Numbered from the stretch's first letter, positions 1 to 63,170 are shown. The stretch: DNA of 63,170 nt from a virus (IMGVR_UViG_3300035701_000027:1-63170); one strand, 5' to 3'. The notes: generated by a model not told the origin, from the sequence alone. Numbers and translations: made by a program.

Positions 1-127
1 GTCGGGAAAAATGAAAATATCAACGTCGTCAAAGTGGGGGCCGAACACGTCATCGACGACTTCGAGCCCCTCGATGCCGACGCCGATGAAGGCGCTGTTC
101 ATTTTCGGGAAACCGGACACCCACGGA
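1..127. repeat. 127-bp terminal direct repeat (copy 1), assembly circularisation overlap
   Basis: Identical to 63044-63170. It lies inside an ORF that reads through the junction, and 127 is a common assembler k-mer. Confidence 0.95.
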
Positions 128-228
128 CAATGATAATAGACTTTACCGTAGGTTTGGGCCAGTTTCGAGGCCAGATCAACGAACAGACCACAATCAACAA
201 CAAGTGCCGTGATGTTACCAAGATTCAT
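1..228 (-). CDS. 5' part of the PurD-like ATP-grasp protein (continues at 63043->62012; about 419 aa in total)
   Basis: ATG at 228 gives MNLGNITALVVDCGLFVDLASKLAQTYGKVYYHCPWVSGFPKMNSAF, in frame with ORF 62012..63163. ATGA overlap with the HNH stop. Confidence 0.85.
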   Translation of the reverse strand, partial: MNLGNITALVVDCGLFVDLASKLAQTYGKVYYHCPWVSGFPKMNSAFIGVGIEGLEVVDDVFGPHFDDVDIFIFPD

Positions 229-914
229 GTGCTACCCCTCCCGGCGGCATGTCTTATAGCATGACATTTTTTGCACAATGTAATACCATTGGATTTATCC
301 CAAAATTCGGCACAAGCGATTGCTTGATCTAATTCTTTTATTCCATATTTTTTAATTAAAACATTAAAAGATATCAAATGGTGCGCATTGAGAACTCCTC
401 CCCTACGGCCACAATCATAACAGACAAAATTATCCCTACGAAAAATATCATCTCTCCAATTACCGTAAAAAGAACATCCTCTTATTCTAATCGAAAGAGA
501 ACTGGAACCATTATTATAATTTGGTCTTATTTTCGCAGCTTCTTTTTGAGCCCTTGACTGATGTATCAAATAATTTGATCCATAAACTATTCCGGAATCC
601 CATGCTTCTCTTGTTTTTCTACTTATTTTATTCCTCACAAATATCGAATGATGCCTTCCATACATGGGGTGATTTTTTCCTGAAAATTGGGGACGTTTTT
701 TGCCATCCCACGGACGGGATTTGGGGAGAGTTTTCTTTCTGATCCCAAGACGATACAGCTCCCTAAACATAATCCCCATACATTTTTTTGAACAGCACAC
801 ACTCTTACTGCTTTGTTTGGGGTGGAATATTTTTTCACAAACAATACAAGTCCTCTTTCCCGTATAATATAGAATCGGTTTTCCCTTATCAATCCATTCC
901 TTCAACAGTTTCAT
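225..914 (-). CDS. NUMOD3-HNH homing endonuclease
   Basis: NUMOD3-like GKNHPMYGRHHS; HNH region RDNFVCYDC..LNAHH..NGITLCKKCH; AT-rich relative to flanks. Confidence 0.85.
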   Translation of the reverse strand: MKLLKEWIDKGKPILYYTGKRTCIVCEKIFHPKQSSKSVCCSKKCMGIMFRELYRLGIRKKTLPKSRPWDGKKRPQFSGKNHPMYGRHHSIFVRNKISRKTREAWDSGIVYGSNYLIHQSRAQKEAAKIRPNYNNGSSSLSIRIRGCSFYGNWRDDIFRRDNFVCYDCGRRGGVLNAHHLISFNVLIKKYGIKELDQAIACAEFWDKSNGITLCKKCHAIRHAAGRGST

Positions 915-924
915 AGTGCCTCTG

Positions 925-3900
925 CTACTTGGATATGGTGAGCTTGATACCTTTTTCCTTCATCTGCGCTTCCCACTTCTTCAGGACGCCCGTTATTTTT
1001 TCGTTGTAAAGTTTTGCCTGCTCCATGTCTCCGGCGTCCCTCGCCTCCTTCACCTTTTTGCTGTAAAAAGAAAGGGTTTCCCTGTTGAACATACTGATGT
1101 GGTAGGCGCTAATCTCGTTTTTGTGCTCCCCCCTGAATTTGACGGCCGCGTCATGATCTTTTTTGAGCAGATCGTCGTATTCCGCTTTGACAGACGCCAG
1201 ATTCTCTTCGAGGGTCTCGTAAAAAAGCCTTTTCCCGCCGGACTCCAGCGGCTTCCCGCGCATCCTGCGCCAGAAAGGTATCTCTCTCGGCTCAAAAGGC
1301 TCCGGCTCCTTGACTCTTTCGGGGGAAATCTTGTGCGCGATGACCTGTCCGCCCTTTCCGACGACGGAAAACGTATGCAGGAGGAAGTCTCCGGTGCCGC
1401 CCGTGAAGTTTTTTACCATATAGTCCATCATCTCGGGGCTTATGTCAACGTATCCGCTCTTGAATTGATTGCCGCCGGAGACTTCGTTCATGGCGTTGGC
1501 GACGCCCTTGCTGATGGCCGATACGCCTGGAAAGTAAAGCTGGCTTTCCGGCATATATTCTTTTCCCATCGGCTTCTCCGGCTTTATCGGGTTCCCCGCA
1601 AAGTCTTTATTTAAGCTCATGTCGTAAAACGGGCGCGCCGCCGTCGGCATGAGCGTCTGGAGCCACGTTCCTTCTCCGAGGGGATTGAAGGAATTGAATA
1701 TCGTGCTCACCATTTTTCCGGCCGCATCCAATGGTTTTATAAGGCCGCGCTTCCAGGAATCCGCGATGACACCGACCGCGTAAAAAGCTCCAAAGTTGTA
1801 GGGTATGGGGATCTTATAATACGTTCCGTCGGGGCGCATGATGATCCAGTTTCTCATCCGTGTGAACATGGGGATCTTTTCATACGCCTCGTCTCCCGCC
1901 GTCGTTCTCGCCACTTCGGCGGACAGCAGGCCGGCGCCTGCGAGGAGGGCAAGAGCGGCCTTCCCTTTCGGTGTTCTCAATACCTGGACAGCACGGCGTC
2001 CGCCCTGGAGAGAGGCGTTCGAGAACAGCCACAGGCTGTTGAAAACCCTGCCGTACTCCCCTTTTCTGTTGAAGTTTACGGTGAGATTTTTCGCCCTTTG
2101 CGCCGAACGCTCCGGCGTAAACCCGTTTTTCCTCAACGTGATGTAATATGAAAGCCTTGTCGCGTTCTCCACGGCGGAGTTGGTGGACTCAACAAAGTCA
2201 CGAACGCCCCTTAAAAAATTCGCCGCGTTCCGCATCTTATTGTTTCCCATGGAATCGATGTCTCCCATGAGCCTCCTCTGCGTCTCCTCCACGTTTCGGT
2301 AGTCGAGGAATTCAACGGTTCCTCCGGAGCGTTGATACTCGTCCGCCCACTTCTGCGTCTCCATGGAGATCGCCTTCCCGCGCTCCTGCCTGAACATGGC
2401 ACGCATGGTGAGGGGAACACGGGCCGCCGTTTCTGCGGCGAGCTTGATGCTGTCTTCGGAGCTGATGTTGATCATGGCTTCCTGAATATCGCGCAGGAAG
2501 TTGGAGTACACAAATTCGGGGGAATACCGCGTTATAACCGATGAGAAAAACCTGTTGAGCGTGCCGAAAGCTCGGATGATTTTATTACTGCTTTCCGCGC
2601 CCATGTTTTTCATCGCCCTGCCGAGCCCTTCGTCGTGCATATAGATGACGACCTGCTTTCCGTTTTCGGTAACAGTCATCACGTTGTCGCTATCGAGATA
2701 CGTCGGATCGATTCTCATTGGGCGAACATCGGATCTCGGGTCGTACCCTTCCCGCAACGGCGGATCCTTGACGATCTCCCATACCTCGGGGTTCGGGTTC
2801 TCCCTGACCATCTTGAGGAACGTGCGGCCGACATCGTTCTTTCCTCCCCTCACAATGTCCATCTCAACGTCCGTGAGCAGGTTCGATATGATTTCGTCGG
2901 CATTGGCGAGGGTAGTACGGCCCCTGGCCCGTTTCGGCTTGAACGCGACGCTGAATCCCTTTGTCCCGCCGCCGGCGTAGAAGCTCTCCTGGAGGATTTT
3001 GATTTCCTGCGGAGTCATCCCCATGGCTTCGAGACCCTCTTCTTGGAATCCTTTGAGTGGCACATAGCTGTCGTACACGGAATTCCACCGATCGATCATG
3101 GCGTTATCGACAAGGCCATGGCGGAGAAGGAGGAGCTGATGATAATTGTTAATTCGCTTGATGTGCGCCTCGATCTCCATCAGCTTCGGGGTCATGCCTC
3201 TGTCCTCGAAATATTTTACGATGTCACGGGCGAGACTGTCCGGCATACCGGAGCCTGGATTCTTCTGCCGGACGCCGCCGAAGTCGATGTCTTCGTTGAA
3301 TTTCGGGTTCTCCTTCGCCTTCTGCGCGTTGCGCTCGGGCGCATGGCGGGCATACAGCCACAGCCCGATCTCCCTCATGTTCAGGCCGGACTTGAAAATG
3401 GCGGCCTTCAGGGGCTTGTAATACTTATCCTCAAACTGCGTCTGGACGTATTTCGTCTTTCCCTGGAACAACTCGACCTTTAAATAGGTGTCGAGGGAAC
3501 CCAGGAGCCCCTTCTTACCCTTCTTGATGGCTTCCTGGATCTTGGCGAGAGGCGCGAATTCGTCAACCCAATGACGATTCAGCCTGTCGCGAGTGGTCTC
3601 GGATGGGGTATCGAAAGATTTAAATAGTCCCTCTGCGCGCGTCTGTTCCTGGTAGATGGCGGGAACCTTCGAGGTTTCCGTAAGCGTATTCGACGGCGGC
3701 TCCACGGGCGGATCTTCCGGAGGCTTCATCGAGTACGCCGAGGCGATTTTCTCTTCTACCATCGCCTCTTTCCTCATGCGCTTCGTGGCGGCGCGGTAGG
3801 CTTCGTCGATGACGAATTGGCGGTCTCTCTCGGAAAGCCCGAGCTTCTGCGCCCATCGCTTGAGGAAGGCTTTGACGAGGCCGACGACCTTCGTGTTGGT

Positions 3901-6900
3901 TTTGTCGAACCTCCTGGCGTCGTAGCGTTCGCCGTTCTTGGCGATCCACTCGTCCATCAGCTTGAGATCCGCGACCTCCTTGCCGTGGTTCCTTACGTTC
4001 TCCTCGTAGCTGTCGAGATACGTCCAGAAAGGCTCCACCCGCTCGACGTATGCGTTCCATTCAGGGGTGTTGCGGTAGTCCGCGCCATACTTCTGTTGCA
4101 TATCGCGGATTACTCTGCCCACGGGGTTGTCGGCGAAGAACGCCCTGTCCTTCTCGAATTCAGCCTTCAGGATGCGGAAGATGTTGGCGTCCGTCCTTAT
4201 GGCGGAGGAAAGGCCGAAGTGATCGATTTCGTGGACGACAATGGCGCGGAGACGCTCTGCTCTGGCGGAGGGGTTTATCAAGATGTCGGCGGATCCGTCG
4301 TTGTACCCGACTATCTGCGCCTCTTCGTCCGGCTTCCAGGCTTCGCCTCGGTTCTTCGTCCGGCTTACTTTTACGTCGAGGCTTTTCGGATGGTTGTCGC
4401 CGAAGTAATCGTCGAAGACTTCCCGCGTGACCTGGGCCACGGACTCGGGGGCCTTTCCGGCCGTGCGCGAGACTTCCTTGCCGGCAGGCCTCGCCATCTC
4501 ACGGGCGATGCGGGAATAAACATTATACAGTTTCGAGGGGCCGTAGCCTGCTTTTCGGAGAACCTCGTTCATCTCCGCCGCAGAAACATACTCTTCGGAT
4601 TCCCTGTCCTTTTTCGCCTTCGCCCTGCGCTTAGCCGCTTTTGCTTGGCGAGCCCGAAGATCCATGGCGGCTTCATCCGTCGCAAGATCGGTGGAGACCC
4701 CATCGGCTTCCATGGCTTTCTTGGTCTCGGCGGCAAGCTCCTCCTCGGCGTAGATGGCGCCGGAATCCTTTGCCTCCGTTATCATTCTGTCCCGCTCGGC
4801 GGCTCGTTCCTTTTTGTCTTTTATGCCAGCGAGAGCTCTTTTGTTTTCGGGGGTTTCCGTATATTCCTTCTGACTGATCTTGCCCATTGAGCGGAGAAAT
4901 TCTCTTGCCTTTTTTTCGTATTTCAATCTGGCGGCATCGCCCGAACGGGTTTTCTTCCCGCTTGCCGTATATCCGTCCTCATGCAACCGATCGACGATTT
5001 CCTTGTTCCGGCGGACGACATCATAATCGTCAACCTTGAAGACTGTTACATCTTCTCCTTTTGCATTTTTGGCTACCGTAGTCCAGCCTTCGTTGTATGC
5101 CTTTACGGCCTCTGCGAGCTGTTCCGGTTCCCAATCGTCCAGGTGGTCGTGGGCCTCCTCGATCACGTTGGCGATTTTGTTCAGGTTTTGCGCCTCGGCC
5201 TCGGTGGTAATCCGCATCTCCGTCATGGTCTCGCCAGGGGTACGCTTCCGGTAGCCCAATTCCTTCGCCCTTTGGAAGTTGGCTTCGAGCTTCGGATCTA
5301 CTGTTTTGACCTTGCGGAAGACGCCCTTCCTGGCCGTGCGTTCCTGGACGGACGCCTCATGCTTTTCTGGTGTTTCAATTTCTAACACGGGCGGCGGGGC
5401 TTCGGCAACCGGAGGGGCCGGAGGTTCTACTGGCGGAGGCGCCTCCTCGGGGGGTGCGGCCGCCTCTTCCCGTACCTCTGGCGCGCGAGGCGGCACGGCC
5501 TCCACGGGGGGAGCGGGGGGTTCTGCCGGTCTTTCCTCAACCGGAGGCCGCTCCTCGATTCTACGGGCCTCTGGCGCGGCCGGCACCACCGGCGGCGGGG
5601 GCGCTTCGGGCGGCTTTGCAGGCTCTCGCTTTACCCTGTCAAATTCGGCTTCTATCGCGGCCTGATCTTCTGCTGTAAGCTCATCAAAATTAACGGGTTC
5701 GCCCTTTTCCTCCCGCATCCTTCTGACATACTCTTCTGCTGTAAGTCCTTGTTCTTCAAGGGTTTTGCGTGCAGGAGCGACAACGGGACGTGGCGCCTCG
5801 ATTGCCCGAGGCTCGACTTCGAGATCCCTGGCAATCTGCGCCCGTGTGCGAGCCACGGGCCGGATTTCCGCCTCAATGGCCCTTCTGGCGACCGCGCGCG
5901 CGCCTGCCGCCGCGCCTGCTTTTAACGCGGCCGGAGCCGTGAACACGGCCATGGTCGGAAGCATCTGGACAAAAGCGTTCCTGGTTCTGGCTACGACCTT
6001 GCTCAAACCGAGCTTCACGTCATCGGCCGTATCGAGGCCCTGGATATAATTGCCGACCTCTTCGGCCACGGCGTTGTTGGCCTCCATGGCGGCCCCGAGA
6101 GCCGACGCCTCGACCGTGTGTTTTCCCCACCGTAATGCGTTTTGGGCGAGCTTGTTTGAGACGACCTTAACGATGGCGTTCTTTGCCGCATCCGGAAGAA
6201 ATCTGTTTATCTGCGCGCCGGCAAGCATCCCGTATGGAACCGAGGCCAGTTTGGAGATGAGATCGGCCCTGTTCGGATCCAGGCCTTGAGCGACAAGCTC
6301 GGGGTATATTGTACCTTCTCCCTGCTGTCGCCAATATTCCCTGATGCCCACGCCGGCACCTATTCCCATAGCGACGCCCGTGATGGGTATGTCTCCAGGG
6401 CCCGTCACCGCTCCAACTGCGGCCGCAGGCACCCCCGCCGCCGCCGCGCCCGTGGCCGCATAGGTAGCCATCCCGAGAAGGTGCGGAGCGAAACCCCCGA
6501 CCGATGTGAATATGAAGTCAATCACGCCTTCGGATTCCGGCCTGATCTTTTCCGCTTCCTCCATATACTTCTGCCTGACCTTCTCGATTTCCTCGACCGA
6601 CGCGCCCTGCGTCTTCATCCTGTTCACGATGAGGGGGATGGCGGCCTCTTTGTTGCCGGCCCTGAAGGCTTCGATGGCTTTCGTTATGAAGGTTTCGTTG
6701 AGCTTTCTTTTGCGCTCTTCTTCCGCCGCACGATCCGCTTCGAGCTGTTCCTTGGTTTTGGTTTCAAGGGCCGCTACCCCCTCTTCTTTCGGCGCTCGCG
6801 GTTCTTCAAGGAGGGCCTTTTCCTCGGCAACGGGCTCTCGCATAGTTTCAAGCGTTTGGGCGGGAAGCTCCGCCGCTGTCCTTGTTATGCCTGGAGCCGG

Positions 6901-7329
6901 ATAGGTTTTCGCGGCAGGCACGCCCCAGGCGACGGCACCTTCTGGAACTTTCCACTCTTCGGGAGGAGGCGGGGCGCCTGCAAATTCCGGCGTGGGCAGA
7001 GCTTTAGCCGCCGGAAGGTCTCTCCACGTTTTTTCACGAACCGGAGGTTTCAAATCGGGCGGGGGAAGGGCGGCGAGCTTCTCTATCGCCGCAGGCGGGA
7101 TCGCGGATCCAGGAACGGTAAAAGGCTCGGGTTCCGGCTCGGGCTTCGGCTCCTCGATGCCGAGCACCCCTTCCTTCAGGAATTTCTGTTCCTCTTCCGG
7201 AAGATCGTAGTAGGGCTTTTTGATCTGGAGCTGGCCCAGGAAGTCGTCGAACGCCTCCTGCGTCGGAGGCCCATCGATTTTGACGGGATATATTACTCCG
7301 GAATCCGGATCCTTGATCTTGTAGATCAT
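925..7329 (-). CDS. Large polyvalent/ejection protein (zincin-like HExxH + LPD38-like C-terminus), 2134 aa
   Basis: VVHEIDHFGL motif; C-terminal AVENATRL..AKNLTVNFNRKGE pattern typical of LPD38-type proteins; Pro/Glu-rich linkers; near the end of the virion operon. Confidence 0.7.
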   Translation of the reverse strand: MIYKIKDPDSGVIYPVKIDGPPTQEAFDDFLGQLQIKKPYYDLPEEEQKFLKEGVLGIEEPKPEPEPEPFTVPGSAIPPAAIEKLAALPPPDLKPPVREKTWRDLPAAKALPTPEFAGAPPPPEEWKVPEGAVAWGVPAAKTYPAPGITRTAAELPAQTLETMREPVAEEKALLEEPRAPKEEGVAALETKTKEQLEADRAAEEERKRKLNETFITKAIEAFRAGNKEAAIPLIVNRMKTQGASVEEIEKVRQKYMEEAEKIRPESEGVIDFIFTSVGGFAPHLLGMATYAATGAAAAGVPAAAVGAVTGPGDIPITGVAMGIGAGVGIREYWRQQGEGTIYPELVAQGLDPNRADLISKLASVPYGMLAGAQINRFLPDAAKNAIVKVVSNKLAQNALRWGKHTVEASALGAAMEANNAVAEEVGNYIQGLDTADDVKLGLSKVVARTRNAFVQMLPTMAVFTAPAALKAGAAAGARAVARRAIEAEIRPVARTRAQIARDLEVEPRAIEAPRPVVAPARKTLEEQGLTAEEYVRRMREEKGEPVNFDELTAEDQAAIEAEFDRVKREPAKPPEAPPPPVVPAAPEARRIEERPPVEERPAEPPAPPVEAVPPRAPEVREEAAAPPEEAPPPVEPPAPPVAEAPPPVLEIETPEKHEASVQERTARKGVFRKVKTVDPKLEANFQRAKELGYRKRTPGETMTEMRITTEAEAQNLNKIANVIEEAHDHLDDWEPEQLAEAVKAYNEGWTTVAKNAKGEDVTVFKVDDYDVVRRNKEIVDRLHEDGYTASGKKTRSGDAARLKYEKKAREFLRSMGKISQKEYTETPENKRALAGIKDKKERAAERDRMITEAKDSGAIYAEEELAAETKKAMEADGVSTDLATDEAAMDLRARQAKAAKRRAKAKKDRESEEYVSAAEMNEVLRKAGYGPSKLYNVYSRIAREMARPAGKEVSRTAGKAPESVAQVTREVFDDYFGDNHPKSLDVKVSRTKNRGEAWKPDEEAQIVGYNDGSADILINPSARAERLRAIVVHEIDHFGLSSAIRTDANIFRILKAEFEKDRAFFADNPVGRVIRDMQQKYGADYRNTPEWNAYVERVEPFWTYLDSYEENVRNHGKEVADLKLMDEWIAKNGERYDARRFDKTNTKVVGLVKAFLKRWAQKLGLSERDRQFVIDEAYRAATKRMRKEAMVEEKIASAYSMKPPEDPPVEPPSNTLTETSKVPAIYQEQTRAEGLFKSFDTPSETTRDRLNRHWVDEFAPLAKIQEAIKKGKKGLLGSLDTYLKVELFQGKTKYVQTQFEDKYYKPLKAAIFKSGLNMREIGLWLYARHAPERNAQKAKENPKFNEDIDFGGVRQKNPGSGMPDSLARDIVKYFEDRGMTPKLMEIEAHIKRINNYHQLLLLRHGLVDNAMIDRWNSVYDSYVPLKGFQEEGLEAMGMTPQEIKILQESFYAGGGTKGFSVAFKPKRARGRTTLANADEIISNLLTDVEMDIVRGGKNDVGRTFLKMVRENPNPEVWEIVKDPPLREGYDPRSDVRPMRIDPTYLDSDNVMTVTENGKQVVIYMHDEGLGRAMKNMGAESSNKIIRAFGTLNRFFSSVITRYSPEFVYSNFLRDIQEAMINISSEDSIKLAAETAARVPLTMRAMFRQERGKAISMETQKWADEYQRSGGTVEFLDYRNVEETQRRLMGDIDSMGNNKMRNAANFLRGVRDFVESTNSAVENATRLSYYITLRKNGFTPERSAQRAKNLTVNFNRKGEYGRVFNSLWLFSNASLQGGRRAVQVLRTPKGKAALALLAGAGLLSAEVARTTAGDEAYEKIPMFTRMRNWIIMRPDGTYYKIPIPYNFGAFYAVGVIADSWKRGLIKPLDAAGKMVSTIFNSFNPLGEGTWLQTLMPTAARPFYDMSLNKDFAGNPIKPEKPMGKEYMPESQLYFPGVSAISKGVANAMNEVSGGNQFKSGYVDISPEMMDYMVKNFTGGTGDFLLHTFSVVGKGGQVIAHKISPERVKEPEPFEPREIPFWRRMRGKPLESGGKRLFYETLEENLASVKAEYDDLLKKDHDAAVKFRGEHKNEISAYHISMFNRETLSFYSKKVKEARDAGDMEQAKLYNEKITGVLKKWEAQMKEKGIKLTISK

Positions 7330-7332
7330 TCG

Positions 7333-8430
7333 TTACCCTGATATTTTTTCGTAATATCCTTCAGGGTTCCATTGGTATCCCGGCGGAATGGCGCCAGGGG
7401 GTTGCGTCACAGCCCCTCCGGGAGCCGGAGCAGGTGCGGGAGCAGGAGCAGGGCCGGCGCCAGGGGCCGGCGGCGTAATAACCTTGCTCCTTACGTCCAT
7501 GTACGCCCCGAGATCAGACGCGAGATCCTGGAGCACGCCTGCGTTTTCCGCCGAATAATTGAAGGCGTCCATCATGGCGTCGGCGGCTTCCGCTTTTTTC
7601 TCCGCCGCATCCGCCATGCCTTTCTCCTCCAGAACCTTTGCCTCCGCATCGAGGTCGGAAGCCTTGGCGCGAAGAATCTGCCTTGCGTTCTGCACGCTGT
7701 TGTTGGCTACGGCGGTTCTGAACAGGGTGTTGAATTCCTGGAACGTGGTGTCCTTCTTCAGCTTTTCTCCGACCTGCCTCAAACGCTGTCGGGCGACACT
7801 TAACTGCGCTTTTGAAATGGCGAGCCTTTCAGATGTCGCTTCCGGCGTCGCCAGTTTCTCGGCCATGCCTGCGCCCGTCGTGCCGAGTTTCTCGGGGGAA
7901 ACCTGCGACCCCTGATACAGCTCTTCCCGCGTCGGATCGCGCCCGAGCTTCGCTTTAAGCTCCTGAAATGTCTTCTGCATACCGGAGAATTGCTCCTGGG
8001 AGGCCTTCGCCGTTTCCGCTCCGCCGGCAATTTTCTCCCAATTCGTGACGAGGGCCTTGAACGCGGTGGGGCTCGCCATGAAGACGGCCTGCTCGAACTG
8101 CTCCTTGTCCGGCGGCGTCGCGCCGGCCTGCTTGACCTGACCATAAAGGATTGTTCCCTGGTGGAGCTGTGCGAGGCCTTTGCCGAGATCCTCAAGGCTG
8201 ATGTCGGCGCGGACGACCTTTTTCATGTGGGGCCTCTCGTTGTAGAGCTCGTTGAGGGCCTCGACACGCATCCGCTCTTTGTCCTTCGTCCTCTCGAAAA
8301 CGGCGAAATCCTCGAACATCTTGCCGAGGGCCTGCCCCGTTTTGCCCATGGTTTCGGCGACTCTGCCGTAAGCGGAAGAATAATCAAGCGGCGCGACGGC
8401 TTCTGTTGGAATTGCAGGAAGATCAGCCAT
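7333..8430 (-). CDS. Putative internal virion/ejection protein
   Basis: Helical Ala/Glu/Lys-rich protein with PAPAP tail; SD GGAGG; position among podovirus ejection genes. Confidence 0.55.
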   Translation of the reverse strand: MADLPAIPTEAVAPLDYSSAYGRVAETMGKTGQALGKMFEDFAVFERTKDKERMRVEALNELYNERPHMKKVVRADISLEDLGKGLAQLHQGTILYGQVKQAGATPPDKEQFEQAVFMASPTAFKALVTNWEKIAGGAETAKASQEQFSGMQKTFQELKAKLGRDPTREELYQGSQVSPEKLGTTGAGMAEKLATPEATSERLAISKAQLSVARQRLRQVGEKLKKDTTFQEFNTLFRTAVANNSVQNARQILRAKASDLDAEAKVLEEKGMADAAEKKAEAADAMMDAFNYSAENAGVLQDLASDLGAYMDVRSKVITPPAPGAGPAPAPAPAPAPGGAVTQPPGAIPPGYQWNPEGYYEKISG

Positions 8431-8432
8431 TT

Positions 8433-9170
8433 TTACCTCCGATAGAGTTGAGCCGTCTGTGCCCTGGATTGCGGTGTGCTCATCATGCTCACCATGTTAT
8501 TCATCAGCATCAGCCACCTGTCCCACTGTTGCTGTTCTTTCTTCGCGGCGAGCTCCTCCTCGGAAATTTTTTCCGCGAAGGCCTCTTTTCTTGTGGCGAG
8601 ACCGGCCTCGGTCATAAACTGCCTCTGCTGTCTCTGCGCCTCGGCTTCCTTGAATCCGGTCTCGATGTCGTACCGCCGCTTGCTCTCGGTCATCTGTTCC
8701 TGATACATCTGCTGTGCCTGTTCGCGTGCCTTTCGGTTCTCCCTCATCTGCTGATCTGCGGCCCACCAATTCATGATCAGCGAACCCACAGCCCCTACGC
8801 CGCCCAAGACCGCGCCGACGGCGGTAAGATTAGTTGCTAATTGCCCCGCCATCCGGATTGGAGAGGGTGACGGGGTGGGGGCCCCTGCTACGCTCTGGCC
8901 TGTAATGACGGCTTCGGGAGACGGAACGGCGGAAAGTTGGTATCCACTTTGGACTCCACCAGCAAACTCCCCGCGCGCCGCCTCCTGCCCCTCGTACCAA
9001 TAAGGATCAGAATAAAGAGGAGAAGGAGAGGTACCTTGTCCAAGATTCGTCTGCAACATCGCAGGGCCGGTCGGTGCGCCCCATTGTTCTTGCTGATAAG
9101 GACTGTTGGTAAGCGCGAAATTGGGAGAACCCCCAACCTGCAATCCTGTCGGCGCCAATACTTTTGTCAT
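8433..9170 (-). CDS. Putative ejection (pilot-like) protein with one hydrophobic helix
   Basis: Gly-rich hydrophobic segment AVGAVLGGVGAVGSLIM followed by a Gln-rich coiled coil. Confidence 0.55.
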   Translation of the reverse strand: MTKVLAPTGLQVGGSPNFALTNSPYQQEQWGAPTGPAMLQTNLGQGTSPSPLYSDPYWYEGQEAARGEFAGGVQSGYQLSAVPSPEAVITGQSVAGAPTPSPSPIRMAGQLATNLTAVGAVLGGVGAVGSLIMNWWAADQQMRENRKAREQAQQMYQEQMTESKRRYDIETGFKEAEAQRQQRQFMTEAGLATRKEAFAEKISEEELAAKKEQQQWDRWLMLMNNMVSMMSTPQSRAQTAQLYRR

Positions 9171-9180
9171 GTTCTCTCCC

Positions 9181-12072
9181 TTATTTCCAATCCGACTGAC
9201 GATGATAGCCCTGCACGGTATCCGAAGAAATTTCCACGGGCCCGTTGTCCCACTTATAATATTTGGTTATACTGCGCCCCCACGGATCTGTGAACGTAGC
9301 GGATCTTACGCCAAAATTCTCTCCCCCATGGGCATGCTTTGAATATTTGGCGGATTGGGTCACGGTAATCTTATAGGGAATTCCGCCCTGCGTCATTACA
9401 GCGCTCGTGTAAATCCCCGCCCATCCCGTATTTTTAAGATTCGAGTTAAATTGGGTCGAGGTAGGCATGGTTGATACGAGCTGTGTCAACTGCGGACTTC
9501 CGGCAGGAAGTTTCTTGGCGTAGGTGAAGTCGCCGCGAGCGGTCAGGCTCGTCGCAAAGTTTAGGGCGTTCGTGCTTCCCGCGTTTAAAAATGCCGTGAC
9601 GACATCGGGATCGCCCGTTCCGGTTCCCACGGTGCTCTTATAGGTTGCGAACACGGCTTCCCTGTCCGAACCCTTGCTCATTTCCGTGAGAATGGATTTG
9701 TACTGCGCATCCCCGAGCTTTGCCTTGTCAGCAACAAGGGTGTCCACGTCATAGGTTCGGTATTGCCCGTCGTTACCGAGAATGAAATAATTGCCTGCCT
9801 GATCTCGTCCGATGTTGCCTTCGGTTCCTGCGGCTACGAATGTTGTTTTCCCCTGCGCTCCAAGGGAATTCGGTACGACTTCTCCGTTGAACGTCATCTC
9901 GTCTCCGACTTTCATAGCGGTCGAAGTCACGGTCGGCATCCCGTTCGCCAGGGTGTCGTAGTCAACCTTGACGACTTCGCCCGTGGCGGATCCGAGATGG
10001 TACAACCCCTTGTCGTCCTTATAGACCTTTTGGCTCGACGCCGGATCGACAACTTCCTGGTCTCCGAATTTCACCACTCCGCCGGTTCCGGCGGATTCGG
10101 CGAGCGGGGCGGAGCTGATGCTCAACGTGCCGTCGGTATTGTGCGTGACCTTGTACGCCTTGTTGTCCTTGATGACAACATCAGGATTGTACGGAGACGC
10201 CGTGTAGTCGGACGGAATAGTAGTGCCGATGTTCTGCGACGTTACCGCCGCGCCGAAGAAGCGCGAGAGCACGGGGTTGTCGTAATCGATTTTGAAGGTC
10301 TTGGATCCGTCCGCCGCCGTGACCATCTCCACGCCGCCCTTGTAAACGATCTGCGGAATATAGGCGCGGAAAGCATCGATCCCCTTCTTACCTTCATATT
10401 CAAAGCTCGCAAGACTGTCAGGATCGCTCGGATCATTGTTCCCGCCAAACCAATTCGAGAGAATGTTCTCGTCGGAAAGGCTGTGGCTGTACTGCCACAC
10501 GGGATCGAGGGTATTCTTGACGCCCTCGAATTGCTTTGCCGCCCAATCCGCAGGCATCGGGCCCTGGCCGCCGCTGTTCTTCCACATACGCCCGAGATAA
10601 TCCTGCATCTTCGGATCGTCCATCGTGGTCGCGGGATTGATAGCAAGATCCTGGGAAATAGCGGATCTGGCGTCATTAAACTGTTTGTCCGTGTACGCCT
10701 GCTGGAAGGCGGTGGTATCGACATCGACGCCGTAGAGGGACTTGTAGATGTCTCGGTACTGATCGAAATTGCCGGTCTGGAGCGCCGTTGCGAGCGCGGT
10801 CGTCTTCTGCTGTACGTCGAAACTGCGCTCGGTCTGCCCCGCCGTAAGCAACTGGCCTGCGGCCGTCTGTGCCTGTTCCATCCCTGCTTTCGTGAGACCG
10901 ATTTCGGCCTCCGTGCGACCGAGTCTGGAATTCCGATCAAAAGATTCCATGGCTGCATCTGCGGCTGGGCCCGTAATGCCCTGCGCGTTCAGGCGCATCT
11001 GAAGCTCGGACTTTCCGGCGGCCGTGTTCATCCCGTGCTTCCGGAGCGTCTCGTTGATCATGTTGGCGAGAACGGGGTTTTTGCCTTCTGCGATGCTTCG
11101 CAGGAAATCCGTCCCGTATTCGATGTCGCGTTGGCCCGAAATAGGCAGAGGTGCGACAGCGGGCGGAGCAGGAGCGGGCGCGGGAACCGGAGCAGGCGCA
11201 GGACGAGGCCGAATTGAGGCGTTTTCCCTTTCCAGATCTCCAGACGTATAGGTCGAAACAACCCCCTCGTCTCCGGTATCGGGAGAAGATACGTCGTCTC
11301 CGGTCTGGCGCGCGAAGCCACTCAGGTGTGGTGTTCCGGTCCCGGTTGCGGGCCCAGAAATAGGAAGGGGGGCGCCAGGAGCATTTGCCCGCGATGTCAA
11401 ATCGCTCGAAATGGGCGCCACGTTTTTTGCAATATTTTTTCCGATATCAGCCAAGCCACCGAATTGAAAGCTCGGTCTGATATTGCTTCGAGGGATCGTA
11501 TTCTTTCCCTCGTCCGCCTGCGATACGATGGGAAGCAGGGGGCGAATTTGCTGCTGTCCGGCCTCCGCCGTTGCGATGCGTCTTTTGGCCTCTTCCATGA
11601 TGAGATTTTCAACCGCATCGGGGCCGCCAAGGACGCCGACCATGGGCGCATTGACGTAGTATTCGCCTTTATGATCCTCGAAGGTCTTAACGTCGTTTAC
11701 TTCGTCAGCGACGATTTCCTCGCCGTTATCGCCCGTGTATCCTCCGACTTCGTATCCCGGTTTCCGCCTGTGGCCGGCCTTGATGGATCCCTCGTACCCG
11801 AGAGAGCTCATGGCGATTGGAAACGCGGATTCTGCGGGGATGCCCCTCCCTTTCAATTTCTCGGCAAGACGCTTGAATTTCTCGGTATGAGGGCTTCCAC
11901 CCTTAGCCATGCCGAGAGGCTCGGGGGCCTGCGAGGGCGCCAGGGAGCTCGTATCGGGTACGGGGCTCATAATGGCCTGTCTGCGGCTACGCTGAAATTT
12001 GCTCTGCGGCCCCCCCTTGAGGGCGTCCGGAAGAAGCTCGAGCCACAGGGGTTGGGATGATGTGTTCTGCAT
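9181..12072 (-). CDS. Putative internal virion/ejection protein, 963 aa
   Basis: N-terminal xxxGG motifs and a YEVGGYTG..HKGEYYV module; Gln/Ala-rich helical middle region; synteny. Confidence 0.55.
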   Translation of the reverse strand: MQNTSSQPLWLELLPDALKGGPQSKFQRSRRQAIMSPVPDTSSLAPSQAPEPLGMAKGGSPHTEKFKRLAEKLKGRGIPAESAFPIAMSSLGYEGSIKAGHRRKPGYEVGGYTGDNGEEIVADEVNDVKTFEDHKGEYYVNAPMVGVLGGPDAVENLIMEEAKRRIATAEAGQQQIRPLLPIVSQADEGKNTIPRSNIRPSFQFGGLADIGKNIAKNVAPISSDLTSRANAPGAPLPISGPATGTGTPHLSGFARQTGDDVSSPDTGDEGVVSTYTSGDLERENASIRPRPAPAPVPAPAPAPPAVAPLPISGQRDIEYGTDFLRSIAEGKNPVLANMINETLRKHGMNTAAGKSELQMRLNAQGITGPAADAAMESFDRNSRLGRTEAEIGLTKAGMEQAQTAAGQLLTAGQTERSFDVQQKTTALATALQTGNFDQYRDIYKSLYGVDVDTTAFQQAYTDKQFNDARSAISQDLAINPATTMDDPKMQDYLGRMWKNSGGQGPMPADWAAKQFEGVKNTLDPVWQYSHSLSDENILSNWFGGNNDPSDPDSLASFEYEGKKGIDAFRAYIPQIVYKGGVEMVTAADGSKTFKIDYDNPVLSRFFGAAVTSQNIGTTIPSDYTASPYNPDVVIKDNKAYKVTHNTDGTLSISSAPLAESAGTGGVVKFGDQEVVDPASSQKVYKDDKGLYHLGSATGEVVKVDYDTLANGMPTVTSTAMKVGDEMTFNGEVVPNSLGAQGKTTFVAAGTEGNIGRDQAGNYFILGNDGQYRTYDVDTLVADKAKLGDAQYKSILTEMSKGSDREAVFATYKSTVGTGTGDPDVVTAFLNAGSTNALNFATSLTARGDFTYAKKLPAGSPQLTQLVSTMPTSTQFNSNLKNTGWAGIYTSAVMTQGGIPYKITVTQSAKYSKHAHGGENFGVRSATFTDPWGRSITKYYKWDNGPVEISSDTVQGYHRQSDWK

Positions 12073-12079
12073 ATTGCCC

Positions 12080-12265
12080 TCACTTCAATTGCGCGTTAAG
12101 GCGCGCACGAATATCATTAAGAGTTTTCCAGATAATTTGAAAATTCTGATCGACGATCAGCATGGCCCTGTTGGTATCAAACAACTCCGTATTTTTGTTT
12201 ATCTGTGGCATACTGATTAATTTGCTTTGCAATCCCGCCGATTGATAACTATCCGCCATTTTCAT
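12080..12265 (-). CDS. Small hypothetical virion protein
   Basis: Tightly packed in the operon; overlaps the upstream stop. Confidence 0.5.
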   Translation of the reverse strand: MKMADSYQSAGLQSKLISMPQINKNTELFDTNRAMLIVDQNFQIIWKTLNDIRARLNAQLK

Positions 12266-12735
12266 CTCCTTGGCATGAAGGCATCGCCATTGTTCTCCGT
12301 CAAATCGTCGATGTAGTAGTCTGTGGCTTCCTTCGTCACGTTTTTGTTTATCACCCGAAGATCAAATAAATGTCCATCCCGCCCGTCCATGATAGTCACC
12401 TGTCCGCCATAATTCCTATGAACGATCGGGATCGGCGAGAGCTCCGTCTTGTCGCATTGGATGATGAGGTTGGAGCCCACACGCTTTATTTTTATAATGG
12501 CCCAGCCGATTCCCGCCGCCTGCTCCGCAGAGAAAGGGAGCTGTTGGCGTATGTCATTGATGCCATCCTGGAAGACAAGGAACGCTTCATCACCAACGAT
12601 CTCGATGTTGATAAGCAGATCGCCGACATCAAATTTGATGATGGCAGACCCCGTGGGAACGGGGGCGAAGGATCCCCATCCCTGGGTAACGACAAGGGGG
12701 CCAGCGAGGCCCCCCGTGACGATAAAATTCGACAC
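12262..12735 (-). CDS. Virion protein resembling the C-terminal half of a LamG/ConA-like domain
   Basis: GWAIIKIKRVGSNLIIQCD...GHLFDLRVINK pattern; SD GAGG before GTG. Confidence 0.45.
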   Translation of the reverse strand: MSNFIVTGGLAGPLVVTQGWGSFAPVPTGSAIIKFDVGDLLINIEIVGDEAFLVFQDGINDIRQQLPFSAEQAAGIGWAIIKIKRVGSNLIIQCDKTELSPIPIVHRNYGGQVTIMDGRDGHLFDLRVINKNVTKEATDYYIDDLTENNGDAFMPRR

Positions 12736-12747
12736 GAAGAACCTCGC

Positions 12748-15700
12748 TTAAATCAGGTTTTTTCCGCGAATCGACGGCGTTCCGGTTCCGGCCAGATCGT
12801 CGATGGCGCCGCCGCCAAATTTTTCCACCTTGAATTTCGCAATCTTGTCGGTGCTGTTGTCGTCATATACGACCAAGTACCAATCTGGCGTATCGAAGAC
12901 AAATTCCATCCTGTTGTGCGACATCTTCTGTAAGAATGTTACGTTGTCAGCCGTCGCCTGTACCGTGACCTCTTTCGCTACCGTGGCGTTCTTCGCGCCT
13001 GCCGCGAATCCTGCGACAACTGTGACCTCCTTCGCGCCTGCCGCGAATCCTGCGTCCATTTCCGCCTTGGTCGGGCCGTCATAATCGGCAAGCGCCAAAT
13101 CGACCTGTGTGTTGACTTCCGCCGGTGAAATATCATTGAGGGCGGCAATGTTTGTTATTACCGTATCGACCTTCCCCTCAACGATCGCCGTTCCTCCGAT
13201 TGTTGCGAGGCCGGCCTGAATCTCATTAACGGCGTCAGTAGCCAAGGCGGCCGCCGTCAGAACATCATCATTCATGCCTTCCACTTGTGCGGAAATTCTA
13301 TCAGAATCGGTATTGATGGCATCGGACAAAGATTGGGCCTTGTCACCAATTTCTTTAATTTCCTCGACATCGGCTTTAATATTTCCAGCCTCCGTCAAGG
13401 TTATTGGTAAACGATTTAAAATATCTTCGGTGTCGGCCTTAATCCCATCAAGCCTGGGAGCGAGAACAGCGTCAATCGAAGACAGGGCCCCTGCGGTGAT
13501 GGCATTGACCGTCACGCTTGAGACTGTCGCATCCCAGGCGCCGGCTCCATGAACAGCCGAGAGATAAGAATCAATGGAGGCCAGCGAGTCAATACTGATT
13601 GAATCAACGGATACTCCGCTAATCAATAGGTTTAATTTTGTTAGAACATCATCAATGCGGGCAAGGTAGGCGAAGGCTGAATCATATACTGGATATTCCG
13701 CTATTAACGTATTGAGCGCGTTCCATGCTTGCGTTTTTATCGAAGCCTGTGCGTCAGCTTTTATTACTCCTACCGTGACGCCATTAAGTAGAGTATCAAT
13801 ATCTGAAGCCGCCGCGCTCAAAGTAGCCTCTTTTGCCACTGTCGCGTCAAGAGCCATATCAGCAAGAACAGAAGCAATAGACGCTTGCAATTCTACGACA
13901 TCAGCACCTATCGTTGCGAGACCGTCAAAGTTAAGCAACTGCGCCGCGTTGAAATCTCCAGTGCTTTCATCCTGCTGGATATCTCCATCAGAATTGTTAG
14001 TACCTACGCGATAAGTTTTTGAACCGGGAATATCTTTAAGGACAACCGTCGCCCCCGCCGATTCGTCAATCAATTCTCCATCAAGACCATAAATAGTAAT
14101 AGTCCCGGCGGTGCAAGAAGAATCAATTGTAATTTTTCCGGTAAAACCATTTATTACGATATTTCCAGTTGCTCCCAAGCTACCTAAGATAATCGTCCCT
14201 TGGCATTTACTCAAAAATACGACACCATCAAGAACGGATAGGCCAAAAATTGAGGTATTGAAAAAACAATTTTTAAAAATATTGTTGCTTCCGCTACCCG
14301 CCGCGAAACCTATTAATTGCGCCCCGGCACCTCCCGCCCAATGGCAAGAATCGGCGACAATACCAGACAAATTTGAAATATTGTTGTTTTGGAATCTACA
14401 AAATTTAAAAGCAACCCCCCCAATAGAACCCGATGAATATTCAATTCCAATTCTTTCAAATTGGCAGTAAGAAACATTGGCCGCTATACCAAGCGGATTT
14501 ACGTGGATGCCTCTCCCGAGAACATTCATATTTGTAAGAGCAACAGAAAGAGTTATTCCCGTTGACCTGACGGACAACTTGTAGAGTTTATTGTTATTCG
14601 CTATCGCGATGGCGTCCGCCATGTTGGAGGATGGCTTTTTTGCCGTTCCTATCGGAAAAGTCGTTCCGGCAAATCCACCACTATTATCAACATAAACTGT
14701 CCCGTCCTCAAAGGAGCCGACCTTGTTATATCCAGTTCCATCGTAATCGTCTTCAAAATTTCCAACTGGAATAGTTGTTCCGTTAATTCTCAATACGTCA
14801 GACTTCATCAAGTTAATTGTTTCGTCAATTGCCGCTGACAGGGCCGTGACCTTTGCGGAATTAGCATTGATAGAAACAAGATTGGCATCAAGGATAGGAA
14901 TTGACTCTACGTTCACTTCTTCAACGCTCGCCTTGACATTCCCGCCTTCTGTAAAGTCGAGTTGGTCTGTTATTGCTTCTATGTTGTCAAGGTGATCGTC
15001 AACAGAACCACTGGTAGGAACTCCGCCAGAAGGAGCAAGTTTCATTGCATCCCTGACTTGCTGTGCGGTCAATCCGCTACTTTCGGCATCGGCAATTGCT
15101 TCCAATGAATCAGTGGACTTGGCAAAGGTCTGCGAACCGTTCTTGTTCATTATCTTGTCAATATTGGAATCAATGGCGGGAGTCGGAGCCGTCCCTACTT
15201 TGCTTATATGATCAAGGTCGATGTCTGAAAGAGCCGTATCGACTTGCGTTTTCACTTGTGCGGCAGACAGATTATTAAGGGCTGCCACTGTGGCCTCTTT
15301 TGCCCCGGCTGTGAAGCCCGCATCAACGACGGTTTTCAGATTGGAATTTCCGTATGTTCCGTTGTTGACGATTGCGTAAGCATCCCCGGTCTGCTTCGTG
15401 TTCCCTGTATAGGTGTCGATTGTTCCGACAACCCAATCCTTTATTTTCGCGCCGATAGATAACGCCGTTCTCGCAACGGATAGCAATTCATCCCATATTG
15501 CAGACGCAAGATTTGTCTTAAGAGTGGCGTTCAGGGAAGCCGTAGAAGCCCAGACCTTATCCGCCGCCGCCTGTGCGAATTCGCTTGAACCTATCGCATC
15601 GGCGGCAATCTTCGCCGCAGTAATGGCATCATCCGCGATGGCTCCGACTGCGATTGTGGCCGCAATGGTTTGTCCCGCTGTCAGATCAACGGTCTGGTTC

Positions 15701-16377
15701 ACCTTCGTTCCATTTGTTGTCGGTAAACCGCCATTCGCCCCCGCAACCGCATCGGGCAAACTATTAATCGTTCCGGTGGGAGTCGCCTTATCAAAGAATT
15801 TTGTAAATGCCGCCGAAATCTGTGCGGCTGTTCCGGTAATGACAGAGGCCAAAATCTGTACGAGGTTTGATTTGACGACACCGGAAGTAAAATCAAGCTG
15901 TCCTGCTCCAGAACCGGAAGAAAGAAGAACGCTCGCGCCTATGTCTCTGGCCGTTTGTGCTGTTCCTCCTATCTGAATGACGTTGACGGCAATGTTCTCA
16001 CACTGTAATTCAAAATCAGCCTGTGCGAGTCCCGTTACTCCACTGATGGAAATGACAAGCGCCGTTGACGTAAAGCGTGCGTCCGCGAATTGCAGTTCAT
16101 AAATGCCGGGATGATTCGTTGCGTCAACCTCCTTGAAACGGCATTTGTTAGCAGAGGGAGCGGCATAGGTTCCGAGAGTGGCAATGGTTTCCACATTTGA
16201 ACCGGCCACAGTATAAACCGTTGCGCTTGCCTCATTCAATCGAATTGTGGAAATAATAAGTCCCGTTGAAGCGTTGGTCAGCCCCGTTTTTCCTGCGCCT
16301 GTCGTCACCGTAGAGTCCATGAGTTTGACTCGTAGGACGACACTTGTAGGACTTGCGCCCCTGATTAATTTTGCCAT
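12748..16377 (-). CDS. Long tail fibre/appendage-like protein, 1209 aa
   Basis: Ala/Thr/Asp-rich internal repeats (AALNNLSAAQVKTQVD / AALNDISPAEVNTQVD; AGFxAGAKExTV); central beta-helix-like Asn/Gly/Cys segment. Confidence 0.6.
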   Translation of the reverse strand: MAKLIRGASPTSVVLRVKLMDSTVTTGAGKTGLTNASTGLIISTIRLNEASATVYTVAGSNVETIATLGTYAAPSANKCRFKEVDATNHPGIYELQFADARFTSTALVISISGVTGLAQADFELQCENIAVNVIQIGGTAQTARDIGASVLLSSGSGAGQLDFTSGVVKSNLVQILASVITGTAAQISAAFTKFFDKATPTGTINSLPDAVAGANGGLPTTNGTKVNQTVDLTAGQTIAATIAVGAIADDAITAAKIAADAIGSSEFAQAAADKVWASTASLNATLKTNLASAIWDELLSVARTALSIGAKIKDWVVGTIDTYTGNTKQTGDAYAIVNNGTYGNSNLKTVVDAGFTAGAKEATVAALNNLSAAQVKTQVDTALSDIDLDHISKVGTAPTPAIDSNIDKIMNKNGSQTFAKSTDSLEAIADAESSGLTAQQVRDAMKLAPSGGVPTSGSVDDHLDNIEAITDQLDFTEGGNVKASVEEVNVESIPILDANLVSINANSAKVTALSAAIDETINLMKSDVLRINGTTIPVGNFEDDYDGTGYNKVGSFEDGTVYVDNSGGFAGTTFPIGTAKKPSSNMADAIAIANNNKLYKLSVRSTGITLSVALTNMNVLGRGIHVNPLGIAANVSYCQFERIGIEYSSGSIGGVAFKFCRFQNNNISNLSGIVADSCHWAGGAGAQLIGFAAGSGSNNIFKNCFFNTSIFGLSVLDGVVFLSKCQGTIILGSLGATGNIVINGFTGKITIDSSCTAGTITIYGLDGELIDESAGATVVLKDIPGSKTYRVGTNNSDGDIQQDESTGDFNAAQLLNFDGLATIGADVVELQASIASVLADMALDATVAKEATLSAAASDIDTLLNGVTVGVIKADAQASIKTQAWNALNTLIAEYPVYDSAFAYLARIDDVLTKLNLLISGVSVDSISIDSLASIDSYLSAVHGAGAWDATVSSVTVNAITAGALSSIDAVLAPRLDGIKADTEDILNRLPITLTEAGNIKADVEEIKEIGDKAQSLSDAINTDSDRISAQVEGMNDDVLTAAALATDAVNEIQAGLATIGGTAIVEGKVDTVITNIAALNDISPAEVNTQVDLALADYDGPTKAEMDAGFAAGAKEVTVVAGFAAGAKNATVAKEVTVQATADNVTFLQKMSHNRMEFVFDTPDWYLVVYDDNSTDKIAKFKVEKFGGGAIDDLAGTGTPSIRGKNLI

Positions 16378-16386
16378 TTGTATCTC

Positions 16387-17379
16387 CTATGCGTTTGAAT
16401 ACATCGTATTGTATGCCATCTGATTTTTCATCTGTAGCAATGGCCAATTCCCCGCCGCCGCAACATATTCGCTCGCTCCAATGTCCCAGGCGGCTCCTTG
16501 CGGCCTTGACGTTCCAATAATGTCTGTTGAAAAGCCCAAGGCCGATAAATCAGTACCCGCATTGATGGCATCGGCTCCGGCCTTTAACTGTAAATCTTCC
16601 GCACCGCTTGTCAGGGAAACAAATTGATTGGAAGATGTTTTATTTATCAGGGAATGTGCTCCAGGTGCTGTCGCATCGGAGGACATATTATAGTCACTGC
16701 CAGCATACGTCCCCGAAAAGCAAGTGGTACATCCCATTACGATATTATTGTTATGATAAGAAGCGTTTGTGCCGCCCAGAGCGATTCCGGTCGTACAATT
16801 GTAAACCGTATTGTTGTTTATATATAGTCTGTAAATGTTTAATCCGGTGGCGAACTTGTAAGAACCTTCCCCATAAACAATATTATTGTAAAATTGGTTG
16901 TCGTTTGTTACGTTGCTCGCCCACCAATCTACTGCTTTCCCGGTATTGCTCCCCGCTGTCCGTATAAGAATATTATCAAAAACTCTTCTTCCATATCCAC
17001 CAGAAGCAACCGAAAATATATTTAAATCGGATGTTGACGCTTGGTCAAATATCAATCCACTCACTCGCGTGTAATCATCATCCGGCCAAATCATTTCAAC
17101 GGATGTCGTCTTTATGCAAGCTCCGGTATAAACTCCTGCGACTTTTGCCTTGCCTATATGCTTTGCGGCGCTGTTGGCGCGAAGCCAAATATACCGAGTA
17201 GCATCTACGGTATGTCCCGAAATATCTATCGTTGCCGTGATTGTATAAGTCTCGTTATACAATTCCCCAATATGCCTTTGGTTTGCAGAAACCAAATCGG
17301 CGGGAATGGACGCTAACCATGCCGCGATAGTGGTATAATCGCCGCCGGAAGCCTTAATTGATTTTATGACATCGGCCAT
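16387..17379 (-). CDS. Right-handed beta-helix (pectin-lyase-like) spike/receptor-binding protein
   Basis: SGGDYTTIAAW start; Asn ladders (YNNIVYG, NNNTVYNC, NNNIVMGC); C-terminal DIIGTSRPQGAAWDIGASEY. Confidence 0.7.
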   Translation of the reverse strand: MADVIKSIKASGGDYTTIAAWLASIPADLVSANQRHIGELYNETYTITATIDISGHTVDATRYIWLRANSAAKHIGKAKVAGVYTGACIKTTSVEMIWPDDDYTRVSGLIFDQASTSDLNIFSVASGGYGRRVFDNILIRTAGSNTGKAVDWWASNVTNDNQFYNNIVYGEGSYKFATGLNIYRLYINNNTVYNCTTGIALGGTNASYHNNNIVMGCTTCFSGTYAGSDYNMSSDATAPGAHSLINKTSSNQFVSLTSGAEDLQLKAGADAINAGTDLSALGFSTDIIGTSRPQGAAWDIGASEYVAAAGNWPLLQMKNQMAYNTMYSNA

Positions 17380-17730
17380 TTATTCAACCACCATTATATT
17401 ATCTAAAAATTCATCGTTTGACAATATTAAAATCCCATCATTATCAATCGCCGAATCAACTATGCTCTCTGGAAAAGTGTAGTCCCTGCAATGGGTTTTT
17501 ATCAGGCGTCCCGTTGTTTCATCAGTCCCTTGAAATCTTGGCATGATATATTCAGTGCCTATTTCAACGCCCGGTACCTTTACGACAACGAAAAGAGGCA
17601 GACCTTCATCAGCACCCCAAGTAAAATTGTCTGGCACTATAACTACGGGATATCCTTTTTTAAAACAGGATACCTTGTCAATGTCGGGATCGGAATGGGA
17701 ATCATTAACTGCCTTGACGAGAATTTCCAT
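17380..17730 (-). CDS. Hypothetical protein, partner of the beta-helix gene
   Basis: Abuts both neighbours; acidic 116-aa ORF. Confidence 0.6.
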   Translation of the reverse strand: MEILVKAVNDSHSDPDIDKVSCFKKGYPVVIVPDNFTWGADEGLPLFVVVKVPGVEIGTEYIMPRFQGTDETTGRLIKTHCRDYTFPESIVDSAIDNDGILILSNDEFLDNIMVVE

Positions 17731-17942
17731 TATTGCAGGTTCCTCATAATGGTTCCGATATTGTTAATGTCTTTTTCCATATTTTCCCGACGTTCCTTGC
17801 AGAGCGGCTCAGAAACCATACCTTTCAGCATTTCTTTCATATCACAGATCTCGTTCTTTAGCCCATTCACAAGAAGACCAACAAGACCGACGAGACCGCA
17901 TCCGACGAGAAAGGCGACAAGATCAAAAACGTATTTCTCCAT
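17730..17942 (-). CDS. Small membrane protein (1 TM + coiled coil), holin-like
   Basis: Hydrophobic LVAFLVGCGLVGLVGLLV followed by a charged helix; SD GGGAG. Confidence 0.5.
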   Translation of the reverse strand: MEKYVFDLVAFLVGCGLVGLVGLLVNGLKNEICDMKEMLKGMVSEPLCKERRENMEKDINNIGTIMRNLQ

Positions 17943-17943
17943 G

Positions 17944-18147
17944 TTACTCCCTGAATCCGAACTGGATTGTGAAGTCCCCGTCCAACTCCCCGTGAAGCAT
18001 GAGGCCCAAATTTTTCAGAGCGTCGAAGGACAGGGCGGAATCCGCCTGACCGTCGGGCCCCGTCGTCCTTCCCGCGTAGCCCCCCGTGGCGACCTCACCA
18101 GTATCACGGTTCAGCTTCGGCTTCCTTCCCCTTGATAGCCAGATCAT
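17944..18147 (-). CDS. Short protein resembling the N-terminal part of a LamG/ConA-like domain
   Basis: GPDGQADSALSFD...GDFTIQF pattern; ATGA-coupled to the nozzle gene. Confidence 0.45.
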   Translation of the reverse strand: MIWLSRGRKPKLNRDTGEVATGGYAGRTTGPDGQADSALSFDALKNLGLMLHGELDGDFTIQFGFRE

Positions 18148-21100
18148 TGCGAGCTGTACTCCTGCTGATGGTTGCTTTCAGAGGTCGGCCGCTTGTCCAT
18201 GGCGGTCGCGCCGGCCGTATCCCTGGTCACGTACATGGTCTCGATCTCGCAGAGGATGACCGCGCTGGCACTGAATTCATACTCGTTCTGAATCTGCGGA
18301 TCATTGATTTTGCGGTCGTAAACGATGTCTCCGTCAACCGGCGTGTCCACGGTCTTCGCGGAATACACGGTTCCGTTGGCGACATAAATTTTCGTGGTTA
18401 CGATAAACCCCGTCCTAAAGCTCGCGCCCGGACGGATGGGTAGGATCTGAGCGTGGCTCTCCATGTGTTCGAGCATGACCTGAAAGCGCGAGCCCTGGTG
18501 AGCCGGCCCCTTGCAGGAGTTGACGATTTCCGTGTTGTCCTTATCCACGAAACTCTCTTCGAGATCGGATCCAGCGGGGCCGTTATAGGTGCTGATCTGA
18601 TACCATCTGCCCGTGCGTTCGTCGAGCATGATCTGGATAGGCATATCATGGGTATCGTCGATATTGAGGCCGCCCGTGTTCGGCATGGGCGAAACCATCT
18701 TTTCGCCGCCGAATTGCGTCCACTGGCTCCCCTGATGCGGAAGCACGGCAAAACGGAAACAGGCGCCCTCGGTCATATTGACGTAGTTTCTGGCGTCGCT
18801 GGACACGTTCGGGGATCCAAAAATCATGTATCCGCCGTTGCCGTCATAACTCGACATGACGCGGGTATGCCACAGCCGCAGGGTCTTCCAGATTTTGTTT
18901 TCGGCGAGATTAGCATCGCTGTATTGCCGGCCATCGAAAAGACGAGCGCCTGCGTCGTTGTTTAGCATGATGCTCTGGCCGATGGCGATGTCCTGGAGGC
19001 TGTCGATATGCGTCAGCCCCTTGCTGTCGATGATGGTGAACGCCGGTACGAGAAAAATCTCTTCGCCTATGTCCGGCGTTTTCAGGGCCGTAAACGCCGT
19101 GTAATTCGTGCCCCAGGTGGACGTGCGTCCGAAGGCTACCATGCGATCGGGATAATCCTTCAGCCTCGTCACGACATCCCTGATCCCCGTATCCACCTGC
19201 CATGCGGGGTGATGGAAGCCGACGATGTGCTTCCGCGTCGCAGGCGCTTCGGAATAGACGATCTTGCCGGTTCCAGGTTCGCAGACGAACATGAAATTGC
19301 TCCCGAGAGCGCCGATGTGGGACGACGGGAGGGGCCTGAAGAAACGTGTCTGGAGGACGAAGGAGGGATCGTCTGCGCGGCTGTCGAGATCCTCGTCCGT
19401 TATGAAATCATTATAAAAACGCGCAGGAACATAATCGGTGATTATTCCATACATGGACGAATGGGGCAACCCGAACGCGATTTCGTCTGGGGTCGAGTTT
19501 CCGTCCGCGAAGACAGCCATGTTCTTGTTGAAATAATCAATGGTGAGGGTGAGGCTTTCGGGCCCACACAGTCGCCCGTCCATGAACACCATCATTTTCT
19601 TGCCGTTATCGGACGGATCGAATTCATCACCCCCGACGCGGTAAAGTGTTCCGCTACCGTAGCTCTGCACCTTGTCGAAAATGACGAGCTTCGTATTGTT
19701 GGTTCCGGACGCTAATCTCCTTATCGGATCCCAGGCCACGGCAAGCCAGATGCCCGTTGCCGGATCCATGGGATCGGTCGGCCTCTGCCCGAATTCGATA
19801 TCCTCCTGAACCGTGCATTGGTTATCGGCATTAACGCGGAGAATATGTCGAACGCTTCCGTCTTCAACGAAAAGGATTCTGCCGGCATCTTCTTGCGAAA
19901 ATTTGTTCCAGGAATTTTGATACGCCGGATCAAGACCGTCAAGCACGACGGTATCCCCGACTTGGTATGCCCTGGATATTTTTTTCGCCCCTATCGCGCA
20001 TGGCACGGACGCCCTTCCGGATGGAACGATTGGATCGATCGGAAGATAATAGCTTGAGGCGAGAAATCCCCTTTCGTTATAGGACGGTAGGGCCGGGTCT
20101 TTTTCGTCCAGGAGGTTCGTTATCTTGAACACATCGCGGGTGTCTCCGGCGACAAGGTAGGAACCCTCATCGTCCCTGAACAAATATTTATTGTCGCCGT
20201 CCACGGATATGACGGGATTCGTATCGTCGGAAATCGTCGCCGTGAACGCCTTTATTATGGGAATGTCGCGTTGCCAAATCAGCAGATCGGGAAGTTTGTT
20301 CTCTGCGATGCCTGCCGTACCTGCGTTTTCGGATCCCCACATACCATAATGCGTGCTCTTGTTGTCCGGCGTGTTGAGATCGTAAACCATCTGCGGCGCG
20401 TCCACGCTGACGAGTTGGAGCACGCCGATGGGAGTCGTCCCGCCGCCCATCTGGAGAAGACCCGTAATCGGAGTGGGCGTCCCAGGAAGAACAGGCTCTT
20501 CGACGTAGCCCACGACCGTCCCATCCAGCTTCCCGCCATTTATTACGAGTTGCGGATTCCCGTCCACGATCCTGAAATAACATTCGCATCCGGGAAAATA
20601 GACCCTCATGTGGCGTTGCATTTCTGCGGCAACGTCATCCATCGTTTTTGCATCGGTAAAGTCGCCTGCGAAATCAAAGGATCCGATTTCGTTGATATTA
20701 ATGCGCCACGAACCGAATCCGTAGAGATTCCATATCGCTATGTCTATGACGAGGCCGGATCCGCTTGAAAGCTCCCAGTATTTCGCCATCCCGCTTCCAA
20801 GGGGAAGATCGGCGTAAGCAATGCTCGCGTCCTTATGGTTGGCATCCGGAAGCACGGGCGCCGTCTCCGCCTGGATGACGCACTCCGCCGTCCTTCTGTC
20901 TCCGTACAGGCATCCTGGCCCGATTATTCTGGCGAGAGTATAAATGCGGTTTCTTCCGTTGGCCTTCACTTCCTGGAAGGTGTTTTCATAGATCCTGACG
21001 GTCGGCTGTCCGCCGTTTATCTTGAAATAATAGCCGCTGTTTTCGTCAAAGATGATCCTGAAAATACCATTGGTATTATAGGCGATGACCTCATCCTCGT

Positions 21101-21755
21101 CGAAGTCGAAATTCGTCCTCGATTCGGCGAGAATGTCTCCTCCGGCGGCACCTGCGGGATAAATCTCCTTGTATTCCTGGAAGGTGTTGTCGGTGAAATA
21201 AAGTTTCGTCCCGAGCTGGATGATGATGTTGCCGGTCTCCTCGCTGTATCCCGCGCCCCAAACCTTATGCTGTTGTTCGACGTGCGAATCATAGTCCCGC
21301 TCTTCGCTCGTCGCGGAAGTAAAAAATGGAGCGGACGGGTCGGACACGTCTATGTGTGTTATCTGATCGCGCGTCCCGTCGCTCCAAACAATGTAGTTTC
21401 CTTCGACAAGATAGGTGTAAAGGCGTCCGTCAGGAGTGGATCCGGCGCCATACAGATACACCTTGTTTCCGGACTTCGAGGCGCTGAAGAACCTATTGAT
21501 CGCAGGCACCAAAGGCACGTATTCCCGAAAGTCATAACACGGGACTTGCAGGGTTCTCATGGGTCTGCATCCCGTCCTACCTTTCGTGTATTTCGGATAG
21601 CAGATTTGATTGAAGACCGCCGCGAGCTCGTCCGCGCCCAACTCGGTCGCTGGTTCGTCCGAATTCATCCCGCCGCCAAAACTCGACTGTGTTTTGGTAA
21701 TGAGCTCCTGGTTCTGGAGCATCGTACCGGGATATGCGAGACGGCGTTGCGCCAT
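18144..21755 (-). CDS. Tail nozzle / DNA-stabilisation protein (P22 gp10 / T7 gp12-like position), 1203 aa
   Basis: N-terminal SFGGGMNSD motif; beta-rich; follows the adaptor. Confidence 0.6.
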   Translation of the reverse strand: MAQRRLAYPGTMLQNQELITKTQSSFGGGMNSDEPATELGADELAAVFNQICYPKYTKGRTGCRPMRTLQVPCYDFREYVPLVPAINRFFSASKSGNKVYLYGAGSTPDGRLYTYLVEGNYIVWSDGTRDQITHIDVSDPSAPFFTSATSEERDYDSHVEQQHKVWGAGYSEETGNIIIQLGTKLYFTDNTFQEYKEIYPAGAAGGDILAESRTNFDFDEDEVIAYNTNGIFRIIFDENSGYYFKINGGQPTVRIYENTFQEVKANGRNRIYTLARIIGPGCLYGDRRTAECVIQAETAPVLPDANHKDASIAYADLPLGSGMAKYWELSSGSGLVIDIAIWNLYGFGSWRININEIGSFDFAGDFTDAKTMDDVAAEMQRHMRVYFPGCECYFRIVDGNPQLVINGGKLDGTVVGYVEEPVLPGTPTPITGLLQMGGGTTPIGVLQLVSVDAPQMVYDLNTPDNKSTHYGMWGSENAGTAGIAENKLPDLLIWQRDIPIIKAFTATISDDTNPVISVDGDNKYLFRDDEGSYLVAGDTRDVFKITNLLDEKDPALPSYNERGFLASSYYLPIDPIVPSGRASVPCAIGAKKISRAYQVGDTVVLDGLDPAYQNSWNKFSQEDAGRILFVEDGSVRHILRVNADNQCTVQEDIEFGQRPTDPMDPATGIWLAVAWDPIRRLASGTNNTKLVIFDKVQSYGSGTLYRVGGDEFDPSDNGKKMMVFMDGRLCGPESLTLTIDYFNKNMAVFADGNSTPDEIAFGLPHSSMYGIITDYVPARFYNDFITDEDLDSRADDPSFVLQTRFFRPLPSSHIGALGSNFMFVCEPGTGKIVYSEAPATRKHIVGFHHPAWQVDTGIRDVVTRLKDYPDRMVAFGRTSTWGTNYTAFTALKTPDIGEEIFLVPAFTIIDSKGLTHIDSLQDIAIGQSIMLNNDAGARLFDGRQYSDANLAENKIWKTLRLWHTRVMSSYDGNGGYMIFGSPNVSSDARNYVNMTEGACFRFAVLPHQGSQWTQFGGEKMVSPMPNTGGLNIDDTHDMPIQIMLDERTGRWYQISTYNGPAGSDLEESFVDKDNTEIVNSCKGPAHQGSRFQVMLEHMESHAQILPIRPGASFRTGFIVTTKIYVANGTVYSAKTVDTPVDGDIVYDRKINDPQIQNEYEFSASAVILCEIETMYVTRDTAGATAMDKRPTSESNHQQEYSSQ

Positions 21756-22445
21756 TTAGAATTTCCTTCTCAACGTCCCCGATGGTTGCCGTGGCGTGTA
21801 AATCCCCCTGTACTTCGCCCAAAATTCGGGAGCGAGCTGTCTCTCGAATTTATCCATCCGGTCGCTCCTGCCGTAATCAAAATATTCGATGTAGCCGAGC
21901 GCGCCCTCGATGAGCATCTCCTCGTCGTCCTGCGGCACCATGAGGGGGATGGAATCGGAAGTGAGCTGGAGTGGCTCGATGACGGCGCGCATCTTGTACC
22001 TTTCGGGATACGTGCCTGGATCGAACGGGAATATCACCCGCGCGCGCTTATCCTGGAGCGCGGGCTTCGGGGTGAACTTCCAGTTGACCTTCGTGCCCTC
22101 GATTTCTTTGATATACCGACTGATGGCGGTCATCGCGCCGTAATCGTTAAGAATGATGTTTTCGCTGAAGATTTCAAAGATGTTCGAGATTCGGATCGGC
22201 ACGGGGCCCACGTCCGGATCGACCTCGATGTTCACGTCAGGTATTTCGTAATCCCGCGTGGGCGTCGCAGTTGCAAGGAAGGGGTAATCCCCAGTAGCCG
22301 GGTCGATATAGGTACTGATGGTTGTCGGCTTCTTAAAAGCGAAATTTTGGGCACGGTTGAGCATGGCAAGGATTGAGCGGCTGCCATCTCTGCTCCAATT
22401 CGGGGCCTTGAGTTTGATCTCATCAACCACCGTATAAGTTGACAC
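21756..22445 (-). CDS. Head-tail adaptor protein
   Basis: ILAMLNRAQ..; ..PLMVPQDDEEMLIEGAL pattern; position between capsid and nozzle. Confidence 0.6.
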   Translation of the reverse strand: MSTYTVVDEIKLKAPNWSRDGSRSILAMLNRAQNFAFKKPTTISTYIDPATGDYPFLATATPTRDYEIPDVNIEVDPDVGPVPIRISNIFEIFSENIILNDYGAMTAISRYIKEIEGTKVNWKFTPKPALQDKRARVIFPFDPGTYPERYKMRAVIEPLQLTSDSIPLMVPQDDEEMLIEGALGYIEYFDYGRSDRMDKFERQLAPEFWAKYRGIYTPRQPSGTLRRKF

Positions 22446-22460
22446 AATCCCCCCTTTCGA

Positions 22461-23324
22461 CTACTTCGGAGAATCAGGCGGCGACTCGGCCTGCGGTTCG
22501 CTCACCGGCTCGGCCTCTTCCGCAACGGGCGCGGGAGCGATCTGCTCCACGATTCCGTTGGCGTCGTACAGCCTGATGATTTCCTTCCTGATTTCCGGCA
22601 CTATGATGTCCCTGTAATATTGGTTCTTCTTCCAATGCCGGCCGCTGTCGAGCTGGAGCTTGTCGATCAACGGTTTGTATCTGGAATAGATCGTTTCTTC
22701 CGCCTGCTTGTCGCACTCCAGCCTGGAGAGCTTCGGCAGGGTCGCGGGATCCGGCGCCTTCGGCATCTTTTCCGCCTGCTTTTCGGCGCTACCGAAAACG
22801 CTTTTCCCCGGATCGGGAGTCACGGGAGGGGCCTCCTCCTTCTTAGGTTCCGAGACCGGCAGGGAGTTTCCGTAAACACCGACGATTCTTGTCCGGACGG
22901 GCTCTTTAACGCCGAGTTCCGTCGCCATCTTCTTGATCTCCGCCTGGATCACTTCTCGGTTCACGGTGCCCGTTGGCGTGATCATGCCGGCGATGGCGTA
23001 GTGCGCGCTGTAAAAAGAGAGGGCCAGAATGCGTCTGTTGTACGGGGTGTCGGCGCAATATGCCGTGGGCACGTTGTTCTCGTCAGGCTCAAAGAAGAGT
23101 TCGCCACGTTCAATCGTCGGCACATAGGATGTCTCCATGAGACGGGGGTTGCGTTTCGCCACAAACCCCAGGATTTCAAAGCCAAAATACGAGGTTCGGA
23201 ATTCGTTTTCCTTTTTCCACCGCAGGATGAAGACATTGACGTTGTTTTCCAGCATCAGGTTAATCTTCTTCTCGGGCGTCATGCCGGCTCGGGCGCCGGT
23301 ATTGATTGCTTGCTGAAGGGCCAT
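22461..23324 (-). CDS. Hypothetical protein downstream of the capsid gene
   Basis: 287-aa ORF with SD AAGGA. Confidence 0.7.
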   Translation of the reverse strand: MALQQAINTGARAGMTPEKKINLMLENNVNVFILRWKKENEFRTSYFGFEILGFVAKRNPRLMETSYVPTIERGELFFEPDENNVPTAYCADTPYNRRILALSFYSAHYAIAGMITPTGTVNREVIQAEIKKMATELGVKEPVRTRIVGVYGNSLPVSEPKKEEAPPVTPDPGKSVFGSAEKQAEKMPKAPDPATLPKLSRLECDKQAEETIYSRYKPLIDKLQLDSGRHWKKNQYYRDIIVPEIRKEIIRLYDANGIVEQIAPAPVAEEAEPVSEPQAESPPDSPK

Positions 23325-23362
23325 TTTTCTTCCTTTTGTTGAATTGCTACTTTTTTGCTACT

Positions 23363-23398
23363 TTTTAAAAATTGGCAGACTACTTCCGCCGTCTGCCA
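23363..23398 (-). terminator. Rho-independent terminator after the major capsid gene
   Basis: TGGCAGAC..GTCTGCCA stem followed by ATTTTT on the minus strand. Confidence 0.65.
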
Positions 23399-23419
23399 GG
23401 GCAGGTTCTTGCTGCTCCC

Positions 23420-24802
23420 TTACGGAGTCACCGTCACCAGGGTCGGCTTGGACATGATAACAAGGCAGGTGCCCCGGTTATACTGTGTCGCAACCTGATC
23501 GGTCTGCGGAGACGTTGGATCCACGTTGTACTGCGCGAGCATGATACCGGCACAGGTGTACGCGCCCTTGCCCTTGACCATTTCGTAGTCGTAGGCCTCG
23601 GTAGCGTACTTGAGCTGTGACACGATCCACTCGACAATACCGCCTTTCGCATACACACAGCCCACGTCAAAGACGAGGTTGCTGGAGCTGTTGAAAGGAG
23701 CGTGGTTTCTGCCGTCCGTGTTACCGGGGCAGAGGAAGCCAGGGGTAAGCGTCCAGGCCGGTGTCGTCCCGTCGCCGGCCACGGTGAGCGTGGCGTAGCG
23801 GGTGTCTTCGACCAGGAGCAGATGGCGAACCCGACAGTAGGCGCCGGGGATCATCTGCTCGATCTTCTGGAGCGCCATGACTTCCTTCCAGATGTAGCCG
23901 ATGTTGGTCTGCGAACCCGTGGGATTCAACAGCTTGATCATCTGCGTGGAAGGCAGGGCGAAGACGAGCGTGGCCTGTCCGCCGATCATGATCGGCTCCA
24001 GCTTCAGGTTCTCGACGCAATGATAGTCGAGCGCGAGCAGGCTCTCGATGGAGAGCTGGGCGTACTCGGGGTGCGTCCAGTTGCTCGTCGCGGCCTTCAG
24101 CGTGGTGCAAATGTTCGCCACGTATGAGCCGGAACCGTCGGCAATGGAATCGTACTTGAATGGCAGGGCGGCGTCCGCGCCGGGATAGTTGGCGCCGACG
24201 GTATCGACCTCATCACGGGTGTCGAAGACCGGCATCCCGCCCAACGCGGTGTTGGGTACGAAGATGTTGTCGTTGAACCTGTGCTTGAGGAAGATGGGAT
24301 CTTCGGTCAGCTCGGCGGCGACCGTCAGCATGGAGGCCTCGCGGATGCGCTTCCCGCGCAATTCCGAGAAGTAGTCAACCATGAGAGGGCCGATCTGGCC
24401 GTAGAGATCGTAGGCGCTCACGTCGTTGGCGTTCACGCCGTAGGTCTCTGTTGCGACCGCTTTTCTGATCAGGTTGTAATAGACCGTCAGGTGACGAAGC
24501 CGGAGGGTCTCTTCCTTGCCGATCAGGGTTGCGGGGCCATGGGACGGCGCACCGCGCAGGCGCATGAGCAGGGGGAAGGTTGTGGAGTGGGCGCCTGTGA
24601 CCTGCTTTTCCATCTTCAGGAAGATGGCGTCAGGCACGTTCGCACCCTTTTCAGAATAGTCCACGATCGCGGACAGTTTCTCGAACACATCGTTGATGAT
24701 CGATTCCGTCCGCAGTTTCGTGTTGTACGCCTTGATCTGAAGGGCGAGAGCGCCCATCCCGGAAAGCGTAACCGGAGTGACTGGAGCTACTTGTGAAGTC
24801 AT
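23420..24802 (-). CDS. Major capsid protein (N4-gp56/DUF4043-like)
   Basis: TFPLLMRLRG..LIGKEETL motif; 460 aa; strong codon bias; follows the scaffold; own terminator. Confidence 0.75.
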   Translation of the reverse strand: MTSQVAPVTPVTLSGMGALALQIKAYNTKLRTESIINDVFEKLSAIVDYSEKGANVPDAIFLKMEKQVTGAHSTTFPLLMRLRGAPSHGPATLIGKEETLRLRHLTVYYNLIRKAVATETYGVNANDVSAYDLYGQIGPLMVDYFSELRGKRIREASMLTVAAELTEDPIFLKHRFNDNIFVPNTALGGMPVFDTRDEVDTVGANYPGADAALPFKYDSIADGSGSYVANICTTLKAATSNWTHPEYAQLSIESLLALDYHCVENLKLEPIMIGGQATLVFALPSTQMIKLLNPTGSQTNIGYIWKEVMALQKIEQMIPGAYCRVRHLLLVEDTRYATLTVAGDGTTPAWTLTPGFLCPGNTDGRNHAPFNSSSNLVFDVGCVYAKGGIVEWIVSQLKYATEAYDYEMVKGKGAYTCAGIMLAQYNVDPTSPQTDQVATQYNRGTCLVIMSKPTLVTVTP

Positions 24803-24829
24803 GAGAAAATTTACCTCGTTTTAATGGTT

Positions 24830-26257
24830 TTAGACACCATCAAGGCGAGGAGCCACCAGCCCGACCTTCTTGAAAGCGGCCTGCCATATCTGGCGCCTGA
24901 CCGGATCCCGCAGAAGCTCCGCCTTTTCCGCCGCATTACGCGGCATGTCGAGGAGGTTTCCTAATTGGGATTCAGTCAGACTATCGACATTAGCCGAGGA
25001 GGCGCCTGTCGGTAAATCGGTTGCAAATCGCTTTTTTTGTTCCTCCGCCGCCAGGAGAGCTTGCGCCCTCGGGTCGGCAGGGGAAGAAGGACTTGGCTGT
25101 TGCGGAGGGGCCTCCGGAGCCGAAGGGCTCGCGGATTCCCCGCCCATCGCCGTCAGGTATCTGTATGTTTCTTCCAGGGTGAACGGAACCTCTTTGCCAG
25201 AGACCGGATCGTTCCGCTTGAGGCGTCTTTTTTCTGCGATAAGATTCAACAGTTTGAAGTAACGGTCGAGATTTTCCGGAGAGCGCAGTCCGATTTTTTC
25301 AGCTTCCGCTCGGAGTAGTTTCCCTTTCTCGCTCATTTGATTGAGAAAGATATCCATGACGGCGAGATTCTGTCTCGGATCCCCGTTGGTTCCGGCCAGT
25401 TGACCGAGATCGTCGAGAAACTCTCGATATTCCCCGTCAAAGACCTCCACGGGCTTTCCGATGTTGAAATCCTCCTTGCCACGGATGAAGGATTCGGCCT
25501 CCCCATACTCGGACTTGACGGATTCCTCCCGCTTCCTACGGGCCTCATCCACCTCAGTCCTTTTCTTGCTGTCGGCTTTTTCCTTCTCCCATTCCTCCCC
25601 GCGCTTTTTGTCGGATTCCTTCAAGCGCTCGATCTCCCGTTCCTGCGCCTGAAGTTTCTCGGAGAGTTTCTTCAGGTACTCGGGGTCGTAGGGGTCGAGA
25701 ACCTCCGCCGCCTTGTCGGCATCGGTGAACTTCGGGTTCTCTGCGGGTTTCGGTTGCGCTACCGGCGCCGGTGCCGGAGCCTCCGAAGGCTTCACAGCCT
25801 TTAAGGCTTCGAGATCGGCGCGCATCTGCGTCTCGCGCTCCCGCATCTCGTTGATGATGCCTTTCTGCCTGCGGATCATCAGCTCTTTTTCCTTCAATCC
25901 CTTCAGGGCCTCCCCCTTGGTCTTGTAGGCCTGCCTGGATCCGTCATCGAATGTTACTTCAAATTTGCCATCGTCGGTCTGACTGACGGCCTGGTGCTTC
26001 TTGTCATCGGCCACGGGGGTCTGTGGCGCGGGTGCAGGGGCCTCCGCCTTCGCAGGCGGATTCTCGGCCTCTGGCGCCGGCGCATCCGGTTCCGTCTTGA
26101 CCTCCTCAAACTTTAGACGACCATCAAGATAGTCGGTCGCGAATTTCGGATCGGACTCGATCCTCTTCACGATCTCCGCCTCGGTCATTTCCATGACTTG
26201 CGGCTCGGCTACCAGCGTCGCCGGTTGCCCTTCGTTATCGGGCTTCAGGTCTTCCAT
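24830..26257 (-). CDS. Capsid scaffolding protein
   Basis: Acidic coiled coil with Pro/Ala linkers, immediately upstream of the capsid gene. Confidence 0.7.
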   Translation of the reverse strand: MEDLKPDNEGQPATLVAEPQVMEMTEAEIVKRIESDPKFATDYLDGRLKFEEVKTEPDAPAPEAENPPAKAEAPAPAPQTPVADDKKHQAVSQTDDGKFEVTFDDGSRQAYKTKGEALKGLKEKELMIRRQKGIINEMRERETQMRADLEALKAVKPSEAPAPAPVAQPKPAENPKFTDADKAAEVLDPYDPEYLKKLSEKLQAQEREIERLKESDKKRGEEWEKEKADSKKRTEVDEARRKREESVKSEYGEAESFIRGKEDFNIGKPVEVFDGEYREFLDDLGQLAGTNGDPRQNLAVMDIFLNQMSEKGKLLRAEAEKIGLRSPENLDRYFKLLNLIAEKRRLKRNDPVSGKEVPFTLEETYRYLTAMGGESASPSAPEAPPQQPSPSSPADPRAQALLAAEEQKKRFATDLPTGASSANVDSLTESQLGNLLDMPRNAAEKAELLRDPVRRQIWQAAFKKVGLVAPRLDGV

Positions 26258-26344
26258 TCTTTGCTCCTTGTTTCCTTCGCGGGGGTGTCTCCGCTTACGG
26301 GTTTATACGTTTGCGCTCGGAAAGGGGTTTCCGCTCCGCGCGCG

Positions 26345-28084
26345 CTATGCCTTTTCTTCGACTGCGGTTTCTCCGCCACGGAAACGACGGCCGCCCATTC
26401 CGGGCCTGGACGCCTCCATCTCTGGGCTTTCAGTCTCCGAGACTATATTCTCGAAAGCCGCGACAAGATCCCTGGCGTCTGCCGCCATTTCCTTCAGGCG
26501 CGCGGCCAGAACGCTGTCGTTCATCGCGTCCTTACGGGCGTTGTCGATGTCCGATGCAAACTGCTTGAGCTCATCGAGATACCGCTCCGCCTCCATCTTT
26601 TCTCCGGAGGAGACTGCGGATTCGAGTTTTCCGAAGAGCTCATCGCCCCGAGAGACGAGTTGCGGGTCGATGCCTTCGGTTCCGGAGTATGAATCAAACG
26701 GGCCTTTCATATCGCCCTCTTTTCCTTTGTCCGGCGGTGTTTCCGCCGGGGTTTCCACGGGGCCGCCTGCCTGGAACCCCGCCCCGGAAGCCACTCCGAC
26801 CTCCGGTTTCGCATTGTACTGAAGCGCGGCCTCGTTTCTCTTGTAGCCGACGCCGACAGCGGTTGTTTCTGTATCCATCTGCGAGACGACCTTGCTGAAT
26901 CGTTTGGTCTCGGCGTCATCGGGCGTTGCGGTCTTGAGTTTGCCTTCCTCAATGACGCAATCATAGACCGTCGCCACGTCTCCAGGCTTTTTGACGCCGA
27001 ATTCTTTTTCGATCTGCGCGCCGGTCATCTTCCGATCCGACACGGGGCCGCCCTTGGCGAAACTCATGTCGGGTTTCTTCTCTGGGAAGTCCTCTTTTTT
27101 GTCGCCCATCGCCTGCTGTTCCGGTTTCGCGGACGGATCCTTTTTCTGCTCGGGACTCTTGGCCGGCAACACGCCGCCCTCGTAATCGCCCTCCACGGGG
27201 CCTCCGTGGAATTTCTTTTCCACGCCTTCCGATTTCCTGGAAGGGTTCATAAAGGGCGCCCTTCCTACCCTGAACCTTCTGCCGAGAGCATTGTTCATGG
27301 CCTCCCTCCGGCGCTGTTCGTCCGCGCTGATCGGAAGATTCCCCGCCGTTGGGGCGGCGGCTTGCGCAAGGGGCCCCTGCGCCGTCGGGGCAACAGGCGT
27401 GGCCGGCGCCGAAATAGGGGTAGGCGAAGTAGGAGCGGCGGGAGCTGACGGCGTGGCCATAGCGCCAGGGGCCGCAAGCGTCGGAGGCGTGGCTTTGCCG
27501 GCCATGCCGGAGACCTGCGAGACCGCCGCCGCCTCCTTGGTCTGGAGAGGATTGACTTCTCCGCCTGCCTGAAATTCAGGCACTTCCTCGCCTGCGACTT
27601 CCTTCTCTTTCGTCACCTTGATCTTCTTCAGGGGCTTGATGTCGATCGGTTTGAATTTCGGTTCGTATTCGGCCGCCTTCCTTATCTCGGTTTCGGGCTC
27701 CTTCCATTCTCCGGCGAGGAGCTGTTTTCCGGTATCGGGATCGATTATGGTTCCATCCCACCTGCCATTCTCATCGATCACCACTTTGATCTTTTTGTCC
27801 TGGAGATTCTTCTCCAGGAGAAGTTTCCATAGGTCACGCCAAGTCTCACCTGTGCCGTATCTCCCCATGTATTCGGCGAATTTCCTTCCGGTCGTGATAT
27901 TCTCTCCGGATTTTAGCTTGCCGGATCCTTCTGCGCCGGATCCAGGAAGCTCGGGCTCGGAAACATCCGTCGCCGTAACATCGGCTGGGGTTTCGGCGGT
28001 ATCGATGTCGATCTCCCGCTTGACCTTGTACTTTTTCTTGGCGAGCGGAGAAGTGATTTCGGTTTCGGGCATACGAATAGCCAT
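26345..28084 (-). CDS. Low-complexity head-module protein with six [FY]x(1-2)GG motifs
   Basis: FQAGGEV, FHGGPV, YEGGVL, FAKGGPV, FQAGGPV, FRGGET; lies between portal and scaffold. Confidence 0.7.
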   Translation of the reverse strand: MAIRMPETEITSPLAKKKYKVKREIDIDTAETPADVTATDVSEPELPGSGAEGSGKLKSGENITTGRKFAEYMGRYGTGETWRDLWKLLLEKNLQDKKIKVVIDENGRWDGTIIDPDTGKQLLAGEWKEPETEIRKAAEYEPKFKPIDIKPLKKIKVTKEKEVAGEEVPEFQAGGEVNPLQTKEAAAVSQVSGMAGKATPPTLAAPGAMATPSAPAAPTSPTPISAPATPVAPTAQGPLAQAAAPTAGNLPISADEQRRREAMNNALGRRFRVGRAPFMNPSRKSEGVEKKFHGGPVEGDYEGGVLPAKSPEQKKDPSAKPEQQAMGDKKEDFPEKKPDMSFAKGGPVSDRKMTGAQIEKEFGVKKPGDVATVYDCVIEEGKLKTATPDDAETKRFSKVVSQMDTETTAVGVGYKRNEAALQYNAKPEVGVASGAGFQAGGPVETPAETPPDKGKEGDMKGPFDSYSGTEGIDPQLVSRGDELFGKLESAVSSGEKMEAERYLDELKQFASDIDNARKDAMNDSVLAARLKEMAADARDLVAAFENIVSETESPEMEASRPGMGGRRFRGGETAVEEKA

Positions 28085-28087
28085 GAC

Positions 28088-30475
28088 TTACTCCTTTGGG
28101 GGTGGTTTCGATTTAAAGCTGATGGACACGCTTCCGCCCGTGGCCTGCGCGACCTGATCCACCATCTCCGCAGGAGACGGAGGCGCCTGTTCTGGCGCGG
28201 GAGCAGGCGCGGCGGCGGCGGGAGCGGTGGGAACGGGTGCGGAAGGTTCCGTCGCTGGCGCTTCCATTGGCCCCGCAACGGGGCCTCCGCCTTGATATCC
28301 CTGACTTTTTTCCGGCGGTACGGGGCCGCCTTCCATGCTACCAATGTTTCCGCCAACGCCCTGTGTCTCGATCGACGGCGCGGCGGCGGCCACTTCTCCG
28401 CCCATCGGGGCCGGAGAGGAAGGAACGGGCGCGGGTGATCCAGGAGCGGCAGGAGGAACGGTGGATGCCGTGGCTTTCGCGGCGGCCGCCTGTTTCTGCA
28501 TGTCGTCGTATTTCTGCGAAATGCCAAGGCTCTGCATTTTCAGGTTGAGAAAGTTAATCTTCAGGGTCTCCAGGACGATACCCTCCTCGATCTCCCTGAA
28601 CTTCATCAGCTTTTCCTTGTCCTTCGGGTTGAAGGTATCGAGGCTTTCGACGAGGGCCGAAGTGAAGACCTGACGTGTGCCCATGGCATCGGGCGGGATC
28701 ACGCGGAGGAGCTCGGTCGCCAGGGCTCGCGTGACCATCCGGTTCGTGGTGGACACCGGCGATTCGCTGATAACAACCTTGTGGCGCGGAAGCTGTGAGA
28801 AATCGTTAAGGGTTTCTCCGGTTTCGTCGTTTTTCACGTTGATGCCGATACTCATGGTGCTGATGCCGTCCGTGTACTTGAACCATCGCTCGACGCCGGC
28901 GATTGTGTACTGGATCTTGGCCTGCTCCATGTAGGCCTCGGCCTTTTCCTGCTCATAGCGCTTCAGGCTCTCGAAGAGGGTGTAGGATTGCTGCTCGGCA
29001 ACCCTGGCCTTCTGCGCGAACAGGTATCCTGATTCTCCGGACTTCTCGCTCCTGGCGTCGAAGACGGCAGGGGCCTTACTGATCCGGTCTGCGTAATCCC
29101 ACATTCGCGTGAGCTGATCCCTGGCGTCCTGCGGGAACTGCGCCTTCGCCACGGGACGGGGATCGAGATTCCGTTGCATGGCGCCGGGGGCTGTCCAGAT
29201 GATTTTGTTGGGCTGGTTGTGGAATTTCTCGAAGTCGAACATCTTGTCTTCGTCGTCCCCGAAAAGCATGGGATCGACGAGTTTCGCCCCGCAAGCCTCG
29301 GTCTCGATGATGTTGGTGATGAGCTCTTCGCGGTAGTTGATCTTGTACTGGATGTCCGCGAGAATGTCAACGATGCCCCTGGCCTTGCCGTTGATGTTGT
29401 CGGCAGACCACGGGAACAACGGCAGGCGTCCGATTTGGATCTCGCATGGCTTCTTTTCCAGAGGATCATTGGTGTCGAGCTGCCGGCAAACCGTTGTGAC
29501 CATGCACACGCGCCTTTTCTCCATGCGCTTGCCGATGCTGTCGGGTTCCCACGACGGATTATTCTTGTTCAGGAATGCGAGCTTCTTGGCGTAATCACCG
29601 CCGGCAGGAAGCGTGAGGCCGGTCGATTTGTCGTATTCGACCTCAACATCCTCCGTGACCATCTCGAATTTCCGGATGATGCGGTAGTAGTTGAAACCCG
29701 TGCCGAAGTCATCGGCCTCGAACATCGGGGTCACGGTGGTATCGTTGATGGAATCAAATTGTTCGCCCTGGCTCTTGATACGTTCGAGATCGCGCTGGAC
29801 GAAGTTGAGGGTATTGACTTTTTCCGGCCATAGCTCCGCGACCTGTGAGCCGGTGAGGAAACTGACCACCCAGCACATCTGCTGATCTCTGCCGGATCCG
29901 CTCTTCCACCTCGGGTCTTTGACGACGTATCCGGGAAGATGCGTGCGGAAAGCGATGTTTCCGAGCGGGTGGTACTTCCGGTCGATAAACATCTCCTCCC
30001 AGGCCTGATAGATGAGGCCGCCCTTGACAAGCGAGGAATAGCTGCCGTCCCAATCCATCATGTTCTTGTCGGAAAGATACATCTGCTTCAGGATTTGAGT
30101 GAGCTTCCCCTCGTCGCCTTCGACAGGAATGTAGTCGGCGTCGAAACGGTTTTTCAGGACGTAGCCGCCGAGGGAATCGATTTTCTGCGTGGTGATGTTG
30201 AAGGTCGCAAGGTCTCGGCCTTCGAGGAGAGCCTGCTGCTGATCGGAGACGGTGTACTGTCCGAGGTCGAGGCCGGCGTAGAGGTTCCAGTTTCTCTGGC
30301 AACGGGCTCGGTCGAGGTTATCCCAATCCCGCGCGCGCTCGAACTCCTGCTCTACGCGGAGAACGTCGGAGAGGATTCCCGTGGTAGAGGCGTCCGTGGG
30401 CACGCCCTGGGAGACGTTGTTGGCGAGGTTGAATTCCTTGTCCAACGGGGTCTGTGCCTGAATCTGCTCTCCCAT
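28088..30475 (-). CDS. Portal protein (P22/N4-like) with Pro/Ala-rich tail
   Basis: G-Q-Y...GR..TFNIT, RGIVDILADIQ..IN and SGESG motifs of podovirus portals; 795 aa. Confidence 0.85.
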   Translation of the reverse strand: MGEQIQAQTPLDKEFNLANNVSQGVPTDASTTGILSDVLRVEQEFERARDWDNLDRARCQRNWNLYAGLDLGQYTVSDQQQALLEGRDLATFNITTQKIDSLGGYVLKNRFDADYIPVEGDEGKLTQILKQMYLSDKNMMDWDGSYSSLVKGGLIYQAWEEMFIDRKYHPLGNIAFRTHLPGYVVKDPRWKSGSGRDQQMCWVVSFLTGSQVAELWPEKVNTLNFVQRDLERIKSQGEQFDSINDTTVTPMFEADDFGTGFNYYRIIRKFEMVTEDVEVEYDKSTGLTLPAGGDYAKKLAFLNKNNPSWEPDSIGKRMEKRRVCMVTTVCRQLDTNDPLEKKPCEIQIGRLPLFPWSADNINGKARGIVDILADIQYKINYREELITNIIETEACGAKLVDPMLFGDDEDKMFDFEKFHNQPNKIIWTAPGAMQRNLDPRPVAKAQFPQDARDQLTRMWDYADRISKAPAVFDARSEKSGESGYLFAQKARVAEQQSYTLFESLKRYEQEKAEAYMEQAKIQYTIAGVERWFKYTDGISTMSIGINVKNDETGETLNDFSQLPRHKVVISESPVSTTNRMVTRALATELLRVIPPDAMGTRQVFTSALVESLDTFNPKDKEKLMKFREIEEGIVLETLKINFLNLKMQSLGISQKYDDMQKQAAAAKATASTVPPAAPGSPAPVPSSPAPMGGEVAAAAPSIETQGVGGNIGSMEGGPVPPEKSQGYQGGGPVAGPMEAPATEPSAPVPTAPAAAAPAPAPEQAPPSPAEMVDQVAQATGGSVSISFKSKPPPKE

Positions 30476-30476
30476 G

Positions 30477-30749
30477 CTATCCCCTCGGTTTCTCGGGCGC
30501 CTTCTTGCCCCATGAGATTTCCAGAACAGGATCCAACTTGGAATCGACGAGCTGATCCATCTTCGACATCTCGATCGTGATTTCGTCGCTACCGTGGAAA
30601 ATCCGCCATACGGTTCCGCAGATCGAACAACGGAGCCCGACCAAGCAATGATGGGCGACAGCGATTTTCAGAAGGAAATGATTACAGCGTCCATGCCCTT
30701 TCGGAGACGGACAATAGACAGGCAGGTATAATTCGCGGGTCTTCCCCAT
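30477..30749 (-). CDS. Mu Com-like zinc-ribbon regulator
   Basis: VYCP..RCNHFLLK...LRCSICGT; first gene of the morphogenesis operon. Start moved to ATG 30749, downstream of the promoter. Confidence 0.55.
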   Translation of the reverse strand: MGKTRELYLPVYCPSPKGHGRCNHFLLKIAVAHHCLVGLRCSICGTVWRIFHGSDEITIEMSKMDQLVDSKLDPVLEISWGKKAPEKPRG

Positions 30750-30759
30750 CTTGCTTTTT

Positions 30760-30788
30760 AATATACCACACAATTTTTAAAAAAGCAA
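30760..30788 (-). promoter_or_regulatory. Sigma70-type promoter of the virion operon
   Basis: TTGCTT-17bp-TATATT with TG extension, enclosed by a 13-bp inverted repeat. Confidence 0.65.
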
Positions 30789-30842
30789 GATGTTTTTTAT
30801 ATTATTTTTGCTTTATATCATTTTCTCATTTTTGACATAATA

Positions 30843-31298
30843 TTATATATCCGCCGCAAATGCGGCGGGCTCCGCGACTTTTCCTGATTTCTGCATTTTT
30901 CTCCTTACCCATTCCGGCCAGTTGTCGGGATCCTGCATCCACTCGTACTTGGCGCCGGCGGGGCATGTGCAGGGGGTCATGTAATGGTCGGGCTCTCCCT
31001 GGCTCGGATCTCCGACGACGAAGACGAGGCCTGGATTTCCGTGGCACTTGTCGCATCCCCATTCCAGGCGTTCTTTCCCTTCCCTGCCGTGGTGCCTGAT
31101 GGCGCTGGCGAGGTTCCGTGGGAATTCCTCGAATTCCTTGACGGCCTCGCATCCCCTGATGAAGTTTTCGGTGAGCATGCCCAAGGTGTCCTGAACGCAT
31201 TGGTCGATCCACTCCGGACGGTACGGCCGGTTGAATCTGGCGAAAATAGCCTTGATCATGTCCTTGCGCTCGAGCTCCGCCACAGATGGCATAGGCAT
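30843..31298 (-). CDS. Putative helicase loader / replication protein with Zn finger
   Basis: Coupled to the initiator gene; CDKC..CTC motif. Confidence 0.5.
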   Translation of the reverse strand: MPMPSVAELERKDMIKAIFARFNRPYRPEWIDQCVQDTLGMLTENFIRGCEAVKEFEEFPRNLASAIRHHGREGKERLEWGCDKCHGNPGLVFVVGDPSQGEPDHYMTPCTCPAGAKYEWMQDPDNWPEWVRRKMQKSGKVAEPAAFAADI

Positions 31299-32140
31299 TA
31301 TTTACCTCCCTCGGCCGCGCGCAAACGGTCTGCGGCCTCGTTGAATGTTGGGGACGACGAAGAGGGGCCAGAAGAGAGGCGCCCAAAGCCACCCCCGTCA
31401 TCGCGCTCCCAGGTACGCACAGCGGCCTGCCAATCCTTCATCTTGTTCTTCCCAACCATCCACCCCTTGCTCGTGTAAAAGCTGTGCCAGATTTCAGGGT
31501 TGACACCGTTTTTCCGGATCAGGCAATAGGCCTTAACCTGTTCGATGGTCGGTGGTACAAAAATCTTGGCCGGCCTTACCCCCACAAACTCTTCATGCAA
31601 GGGAACGTCGGCGGCAGGAAGTGGAGGTTCCAGAGATCCCGATATTTCAGGATTCGGCTGCCCGATCTTATATTTCTTCTTTTTAATTTTTTTAATAGAA
31701 TCTTCAGACAAAACAGAGTCAGAAGAAGAAGCAGAAGCAGAAGCAGAAGCAGAGCGTATCCCCTTCGTATCTCTATTGTCTATCCGTTTCTTGAGATTTT
31801 CTCGATATTTCGCCTGTTTTTCTCGGAGGTAATCTGTCTTTGACGAGGCCCTGTATTTTTCGTAGTTGATGATTTTGAAGCCTCCATCGATACGTTCGAT
31901 ACGTCTCCCATCATCATTTTTTGACCTCGAAGTTTCGTCTGGAGACATCAATGTATCTATACATCTTTTGATCTCCGCAACATCCTTTTTTGTGATGGAG
32001 GCGATGAAGGTTTCGGAGACCGGGGAGATGCCGTCTGCCTTGCAGGTTGCGAGCAGTACGATCCAGACGCGAAACACCGCGTCATCTTCTCCCATGATGG
32101 ATGAGTAGATTATTCCTTCGTCGAGTTTCGTGAATCCCAT
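31298..32140 (-). CDS. Phage replication initiator (replisome organiser)
   Basis: GFTKLDEGI N-terminus; SASASASASSS linker; C-terminal PPTIEQVKAYC..FY.SKGWMVGKNKMKDWQAAVRTWE. Confidence 0.8.
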   Translation of the reverse strand: MGFTKLDEGIIYSSIMGEDDAVFRVWIVLLATCKADGISPVSETFIASITKKDVAEIKRCIDTLMSPDETSRSKNDDGRRIERIDGGFKIINYEKYRASSKTDYLREKQAKYRENLKKRIDNRDTKGIRSASASASASSSDSVLSEDSIKKIKKKKYKIGQPNPEISGSLEPPLPAADVPLHEEFVGVRPAKIFVPPTIEQVKAYCLIRKNGVNPEIWHSFYTSKGWMVGKNKMKDWQAAVRTWERDDGGGFGRLSSGPSSSSPTFNEAADRLRAAEGGK

Positions 32141-32265
32141 TTTGTCTCCCGTTTTTTATTGTTTGAAGAATTTGCATTATCGCTGTTAATAAACACCATC
32201 CATCCCCTACCTCCCTTACTACGCCGTTAAAAAAGGCCGCGTATGCCTCCAAGCGCGACCCCGGA

Positions 32266-32574
32266 TCATGGTTTGTCCTTGCCTCTCGCGGCCCGTTCCT
32301 TTGCTGGAACATATTTACCCGTTACCTCGTTGTAAATCAGCACCCTCTTTTTCTTCATATCCCATCGATGAAAATATATGCCGAGAACAGCCGAAGCGCC
32401 AACGGGGATAGGCCCGCCGAATATCCCCGGCGTTCCCTTAACGTCTTTTTTACAATTATAACACCACACCCGATGCTCAAATTCGGACCATTCAAGATGT
32501 CCGCCGCCGCACAGATCGCATTCGATCCCGTAGATGGGGGGTTTTTGGGTATAGTGCCATGTACGCCGTTTCAT
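32266..32574 (-). CDS. Zn-ribbon hypothetical protein
   Basis: CDLC...CYNC; ATGA coupling. Confidence 0.6.
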   Translation of the reverse strand: MKRRTWHYTQKPPIYGIECDLCGGGHLEWSEFEHRVWCYNCKKDVKGTPGIFGGPIPVGASAVLGIYFHRWDMKKKRVLIYNEVTGKYVPAKERAARGKDKP

Positions 32575-32891
32575 GGTTTCCCTTTCGCCCGTTCCTTTTC
32601 CGCCGCCGCCTCTTTTATCGGTTTCCACCCCCGCAGCACCCCCCGCTGCGCCATGTATGATTCTGCCCGCGCTACCATGTCAGATTTGATGCTGTCATTA
32701 CGGGAGTAAAGCGCAATCTGCTTATACAGGTCCATGACGATGTTTGCGGCCTCGTAGGATGTCACAAGGTCAGCGTCAAGGCGGGTCTGGGCTATCACGT
32801 TGCCCTCGCGCAGTTCCGCGTATATGCACCACGCGGCCACACACAGCACGATAAGGGCAAGGGCGATAACGTCAAGGGCGGCATCCTTCAT
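32571..32891 (-). CDS. Hypothetical membrane-anchored protein
   Basis: N-terminal hydrophobic helix; SD GGGAG. Confidence 0.55.
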   Translation of the reverse strand: MKDAALDVIALALIVLCVAAWCIYAELREGNVIAQTRLDADLVTSYEAANIVMDLYKQIALYSRNDSIKSDMVARAESYMAQRGVLRGWKPIKEAAAEKERAKGKP

Positions 32892-33256
32892 GGATGGCAC
32901 TCCCTTAATGCTTCGAGGTGATTCAGTACAGCCCAACAATCCTCTTTCGTACACGCCCCGAAATGCACCTCTGCCACACCAAGCAATTCTGACAATTGCC
33001 CGTATATCTCGTTCTTCGGCGGATAGTCCATCGCGTCAATCTCGGCATGGCATTGATGCCGCAAGCCCCGCGTTTCCTTATCGCCAGGAATACCAAGCGG
33101 TCGCCCGTCCGGGTGCGCTCCATGCGTCTCCTTACAATCCGGGAAACGGGAACAGCCCCAAAACGGGCGCGGGGTTCCGTCCTTGAACCTGAACTTATCT
33201 GTCTTGCGCAATACCATGGGCGCTCCACACGGACAAATAACAGGTTTCACGCCCAC
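32888..33256 (-). CDS. Topoisomerase-type C4 zinc finger / DUF3268-like protein
   Basis: CPCGAPMVLR..FWGCSRFPDC..HGAHPDGRPLG. Confidence 0.7.
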   Translation of the reverse strand: MGVKPVICPCGAPMVLRKTDKFRFKDGTPRPFWGCSRFPDCKETHGAHPDGRPLGIPGDKETRGLRHQCHAEIDAMDYPPKNEIYGQLSELLGVAEVHFGACTKEDCWAVLNHLEALRECHP

Positions 33257-33278
33257 CCCCCGGACGCGGCAAGGGCGG

Positions 33279-33485
33279 TCATGGGGCTACCTTTGATGAG
33301 TTTTGCGCGCCCCGTTCCTGCTCGTATTTTTCAACGGCTTCGTTTAACTCTTTTATAATTGCGTCCTTTCCCTCGATATTGGTTTTGGCGAGACACAGGG
33401 GGCACTCCTCGTTATCCCAAGAATCGTAGACAACAATTGTTGCGCTTCCTTTCTGGTGTTCCATACAAGCGATTATTCTTTCCAT
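33279..33485 (-). CDS. Small Zn-binding hypothetical protein
   Basis: CxxH...CPLC; SD AGGAG. Confidence 0.55.
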   Translation of the reverse strand: MERIIACMEHQKGSATIVVYDSWDNEECPLCLAKTNIEGKDAIIKELNEAVEKYEQERGAQNSSKVAP

Positions 33486-33667
33486 CTTCTTCCTCCTTTT
33501 GCCCCGGTTTATTTTATCTTACCTTTTTTCGCCCACGCTTCCGACACATGTTCGGCCTTAAATAATCCAACACCACGGCTTAACAAATAGGCTTTCCAGT
33601 AATCCCTGGCACGCTGTTCAATTTTCGAGACAGGTGTGTAACAAGAACAATACGCTTCAGTCGGCAT

Positions 33668-33835
33668 CTATTTTCCCTCCTTTGCCTTGGCCGGGACAGG
33701 GACGCGCTTTCCCATAAATTCACATCTGCTATATTTCCCTTCACACATCCATTTCCCGGCGTAAAAATGTTCGCAATCGCACGGTTTAGCGGCATGACAA
33801 AATTTTGCAGGACGGTTACAGACGTACAGCGTCAT
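33668..33835 (-). CDS. Cys-rich microprotein
   Basis: Six Cys in 55 aa; coupled to the upstream gene. Confidence 0.5.
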   Translation of the reverse strand: MTLYVCNRPAKFCHAAKPCDCEHFYAGKWMCEGKYSRCEFMGKRVPVPAKAKEGK

Positions 33836-34203
33836 TTCCGCCCCCTTGCGCGGGTGAGTGGCCTGTACCAATCAGGGCGCGTTCCCTTGAATCTGCGACA
33901 AGCCAGACAGGATCGGTCGGGATTCCAATCCGGCCCCCTGTCACATCCACGGCACGACTTCGGCCTGTCCACCACGCGCTTGGGCTTGTCATACGCATAA
34001 TCACCGTTGTTGCCGAGGTACTGGAAATTGCGCTTGGGCTTGGCGGCGGGAAGGGGCTTCGCTTTTTTATCCCTTGCCCGTTCCCACCGTAGAATTTTTA
34101 AAAGCTGCCCCTGCTTCAATTTTTCCCACGGCACATCAAGAATAGATACGTCCATATGAATAAGCATTTTTTTAAGCTCTTTAATTGTCGGGTACTTCAT
34201 CAC
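33832..34203 (-). CDS. Basic hypothetical protein with CxxC pairs
   Basis: CRGC..CLAC. Confidence 0.55.
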   Translation of the reverse strand: MMKYPTIKELKKMLIHMDVSILDVPWEKLKQGQLLKILRWERARDKKAKPLPAAKPKRNFQYLGNNGDYAYDKPKRVVDRPKSCRGCDRGPDWNPDRSCLACRRFKGTRPDWYRPLTRARGRK

Positions 34204-34358
34204 TTACCCCCTTTCACCGGGACACAGGCGGGACACGCCTTACCGTCATAATCACACGGCCCAATATGCTCATGCAAAACCTTGTGATGACAATCGGCCC
34301 ATCCCCCTCCCTGTCCATATGGACAATTTAGTTGCCGCCACTTCGGGCACCGCATCAT
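34200..34358 (-). CDS. Cys/His-rich microprotein (not in the ORF track)
   Basis: Manual translation MMRCPKWRQLNCPYGQGGGWADCHHKVLHEHIGPCDYDGKACPACVPVKGGK; stop overlaps the next start. Confidence 0.55.
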   Translation of the reverse strand: MMRCPKWRQLNCPYGQGGGWADCHHKVLHEHIGPCDYDGKACPACVPVKGGK

Positions 34359-34365
34359 CACGGCC

Positions 34366-34536
34366 TTACGCTTCATGGTCGGCCTCCGGGGGGCTTAATA
34401 TTTCTAACGGGTCTGGCTGTACCCATCCACATCCACCACAATCAGGGCGACATACATACGGCCCGCACTGTTGCATCCCTACGCCGTTATCCACAAAATC
34501 CCCTTCACATTCCCTTCCGCAAACAGGGCATTCCAT
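34366..34536 (-). CDS. Zn-ribbon microprotein (not in the ORF track)
   Basis: Manual translation MECPVCGRECEGDFVDNGVGMQQCGPYVC..CGGCGW; SD AGGAG. Confidence 0.6.
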   Translation of the reverse strand: MECPVCGRECEGDFVDNGVGMQQCGPYVCRPDCGGCGWVQPDPLEILSPPEADHEA

Positions 34537-34543
34537 ATTTTAA

Positions 34544-34801
34544 TCACTCCTTCCCGTCCGCCACGCCCCGGCGAGCGAGCACGGCGCGGATAACCTCGAT
34601 ATATTCGGGCAACGGCATCCAGTTGTGCTCACGTACCGCCTCCGCGATCTCCTCGGCCAGTGACAGCCGGGGGGCGGGGGCATCAGATATTTCAACCTTC
34701 ACAGCCTGCTTTTCAAGATTGTCCGCCAACCGTTCAACCGCATCCGTCAAGCGCTCTAAACGCCAAACATCCATTTCACCAAAATAAAACTCGTTACCCA
34801 T
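34544..34801 (-). CDS. Hypothetical protein
   Basis: SD AGGAGG before ATG 34801. Confidence 0.55.
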   Translation of the reverse strand: MGNEFYFGEMDVWRLERLTDAVERLADNLEKQAVKVEISDAPAPRLSLAEEIAEAVREHNWMPLPEYIEVIRAVLARRGVADGKE

Positions 34802-34829
34802 TGTCAGCCTCCTTTCCCGGCCTGTGCCG

Positions 34830-35021
34830 TTAAATATCTCCATTTACATTATGTTGGATACCCTTCCCCGGCTCCTCCACCCCGGCAGGCGCGGATAGGG
34901 CTTCCTCTATTTCCTCAAAAGCGTGTAGCATATCGTCAGAGGGAAACCGCTCGGGTGTTTCGATCCATTCGTCACGGGCCTTCATTAATGCTTTGCAGGC
35001 CGCTATCAGTTTGTCCATCAC
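34830..35021 (-). CDS. Hypothetical protein
   Basis: SD AGGAGG; packed operon. Confidence 0.5.
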   Translation of the reverse strand: MMDKLIAACKALMKARDEWIETPERFPSDDMLHAFEEIEEALSAPAGVEEPGKGIQHNVNGDI

Positions 35022-35641
35022 GCGCCTCCTTTATTCGTCCCCGGCGCTTGGCCGGAACCGTTGCGTTTAGGACAATTGGGATAGTGACCGCCCTCAAAGC
35101 CACACGTATCACACATGTCCCCGCCAAACTCCTGTTCCTTGCACGGCTCCACGGCAGGCGCGGGGGCAATCTTCCCTTTGCACCGGCATTGCCCTACCAC
35201 TACGACATGCACCCCGTCCGTATCCTCAAAATAATGAGGACATACCCCGACAGACACAACGGGCGCGGGCTGCGCGAGGGCCGCGGCAAGTTTCTTTTCG
35301 GCAATCTCGCCCTGCTTGATTCTTGTTGCGGCCCATTCCAGCTCTGCCCTTACGAGTTGTTGTAGTGAACACGGTTCGCCGCTGGAATAATGATAATGAT
35401 CGCCGCTTTGTTCAGCACGTTCAAAGTCCATTCGCGCCTCCTTGTTTTTTTCTCGGAGTTCTTTTAAATATTTTGCAAGAAGCGGCTCCGTGTCGTTATA
35501 GAGAGAGTATATTCCCTTGTCCTCGAAAACTTTACCATACGGGAACATAAGATCTCGCCCGATGGCTCTTTTGATCTCTCTATAATAGCGCGCAGTCCAT
35601 CTGCTTTCGCGCCACCGCCGAAACCAATCAAGCAACATCAT
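35018..35641 (-). CDS. Hypothetical mosaic protein with C-terminal Cys motifs
   Basis: 207-aa ORF; CDTC..HYPNC. Confidence 0.55.
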   Translation of the reverse strand: MMLLDWFRRWRESRWTARYYREIKRAIGRDLMFPYGKVFEDKGIYSLYNDTEPLLAKYLKELREKNKEARMDFERAEQSGDHYHYSSGEPCSLQQLVRAELEWAATRIKQGEIAEKKLAAALAQPAPVVSVGVCPHYFEDTDGVHVVVVGQCRCKGKIAPAPAVEPCKEQEFGGDMCDTCGFEGGHYPNCPKRNGSGQAPGTNKGGA

Positions 35642-36017
35642 CCTTGCTCCCGCCGCAATATTTACGCAGTATGGCGGCTATTTTTTCAAAGACCTCCGCG
35701 TTGAATTCGGCCAGGATTTTTTTCGCTTTGATTCTTAATGCGGCCTCGGCGTCCATTGCGGACTTGACCTTGGCGGCGAATTCGGTTCCGGAGGCCATTG
35801 CGAATTCCGAGATCCGCTCCTTGGCCTCGGTCTCTTTTTGCAGGCGTCTGGCGGGGATATTCAGACGGCCGAAGGTGGTGTTGAGATCGTGCGCGACCTT
35901 ATTTCCTATCCATGGCTTCGGGATCGGCGCCCATAGGTTTGCGGACGGCCTGAACATTTCGTCGCCGTTTTCGAAGATGTCGTCGTCGTCCAAGAGCAGG
36001 TAGCGTGATTTCGTCAT
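35628..36017 (-). CDS. Hypothetical protein, first gene after the structured leader
   Basis: SD GGAGG. Confidence 0.6.
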   Translation of the reverse strand: MTKSRYLLLDDDDIFENGDEMFRPSANLWAPIPKPWIGNKVAHDLNTTFGRLNIPARRLQKETEAKERISEFAMASGTEFAAKVKSAMDAEAALRIKAKKILAEFNAEVFEKIAAILRKYCGGSKDDVA

Positions 36018-36049
36018 TTGGCCTCCTCCATTTGCTACTCCTTTTTAAA

Positions 36050-36155
36050 GTCTGCCCCGACCACCACCGACCGGCTTGGCACGGGAAAGGGCCGGCATAC
36101 GCAGGAGGTTCCGCGCTCGACAGCCAGGGCAGTTGATTTCAGGGATTCCGTGCCG
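36050..36155 (-). ncRNA. Putative structured leader / antisense-type RNA
   Basis: CTGCCC/GGGCAG closing stem; CCGGC/GCCGG hairpin whose loop CCGTGCC is complementary to GGCACGG at the transcript 5' end. Confidence 0.45.
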
Positions 36156-36160
36156 ATGAT

Positions 36161-36189
36161 AATATAACTTAATTTTTTGGATTTGTCAA
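36161..36189 (-). promoter_or_regulatory. Strong sigma70-type leftward promoter
   Basis: TTGACA-17bp-TATATT. Confidence 0.8.
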
Positions 36190-36215
36190 GTAGCACCTAT
36201 TGTATAGATAGGATA

Positions 36216-36503
36216 CTACGGGTTGTGGTTGGCGCAGAGCCATTGGATTTCGAGGGGTTTGGAGTAGTCGTGGTGGTGCATTTCCGCCTTTTTTCCGCAG
36301 ATTTCGCATGGTTGTGGTTTGATGATGCCATGTCGCAGGGCTCGATGGGCGAGGACTCTGGCGATTTTTTTTTGTGGATTTTTGTGGTAGTAGCGTTTAT
36401 CGGCCCCGGTGAGCCGGCGCCAATCCCGCATATATGCGGCATGACAGGTCCGACAATACCTCCCCGGCCCCAGGTGTTCGTTTTTGCACCGCGAACATCT
36501 CAT
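36216..36503 (-). CDS. Small Zn-finger/HNH-like protein, probably leaderless
   Basis: CSRC..CRTC..PCEICG..HHHDYSKPLEIQWLC; ATG lies 6 nt after TATAAT. Confidence 0.65.
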   Translation of the reverse strand: MRCSRCKNEHLGPGRYCRTCHAAYMRDWRRLTGADKRYYHKNPQKKIARVLAHRALRHGIIKPQPCEICGKKAEMHHHDYSKPLEIQWLCANHNP

Positions 36504-36509
36504 GCCTAT

Positions 36510-36538
36510 ATTATACTGTTTCACAGAAACAAAAGCAA
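36510..36538 (-). promoter_or_regulatory. Sigma70-type promoter
   Basis: TTGCTT-17bp-TATAAT. Confidence 0.65.
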
Positions 36539-36688
36539 GAGAAAAGTGGGAGGAGGGGGGATAATAGGGGGGTGGTGGGTCTTCACTGTCAATTCTCCAA
36601 AAGATATTGTTTCTTGTGAAACATTCTCAGTCCAAAAAAAAATTGAATCATGGCCTGAGGTTTGGGAATAAAATTCCAATATTAAAAT

Positions 36689-36725
36689 GTGTGCGTATAG
36701 ATACGTGTGTGCGTATAGATACGTG
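36689..36725. repeat. 18-bp tandem duplication GTGTGCGTATAGATACGT x2
   Basis: Read directly from the sequence. Confidence 0.85.
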
Positions 36726-37060
36726 GGGGATGAAAACGGGGGGTGGGGAGGGGGAGGGTGTGGGATGAGGCCTTCGCATCATTCCTGGGCGCGTGTGGGG
36801 TGGCCCCTGATTTCGCTCGACGTGTGCGTGTCATTCCCGCGCGTGCAAGCCGCTGTCGGCAAACAACGTGCGCGTGAATTTAGTCGCGTGCATTGAGCCA
36901 TCGTGCGCGCGACTCTTATATGCTCTTTTCGGCTTTGCACTCGTAACCCCTTGTCCGGTCACGACTTACGGCAGGCCGCGACCTGCGGCGCTATGTTTTC
37001 GGCGGAAACTTGCGGAGTGCAATCAAGCGCTTCGCAAAGCGCAAGACATAGGAGGGTGAT

Positions 37061-37666
37061 ATGGTGCTCAAGAAGAGTGCCATCACCCCAGAGCTGAAGG
37101 CTTGTCTGGACGCCAAGCGGGCGGAGACGGACATAGTGTTCGCCGTCAGGCTGGCACAAGACAAGCGCATGGCAGAGCTAAGGGCCGAGCTTGACAAGAA
37201 GGTGGACGAAGTTCTCCACGTCAAGGAGATGCGCCAGAACTGGGCGATCGTCCATCGCGGCCAGAAGCCTGACTTCCGGAAGGTAGAGATCCTCTACCGC
37301 AAGCCGGAGGTCGGCGCCAAGGTACGGGTCTATGAGGGGGAAGCGTACCTCTCGGACGATGCGGATCACCTGCGGCGGCTGTCACGTGCTCTGGGTGTGA
37401 AGGCAGGAAGTCTCACTCTGCCCGAGGCTATCAAGTGGGCAGGAGTCGCGGCGAAGGTGACGGACGTGGCTGAAAGGGACGCGAAGAAGAGCTTTATCTT
37501 CGCCGTCCAGACGCCCGTGATGGACGCGACGCCCAAGTGCAAGGTCACGTCGGCACAAGAGACGAAGCCGATCACGCACCAGGAGTTTATACGTCTCTGC
37601 CTGACGCAAGACAAGTATCTACGCAAGCTGGCCGTTTGGTATAAGGCTAATGGCCTTGTCCAGTAA
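37061..37666 (+). CDS. Hypothetical early protein, first rightward gene
   Basis: 201 aa; SD GGAGG. Confidence 0.7.
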   Translation: MVLKKSAITPELKACLDAKRAETDIVFAVRLAQDKRMAELRAELDKKVDEVLHVKEMRQNWAIVHRGQKPDFRKVEILYRKPEVGAKVRVYEGEAYLSDDADHLRRLSRALGVKAGSLTLPEAIKWAGVAAKVTDVAERDAKKSFIFAVQTPVMDATPKCKVTSAQETKPITHQEFIRLCLTQDKYLRKLAVWYKANGLVQ

Positions 37667-37678
37667 CGGATTACGTCG

Positions 37679-37792
37679 TGTGTCAAAAGTGACACAGTGA
37701 GCATGGCGTAGGTCAAAAGCCGGAGGTGTGTCAAAAGTGATACACTCCCCTTGGCCCTCGCCATGACCTGTTCTTGTGTCAAAATTGATACA
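37679..37792. repeat. Three 18-bp palindromes TGTGTCAAAA(G/T)TGA(C/T)ACA at an exact 48-bp period
   Basis: Copies start at 37679, 37727 and 37775, with 30-bp unique spacers. Confidence 0.85.
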
Positions 37793-37840
37793 AGGGGTCT
37801 AACTCCTTGTGTCTGAAGGCTAAATGGGGCCAGTACCATG

Positions 37841-37868
37841 CTTCCCGCTCGCAACGGGAGGCTTTTTG
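37841..37868 (+). terminator. Rho-independent terminator
   Basis: CTTCCCG..CGGGAGG stem followed by a T-run. Confidence 0.55.
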
Positions 37869-38088
37869 TGTTCCTCAAAACCAAAGGGGGTTGGTGTGGA
37901 CTTCGACGACAGGGATTCGAGGGGGGAGACCTTCGCGGATCGGACGGTGGCGGATGAGGGCGCGCCGGACTTGTGCGAGGGGTGCTCGGTCGAGGGGTGC
38001 TCGGGCAGGGGCTATGGGTGCCGGTGGGAGGAGCGGTGGTCGGACGAAATCGAGGTTGCGCTCGTATAGGGTGCAGAAGGGAGAGCAA

Positions 38089-38277
38089 ATGGGAAGCAAG
38101 GAGTACATCGAGGGGCTGGAGCGCGAGTCGGCGAGGTTGGGCGCGCTCGCCAGGGCGTACAGGGCGAAGGGCGACACCAGGATGCACGCCCTCTGCGCGG
38201 ACATGGCGCAGGAGAAGTGGGACCGAGCGCAGAGGGCGTGGGCGATGTCGTGCTCGGCGGCGTCGCTGATGGCGTGA
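38089..38277 (+). CDS. Small hypothetical protein
   Basis: SD GGGAG; MGSKEYIEGLERES.. Confidence 0.5.
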   Translation: MGSKEYIEGLERESARLGALARAYRAKGDTRMHALCADMAQEKWDRAQRAWAMSCSAASLMA

Positions 38278-38493
38278 CCAATCACAGGCGGGGGTGCGTG
38301 CACGGAGCACGGCCGCGCCCCTGCCATTTCCATGAGCGGAGGGCAAGATGAGGTGCGGAAACTGCGATCTGTGGGTGGAGTCCCTGCGGTGGTTCAACGT
38401 CTTCCACTTCGGCAACGGCGAGTCCATCCTCTTCAGCAAACGGTAACACACGGGGAAAGCCCCCGTATCCATACACTCAAAAAGGAGGTTTCT

Positions 38494-38655
38494 GTGAACG
38501 CGAAACTGGAAGGCAGCATCCTGACCCTGACCATCCCCATTGACGTCACGGGGAGGGAGTCCAAGTCCGGCAAGTCCACCATCCACTTCACCACCGCCGG
38601 ATTCAAGAACGTGGACGGCACCGCCCTGCGTGTCGGCATCAACGTCATCTCGTAG
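38494..38655 (+). CDS. Small conserved beta-rich phage protein
   Basis: SD AAGGAGG; LEGSILTLTI..SKSGKST..TT.G pattern; flanked by hairpins. Confidence 0.65.
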   Translation: MNAKLEGSILTLTIPIDVTGRESKSGKSTIHFTTAGFKNVDGTALRVGINVIS

Positions 38656-39139
38656 GGGGAATGAATCGGGGGAGGGCGGAGCCCATGCGGGGCCCCCCGC
38701 CCCCACCCTGATCGCCATCTCCAATGGGTGACAAAGGAGATGGAAAAGGGGGGCCACATGAACAAAACCGTAGCGAAGCCCATCATCGGCATCCTGCCCA
38801 TGTACCTGTGGATCGACAAGCACCTTGTCCTCACGCGGGGATTGGTGCTCCAGGTCTGCAAAAACTGAAAGGGGGAATCCATGAGGTTACAGACCATCAA
38901 GGTCGGCGGCCGCCGGATCAAGGCCATCCATACCGACGAACTCCTGAAGCGGTGGGAGACCGAGCGCATCCACCCCCGCCAGCGAGGGGACAAATGAACG
39001 AGGAGAGCAGAAGGGCCGCCGACGCCCTGGAGTGGAGAGAGAGGCGGGAACGACTCGCCTACTACAAGGCCGCGAAAGACCCAGCCGGCTTCCACAAGGC
39101 CGTGATCGAAGCCGCCCTCACCATGTTCCGGAGGTGAGT

Positions 39140-39364
39140 ATGCCAAGGCGAAACAAACGCATAGACCTCCGCAGGTACCGCGTGCAGGTTTTCTGCGCCG
39201 ACAGCAGGGAAATCACGCTCCGCGTCACCCAGCTCAAGGAAAAGATCGCCCTCCTCCACATGAAGGGGGCGGGCGCCCCCATCCTCTACGACATTCTCCG
39301 CAGGGAGTGGCCGAAGCTCATCGAGGACTGCACCCTGTTCATCAAAGACAAGGTGGTGATGTGA
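39140..39364 (+). CDS. Small hypothetical protein
   Basis: SD GGAGG; part of a packed microgene run (38.75-39.97 kb). Confidence 0.5.
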   Translation: MPRRNKRIDLRRYRVQVFCADSREITLRVTQLKEKIALLHMKGAGAPILYDILRREWPKLIEDCTLFIKDKVVM

Positions 39365-39980
39365 GAAAACAAATCCTTCCCGAAATGGGGGCGATGAAAG
39401 CCCTCGACCTCTGCCCGTGGGCGGTGGCGGCCGCGCGCATCTGGCCCTCCGGATGGCTCGTCTTCGAGTCCGCGCAGGAACACCAAGAATACATCGAAAG
39501 AAGGAGGTCGGCATGAAAAACAAAAAGGTCAAAAAGCACATCATCCCTGTCTCGTCTCCAGACACCGGCGACGACATCTGCAATCATTGTCGGAAAATAG
39601 GGACGAATAATTGCGCCGGAGTCCCTTCGGGAGACGCGAAATCTGCGGGGTGCTTTGAGGAATGTGACATAAAATGAGCACGGGCCACTACAAACGGAGG
39701 AGCGCATGAAAAACATTCTCGTCCAGGCGAAGAGACTCAATGACAGGCTGTGGAGCGAAAGGGAGCGCCGCTTCCGCGTGGATCTGGCGTGGGACAGGGG
39801 ATACCACTGGCGGCGGTGGGCCGACGGAAGATTGGTGAACCTATGAAGAAAGGTTTTTTCGTCATGGGCCTCCACACTTCGACGGCGTGGTTTCCGACAA
39901 GAAAAGAAGCCGAAAAGCTATGCACGCAGTTGAATTATTACGGGGGAACCCGTTACAGAGTTGAATAACGGAAAGGAGGT

Positions 39981-41666
39981 ATGATGCCGAATCTTTTTCC
40001 GGCCCGATTGCTTCACGACATGACCATGACGCCGGACGGGGGGCGCGCCGTCTGGACGGCCGACATGCTCAAGCTGGCAGGGTGCATTGTGTGGCTCGAG
40101 CGGGAATCGAGCGAAGTGTTCAGAATCAGGAATTGCGAGTCGTGCAACAACCTATTCGTCAGGCCCGGAGACTTCATCGATCTTCGGTACGAGGAGGATC
40201 CGGTGGGCCAGTACGAGAGGCCGCACCGCAATATTCGTGATGGCCTGCCGTTCCTGGGCAGGGTCGTCGGCAACTGCGTGGACGGCAGGATTCCGGAATC
40301 AATGATTTCGGAGGAATTGGATTCGCTTACCGGCAACCTTGTCGTCCTCAAAAAGTGTGTAGACTGCGATGAATTCTTAATCTCGGAAGGCGCATTCCTC
40401 GGGAGACATCTCAAAAGACGGGCGTTCATCTCCATTGAGAACAGTCCCGATCCCGTGACCGGATTGTACGGCGGCTCGGAAGCCGACGGCGTCTGCGATT
40501 GCGGCCAAGCCATGGTCAGGTGCCGCTCCTGCGGAAGGGCGGGATGCCCAGAGTGTAGTAGCTACAGCGAGATCGGAGGAAACTGGTATTGCTCCCGCTG
40601 TTCCTTCGAGTGCCAGAGCTGCGGCGAGCGGTGCGGCATAGATGGCAGTATCGCCGTCCACGATGGTAGCCGGATCTGCCAAGGCTGTTACGACTCCCAC
40701 TACTTCTCCTGCGCCAGATGCGAAAATGTTTACCACGAAGACGACGCCTGCCACGGGTTCGACGGCAACGGGGAGGACGACGAGAATCAAACGCTCTGCC
40801 CGTCGTGCAGGGAAGCCCTGGAAAGGAGATTGGGTCCGTCGAAGGGAACCATCATGGACTACGGATACAAGCCGGCGCCGAAATTCAAGCGTCAGGACAA
40901 GGAGGACAAGCCGGACGGCTGGAAGGGCTTTGAGCTTGAGGTGGAGAAGGCCGGAAGCGTAACCGACCGACAGGACATGGCGAACAGGATGTACGAAATC
41001 CTGGGCGATGCCGTGTACTACAAGAACGACGGCTCGCTCGATGACGGTTTCGAGATGGTCAGTCATCCGATGTCTGCAAGGTACTGGAACAAGACATTCA
41101 AGCCGAAGCTGAAAAAGGCGCTCTCGGTTCTCATAAAAGAGGGTTACAGGTCTTCCAACACGTCGACCTGCGGCCTTCACTTTCACCTGTCACGGACGTT
41201 CTTCTCCGGCACGATACAGCTCTACAAATTCCTGAAGCTCGTCTATGACTCCTCCAACCGGAGCTTCATCGTCAAGGTGAGCGGCCGCAGGAAAATCAAG
41301 GCCATGACCTATGCGAAACTGTCCGAGCCCCGCACGACGAGCCAGGATACCATCCTCAAGAAAAAGGCGAAGGACAAATTCGGATTCGACAGGTATCAGG
41401 CCGTCAACCTCCAGAACGAAAAGACGGTGGAGGTCAGGTTCTTCAAGGGCACGCTCAATTACTCGACGTTCTGCGCCCGCCTCCAGATGATAAGCTCCAT
41501 GATTGAGTTCTCCTGCGCCGCGTCCATCTCTCACACGCTGAACGATTATCTCGCATTTATCAGGGAAAACAGCCAGAAGTACAAGCGGGTGTACGAGTAT
41601 TTCAAAAATGTCCATCACTTCTACAAGGTAACGGTCGCTAAGGAAGGAGCCGCCCAATGTGCATAA
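39981..41666 (+). CDS. Putative amidoligase (COOH-NH2 ligase, GCS/GS fold) with N-terminal Zn-ribbon repeats
   Basis: GFELEVE, KNDGSL..GFEMVSHPM, TCGLHFHLSR, RYQAVN, TVEVRFFKGT; many CxxC pairs in the N-terminal half. Confidence 0.85.
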   Translation: MMPNLFPARLLHDMTMTPDGGRAVWTADMLKLAGCIVWLERESSEVFRIRNCESCNNLFVRPGDFIDLRYEEDPVGQYERPHRNIRDGLPFLGRVVGNCVDGRIPESMISEELDSLTGNLVVLKKCVDCDEFLISEGAFLGRHLKRRAFISIENSPDPVTGLYGGSEADGVCDCGQAMVRCRSCGRAGCPECSSYSEIGGNWYCSRCSFECQSCGERCGIDGSIAVHDGSRICQGCYDSHYFSCARCENVYHEDDACHGFDGNGEDDENQTLCPSCREALERRLGPSKGTIMDYGYKPAPKFKRQDKEDKPDGWKGFELEVEKAGSVTDRQDMANRMYEILGDAVYYKNDGSLDDGFEMVSHPMSARYWNKTFKPKLKKALSVLIKEGYRSSNTSTCGLHFHLSRTFFSGTIQLYKFLKLVYDSSNRSFIVKVSGRRKIKAMTYAKLSEPRTTSQDTILKKKAKDKFGFDRYQAVNLQNEKTVEVRFFKGTLNYSTFCARLQMISSMIEFSCAASISHTLNDYLAFIRENSQKYKRVYEYFKNVHHFYKVTVAKEGAAQCA

Positions 41667-42667
41667 TCATCTGCAAGCCGAAGGGACTGAAGCTCAGTGA
41701 CGAGGCGCTGGAGAATTCGTGGTCGAACAACGATGACGGCGCCGGCTTCATGTGGGCCGACAAGGGCAGGATACGGACGATCAAGGTTCTCAAGAGCTAC
41801 GCCAGGTTTAAGAAGGCGTACGACAGGTTCCGGACGAGTGAAGACCTCGACCACAAGGCCGTCGTCCTTCACTTCCGGATAGGGACGAGTGGACACAAAA
41901 GCATCGACAACTGCCATCCCTTCATGGTGAACGACAATGTGGCCCTATGTCATAACGGAATCCTGTCCTGCGTCGATGTCCCGGCGAACAGCAAGGTCAA
42001 CGACACGCGGATTTTCATCAACAAATTCTTCAAGAAGTGGGACAAGAGCGGGACGAAGGATTGGCTCGCCGACGTCGAATGGCTCTCGACAATTGAGAAG
42101 CTCATCGGCGCCTACAACAAATTCGTGCTGATGAACAATCGCGGCGAGGTCGTAATCCTGAACGAATCACAGGGAACCTGGGACAGCAAGTGCTGGTTCA
42201 GCAACAGCGATTACAAGTACAAGCGGTACAGCTTTATGACCGGAGCCGGCTCGTATTGCGACTACGAAAACGACTACTGGGACAAGGCGAAAAGCACTCG
42301 CCGTTACTACGGCGACGATTGGGAGTGGAGCGAAACGGAAAACAAGATGGTCTGGATAGGCCAGGAGAAAGCGAGGGCCGCAGACAACAAGGCCGTGACG
42401 GTACAGACCGCCAACAACCTCGTCCCTTTTTCGGAGCAGAAGCCGACGGAGACAAATCCGTGGCCGGAGGAAACGGAGAAGGCTCCGCCCCTGGACGAGA
42501 TCGACATGCCGCACGACGACCCTCAATACTGTCTCGAATGTCACACAAAGCTATCGGACTATGCCATTCAGCTTGGCTTCGGATGTTGCGAGGGTTGCGT
42601 CAACGAATACTTCGACGAAGACAAAGAGGTGACGACGCTCGAAGCGCAGGGAAAAATGCCATCTTAA
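41657..42667 (+). CDS. Class II (Ntn) glutamine amidotransferase
   Basis: Catalytic Cys2 (MCII), NDDGAG, HFRIGTSG, NCHPF, HNGIL, DT; overlaps the amidoligase stop. Confidence 0.9.
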   Translation: MCIIICKPKGLKLSDEALENSWSNNDDGAGFMWADKGRIRTIKVLKSYARFKKAYDRFRTSEDLDHKAVVLHFRIGTSGHKSIDNCHPFMVNDNVALCHNGILSCVDVPANSKVNDTRIFINKFFKKWDKSGTKDWLADVEWLSTIEKLIGAYNKFVLMNNRGEVVILNESQGTWDSKCWFSNSDYKYKRYSFMTGAGSYCDYENDYWDKAKSTRRYYGDDWEWSETENKMVWIGQEKARAADNKAVTVQTANNLVPFSEQKPTETNPWPEETEKAPPLDEIDMPHDDPQYCLECHTKLSDYAIQLGFGCCEGCVNEYFDEDKEVTTLEAQGKMPS

Positions 42668-42679
42668 AAAGGAGGAGCA

Positions 42680-44305
42680 ATGCCGCCCGAAAAAAAGGAG
42701 AAGATTGTCTCGGGAGATCCCGTGCTACCCGAAATCCTCGCCGATCTCAAGGCCCTGAAGCGGCACGACTTCACCAAGGAGGGGTCGATGATCACCAATA
42801 ACCTGCTCTGGAACCGAGTCCTGCTTGAGTGCATCCGTGTCGTGAACGAGCATTACCGGATACCGTTGCCGAATGGGACGGGGGTATAATGGACATCGAA
42901 AAATTCATGGCCGAGAGGAAGTGGATGCGTGGGGCCAACCCATTGTCGTTCCTGGACAACAAGCCTGAGGAACCGTGTTATGTATGCGGAACCGTGACGC
43001 CGCTCCGCGATCTCGCGGCCATACATGGACCCACTAATGAGGCGGGTGCGGATCACTTCGGTCTGTGCAAAAACTGTATCGACAAACTACCCACCGGATA
43101 TTATTATTGCGGGTGCGGAGGATAAGGAGGATGAGTATGTCAACGAAAATCTATTTCAACGGCAAAGGAAAAGAAGTCCGACGCCTGGTGTTGGGAGACA
43201 AGAAGCCTGGGGCTCCCGTGAAACTGGAGGGGCGAGCCAAAGAGCACGGATACATCGAAGGCATCTTCGGCAAGGCCCTGCCCCAAGAGCGGGACCACAT
43301 CAACGGGAAGTTGCGCGGGAAAGACCCCGCCAACCACGTCTCCGCCGTCCATGAATACGTAGGTGAGGAGGACATCTGTTGCGGGGACTGCGGGGCCAGG
43401 GCAAAGCACATCTGCGTCGAGAACGACGGAAGGATATGGTTCCATTGCGGGATCTGCGAGGTAGGACAGGGGGCAGGCATGGGTCGTAAAAAGAAATGGG
43501 GAAAGTGGTCGAGGGCGAAGGCCAAGCCCATTACGGTTCAGGATCTTCTGGAGTTGGAGGCCGACCTGAAGAAGCGCGGCATTATTTACCCCATCGAGAT
43601 GGTAGAAGGCGTGCCGCCGGACGTGGATATGTCAAGGTTTGAAGGAGCACAGGGAGGAAACGATGACGACTGACGACGACCTGAATTGGTGCGAAAACTG
43701 CTGGTGGAATTCGCATGAAACGGCGCCGGAGAAATGCGAGAACTGCATAGACGGCTCCATGTTCCTCGACTACGCCGCCGGAATGTTTCCCTATGGATCG
43801 GGACAGGTTTCAGAGGGAGGAAATGACTGATGAGAGGAGGAAGAATGACGATCAAGACGCTCTTCAAAAAACTGGACAGGGTTTATCACGCCGACGGAAG
43901 CATCCGAATCGAAGAGGGTTACGGAGACGGCGACACCCTGGCGCTATTCATAGCGAACGAAGTAAAAAGTCTGGTTCGCGTTGACCTTCCCATCAGATCG
44001 CAGGAGCTCGGAGAATTGTGCAATGCTTTCGACAGAGCCATGTCAGAGCTCGGGGATGTCACCTGCGAGCTCCACGCCATACACTCCATGCAAGTTGAAA
44101 AGGAGAGGAAGAAATGAAACGCATCTCAATCCAAATGAACGGAGAGTCGAGGCCGTGGACGGTCGGCGATCTTCTCGAGTCCCTCTCGAATGTCAAGCCG
44201 CACGTCCGCATCAAGCTGTACTCGGACGCGGAGGGGAACGAGATAAGGGACATGCTCTTCCTCGAAGTGGGCAAGGACACCGTATATTTTGTACCCTTTG
44301 ACTAA
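42680..44305 (+). other. Run of small hypothetical genes (42680-42889, 42889-43125, 43138-43673, 43662-43830, 43845-44117, 44114-44305)
   Basis: Each has an SD-like element and abuts or overlaps its neighbour; several carry CxxC pairs. Confidence 0.6.
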
Positions 44306-44383
44306 AGAAGGATTGGGAATGAATGGTACGTGGTGCTTTGTTGACAAAGGAGCGTCTTAAACCTATATTAAAAAGGAGGTTCA

Positions 44384-44686
44384 ATGAGTTTCATCGATGT
44401 CTTCGGGGGCCCCGTGCTCACGAAGGGAGAGGCAAGGGTGAGGTCGCACTTTGAGAAGCTCGGCATCATGCCGTCGGAGGTGCGCCTGCGGGAGAACGTA
44501 CTCACCTTCAAGGGGTGGATCGAGAAAGGGAGGGTGGTGAAGAAGGGAAGCCACGGGTGCCGGCTCACGGTGTTCAAGGAAAAGCTCGTCCGGCATCAGG
44601 ACGGAACCGAGAAGGCGGAGAAAAGACCGTGGCATTACTTCGTTTTCCACGTCAGTCAGACCACGGAGCGCACGGAAGGGGCTTAG
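44384..44686 (+). CDS. Hypothetical protein (ArdC N-terminal-like pattern, tentative)
   Basis: LTFKGW..GR.VKKG..G..L..F...YFVFHVSQT resembles the ssDNA-binding ArdC-N motif; SD AGGAGG. Confidence 0.5.
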   Translation: MSFIDVFGGPVLTKGEARVRSHFEKLGIMPSEVRLRENVLTFKGWIEKGRVVKKGSHGCRLTVFKEKLVRHQDGTEKAEKRPWHYFVFHVSQTTERTEGA

Positions 44687-44824
44687 GTTGCCCAGGCAAG
44701 GGGTTAGTTAAGCGGTTAAGGAGCGCGCCAGGATGAGGATCGGGGGTCGGGCCGTGGTGCGGGGACTACCCCCTCAAAATTACGCAAATTTCGCAGGTCC
44801 TTAAACTTTAACAAAAGGAAGCAG

Positions 44825-45802
44825 ATGGCACACAATCTCACGCAAAGAGAGGACGGGAAGTACGAGTACATGTTCGCTGGTGCTCCTCCGTGGCACGGTC
44901 TCGGCCAGAACGTCGAAGGCTCCGCCACGGCGGAGGAGGCGATCCGCAAGGCCAACCTGGGATGGTCGGTCAGCAAGCGGCAGATGATGACGCTGGACGG
45001 CATCGACTGTCCGGACTTCTTCGCCATTGTCAGGGATGACAACAACAAACCGCTCGGTCAGGTCGGCCGCCAGTACAAGCCGACGCAGATCAACGAAGCC
45101 TTCGCCTTCTTCGATGCCGTGGTCGGCACGGCCAAGGCCAAGTACATCAGCGCCGGAAGCATCGGCGGTGGCGGCCGCATCTTCATCGTCGCGGAGATGG
45201 AAGGCCTGATCCAGATCAAGGGAAACGACACCGTGAGGCGATACCTCACGTTCTGCCACGGCCACGATGGCACTCTCGCCCACCGACTGTTCCCGACGGG
45301 GATCAGGGTGGTATGCCAGAACACGCTCGATGCCGCGCTCGCCAGGGAGAAGGCGGCGAAGGAAGGCTTCTATTCCAGGCACACCGGAGACTTACAGTAC
45401 AGGATCGACGAGGCAGCCAGCATCCTTGGCTTCGCCAACCGGAGCTTCGAGTTGTTCGGAGAGCAGGCCAAGCTGCTCGCCGGCGTCGTGGTCAACGTCC
45501 AGCAGGTCGAGAAATTCCTGCGTACCGTGTTCGAGATCCCGGTCAAGGCGGAAGAGGCAAGCAAGCAGACACAGGAAGCCGTGGACAAGGTGCTCGACAA
45601 CTTCGAGAATCATGCTTTCAATCAGGCTCCCGAGATTAAGGGCACGGCCTGGGCCCTGCTCAATTCCGTGACGCAATTCGCAGACCATCAGGCTCGGTCG
45701 GCGGGGGATGGCGCGGAGCGGAGGTTCAAGTCCATCATGTTCGGCGGCGGAAACTCGCTCAAGGCGACGGCATGGAAGTCGGCGATGGCGCTTGTGAAAT
45801 AG
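44825..45802 (+). CDS. DUF932 family phage/plasmid protein
   Basis: MAHNL..PWHGLG, GSIGGG.RIF, HGHDG, RVVCQNTL, GTAWALLNSVT. Confidence 0.9.
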   Translation: MAHNLTQREDGKYEYMFAGAPPWHGLGQNVEGSATAEEAIRKANLGWSVSKRQMMTLDGIDCPDFFAIVRDDNNKPLGQVGRQYKPTQINEAFAFFDAVVGTAKAKYISAGSIGGGGRIFIVAEMEGLIQIKGNDTVRRYLTFCHGHDGTLAHRLFPTGIRVVCQNTLDAALAREKAAKEGFYSRHTGDLQYRIDEAASILGFANRSFELFGEQAKLLAGVVVNVQQVEKFLRTVFEIPVKAEEASKQTQEAVDKVLDNFENHAFNQAPEIKGTAWALLNSVTQFADHQARSAGDGAERRFKSIMFGGGNSLKATAWKSAMALVK

Positions 45803-45935
45803 GGGAAGACGACGAAATGGTAGTGGCCGTCGCAGGAGTGACCATGATAGCGCCCTTGGTGTTTGTGGCAGTCTCCGAAGGGTGGAATTCAAAGCCATCA
45901 CATCCTGCGGCCGCCTTTTAAAATAAGGAGGAAGC

Positions 45936-47577
45936 ATGCCGGTTACTCACGGAAAAGACGGACGGATGATCATCCGGTGCGACTATTGCGGCAAGGAGAG
46001 GGATGACGGCAAGCAGGCCTTCGTCATCGGCGCCAGCCCTCTCCCGGATTGGGTGATGATGGAAGGCACGGGAAATATGTGCTGCCCTGAATGTTGGGAA
46101 GTGGCGCGCCGCCATTTGGCGAAGGCCATCGACCGCGTCACGGGAAGGAGGAGGTAGCATGGAAGTAGTCTGGAAGTATCCGCTCGAAGCCACGTTCCTG
46201 AATGAGATCATGATGCCGAAGGGCTCCAGGATTCTCTGCGTGCAAACGCAGAAGGAGTGCCCTTGCCTTTGGGTTCTCGTTCCCGAAGAAGAGGGAAAGA
46301 AACCCGATGATTTCGAGTGCCGAAAATTCGTTGTCGTCGGAACCGGACACCCCCTCGAATCCCTGTGGAGCTCGACATACATAGGCACCGTCCAGGTAGC
46401 CGGCGGACAACTCGTTTTCCACATCTTCGAAAGGGAATAGCATGGCTGTCAAAATCGCCCTGTTCATTCTCGCCATATTGCTTTTGGTTCCAATATCCGC
46501 AATCGTTCACAGAGAAAAAAGGAGGAATAATGCTGACAGATCTCGCAATCACCGACCTCACGCGGTTTACTGAATTCGTTTACTGGCCCGTTCGCAACAT
46601 CGGCGATGATTGCGTCGAGACCGTGAAGGACGGCTCCCATCCAGGAGATTTCTTCTCCGTGTACGGGAAGCATTGGCTTCCTGGGCACAGCACGGAAATC
46701 GAGGAATGGGTCGCCGACTTCACCACGCTCAACGAAGCCGCCGCCTACTGCCTGATGCTCAACCACGCGCTTCAGGGCAGGGTATCGAACATGAAGCAAT
46801 ACGATGGGAAACCATGAACGACAACGAGAGAAACGACAAGATCAACGCGAGGCTTCTTGAGGAAGAGTCGGATCCGACCGTAAAGCTATGGTGGTTGTCG
46901 TTCTGCGATCCGGAACTCCCGAAGGGCCGCTCTTTCCTCGGCGTCATCATCATCGAGGCCATAGGCTACGCCCACGCCATCAAGAAGGCGTGGGATATGA
47001 AGATCAATCCTGGCGGAGAAGTGCTCGGTTTCCTGGTGGGGCCGGTACAGGTTCCCAAGATCCCCAGGGAGTTTTACGACAGACTATTGAGCAAGGAGCA
47101 TCTCGCAAAAGCAGACCTGATTTAACAAGGGGGAGCAACATGAAAGCAAAGACCCTGAAAGAAATCGTTTCCTGGATCATCGTAGTCGCGGTGGTGTATC
47201 TTGAATCCGTCGTCGCCGGTATCTGGATCAAATACCATCCGTAAGGAGGCGCCATGGAGAATCTATCCAAAAGAGCCGCCGGCGAATTCCTGATGCTGAA
47301 AATCGTGTCGGAATACCTGGGCACGGATCCGGAAATCGCCGATGAATACCTGTACCGCTTCATCAAAACATGGGGAAAGGAGGGGGTAACAGCCGTAAGG
47401 AAATTCATTGAATGGTGCGTCTATCACGACAAGGAGGAAATAATTAAAGACGCCCTGGAGCACGACTTCGCCCTCGAAAAGAAGGAGGGGGTCGCGCCTC
47501 GGGTGTGGGGGTACATGGACTATGAAAGCGACAACGATCCTTCTGCTACTTTACCTGACGATGGGGAGGTCGTATGA
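45936..47577 (+). other. Run of small hypothetical genes (45936-46157, 46159-46440, 46530-46817, 46814-47125, 47140-47244, 47254-47577)
   Basis: SD motifs and tight packing; 46159-46440 has the common phage pattern VWKYPL..MPKG..IL.VQ.Q..CLW. Confidence 0.6.
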
Positions 47578-47596
47578 CCATAAATATTGGGACGAG

Positions 47597-49816
47597 TTAA
47601 TGGACAGGGGGCGCCCCTTTTGGCTCTCCTGCTGGACGAGACACGCCTATGCGCTTCTCGATGCTCCTCGGAATCAGGTACCTGATCCTGCTCTTGTGGC
47701 CCTCGGCAAAAATCTTCTCGGCTCTGTTTAAAAAGTCTTCCTTTTTCCCGCCGAATTCAATCGCGCCATTCGCGTTTATCCTGACCCCGTAAGGAACCAA
47801 CGCCTTTGGCTTCCTGTTCAACCGCTTCGATTGAACCATCATCGAGATGATATTGCATAGGGCAAGGCAAAGACTGTGCCCTTCATTGTCCGGACGGTCA
47901 TTGTCGATTACCCAGGTTTCGAGTTGTAACTTAATCATACCCATGTCTTTCAGGATAACGATCCGGTTCTCTTCGAACATCTTGTTGAGCTGAAGGATGG
48001 CGCCGTTCAGGTCAAAAAAGAAATTCGGCTGTATGGCAATCATGTGTTTATTTTGCCATGCCAGATAGGGGCCGTCCTTGATGTTGTTGAATTCGAGTGC
48101 GGCGTCCGTCAATCCGAACATCGCCCTGTTGCCGAACCATGTGAATTGTCGGGGCTTTATCTCGGTATGGTACTGCCGGTTATACATCGTACAGATGGAG
48201 GTGATGGCGGCAACGATCTCGTCGGGGCCCTCCATCCTGGTGACGCCCTCGTAAAAGAGGGTAAGGCGTCCATCTTCCTTGTCCCAAAGGGCGGAGAGGC
48301 AGGATTGCTTCATGTCCCTTTCGTGCCATATACTCCCGTAAAATTCTGCGCGTTTGTAATTCCGGTAATCAAACCGGACGGGGGCATCGACGAAAACATT
48401 GTCCCGCATCTGGATTAGCTTCGGAAGTATCTTCGCCTTTTCCTGGCTGTTGGCGCAACACAGCACGACGGAATCGGCGCGATCGGGGCTCCTGTGCACG
48501 CGCTTTTTGAAGTCGTCCTTCGACTCTGCCCTCTGTCGGCTTCTGTTGTCGAGGCTTGGATTCCAATTACGTCCGCTTAACTCTTCGAGAAGGAGATCGT
48601 CCCTTGGTAATTCGAGCTTCCCGATCATGCTTTTCAATTCGGCCCACATCACGGACGCGGAGTTTGTGTAATGTTCGTTCCCCGCCTCTCCGAACAGGCA
48701 ACGAACCACCTCTATCCCGTCCGTCCGATTACGCAAGAGCTGATCGCTCACGCCGCCGCCCATCGTGGAATCGTCGATCTTTATCCTGATCGCTCTGGAA
48801 AACTTATGCGTCCTGCGGATTTCGCGGACGAGGACGATGATGAGATCGTGTACCTGCACGGTGTCCATTTTCTTATATACTTTACAGGGAAACACCTTGT
48901 ATCCATAACGATAGGTAAGCACGGTAGAGTCGTCTCCGAAACGGGCGATGTCCGCGCCTATCTCAATGTCGCCTTCTTCTGCGGCCGTCCTGTTCATGGC
49001 GTCCCATACCTCTGAGTACGAGAGAATCGCCTGCGGGTTGCCGGAGGGGAATTCTCCGAACACACTGACCCTGGTGATATCGTGATCTATGCCATGGATG
49101 GCAATGGTTCTTTGCGCTCCGGAATCGTTCTTGATCTCTTCGGCGGTCGGTTTGAAATGAAGCCGGCGCCAGTATTTCCCCCACTCCGCGAGCATCTGCG
49201 TCTTGTGGAAATATCCCGTTACCTTCGTCGGGTTGCTGATCAGGATGGTCTTGATTTCCTTTTTGTTGACGTTGTTCACCTGTGTCTGCTCGATTGTCTC
49301 CAGGATTTCATCGGGGATACCGGAGGCCTCTTCGCCAATCATCATCTGATAGTTTTCGTGGTAGCCGGAGACGTTCTCCTTTGTCTTCGCTGTACGCGCC
49401 ACGGCGAACCATGTATCGGGAAAATAAGCGTTCTCAACCTTTTCCTTGCTCCAGATCAGGAGTTCGCGGAGAGGGCTGAATTGAAGCCACTTGTTGATCT
49501 CCGACCATAAAACGTCATGGAGCAGATCGATTTTCGGGGCCGTGGCTATGACCCTGGACATGGGCCTTGTTGCCAGATACCAGGGCACCAGGAGGGCGAC
49601 ACCGGCCGTCTTCCCCCTGCCCCTGCCGGAACGCACGCTTATCCATTCGCTTTCGGCGACTGCTTGAAACAGGTCTTTTTCGTGTCGGTTAAGGGTGGGT
49701 CTCGGGGAGATCGGGTAATATCTGAATATCAAATCCTCGACGAATTCGATGGGATGATCGATATAGGGCGCCAGAAGCCTCGGATCAATGGGAGGATTCT
49801 GTTGCTGAATCGGCAC
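47597..49816 (-). CDS. terL: Terminase large subunit with long C-terminal extension
   Basis: Walker A SGRGRGKT; Walker B-like IGEEASG; SNP; nuclease GADIARFGDD and SPDRADS. Confidence 0.92.
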   Translation of the reverse strand: MPIQQQNPPIDPRLLAPYIDHPIEFVEDLIFRYYPISPRPTLNRHEKDLFQAVAESEWISVRSGRGRGKTAGVALLVPWYLATRPMSRVIATAPKIDLLHDVLWSEINKWLQFSPLRELLIWSKEKVENAYFPDTWFAVARTAKTKENVSGYHENYQMMIGEEASGIPDEILETIEQTQVNNVNKKEIKTILISNPTKVTGYFHKTQMLAEWGKYWRRLHFKPTAEEIKNDSGAQRTIAIHGIDHDITRVSVFGEFPSGNPQAILSYSEVWDAMNRTAAEEGDIEIGADIARFGDDSTVLTYRYGYKVFPCKVYKKMDTVQVHDLIIVLVREIRRTHKFSRAIRIKIDDSTMGGGVSDQLLRNRTDGIEVVRCLFGEAGNEHYTNSASVMWAELKSMIGKLELPRDDLLLEELSGRNWNPSLDNRSRQRAESKDDFKKRVHRSPDRADSVVLCCANSQEKAKILPKLIQMRDNVFVDAPVRFDYRNYKRAEFYGSIWHERDMKQSCLSALWDKEDGRLTLFYEGVTRMEGPDEIVAAITSICTMYNRQYHTEIKPRQFTWFGNRAMFGLTDAALEFNNIKDGPYLAWQNKHMIAIQPNFFFDLNGAILQLNKMFEENRIVILKDMGMIKLQLETWVIDNDRPDNEGHSLCLALCNIISMMVQSKRLNRKPKALVPYGVRINANGAIEFGGKKEDFLNRAEKIFAEGHKSRIRYLIPRSIEKRIGVSRPAGEPKGAPPVH

Positions 49817-50474
49817 TTCTTCCTCCCCTTTGTGTTCCCTCGACCTCTATCATCCCATCGGTCAGGAGCGGGAGCGCTTTTCTTTCTTCGTGGGCGCGAT
49901 GCAGGGCTTCGAGAAGGCTCGTCCCTGCTCCCTCTTCCGGATTGCCCTCCCCAGGATCGACATCGATGGCGCTCCTCGCGCGCCTCACCATGCCGAGCCC
50001 CTGCATCATCAGGCGGATTCCTTCAACCTTGTCGTGCAGGATGAGCTTCACTCCGGCCTTCGTCTTCTCGATTCCCTTGATGGCCTTCGAGCTCTTCAGA
50101 TCTTTGGATGCGGTCAGCGTAATCCTGTTTCCCTTCGTCCACTTTACGAAGTCCCTGATGTCGGAGCACATCACGGATTTCAACTCTTCAAGGGTCGTTT
50201 TTACGAGGGCCTCATTTTCCTGCCGGCGCCTCTCCAGGTGAGCGTCGATGGCCTTCTGGAAATTTTCCATCCCCATCCATTTTCGGGCAGTGGAGTAGGA
50301 TGTTCCAGTAATCCTGCACGCACGGCGGGGATTGAAATCGACGAGATATTCCTGGAGAAACTGCTTCTGCTTGTCGTAGATCCCGAATTCGTTTTCGCGC
50401 CTGAAGGTGCCCTGCTCGACGTAGGGCTTCTCGGGGGGCAATTCGTTGGGGTTTGCGGTGTGCTCTTCCATCAC
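49785..50474 (-). CDS. terS: Terminase small subunit
   Basis: KQKQFLQEYLVDFN HTH; SDIRDFVKW..KLILHDK pattern; upstream of TerL. Confidence 0.85.
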   Translation of the reverse strand: MMEEHTANPNELPPEKPYVEQGTFRRENEFGIYDKQKQFLQEYLVDFNPRRACRITGTSYSTARKWMGMENFQKAIDAHLERRRQENEALVKTTLEELKSVMCSDIRDFVKWTKGNRITLTASKDLKSSKAIKGIEKTKAGVKLILHDKVEGIRLMMQGLGMVRRARSAIDVDPGEGNPEEGAGTSLLEALHRAHEERKALPLLTDGMIEVEGTQRGGRSADSATESSH

Positions 50475-50821
50475 CCTCCCTTAATCGTGGGCTTCATCAC
50501 GAATTCCTCGTACACGGCGTCCCATCCAGGAAACGGGGGCCAGCCGCGATCGTCGAGATAAACATCGGCGTATATCTTCGGAACGGCGAAACCCTTTGCG
50601 TCTATGAGGTTGGCGTTCACGGCGTTCGGGTGGAAGTCGTGCTCGTTCAGCCATGAAATCATCGCCACAAGATCGTAATGGCAACGGCACGTCCAGACGA
50701 TGATCTTGTGCCCCTTCTCCTGGAGCGCCCTCATCACCTTGATGGCGTCCTTCTGCTCTTCTCCCATCTTCGGGAAGCGATCGACTACAATCGTCCCGTC
50801 AAAATCAACGGCGAAAATCAT
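50471..50821 (-). CDS. Minimal HAD-superfamily phosphatase
   Basis: IFAVDFDGTIV, WTCR, KIYADVYLDDR. Confidence 0.85.
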   Translation of the reverse strand: MIFAVDFDGTIVVDRFPKMGEEQKDAIKVMRALQEKGHKIIVWTCRCHYDLVAMISWLNEHDFHPNAVNANLIDAKGFAVPKIYADVYLDDRGWPPFPGWDAVYEEFVMKPTIKGG

Positions 50822-50829
50822 ATTTCCCC

Positions 50830-51501
50830 CTAAAAAGGATATTTGTTTTCAGACCGAATCTGGCAATACTTATTTTTTATTTCCGACCACTCCTTCGGGC
50901 GCTTGTTCGTATAATGGTCGAAGCATATCTCGATCCCCCTGTCGTCCTTGATGATGGGAATGTCCTTGTTGTTCGCCCAACTGGAGCGCGCTACGAGGCC
51001 GGTGTCGATCCGGCCAGGGTAGTGCTCCCCCATACGGTATAATCTACAATGTTGGTACTGAAACTGCAAGTCCAGATACATCTTGAACACCCTGTTCCTC
51101 GGCTGGTGTGCGATGTTTCCGTTGACCCTGTGAAGACGCTCGACCACGCGGTAAACATTTTCGGTCAGAGAGGGAAGCGTAAACTTCGGCAACACTTCGT
51201 CGGCGTCGTTTATCCAGAAATATTCACTTGGGGGGACGCGCTCGATGCAGGCGTTACGCTTTTCCATCTCATTGAGCCATCCAAATTTCGCGGCACAAAT
51301 ATAGATGTCGGCGTACTTTTTCGCAACGTCCGCGCACCCGTTTTTTGAATATGATTTATTCAGCGGATACCCTTCGACATTAAGCCATTCCCTGAATGCC
51401 CCGTCCGCGCAGATGATTTTAAATCCGTTGTCCTTGATGGCCCCCAGGGAGGCTTCAAGCAACTCCGGAGGATCATCGTAAAATATCACCGTGGCCCACA
51501 T
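50830..51501 (-). CDS. GT-A fold glycosyltransferase
   Basis: ICADG, EMEKRN, WINDADE (DxD). Confidence 0.75.
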   Translation of the reverse strand: MWATVIFYDDPPELLEASLGAIKDNGFKIICADGAFREWLNVEGYPLNKSYSKNGCADVAKKYADIYICAAKFGWLNEMEKRNACIERVPPSEYFWINDADEVLPKFTLPSLTENVYRVVERLHRVNGNIAHQPRNRVFKMYLDLQFQYQHCRLYRMGEHYPGRIDTGLVARSSWANNKDIPIIKDDRGIEICFDHYTNKRPKEWSEIKNKYCQIRSENKYPF

Positions 51502-52313
51502 GGCGAGACCTCCTGAGCATACCCCTCCCAGGCTATTACGAGGGGATGGTTTTGCATGGACTCAGGAAGCTCCTCTCTTTTGATGGCCTTGAATTTCCCG
51601 AGGTTTTTTTCATGGCCAACGATCGGGAGAAGGCCCTCCGACCCTGGCAACCTGTTCCATTTTTGCCTTACCCATAATGATAGATCGACGGTTTTCTCAC
51701 GTTCAATTTCGTTGGATCTCCGGAGTTTTGTTATCACATCAGACAAAGATTTCCTTACATAGCACAGGTGATGGAAGTGAACTCCAGGCATCAACCTTCT
51801 TGTTCCCGCCAAATGACATCGGATTCCAGAGTACGGTACGTTCCCTCTGACAAATGCAACAGGTTGGCATTTGTCATACTCAACCGTTTGATACAGAGGG
51901 GATTTGACGTGGGTGTATATGGCGCTTGCGAATGAAAGCGTTTTAACATCGGCAGACAGGTAGGCAAAAGCGTTCTGGATCTGGGTAATATCCCATACTT
52001 CGTCGGTGTCGATCATCATCTTATAGTCGTGGGGTATTCCCCCGCACGCATCCCACGCCAAAAGATACTGCTTGGCCTGATCTCCGGTATCGTCAGGGAT
52101 GTTTATTATCTTATCCAGGGCGTCATTCTTTTTTTTCCATTCAAGTATCAGGGGCTCGACCGTGTTATCCCCGCTCTCTCCGATCCAACTCTTGTTTGAG
52201 TGGATAAAAATCATCTTATACATGAACGGATATATGCTTTCGAGTGAGGCGATGGCGAATTCGTGGCCCCGAAATGTCTTGGTTACGGAGACGACCTTGG
52301 CGCTTATCATCAT
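51486..52313 (-). CDS. GT-A fold glycosyltransferase
   Basis: SLESIYPF, SGDNT, MIDTDEVW (DxD), FHHLCYVR. Confidence 0.75.
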   Translation of the reverse strand: MMISAKVVSVTKTFRGHEFAIASLESIYPFMYKMIFIHSNKSWIGESGDNTVEPLILEWKKKNDALDKIINIPDDTGDQAKQYLLAWDACGGIPHDYKMMIDTDEVWDITQIQNAFAYLSADVKTLSFASAIYTHVKSPLYQTVEYDKCQPVAFVRGNVPYSGIRCHLAGTRRLMPGVHFHHLCYVRKSLSDVITKLRRSNEIEREKTVDLSLWVRQKWNRLPGSEGLLPIVGHEKNLGKFKAIKREELPESMQNHPLVIAWEGYAQEVSPCGPR

Positions 52314-53308
52314 ACATGCCCCGCCGTAGCGTTCACGGGGTTTTGATCGTGGAGAAATCCAGGGGTCTGCTCGATCTCTGTTGCGATGGCACATAAATCA
52401 TTCCCGTCAAACCCATTGGTGTAGGTCTGATTGAACCCTCCGCAATGAACAAAGTGCGTACAGTTACAACATGGTTTCCCCTTTATGGCGACGGCCCCGC
52501 CAATTTCGTTGACTGCGGCATTCCACAGTTTTGCATCCTCGTCTCCAGAGTGCCCATAATCCCATTCGTTAGGATCGTAGAGGACATATCGTGCATTCAC
52601 CACGTATTTTCGCAAATAGGGATCGAGATGGCACATAGGATGGTATCGCAACGTGGCGTACCGTCCGGCGGAAACTATCGCTCGCAGACAATACTCCAGG
52701 TTTGGCCGCAGATCCATGGATCGCACAGCGACCTCCTTCAGTCGGTTTCCCCATTCGTAGTGGGGCAGGAACCCAAGGAGAACGATATGGTAGGCGCCCT
52801 TTCGGATGATGTAGTCGATGGTCTCGCAGAGCTGTCCGGCGTTTTCTTTCTGGAGAGTAGTATTTGAACGCCAGGGGAGCTTATTGCTTTCCAGCCAATC
52901 CAACGTCTGTGCCTGCCGTTTTGCCGCCCATTCCTTTTCCGCAATCCGATTCAACGTATCGCCCATCCCATGAACGCTGACATGAAGATGATTGAGGCCG
53001 GCAAGGTACATATCATAATAGGTCTTGATGCCGATGGTGCCGTTCGTAATAATACTTGTCTTTATGTCGATCGTCTTACACTCTTTGATGAAATCGATGG
53101 TGTGGGGCCACAGCGCGGTCTCGCCCCATCCGACAAGAACGGCATGGTCACAGCCACGCCTCTTCGCTTCCGTAACCTCGCGCATAGCGTCGAAGAGGGA
53201 CTTGTCCTCGGGGGTATTAAACCAATCCTTGTGCCGGTAAAAGCAGGTTTTACAGCGCCAGTTACACCGCTTTGTCACATCGATACCGACACGCAAGCAA
53301 CGCTTCAT
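52310..53308 (-). CDS. Radical SAM enzyme with C-terminal SPASM/twitch-like Cys cluster
   Basis: CNWRCKTC (CxxxCxxC); C-terminal CCNCTHFVHCGG. Confidence 0.9.
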   Translation of the reverse strand: MKRCLRVGIDVTKRCNWRCKTCFYRHKDWFNTPEDKSLFDAMREVTEAKRRGCDHAVLVGWGETALWPHTIDFIKECKTIDIKTSIITNGTIGIKTYYDMYLAGLNHLHVSVHGMGDTLNRIAEKEWAAKRQAQTLDWLESNKLPWRSNTTLQKENAGQLCETIDYIIRKGAYHIVLLGFLPHYEWGNRLKEVAVRSMDLRPNLEYCLRAIVSAGRYATLRYHPMCHLDPYLRKYVVNARYVLYDPNEWDYGHSGDEDAKLWNAAVNEIGGAVAIKGKPCCNCTHFVHCGGFNQTYTNGFDGNDLCAIATEIEQTPGFLHDQNPVNATAGHV

Positions 53309-53922
53309 TGATGCCTCTTGTAGATGTCGTTTATTCCTACCGAGATTATTTTTTCGTACCCCCTCGACAGCATCAGCTCTCCTATATCATTTTGCCCGTA
53401 ATTGTTTTCTATGTCGAATATTGATATATCAAATCTCCCGAAAGGAAATGCCCTCAAAATCCTATGTTCTGCGCCCTCGACATCAATTGTCATGTAGTCG
53501 ATATGATTTAATCCCGCGATGTCCAGGGCCGCTTCCAGTTTCAAACATTGTACGAGTATCACTTCGATGTCTTCTTTCGCGTGCGCGGATCGGATCCTTT
53601 CAAGATGTTTTTTGTGCATATCCTCCGATAGTCCGCTCCAGCCTGTGACCTTATTGCATATCGTAAAATGTTGAAGTCCGAAATGATCGCTAATTGCCGC
53701 ATTAAAGCACGCACAGTTACGATTCGTTCGGAGCTTTTTAAATTCGCTTGGATTTGGCTCGATACACAGTCCTGTCCACCCGAGCTCTTTCTCAAAAAAA
53801 AGACTGTTGCTTGTCAGGAGTCCGTCGATGGCGCCGAATTCGACGAATACGCCACCGCGCATACCCTTAAAAATGTTCTCATTGAGCCACTTGTCCTGGC
53901 CGTGCTCCGAATTGTACGTCAT
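53305..53922 (-). CDS. FkbM family SAM methyltransferase
   Basis: SEHGQD, FVEFGAIDG..SNS, GWTGLCIEPN, IDVEGAE. Confidence 0.92.
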   Translation of the reverse strand: MTYNSEHGQDKWLNENIFKGMRGGVFVEFGAIDGLLTSNSLFFEKELGWTGLCIEPNPSEFKKLRTNRNCACFNAAISDHFGLQHFTICNKVTGWSGLSEDMHKKHLERIRSAHAKEDIEVILVQCLKLEAALDIAGLNHIDYMTIDVEGAEHRILRAFPFGRFDISIFDIENNYGQNDIGELMLSRGYEKIISVGINDIYKRHQ

Positions 53923-54587
53923 ATCTTTTCCTTATTTTCGTAGGCGGTCTGTTTTCCTATGTGCTCGACATAATCCTCTGCGGTGCATGCCCTTTCGTAC
54001 TTTGACGCATACCTCAATCCGTACATTCTTTCAAAATACGGGGCGATCTCAAATGGCCCCACCTCCCGGATCGCCCCCGTTCTATTGAGGCCCGGATTTA
54101 GGCTGAACGCAGGATGAATCCCTTTTCCGTACACGCAGTATTTAACTATTTGGTATTTTAAAACGCGGGGCGCGCCATCTTCGATGGTATAGTTTTCGAT
54201 CCCTTCGTGCACGTCCCCCTGTGGGCAAAGCAATACCTGTCCTATTCGTTGATTTTCCGACATTATCCTAAGCCCGTCGGTGATGTAAAAACCGTCTTTC
54301 TTGAACCACCAATCATCTTCGCATTGGAAGAAAAAATCAGTCTTGATGTTAGGATAAAGATTATTTAAGTTAAACGAATGTCCCTTTTGGGGGCTTCGAA
54401 AGACATTGAATCCGTACCTCTTCATCTCCCCGATGTCGTCTTCGCCGCTTCCATCATCTCCGCACAACCATTCGGAGACAAGGTTTAGGTCAAGACAATG
54501 GCGCATGAAAGAGGCCATCGTCTGACGGAAATACTGGATCCGGTTACAGGTCGTGATGACAAAAGTGACGGATTGCTCTACGGCCAT
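53919..54587 (-). CDS. GT2-like glycosyltransferase
   Basis: ITTCNR, DDGS, CEDDW, FSLNP, HIG. Confidence 0.85.
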   Translation of the reverse strand: MAVEQSVTFVITTCNRIQYFRQTMASFMRHCLDLNLVSEWLCGDDGSGEDDIGEMKRYGFNVFRSPQKGHSFNLNNLYPNIKTDFFFQCEDDWWFKKDGFYITDGLRIMSENQRIGQVLLCPQGDVHEGIENYTIEDGAPRVLKYQIVKYCVYGKGIHPAFSLNPGLNRTGAIREVGPFEIAPYFERMYGLRYASKYERACTAEDYVEHIGKQTAYENKEKI

Positions 54588-55180
54588 TTTATTTTACCGC
54601 TCATCAGGTCGTTGAAAATTGCACTATTCGTATTCCACGCCGCCATCTGCCCTTTTTTTTCATTGAGATGGACGAGTTTAACGGAGTTATTTGTGACGTA
54701 CTTCCCATTCGGATACTTTCGATTGAGGCACTCGCAGAACCAAGTGTCCTCAAAGCCTGACGATACAAACCCCTCGTAGAACCTCGTTCCGTCGTTCCTG
54801 AAGGCCACGCACGCGGTCGGCAACTTCTTGTTCTTGGCCTCGTCGAGCGGTTTTGAAACGTCGAAGCTCTCCCCCATGGTATAGGCAAGTTTCCCGTCAG
54901 GCCTATAGAGTCTCGCGGAGACCATGATGATATCCGGATCGGAGAGCGGCTCAATCAGAAGATCCGCCCAATTTTCATGGAAACCACGCACGTCATCATC
55001 GACCATGATGACGATCTCCGACTTCGCTATGTCGAGGCCGGCGTTCCTATTCTTCGCCGCGCATTGGGGAAGACAGATCGCCAGGACGTTGAATCGACCG
55101 TAGGTATAGCCCTCCATGTCGCACACCATCGGCGCGATCTCAAGAGGACTTTTGCAGGATGGGATGATTATATCTGTCAC
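54578..55180 (-). CDS. GT2-like glycosyltransferase
   Basis: DIIIPS, NRNAGL, MVDDD, GFEDTWF. Confidence 0.85.
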   Translation of the reverse strand: MTDIIIPSCKSPLEIAPMVCDMEGYTYGRFNVLAICLPQCAAKNRNAGLDIAKSEIVIMVDDDVRGFHENWADLLIEPLSDPDIIMVSARLYRPDGKLAYTMGESFDVSKPLDEAKNKKLPTACVAFRNDGTRFYEGFVSSGFEDTWFCECLNRKYPNGKYVTNNSVKLVHLNEKKGQMAAWNTNSAIFNDLMSGKIKWP

Positions 55181-55419
55181 GTATCCGCCTTGGCTTTTAT
55201 TCCGTTCTTTTTGCGGCACTCATCCTGATTCGGAGCCACACCCGTAGCATCAGTGCTGATTAAGTGCTTATAGCAGTCCCGGCATTCCATGCCGTTCCTC
55301 GGCTTCTGCCAGATCACGCATTGGATGATTGGTGACTTCATGGCGATCTCATCAGCGGCCTTCTGCCTTTCTTCGATAAGCTCCTCTCTCGTCTTCCGTC
55401 TTTCTGCTACCTGTTCCAC
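55177..55419 (-). CDS. Small Cys-containing hypothetical protein
   Basis: SD GGGAGG before GTG. Confidence 0.5.
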   Translation of the reverse strand: MEQVAERRKTREELIEERQKAADEIAMKSPIIQCVIWQKPRNGMECRDCYKHLISTDATGVAPNQDECRKKNGIKAKADT

Positions 55420-55436
55420 AATGCCTCCCTTGCTAC

Positions 55437-55757
55437 TTATTGGACGTGCGTTCCCTCGACTTTTCTCGATTCCCGATCGGCGGTTCTCTTGTGAAGCCAC
55501 ATTAGGGCCTCATCGAGCTTTGTGATCGCCATGGCGTTCTCGCGGCATTTGAATTTCGTCGAATTGTAATATTCGATCCTCTGTTTCGCGGCGGCGATAA
55601 CGGTTTCGACGAAGGCGCCATTAGGATCTTTGCGATCCGCATCGCGACCGAGAGGGCCGTCCTGCCATTCAATTATCATGCCGATACCCGTAACCTTCCC
55701 GCCGGTCGGATTCCCGTTCTTGTCTTGATTGTTCACGGCATCAAATCGATCCAACAT
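55437..55757 (-). CDS. tad1: Tad1-like anti-Thoeris/anti-CBASS signalling-molecule sponge
   Basis: IEWQDGP..NG..R..F.CRENAMAITKLDEALMWL..R..DR..R.VEGT matches the Tad1 C-terminal signature as I recall it; SD AAGGAGG. Confidence 0.8.
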   Translation of the reverse strand: MLDRFDAVNNQDKNGNPTGGKVTGIGMIIEWQDGPLGRDADRKDPNGAFVETVIAAAKQRIEYYNSTKFKCRENAMAITKLDEALMWLHKRTADRESRKVEGTHVQ

Positions 55758-55770
55758 CTGCCCCTCCTTT

Positions 55771-56166
55771 TTATTTGTTGTGCCAAAATGCGGGGCCGCC
55801 AAAATGGGACACGGCCTCGTAATATGCGTATGCGAGATTTAATCTTCGGCGCAGAAGAAAAGTCTTTGCCGCCCATGTCGTCGTCCGCGCCCGAATCAAA
55901 CGTACAAGGTTATTCAGAAAACTTCTATCTGCGGAATCCTTTTCCTGAATGGTGTGACCATCGGCGTACTGTACGTCATGTATCCGGCAGGCTTCGGACA
56001 CATCACATCCGAGGATGGAGTCAGGAACGAGGTCTATTTTCCATCCCTGGGGGCCACAACCGTTGCTCGCGGCTCCTATGGCTTTCCAGCTTTGATTCCA
56101 GGGCGGAGGACAAAACAGGGCGATGCCGTCTTTTGTATGGATGTAGGTCTGCGTGGGAACCTGCAT
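55771..56166 (-). CDS. Phospholipase A2-like protein
   Basis: NGCGP..CRIHDVQY..K..AD..FL.NL..YYEAV (His-Asp dyad). Confidence 0.6.
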   Translation of the reverse strand: MQVPTQTYIHTKDGIALFCPPPWNQSWKAIGAASNGCGPQGWKIDLVPDSILGCDVSEACRIHDVQYADGHTIQEKDSADRSFLNNLVRLIRARTTTWAAKTFLLRRRLNLAYAYYEAVSHFGGPAFWHNK

Positions 56167-56177
56167 TTTTTCTCCTT

Positions 56178-56477
56178 TTAAAAATCCTTGTATTTTTTCC
56201 ATGCCGCAAGCATGCCCTTTGACGCCATGAATCGCTCGGCCTCACCCATGTCCAGCCTTCCCTTATCCTCCCACACCTTAGCCATCTGCCAAGCCTGCGC
56301 CAAATCTTCCCGTATCGCCGGAAGGCGCTTGTTACAGGCCTCACAAACCTCTCTTTGCGCGGCCGCATTGTCTTTTATCGCCTTGGTTATATTTCCAAGC
56401 GCGAACCAAAGACCGACCGAAGCCAGTGCATACACGGCGGAAGAAATAAAAAAAAGATAAAGGCTTTTTCCATTCAT
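56178..56477 (-). CDS. Membrane-anchored hypothetical protein
   Basis: N-terminal TM helix. Confidence 0.55.
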   Translation of the reverse strand: MNGKSLYLFFISSAVYALASVGLWFALGNITKAIKDNAAAQREVCEACNKRLPAIREDLAQAWQMAKVWEDKGRLDMGEAERFMASKGMLAAWKKYKDF

Positions 56478-56497
56478 GTTAATAATCTTCCATCATC

Positions 56498-56872
56498 CTA
56501 TCCATCGAATAGGCACCCCTGGCACTCGTCGGCATAGCACTTCCGCATCTGGCTGATGGTGTACGAGAGCGAATCCCTGCGCTCCGTCAGGTGAGCGAGC
56601 GTGCTCGTAAGATCCGCGAAACTTTCCGCCCAAAAATAACCCTCTTCCGTGCTCCCGATGGGATGGCCTTCGCGCCGACAAAATTTGACGAGGGCGCGGA
56701 GGGCGGGGGATTTAATGTCGAGAAATTCGCACAAACCAATATCTAATTTCGCGTTTTTCAATCCCCTGCAATTCGCCTGAATATGCCGGATAAATAAATC
56801 GTACTTTTCCCTGAATAACTTGGACGCCCTAAAGGCATCCTGCTCTTCCGTGAATCTCTCGAAGCCCGTCAT
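56498..56872 (-). CDS. Winged-HTH-like protein
   Basis: LRALVKFCRREGHPIGS..GYFW pattern. Confidence 0.6.
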   Translation of the reverse strand: MTGFERFTEEQDAFRASKLFREKYDLFIRHIQANCRGLKNAKLDIGLCEFLDIKSPALRALVKFCRREGHPIGSTEEGYFWAESFADLTSTLAHLTERRDSLSYTISQMRKCYADECQGCLFDG

Positions 56873-57749
56873 TCACCCTCCCATCTTGTCCAGGCCAGAA
56901 GGCCGCACCGGCTCCTCCTGGAACCTGTGAGTATAGATAATGGATCCATCGCCCGAGTCCATCACCGCGTAATTGCCGCTTTGGGCAAACGCGATCGCAT
57001 CCCCCGCGTCGTCCATGGTATCGACGAGGTTCCCTATCGTGCCGTCGTATTCGTAAATCTCATAACGCATCCGGCGCCTCCGGCTCCGAAGGGAATATCG
57101 AAGAAGACGGAGGCGACTTTGCTCCCGTCACGATCTCGGCGATGTCCCTGAATTTGTCGAGGATCTCCCGCCTCTGCTGATCATCGTCCACACACGCGGA
57201 CGCCTGCCTGAATAGGGTGAGACCGATAACGGCAACCTTCGCCGCATGGAGCGTGCTCGCTATGTCCAGAGCATAGGCACCAGGGCCAATCTCGTCGGCA
57301 ATCAGAATAAGTCGGCCTGTTAAATGCGGCTGTTGATTCAATCTTTCTCCTTATGGTTGAATGACAATATACTTCTTCCCGCTTGTCTTGTACTTATCCG
57401 TGACACAGGTGCAGAATCGGATAACCTTCCGCCTGTCTGGAAGCTGGACGACCACGTATCCCTTCTCGTTGCAAGGCTTATGGTTCTTCCTGGGCGGAAA
57501 CTCCGTAAGAAAACGTCCTGGCGGTATGAATTTGTATCCGGCAAGACGCATCTGGACATACCTCTTCTTATCCCAATACCATCGACGAGACTTCGCGTAC
57601 CTGACCATCACCCATATCTTGCACCGCACAAGGAAGTAGGCAATCCACGTCGTAGTTTTTTGCCACAACCACTTCGGCGTGTTGACGGCGACGTTCTTGG
57701 CCTCGGTTGCTGTCATATTCGGCTTCAGGGCGGAAAGGTCGATCTTCAT
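56873..57749 (-). other. Three small hypothetical genes (56873-57070, 57060-57341, 57351-57749)
   Basis: Packed ORFs with SD motifs. Confidence 0.55.
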
Positions 57750-57902
57750 GCCATTACCTCTTTCGTGGTCTTGATTTCGCGTAGCCTGCACGCGAGCCTG
57801 GAGACAACGAGGCCCCTATGCTGTGCCGGCATCCTATCCCAACACCTCCCGCATTCCCCCCGCGTCACTTCTCCATGCCATTTTCTGCAAAATATAATAT
57901 CC

Positions 57903-58283
57903 TTATCCTGCGGGTGCATCTTCTACCTCGACAATGATTGATACTCTCGGCTTACCCGAATCCTTCATTCTCGATGCCGTAAGGCTTCGGACAAGACCAT
58001 CATCTTTATAGATTACCCCGGTCATGCCGTCCAGCGTAGCCTTAATTCCGTTGTCGATATCTCCGCGCCAAGTCGGATAATAAAACTGAAAATGAACCGC
58101 AACCGGCACCGTTATAATCTCCGTGATTCCGGCGTCCCTGGCCGCGACCTTCATTATGAGTGCGACTGCGTTTTTGTATAACTTTCCCTTGTTAGTTATG
58201 TACCTCCTACCGTCCTTGCGATGGTAATACAGATGATTGACGCTTGCGGGAACGCCTGGAATCTCGCCTCTTATGAATTTCAT
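57903..58283 (-). CDS. rusA: RusA-like Holliday junction resolvase
   Basis: PASVNHLY, DIDNGIKATLDGM..YKDD. Confidence 0.88.
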   Translation of the reverse strand: MKFIRGEIPGVPASVNHLYYHRKDGRRYITNKGKLYKNAVALIMKVAARDAGITEIITVPVAVHFQFYYPTWRGDIDNGIKATLDGMTGVIYKDDGLVRSLTASRMKDSGKPRVSIIVEVEDAPAG

Positions 58284-58789
58284 TTCACCCTCGGTTGATT
58301 GATGAATTGGACGCGACAATGGTACGGGTAATTGGAATCAAATACGAAGACCGCGTGCGATTGCTGTGCCGCGTCCTTCGTGTCGGAAAACTTCAACCTT
58401 CCCTTGATGAAATAAAGCTCGGTGCAGTATTGGCAGGCCTGAAACCACCAATCCTGATCCGTCTTGCACGGTACAAGAAAAACGATCACTATGTGACGAC
58501 GCTCTTCATACGCCAGTTTTGTGCAACGAACAATGAAATCGGCAAACGAATCAAGGCTCTTTACGTCATAAGGCGGATTGCAGAAAATGGCGCCCTGGCA
58601 ATCAACGATGGCCTCCGGATTCTCGGACTGAAAAGGGCTTTCTTTCGTGCAGTATCGCTTGCAAAGGGCGTTCTCCTTGGAAGCGGCCGCATCGAGATCG
58701 AATTTGTATCGATCATTGAACATATCGAACAACCATTTTGGCGTGCGGTATTCGCTCGTTTTGCTACGCTTCAGAATCATCTTGCTCAT
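58280..58789 (-). CDS. Phage DNA N6-adenine methyltransferase
   Basis: TPKWLF, FDLDAAAS, FCNPPY, GRLKF. Confidence 0.9.
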   Translation of the reverse strand: MSKMILKRSKTSEYRTPKWLFDMFNDRYKFDLDAAASKENALCKRYCTKESPFQSENPEAIVDCQGAIFCNPPYDVKSLDSFADFIVRCTKLAYEERRHIVIVFLVPCKTDQDWWFQACQYCTELYFIKGRLKFSDTKDAAQQSHAVFVFDSNYPYHCRVQFINQPRVK

Positions 58790-59283
58790 ATCGTGTCCGT
58801 TTCCGCCCAGAGCAACTGTCCATGGCAGTAGTCAGGCTTCGGCCAGAAGCCTCCCCATTCAAGGCCCGCCTCCTTGATCAGTGTTCCGGCCTCCAGGTAG
58901 TCTTCGATGTTGTTGCTATTCACGTCGGCCTTCACATCCCATGTAGTCGATCTTCCTTTGACTATGGCGAAGTCAAAAGCACTCGATTTATCGTTCGCCT
59001 TCCTCCCGTCGTCGAGCCGAACCAAGTGCCGGCTCTCCAGCGTCCACGTCACCTGCTTGTTTTGGGACGTTGGAATCGACATCATTCCGGCGATCGCTCG
59101 GTACATATTGACGTTTTCCGTAGTATCTCTTCCCTGTGCAAATAAGGCGAAATGAACCTGCCACACCCTTGCGACGTTGGTGTACGCGAACGGCAGTTTC
59201 GCCATCTTCATCTTTCCTTCCCAAATCAGCGCTTTCCGGAGCAGGTTTGGGCTCATTTCCGCATGTGCTTTTTCAATTTTCAT
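58786..59283 (-). CDS. M15 family peptidase endolysin (L-Ala-D-Glu type)
   Basis: LFAQGR, SRH..AFD, GLEWGG.W..D..H.Q. Confidence 0.85.
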   Translation of the reverse strand: MKIEKAHAEMSPNLLRKALIWEGKMKMAKLPFAYTNVARVWQVHFALFAQGRDTTENVNMYRAIAGMMSIPTSQNKQVTWTLESRHLVRLDDGRKANDKSSAFDFAIVKGRSTTWDVKADVNSNNIEDYLEAGTLIKEAGLEWGGFWPKPDYCHGQLLWAETDTI

Positions 59284-59375
59284 GTGTTTTAGAAGGGGCC
59301 GGTTAATGCTCCCGAGAGAATATTTTTGGTGTCCATCCCACCTCGGGATTGGTCATTTCCGGCCCCTTTTCTCCC

Positions 59376-60287
59376 TTACTGTTTTTCGATATTCAACCTC
59401 ATGGCGCCCTTCGCATCAGGTTTCCCCTCGACCATGTACTTGCCGACCATCAATTTGACGGGCTGGCCCTTGGCCGTGGCCTTTATCCTGTCCTTGATCA
59501 GTTCATACACGTCCTTACATTCGAGCTCATTCGGCTTCAACTCGAAGAACCTGTCGAGCCGTTGCTCGAACATCGGGTCGTCCGCGATCTTCAACTCCGC
59601 GCCAAAATTCATTCCTGGCGCGCATGATGTTTTCATGGGGCAATCTCGGCATACCTCCACGTCCTTGATGCGTTCCGGCATGGTGCCGTCCGCGACGTGT
59701 TTGTTGATGGCCTCGCAGACCTTGATGCACTCTTCCGCAAGGGCGTAATCCAGTTTTACCTCGACCGTCTTAATCCTGCCGGTGCTTTTGTTCTTCAGGA
59801 TGAAGATGCCTTTCTCCACGTTTTTTCCGAGAAGATATAACTGGATCTGCGCCAGATACGATCGCGTCCACGGTTTCTTGTGGAAATCTTCGAGAGTGTT
59901 TATGGCGTCATAGATATGGGGCGCCATACTCTTGATCTCGATGGGGATGGCGTTTCCGTCGTCGAGGATCACCCCGTCCAGGTGCCATGTGATGTTGTAC
60001 TTCTCCCACTCCCCACAGCTCTGCTGTTCGTTTACCGTGATTCCGGCATCATCGAGCATCCGGAGTACCGTCCGCTCTTCTCGGTAGCCCTCGTCAAAAA
60101 TCATCTGGAGCCTGATGTCGGGCATCTCCTTCTCCTGCCAATGCGTCCGTTCGAGGACACCCCTGCGGAGACAGCCATTCAGGGACGGGACGAAATACCC
60201 AACGCTCGATGCGCGATTGCTCTTGCAGGGGATCCGCTTAATACGGGCCAATACGGTCTTTTCGACGGCGCCTACGATATCTATCAT
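59376..60287 (-). CDS. Cas4-like PD-(D/E)xK exonuclease
   Basis: RASSVG..CLR, HLDG..EIKS, QIQLY, CRDC....C. Confidence 0.8.
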   Translation of the reverse strand: MIDIVGAVEKTVLARIKRIPCKSNRASSVGYFVPSLNGCLRRGVLERTHWQEKEMPDIRLQMIFDEGYREERTVLRMLDDAGITVNEQQSCGEWEKYNITWHLDGVILDDGNAIPIEIKSMAPHIYDAINTLEDFHKKPWTRSYLAQIQLYLLGKNVEKGIFILKNKSTGRIKTVEVKLDYALAEECIKVCEAINKHVADGTMPERIKDVEVCRDCPMKTSCAPGMNFGAELKIADDPMFEQRLDRFFELKPNELECKDVYELIKDRIKATAKGQPVKLMVGKYMVEGKPDAKGAMRLNIEKQ

Positions 60288-61144
60288 TGCTGACCTCCAT
60301 TCACGGCCGAATTGAGCTTTTGCCATTCGGAGTACTCCTTCTCAACCCTCGGAACAACGTGTTTCAGCATGGCCTCGCTCACGTCAGAAATTCTCGACTT
60401 TCCAGGCATCTCCTGATCGCCCTTCCTCCATACCGTCACGACGTACAGGTGCTTCGCCGCCGCCGCTGCGTCTCCGCCGGCCATGTCCATGAGCATCTTC
60501 CAGACCCTACTTCTGTCGTCCGCCGCGACCCCAGGATTGGAATCAGTTTTCCCGCCCTTGATTCCCGAGGCATATTTAACGCCTTGACATTTTTCTTTCG
60601 TCACCTTTCCGCCGGATGCGGCGGCAATCTCGTCCCATGTAAAACTTAGTCCAAGAAGAGATTTGATTCCCCTATTAAGCCAATTTGTCATGGCTTTCTT
60701 TTTTATATTATTCAAATCTATTTCCGACAGAGGAAGCCGTTCGCCTCCACGCACACAAAAAAAGCGATCCCTGGTAGAGCTTGTGCCCATCTCCACCATG
60801 GATTGATTTTTCCATCGTACCGTTCCAACACAAGTGAATATTATGTATTCGCCCTCCTCGTCTCGTTCGATTGTTCTTTCAAACTCTGGAGGGTCGTAGC
60901 TTATGCCAAATGCCCTTGCTATTTTGGCGGCACCTGTCCATTCGAGATATGCCTTCCCGTCCTGATCAATCCAATCCTCTACGTTTGTTACGAGAACAGA
61001 AAGTTGCCTCATCTCCGCCTGAAGTTTAATGTATTTTCTTGCCCCTTCAACGCTCTCTTCGAGGGTTAGGTCTTTACCGACATTTGCCAATTCCGCCTCC
61101 TTGATTGTCTCAATTTCCATGCTTTTCATGTCTTTCTGTTCCAT
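60284..61144 (-). CDS. Single-strand annealing protein (Rad52/Sak-like, tentative family)
   Basis: YL..GAAKIA..F, G..S, N.IKKKA.T..NR.I..LLGL; coupled to the exonuclease. Confidence 0.6.
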   Translation of the reverse strand: MEQKDMKSMEIETIKEAELANVGKDLTLEESVEGARKYIKLQAEMRQLSVLVTNVEDWIDQDGKAYLEWTGAAKIARAFGISYDPPEFERTIERDEEGEYIIFTCVGTVRWKNQSMVEMGTSSTRDRFFCVRGGERLPLSEIDLNNIKKKAMTNWLNRGIKSLLGLSFTWDEIAAASGGKVTKEKCQGVKYASGIKGGKTDSNPGVAADDRSRVWKMLMDMAGGDAAAAAKHLYVVTVWRKGDQEMPGKSRISDVSEAMLKHVVPRVEKEYSEWQKLNSAVNGGQQ

Positions 61145-61155
61145 TTTCTCCTCCT

Positions 61156-61713
61156 TTAAATATGAACCCATTGCTTCTTATTAATAATATTCCCCATTTG
61201 CGCTTTTTTTATCCCAAATAAACCGCAAAGTTCTTTGTTTGTTTTTCCTTCTGTATGTAATTTTCTTATTGATAGCACCTGCTCATTGGTTAATTTGTGA
61301 TTGCTTCCGAATTCCCCTTTCCTAAACGGCATCCTACCCTTCCTTGAACAGTCCTGCATATTGTCTTTTTGCGTCCCGAGAAATAAGTGATACGGATTCA
61401 CGCATCCAGGATTGTCGCACCGATGGAGAACCTTTAACCCCCTGGGAATAAAACCATATTTAAAAAGCCATGCGATCCTATGGGCAGAAAGATACTTCCC
61501 ATCAAATGTTAATCGTCCGTAACCCTTACGCCTAACCCCTATCCACGGCCAACACTCGCCGGGGGCCGACATCTCTGTTTTGGCCATCAACCTATCGTAT
61601 AGGGAAACGCGAGATCCTTTTCTCATAACTCCTTTTGTTCTTACTATCATTCCAGTATGCGGTCTTACATTTCGGACAAAGACGAACATCCGATTTTCTC
61701 GGGATCCATCCAT
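61156..61713 (-). CDS. HNH homing endonuclease
   Basis: CWPWIG..GYG..AHRIAW..HRCDNPGCVNPYHL..GTQKDN; C-terminal HTH; start uncertain. Confidence 0.9.
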   Translation of the reverse strand: MDGSRENRMFVFVRNVRPHTGMIVRTKGVMRKGSRVSLYDRLMAKTEMSAPGECWPWIGVRRKGYGRLTFDGKYLSAHRIAWLFKYGFIPRGLKVLHRCDNPGCVNPYHLFLGTQKDNMQDCSRKGRMPFRKGEFGSNHKLTNEQVLSIRKLHTEGKTNKELCGLFGIKKAQMGNIINKKQWVHI

Positions 61714-61755
61714 GCCCGCACCTGGAACATTTAAGAATATTTATCTTGATGACCA

Positions 61756-61799
61756 TATAGCGTTACGCATAATATACGCTATAAGTAAGAGAAAGTCAA
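61756..61799 (-). promoter_or_regulatory. Sigma70-type promoter with overlapping inverted repeat
   Basis: TTGACT-17bp-TATATT; TATAGCGT-12bp-ACGCTATA straddles the -10 box. Confidence 0.7.
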
Positions 61800-61814
61800 C
61801 AACTATTTTTTGGA

Positions 61815-62015
61815 TTAAACAAAAGGATCGAAGCCGAATCTGTGTTTCGCCAGATTTTTCAGCGCATTAAGGAGGCCGGACAAAATCGGTATCGTGAGTT
61901 CGGGCGGGTAGTCTTTGATATACGGGCAATACAATGCGATGAGCGTGGCGACGGCAACATAGCCCGTGGTATAGCCGGCCTTACGGGTAGTAAGTGCCTT
62001 ATTCAGGGCCATCAC
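61815..62015 (-). CDS. Small holin-like membrane protein
   Basis: Two short hydrophobic segments; basic C-terminus LNALKNLAKH. Confidence 0.5.
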   Translation of the reverse strand: MMALNKALTTRKAGYTTGYVAVATLIALYCPYIKDYPPELTIPILSGLLNALKNLAKHRFGFDPFV

Positions 62016-63170
62016 ATCATCCCTGGAAAAATTTTATTGATTTTTTTTATGTTCTCTTCGGCTTCGTCGAGCGAATTCTCCGGTATCTCGATGAAGTATC
62101 CTTTGATTTCCTTGGCGATTTCGCGCGCCATGTCTGCGGCTTCTTCCATTGTTGCCCCATAGCCCACAACCGCTCCGATTTCAGGTAATCCGACAGCTTG
62201 CGGAACAACATAATATCGTCCCTTGATTTTAATGGCGTTCCGGAGCTTTATAAAGTCCCTGTACTCCGATGGGAAATCGATGGGTTGCCAGTTCTTGTCC
62301 GCCCATGGACTGTGGATGAGAACCTCCGCCGCCCACGCCGACACGGGCACCGGATCGATCACCCTGCCTTCGGATCCCTCCCAGATGATGTCCGCAAGAT
62401 TCAAATAGAAATCCTGATAGACCTCGTTCGGAGGGGATCCGGCCCTGGCGCACATATCGATCATGTAGCCCACTTTGTCTTTGCCTATGCGCGTCTCTGG
62501 AGAGTAAAAGTTTCTGTACCCGTACTTTTTCAGCACGGGCGCCATGGCCGTATCGAAACGCCTTATTTCCGCAGGCAATTTCGCGTAATCCCCGAATTTT
62601 CCGATGTATCCAAGGTCTTTGATCTCGATTCCGTAGAGGAGTTTCGACGGTAGCTGGCCGTCGATGCAGTAGGTATCAACCGCGTACTCCACCTTGTCCT
62701 TTAGGTTCTCTTCGACGACGAATTTCGTGAGATACTTCAGGGCCCCGAGCTGTCCCTCGATTTCCGTGAGCCTTGGCTCCACCATGTTGTAGTCGGGGGC
62801 GTGAAACGTCTCGAAGTGACCGCGATATTTGTTGATCTTTACCCACACGTCGGGGTTTTGCTTCAAAAAATCACGAAGGGCGTCCATTCCCTCGACCACG
62901 GCGTACTTGCTCACGGGCAGGCCGAGCTTTTTCATCAACTCCTTGGTTCCGTCACGGCAAAGCTCAAGATTCTCGCCCAACCTGGATCCCCACACCCGTT
63001 TTCCGAGTTTAACAAGGTGTTCCTGCAAGGGGCCGAAGTAAACGTCGGGAAAAATGAAAATATCAACGTCGTCAAAGTGGGGGCCGAACACGTCATCGAC
63101 GACTTCGAGCCCCTCGATGCCGACGCCGATGAAGGCGCTGTTCATTTTCGGGAAACCGGACACCCACGGA
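62012..63170 (-). CDS. PurD-like ATP-grasp ligase (3' part; starts at 228 across the junction)
   Basis: VWGS..LEL.R..K.LM..LGLPV, WVK, FVVEE, EYA, ID.CAR.G.P ATP-grasp motifs. Confidence 0.8.
   Translation of the reverse strand, partial: PWVSGFPKMNSAFIGVGIEGLEVVDDVFGPHFDDVDIFIFPDVYFGPLQEHLVKLGKRVWGSRLGENLELCRDGTKELMKKLGLPVSKYAVVEGMDALRDFLKQNPDVWVKINKYRGHFETFHAPDYNMVEPRLTEIEGQLGALKYLTKFVVEENLKDKVEYAVDTYCIDGQLPSKLLYGIEIKDLGYIGKFGDYAKLPAEIRRFDTAMAPVLKKYGYRNFYSPETRIGKDKVGYMIDMCARAGSPPNEVYQDFYLNLADIIWEGSEGRVIDPVPVSAWAAEVLIHSPWADKNWQPIDFPSEYRDFIKLRNAIKIKGRYYVVPQAVGLPEIGAVVGYGATMEEAADMAREIAKEIKGYFIEIPENSLDEAEENIKKINKIFPGMM
63044..63170. repeat. 127-bp terminal direct repeat (copy 2)
   Basis: Identical to 1-127. 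Confidence 0.95.

Follow-up and report, generated by a model that had tools for sequence, protein, structure and literature searches.

We identified a short peptide motif, G-[F/Y/M]-x-x-G-G-x-[V/T], shared by four unrelated virion proteins encoded in the window, the whole 63,170-nucleotide stretch of viral DNA analyzed here, and the data support selection on this motif at the peptide level within disordered regions of its carriers. These carriers are the portal protein, a 579-aa protein and two internal proteins of 963 and 245 aa (Table 1). What we infer about the shape, role and timing of the motif is tentative: with a probability of roughly 0.4, it acts as a strand–Gly-Gly turn–strand "sticker" by which the inner tail of the portal would hold the ejection proteins and the 579-aa protein during head assembly.

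The motif is sharper than the form [F/Y/M/L]-x(1-2)-G-G given in a preliminary description of the same DNA. All 13 peptides listed there were found in place: six in the 579-aa protein, three in the 963-aa protein, two in the 245-aa protein and, in the portal, SMEGGPV and GYQGGGPV. To these we add LKGGP (residues 18–22 of the 963-aa protein) and, from the portal tail, PMGGEV and ATGGSVSISF. As had been claimed, the codons differ, with 16 copies compared over 27 nt having a mean pairwise nucleotide identity of 0.40 and a maximum of 0.63. Together with the shuffles described below and conservation in homologues at 28–48% identity, this supports the earlier proposal that selection acts on the peptide. 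Like short linear motifs, the copies form conserved islands in freely varying sequence, with invariant columns in the alignments of the 579, 963 and 245 families, and lie in intrinsically disordered sequence; this last point, also made in the preliminary description, is backed by AlphaFold2 for the 579 copies and the 963 N terminus and by composition only for the portal tail and the 245 N terminus. Folded proteins contain motif-like strings as well; one such string, VYAKGGIVEW, is in the capsid protein.

Enrichment in the window was measured against 5,000 shuffles, both global and local (40 aa). In the four proteins pooled, [FYML]x(1,2)GG occurred 18 times, with 5.9–6.2 expected (P ≤ 2e-4); the local shuffles, which keep the composition, gave 6.2. 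The remaining 12 operon proteins were not enriched by the same shuffles (13 observed, 13–14 expected). Taken singly, the 579-aa protein (6 copies, 1.2–1.6 expected, P = 0.003–0.005) and the portal (4 matches, two of them inside the folded core, 1.1–1.3 expected, P = 0.03–0.05) exceeded their composition-matched shuffles, whereas the 963-aa protein (6 vs. 2.7–2.8, P = 0.06) and the 245-aa protein (2 vs. 0.6–0.8, P = 0.13–0.19) did not do so significantly. A narrower pattern, picked post hoc from the data, was observed 8 times with 0.2 expected. Among homologues, eight 579-family members together had 23 matches, with 4.6 expected, and seven 963-family members had 28 within their N-terminal 300 aa, with 3.8 expected; none of 2,000 shuffles reached as high in either. 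Across 67 instances, G stood four residues ahead of the Gly-Gly in 35 and V, T or I two residues past it in 47, both positions lying outside the search pattern. The residue directly after Gly-Gly was most often Glu (14 instances), and the spacing from the aromatic residue to Gly-Gly varied between x1 and x2.

Table 1. Positions of the motif-bearing proteins, their motif copies and other genes discussed, counted from the first nucleotide of the window
Feature	Position	Strand	Remarks
245-aa protein	8433..9170	-	T7 gp14-like position
245 copy GLQVGGSPN	9120..9146	-	G13, G14, P16 invariant in 3/3 sequences
245 copy GEFAGGVQS	8946..8972	-	F69, G71, G72 invariant in 3/3 sequences
963-aa internal (ejection-type) protein	9181..12072	-	T7-like gene order; seven homologues
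963 copy DALKGGPQS	12001..12027	-	Conserved in 7/7 homologues possessing the N terminus
963 copy GMAKGGSPH	11887..11913	-	
963 module K104–P143, GYEVGG-YTGDNG…F.DHKGEYYVNAP	11644..11763	-	
963 copy SFQFGGLAD	11446..11472	-	G205 and G206 invariant (8 sequences)
Major capsid protein, 460 aa	23420..24802	-	PHROG major head protein, E 1.3e-6; candidate partner
Scaffold-type protein, 475 aa	24830..26257	-	Aligned with 17 relatives; candidate partner
579-aa protein	26345..28084	-	AlphaFold2 domains, gene order, family alignment
579 copy 1 EFQAGGEVN	27551..27577	-	G175 invariant in family
579 copies 2 and 3 KKFHGGPVE, GDYEGGVLP	27164..27217	-	
579 copy 4 SFAKGGPVS	27038..27064	-	Leads into first strand of middle domain
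579 copy 5 GFQAGGPVE	26753..26779	-	Directly ahead of C-terminal three-helix bundle
579 copy 6 RRFRGGETA	26363..26389	-	C-terminal tail
Portal protein, 795 aa	28088..30475	-	Pfam P22_portal, E 4.8e-32; PHROG portal
Portal-tail copy MGGEV	28391..28405	-	Residues 691–695
Portal-tail copy GSMEGGPVP	28316..28342	-	Contains SMEGGPV
Portal-tail copy GYQGGGPVA	28274..28300	-	Contains GYQGGGPV
Portal-tail element ATGGSV	28127..28144	-	Runs into SISFK at the C terminus
Amidoligase_2-domain protein	39981..41666	+	Only ligase-like gene; outside virion operon

The portal consists of a P22-type core reaching to about residue 626, followed by a Pro/Ala-rich C-terminal tail. The tails of relatives end in MGFKQGGVI, IGYQGGRMS, AYSGGGPT and SAFKGGGGM. 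Among 129 full-length portal representatives, F/Y-x-x-GG was found in the tail of only three, and the VSISFK end in two (P0016 and P0061). More distant portal tails are rich in Q, M, G and P and contain M-x-GG by composition. The 579-aa protein, encoded between the portal and the scaffold, was predicted by AlphaFold2 to form three small folded domains (residues 58–125, 348–402 and 460–555) with disordered spacers between them; all six copies fall in stretches with pLDDT below 50, and none docks onto the protein's own domains in the model. In copy 5, G436, G440, G441 and V443 are invariant in 9/9 family members, and the position of copies 2 and 3 reads KFHGGEVEGGYEG in L001. Searched with Foldseek, the model had no match in PDB or BFVD at E ≤ 0.001, and its three-helix bundle is of a generic kind; ESM Atlas gave nothing usable. 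A metagenome scan for the family returned 10 loci, of which about five repeat known contigs and one is a clearly new member with five copies.

The 963-aa protein starts with a motif-rich leader of about 210 aa, and the N-terminal half of the 245-aa protein, which has a hydrophobic segment, looks disordered by composition. AlphaFold2, run on residues 1–230 of the 963-aa protein with eight sequences, produced neither a fold (mean pLDDT 48.9) nor docking in cis. Searches of the 963 N terminus and its module against Pfam, NCBIfam and PHROGs gave nothing even at E 10; the best ESM Atlas match for residues 1–215 was a crAss cargo-protein cluster with a score of 0.76, under the noise bar, and the family matched solved structures by sequence at chance level only. 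One motif copy of this leader belongs to a module of older origin, GG-[YF]TG…HxGE[YF]…ΦxxGG, which we found at the N terminus of internal proteins in the window, G001, G002, G003, G006 and G009, distant podophages included. Fourteen of its residues were invariant in 8/8 sequences (K104, G106, Y107, G110, G111, G114, G117, D123, F131, H134, G136, E137, A142 and P143), and the GG-aromatic-x-G is followed within about 25 residues by HxxE and hydrophobics.

The preliminary description had likened this module to tape-measure C termini, and the likeness held at the level of the pattern but not of the profile. The 963 sequence GGYTG…HKGEYYV corresponds to GGFTG…HRGEFVF in lambda gpH (residues 733–784) and to GGMMYPG…HGTEVV in T5 pb2 (residues 1130–1149): all three share ΦxxGG-[YF]xG with HxxE and hydrophobics 14–24 residues on, and gpH has a second Y-A-T-G-G-Y-V besides. 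Pairwise BLASTP of the tape-measure module gave E 0.018 over 35 residues. A profile built locally from 11 podophage modules was searched against gpH, pb2, 1,905 ORFs of the loci studied and 400 shuffles; neither gpH nor pb2 rose above its shuffled copies. PHROGs gave no match for the module of the window and three weak ones for that of G006, all to tape-measure families (E 0.02–0.14). Like ejection-type proteins, gpH and pb2 exit the virion through the channel, but their module is C-terminal, whereas here it is N-terminal and in a podophage. T5 pb2 is reported to be cut after R1127 (PMC10038345), and the sequence there, FVPR|AEGGMMYPG…GEHGTEVV, places the cut two residues before the Gly-Gly that heads the module. 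Lambda gpH is trimmed by about 14 kDa at its C terminus, within a glycine-rich region; the account names neither cleavage site nor protease and does not resolve the pattern-bearing region by cryo-EM (PMC12617516). We computed that a piece of 14 kDa puts the cut near residue 713–721, 12–20 residues ahead of FATGG. The module heads the released fragment in T5 and probably in lambda. As the T5 site lies right at the pattern, it suggests a concrete place to look in gpH, which gives the tape-measure connection a value independent of the sticker reading.

The 579-aa family is an extra, clade-specific gene, and most portal tails of the close clade also bear the motif. An extra gene follows the portal in the window and in all five related loci with portal identity ≥47%, and four of these five have F/Y-x-x-GG in the portal tail. 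In loci with portal identity ≤36% and downstream sequence, the next ORF was 364–515 aa in 20/20 cases, and 12 of these ORFs aligned with the scaffold family; the count was made without locus L036, which has only the first 200 portal residues at a contig end. Because the 579 family is small, with about 10 distinct members, the phyletic pattern rests on one clade. Copies move between proteins and their number varies among relatives: in G003 (locus L014), the close relative without an aromatic copy in the portal tail, the portal tail has none, a 206-aa protein has one, the 963-type protein has at least seven and the 245-type protein lacks the copies. Genome-wide, the strict pattern was enriched in the window (13 vs. 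4.0 expected) and G003 (10 vs. 3.4), weakly enriched in G001 (7 vs. 3.5) and not enriched in G002 (3 vs. 3.1) or the distant relative G006 (5 vs. 4.4). Searching 50,697 isolated-phage records by tblastn with the 579-aa protein, the portal and the 963 module gave no relevant match. Among T7 virion proteins, only gp6.7 has anything similar, with VEFGGSS and a C-terminal SAFGGKK; the motif is confined there to a bare F-GG and is therefore not general to T7-like phages.

The main rival to the sticker reading, though unlikely, is that the motifs are sites of proteolytic maturation, where a protease of phage or host would cut at or near the Gly-Gly, trimming the portal tail and freeing pieces of the internal proteins. 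Cleavage at hydrophobic-x-G-G is known from several virus proteases, and double-glycine sites, those of virus core-protein proteases and bacteriocin leaders, resemble the motif in that a hydrophobic residue precedes Gly-Gly by two to three places. The T5 cut two residues before the module-heading Gly-Gly (PMC10038345) and the loss of about 14 kDa from the glycine-rich region of gpH (PMC12617516), with an estimated cut 12–20 residues before FATGG, point the same way. The T5 cut, however, follows Arg, ahead of the Gly-Gly and not after it, and conservation here spans four residues before to two after Gly-Gly, past the usual double-glycine site, with variable spacing, a pattern more in keeping with binding or structure than with a single protease site. 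A cut at the portal copies would also take away the end of the tail, which a close relative conserves. Pfam showed no protease domain in the virion operon, the prohead protease is absent from its usual place there, the only peptidase that Pfam found elsewhere in the window is an M15 enzyme, likely the endolysin, and no cognate double-glycine (cysteine) protease was detected among 16 operon proteins and 29 other ORFs, a scan mostly of ORFs of about 120 aa or longer. The preliminary description speculated further that the Gly-Gly end left by such a cut could be a substrate for an ATP-grasp ligase of the same operon. Ligation of a Gly-Gly or Gly-Gly-Glu carboxyl end to other proteins, in the manner of ubiquitin or Pup, would fit the frequent Glu after Gly-Gly (14/67) and an Amidoligase_2 domain encoded beside a GATase_4-like protein. 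We nevertheless disfavour it as extremely improbable. It presupposes a cut, and none is known; no ATP-grasp family matches the genome (ATP-grasp_4, ATP-grasp_3 and R2K_3 models, none at E ≤ 1); and the sole ligase-like gene, the amidoligase, lies on the opposite strand outside the virion operon. Nor is that gene linked to the motif: across eight records, four of them incomplete, it occurs in two of four from the motif clade (the window and G001, but neither G002 nor the complete, motif-rich G003) and in two of four non-motif relatives (G004 and G005, but not G006 or G007).

It is also improbable that the motif has its role in the host envelope once ejection has taken place, serving as a cell-wall-directed module to which the portal and 579 copies are secondary. 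The portal bears copies yet is not ejected, its copies and those of the 579-aa protein have no HxxE partner nearby, and the phage has a separate M15 peptidase. Such a role would be in keeping with the conservation of the HxxE module at the N terminus of internal proteins in six podophage genomes, distant ones included, and with the lack of a lytic transglycosylase in the internal proteins of this phage (Pfam). For T5, the published descriptions give a zinc-metallopeptidase motif in the equivalent stretch and propose that the released piece, pb2C, digests periplasmic peptidoglycan (PMC10038345, PMC3326045). The M14-type zinc-carboxypeptidase signature, the zinc-binding region 1 pattern around H-[STAG]-x-E, is however matched only by T5 pb2 (residues 1135–1157) and not by the 963-aa protein or gpH. 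Finally, the motif might have no specific function, a hydrophobic residue with a Gly-Gly turn being an inexpensive means of opening or closing a strand that would recur in Gly/Pro/Ala-rich linkers. The capsid string VYAKGGIVEW, the M-x-GG of distant portal tails and the bare F-GG of T7 gp6.7 would fit this, but we consider it doubtful: 18 copies still stand against 6.2 when 40-aa composition is kept, positions are invariant across homologues of 28–48% identity while the flanks are free, residues are preferred at positions outside the search pattern, and enrichment is absent from the other 12 operon proteins and from the G006 genome as a whole. Should the motif prove to be only a turn in the structure, its discovery would amount to a minor observation about a new phage clade.

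Under the sticker reading, the motif would most likely be a hairpin of strand, Gly-Gly turn and strand. All the parts that bear it would come to lie within the head, namely the portal's C-terminal tail, which faces inward, the 579-aa protein, and the leaders of the two internal proteins of 963 and 245 aa. During procapsid assembly, multivalent copies would anchor both the ejection proteins and the 579-aa protein on the twelve portal tails, either by pairing mutually or via one common partner, for which the scaffold-type and major capsid proteins are candidates; in this way the tethered proteins would be packaged and come to rest where the exit channel opens into the head. The strongest form of this idea, which we regard as a long shot, is that the hairpins pair mutually, joining portal tails, 579-aa protein and ejection leaders into one beta-sheet or gel at the channel mouth, a "first-out" code shared with lambda and T5. 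If true, mutual pairing would amount to a "Houdinisome" encoded in sequence and determining the first proteins to exit, the occurrence of this hairpin on the cut pieces of lambda and T5 would extend the code across podophages and siphophages, and the code would predict the position of the gpH cut. A brief search of the open-access literature, including the portions consulted of a review (PMC8954989), gave no sequence signal for the selection or holding of ejection proteins. An eight-residue motif on both portal tail and cargo would offer a mutable handle on how these proteins are chosen, packed and held in systems such as P22 and T7.

The proposed shape has an analogue in the Kelch repeat, which gives the same picture of strand, Gly-Gly turn and strand (Y-A-V-G-G-Y-D-G). 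A designed Kelch turn, YAVGGYDG, weakly matched lambda GYATGGYVG (E 0.0016–2.6); the analogy is one of shape only, with weak matches and no propeller in these phage proteins. In the internal-protein targeting sequence of T4 and the cargo-loading peptides of encapsulins, a short flexible peptide likewise brings cargo into an HK97-fold shell. Those tags are single and terminal and have a known receptor, the scaffold core or the shell, and that of T4 is removed by a protease. Here, in contrast, there are two to eight internal copies per protein, and the portal itself bears some. A tag of the T4 type, single, N-terminal and cleaved off by a prohead protease, was rejected, since the copies are multiple and internal and Pfam detected no prohead protease. 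The closest parallel in placement is P22, where the ejection proteins are described as held in a "Houdinisome" around a disordered part of the portal C-terminal barrel and the scaffold as required for their incorporation (PMC4992974). In both phages, the internal proteins that leave first would sit at the inner end of the portal, as proposed here, and the portal part concerned is disordered. The sections consulted of the P22 account describe no sequence motif, whereas here one short motif is present on both portal and cargo. The portal tail differs as well, being a long helix in P22 and Pro/Ala-rich here, with an extra motif-rich protein encoded alongside the portal.

All 13 glycine-pair peptides named in the preliminary description were found at their places in the four carriers (the portal and the 579-, 963- and 245-aa proteins). 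As it had also said, the copies differ in their codons: over 27 nt, pairwise identity among 16 copies averaged 0.40 and peaked at 0.63, with all four Gly codons in use, and they are not recent DNA repeats. We computed the expected counts by shuffling within each protein, globally and in 40-residue blocks, for 5000 rounds. The pattern [FYML]-x(1,2)-G-G occurred 18 times in the four proteins together in comparison with 5.9–6.2 expected (p ≤ 2e-4), while the other 12 operon proteins showed no enrichment (13 vs. 13–14). The proposed excess over a composition null held for the 579-aa protein (6 copies vs. 1.2–1.6) and the portal (4 vs. 1.1–1.3, two of the four lying inside the folded core) but did not reach significance within the window for the 963-aa (p 0.06) or 245-aa protein (p 0.13–0.19) taken singly. 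A narrower pattern gave 8 instances vs. 0.2 expected, although it was picked post hoc with the data already known. Among 67 tallied instances, a G stood four residues ahead of GG in 35 and V, T or I two residues past it in 47; as both positions lie outside the search pattern, these preferences define the motif as G-Φ-x-x-G-G-x-[V/T]. In P0012/L040 and in several 579-family members (see table), Cys is frequent at its x positions (MCKGG, YCKGG, FCKGG, FMCGG, KECGG), sometimes with His close by, and metal or disulfide chemistry is possible there. A motif-like VYAKGGIVEW is found within the folded capsid protein at residues 384–393, kept in the related loci L001 and L013 and not in L002, and T7 gp6.7, a small ejected protein, carries VEFGGSS and a C-terminal SAFGGKK.

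The expectation of conservation in homologues was borne out by invariant motif positions in three families, all small and from one clade. The nine members of the 579 family, including those read from loci, are 28–48% identical and share only 18 invariant columns, among them G175, G436, G440, G441 and V443; the G436–V443 copy, G-[FYM]-x-x-G-G-x-V, directly precedes the C-terminal domain. Invariant positions are G106, Y107, G110, G111, G205 and G206 in the 963 family (eight sequences), where LKGGP is kept in all seven having the N-terminus, and G13, G14, P16, F69, G71 and G72 in the 245 family (three sequences). Eight 579 homologues contained 23 copies vs. 4.6 expected, and the first 300 residues of seven 963 homologues 28 vs. 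3.8, none of 2000 shuffles being as high in either case. With a nine-row alignment as input, AlphaFold2 folded residues 58–125, 348–402 and a three-helix bundle at 460–555 of the 579-aa protein, and placed all six copies in stretches with pLDDT < 50. It predicted no fold for residues 1–230 of the 963-aa protein (mean pLDDT 48.9), and Foldseek gave no informative structural match.

The window is a complete virus record of 63,170 bp with direct terminal repeats, and its virion operon (bases 225–30475, minus strand) has a T7-like gene order (see table). No relative of the portal or the 579-aa protein was found among 50,697 isolated phage records, their relatives being metagenomic virus contigs only. 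The 2134-aa protein has its LPD38 domain at residues 1813–2006, long Pro/Glu/Ala-rich spacers and, near residue 1010, a zincin-like HEIDH site that Pfam does not recognize. Elsewhere, four consecutive genes possibly form a sugar-modification cluster, and the M15_4 peptidase is likely the endolysin.

Features of the virus record, with motif-bearing sequences of other contigs in the last two lines
Feature	Length	Position	Strand	Remark
Portal	795 aa		-	Pfam P22_portal, E 4.8e-32
Portal C-terminus		28091-28144	-	
579-aa protein	579 aa		-	next after portal
Scaffold-type protein	475 aa	24830-26257	-	
Major capsid protein	460 aa	23420-24802	-	PHROG major head protein
287-aa and 229-aa proteins	287, 229 aa		-	after capsid protein
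Tube-type protein	1203 aa		-	
Fibre-type proteins			-	between 1203-aa and 963-aa proteins
963-, 245- and 365-aa proteins	963, 245, 365 aa		-	in that order
Polyvalent protein	2134 aa	925-7329	-	LPD38, E 1.2e-43
Radical SAM protein, FkbM-type methyltransferase, two family-2 glycosyltransferases		52310-55219	-	
M15_4 peptidase, Dam methyltransferase, two HNH endonuclease genes		58280-59283 (-), 225-914, 61156-61713 (-)		
Amidoligase_2-domain protein	561 aa	39981-41666	+	sole ligase-like gene
Amidoligase_2 gene and, next after it, GATase_4-like gene		39981-42667	+	
Cys-bearing copies		P0012 / L040 2692-6258		also 579-family members in L002, L015, P0002, P0003
T7 gp6.7		L012 865-1131		

The carriers differ among relatives, whose genes were called with a simple in-house caller. 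We analysed 27 loci with a portal relative, leaving out L036. In all five loci with portal identity of at least 47%, an extra gene of 206–543 aa lies between portal and scaffold and bears at least one motif copy; in all 20 with identity of at most 36% and downstream sequence, a 364–515-aa ORF comes immediately after the portal, and 12 of these ORFs align with the scaffold family. Portal tails carry aromatic copies in four of the five close loci and, by exhaustive search, in only 3 of 129 full-length portal representatives, the other 13 matching tails having M-x-GG in Q/M/G/P-rich sequence. Copy number shifts between carrier proteins: G003, a complete relative, lacks aromatic copies in the portal tail and has a single one in the 206-aa protein, with at least seven copies in the 963-type protein and none in the 245-type protein. 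Genome-wide, the strict pattern was enriched in the window (13 vs. 4.0 expected) and G003 (10 vs. 3.4), weakly in G001 (7 vs. 3.5), and not in G002 (3 vs. 3.1) or the distant G006 (5 vs. 4.4). Close-clade scaffolds have at residues ~100–118 a short strand-looking insert, DDGKFEVTFDDGSRQAY, that distant scaffolds lack, a candidate partner for the motif. The portal C-terminus reads GGSVSISFKSKPP; the VSISFK element recurs in the close P0016 and the distant G006/P0061 portal, only 2 of the 129 representatives.

Near the N-terminus of the 963-aa protein, residues 104–143 form a module, GYEVGG-YTGDNG…FEDHKGEYYVNAP, with 14 invariant positions. Three 963 homologues have an 11–12-residue insertion between GYxxGG and YTGD, making the motif copy a separable unit. 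The layout, in order GG, [YF]TG, HxGE with hydrophobic residues, GG and then G[FY]xxGG, is also N-terminal in internal proteins of G001, G002 and G003 and recurs in the distant G006 and G009 (portal identity 27% and 29%). As these two lack the 579 gene, the module predates the copies' expansion into the portal tail and the 579 family.

The preliminary description had speculatively linked the motif to an ATP-grasp ligase in the virion operon. No such ligase emerged: ATP-grasp models had no match in the genome, and Pfam detected no ATP-grasp domain in 16 operon proteins and 29 further ORFs. Both the window and G001 encode the amidoligase, which G002 (85% complete) and the complete G003 lack; of the relatives lacking the motif system, G004 and G005 have it and G006 and G007 do not. 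Ligase and motif are therefore not associated; some relatives also have the Amidoligase_2/GATase_4-like pair, irrespective of the motif. Tagging by a ligase at the motif is nearly excluded.

The data establish a short motif that is conserved within disordered sequence, is present in several copies per protein, varies between relatives in copy number and carrier, and occurs both in the portal tail, which faces inward, and in proteins located inside the head. From this combination we tentatively read the motif, at a probability of about 0.4, as a multivalent tether that would join the portal tail, the 579-aa protein and the leaders of the ejection proteins. Tethering would take place at the procapsid stage, either homotypically or via a common partner. 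The motif may be hairpin-shaped, judging from its sequence and from lambda's copy, which weakly matches Kelch strand-GG turns.

The main rival, that the motif marks cleavage, is rather unlikely in our estimation and owes its rank to a site in T5 pb2. PMC10038345 locates a pb2 cut after R1127, beside a "metallopeptidase motif" for which muralytic activity is reported, and PMC3326045 a zinc-metallopeptidase motif at 1142–1164 of a T5-like pb2. The pb2 sequence is cut between FVPR and AEGGMMYPGVSYQMGEHGTEVV. A zinc-carboxypeptidase pattern fits T5 pb2 at 1135–1157; the same pattern fits neither gpH, the lambda tape-measure protein, nor the 963-aa protein. Somewhat less probable than cleavage, and on a par with each other, are a post-ejection role directed at the cell wall and a non-specific turn element.

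The likeness to tape-measure proteins suggested earlier stands in part: the pattern is present in gpH and pb2, but a profile of 11 podophage modules scored neither. The window's module matched no family in Pfam, NCBIfam or PHROGs; of the modules tried, only the G006 N-terminus gave any family matches, three weak ones (E 0.021, 0.06 and 0.14), all to tape-measure families. On sequence comparison, the resemblance is at pattern level only. Lambda gpH has the module-like pattern at 733–758 and GYATGGYVG at 776–784, outside Pfam Tape_meas_lam_C (627–701). Its C-terminal 153 residues matched 18 PHROG families, of which 11 carry a tape-measure annotation, and this part is therefore common to many tape-measure families. 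According to PMC12617516, gpH residues ~690–817 are unresolved, and the protein loses a piece of ~14 kDa by a cut in a glycine-rich region whose site and catalyst are unknown. By calculation, a 14-kDa piece would put that cut near residue 713–721.
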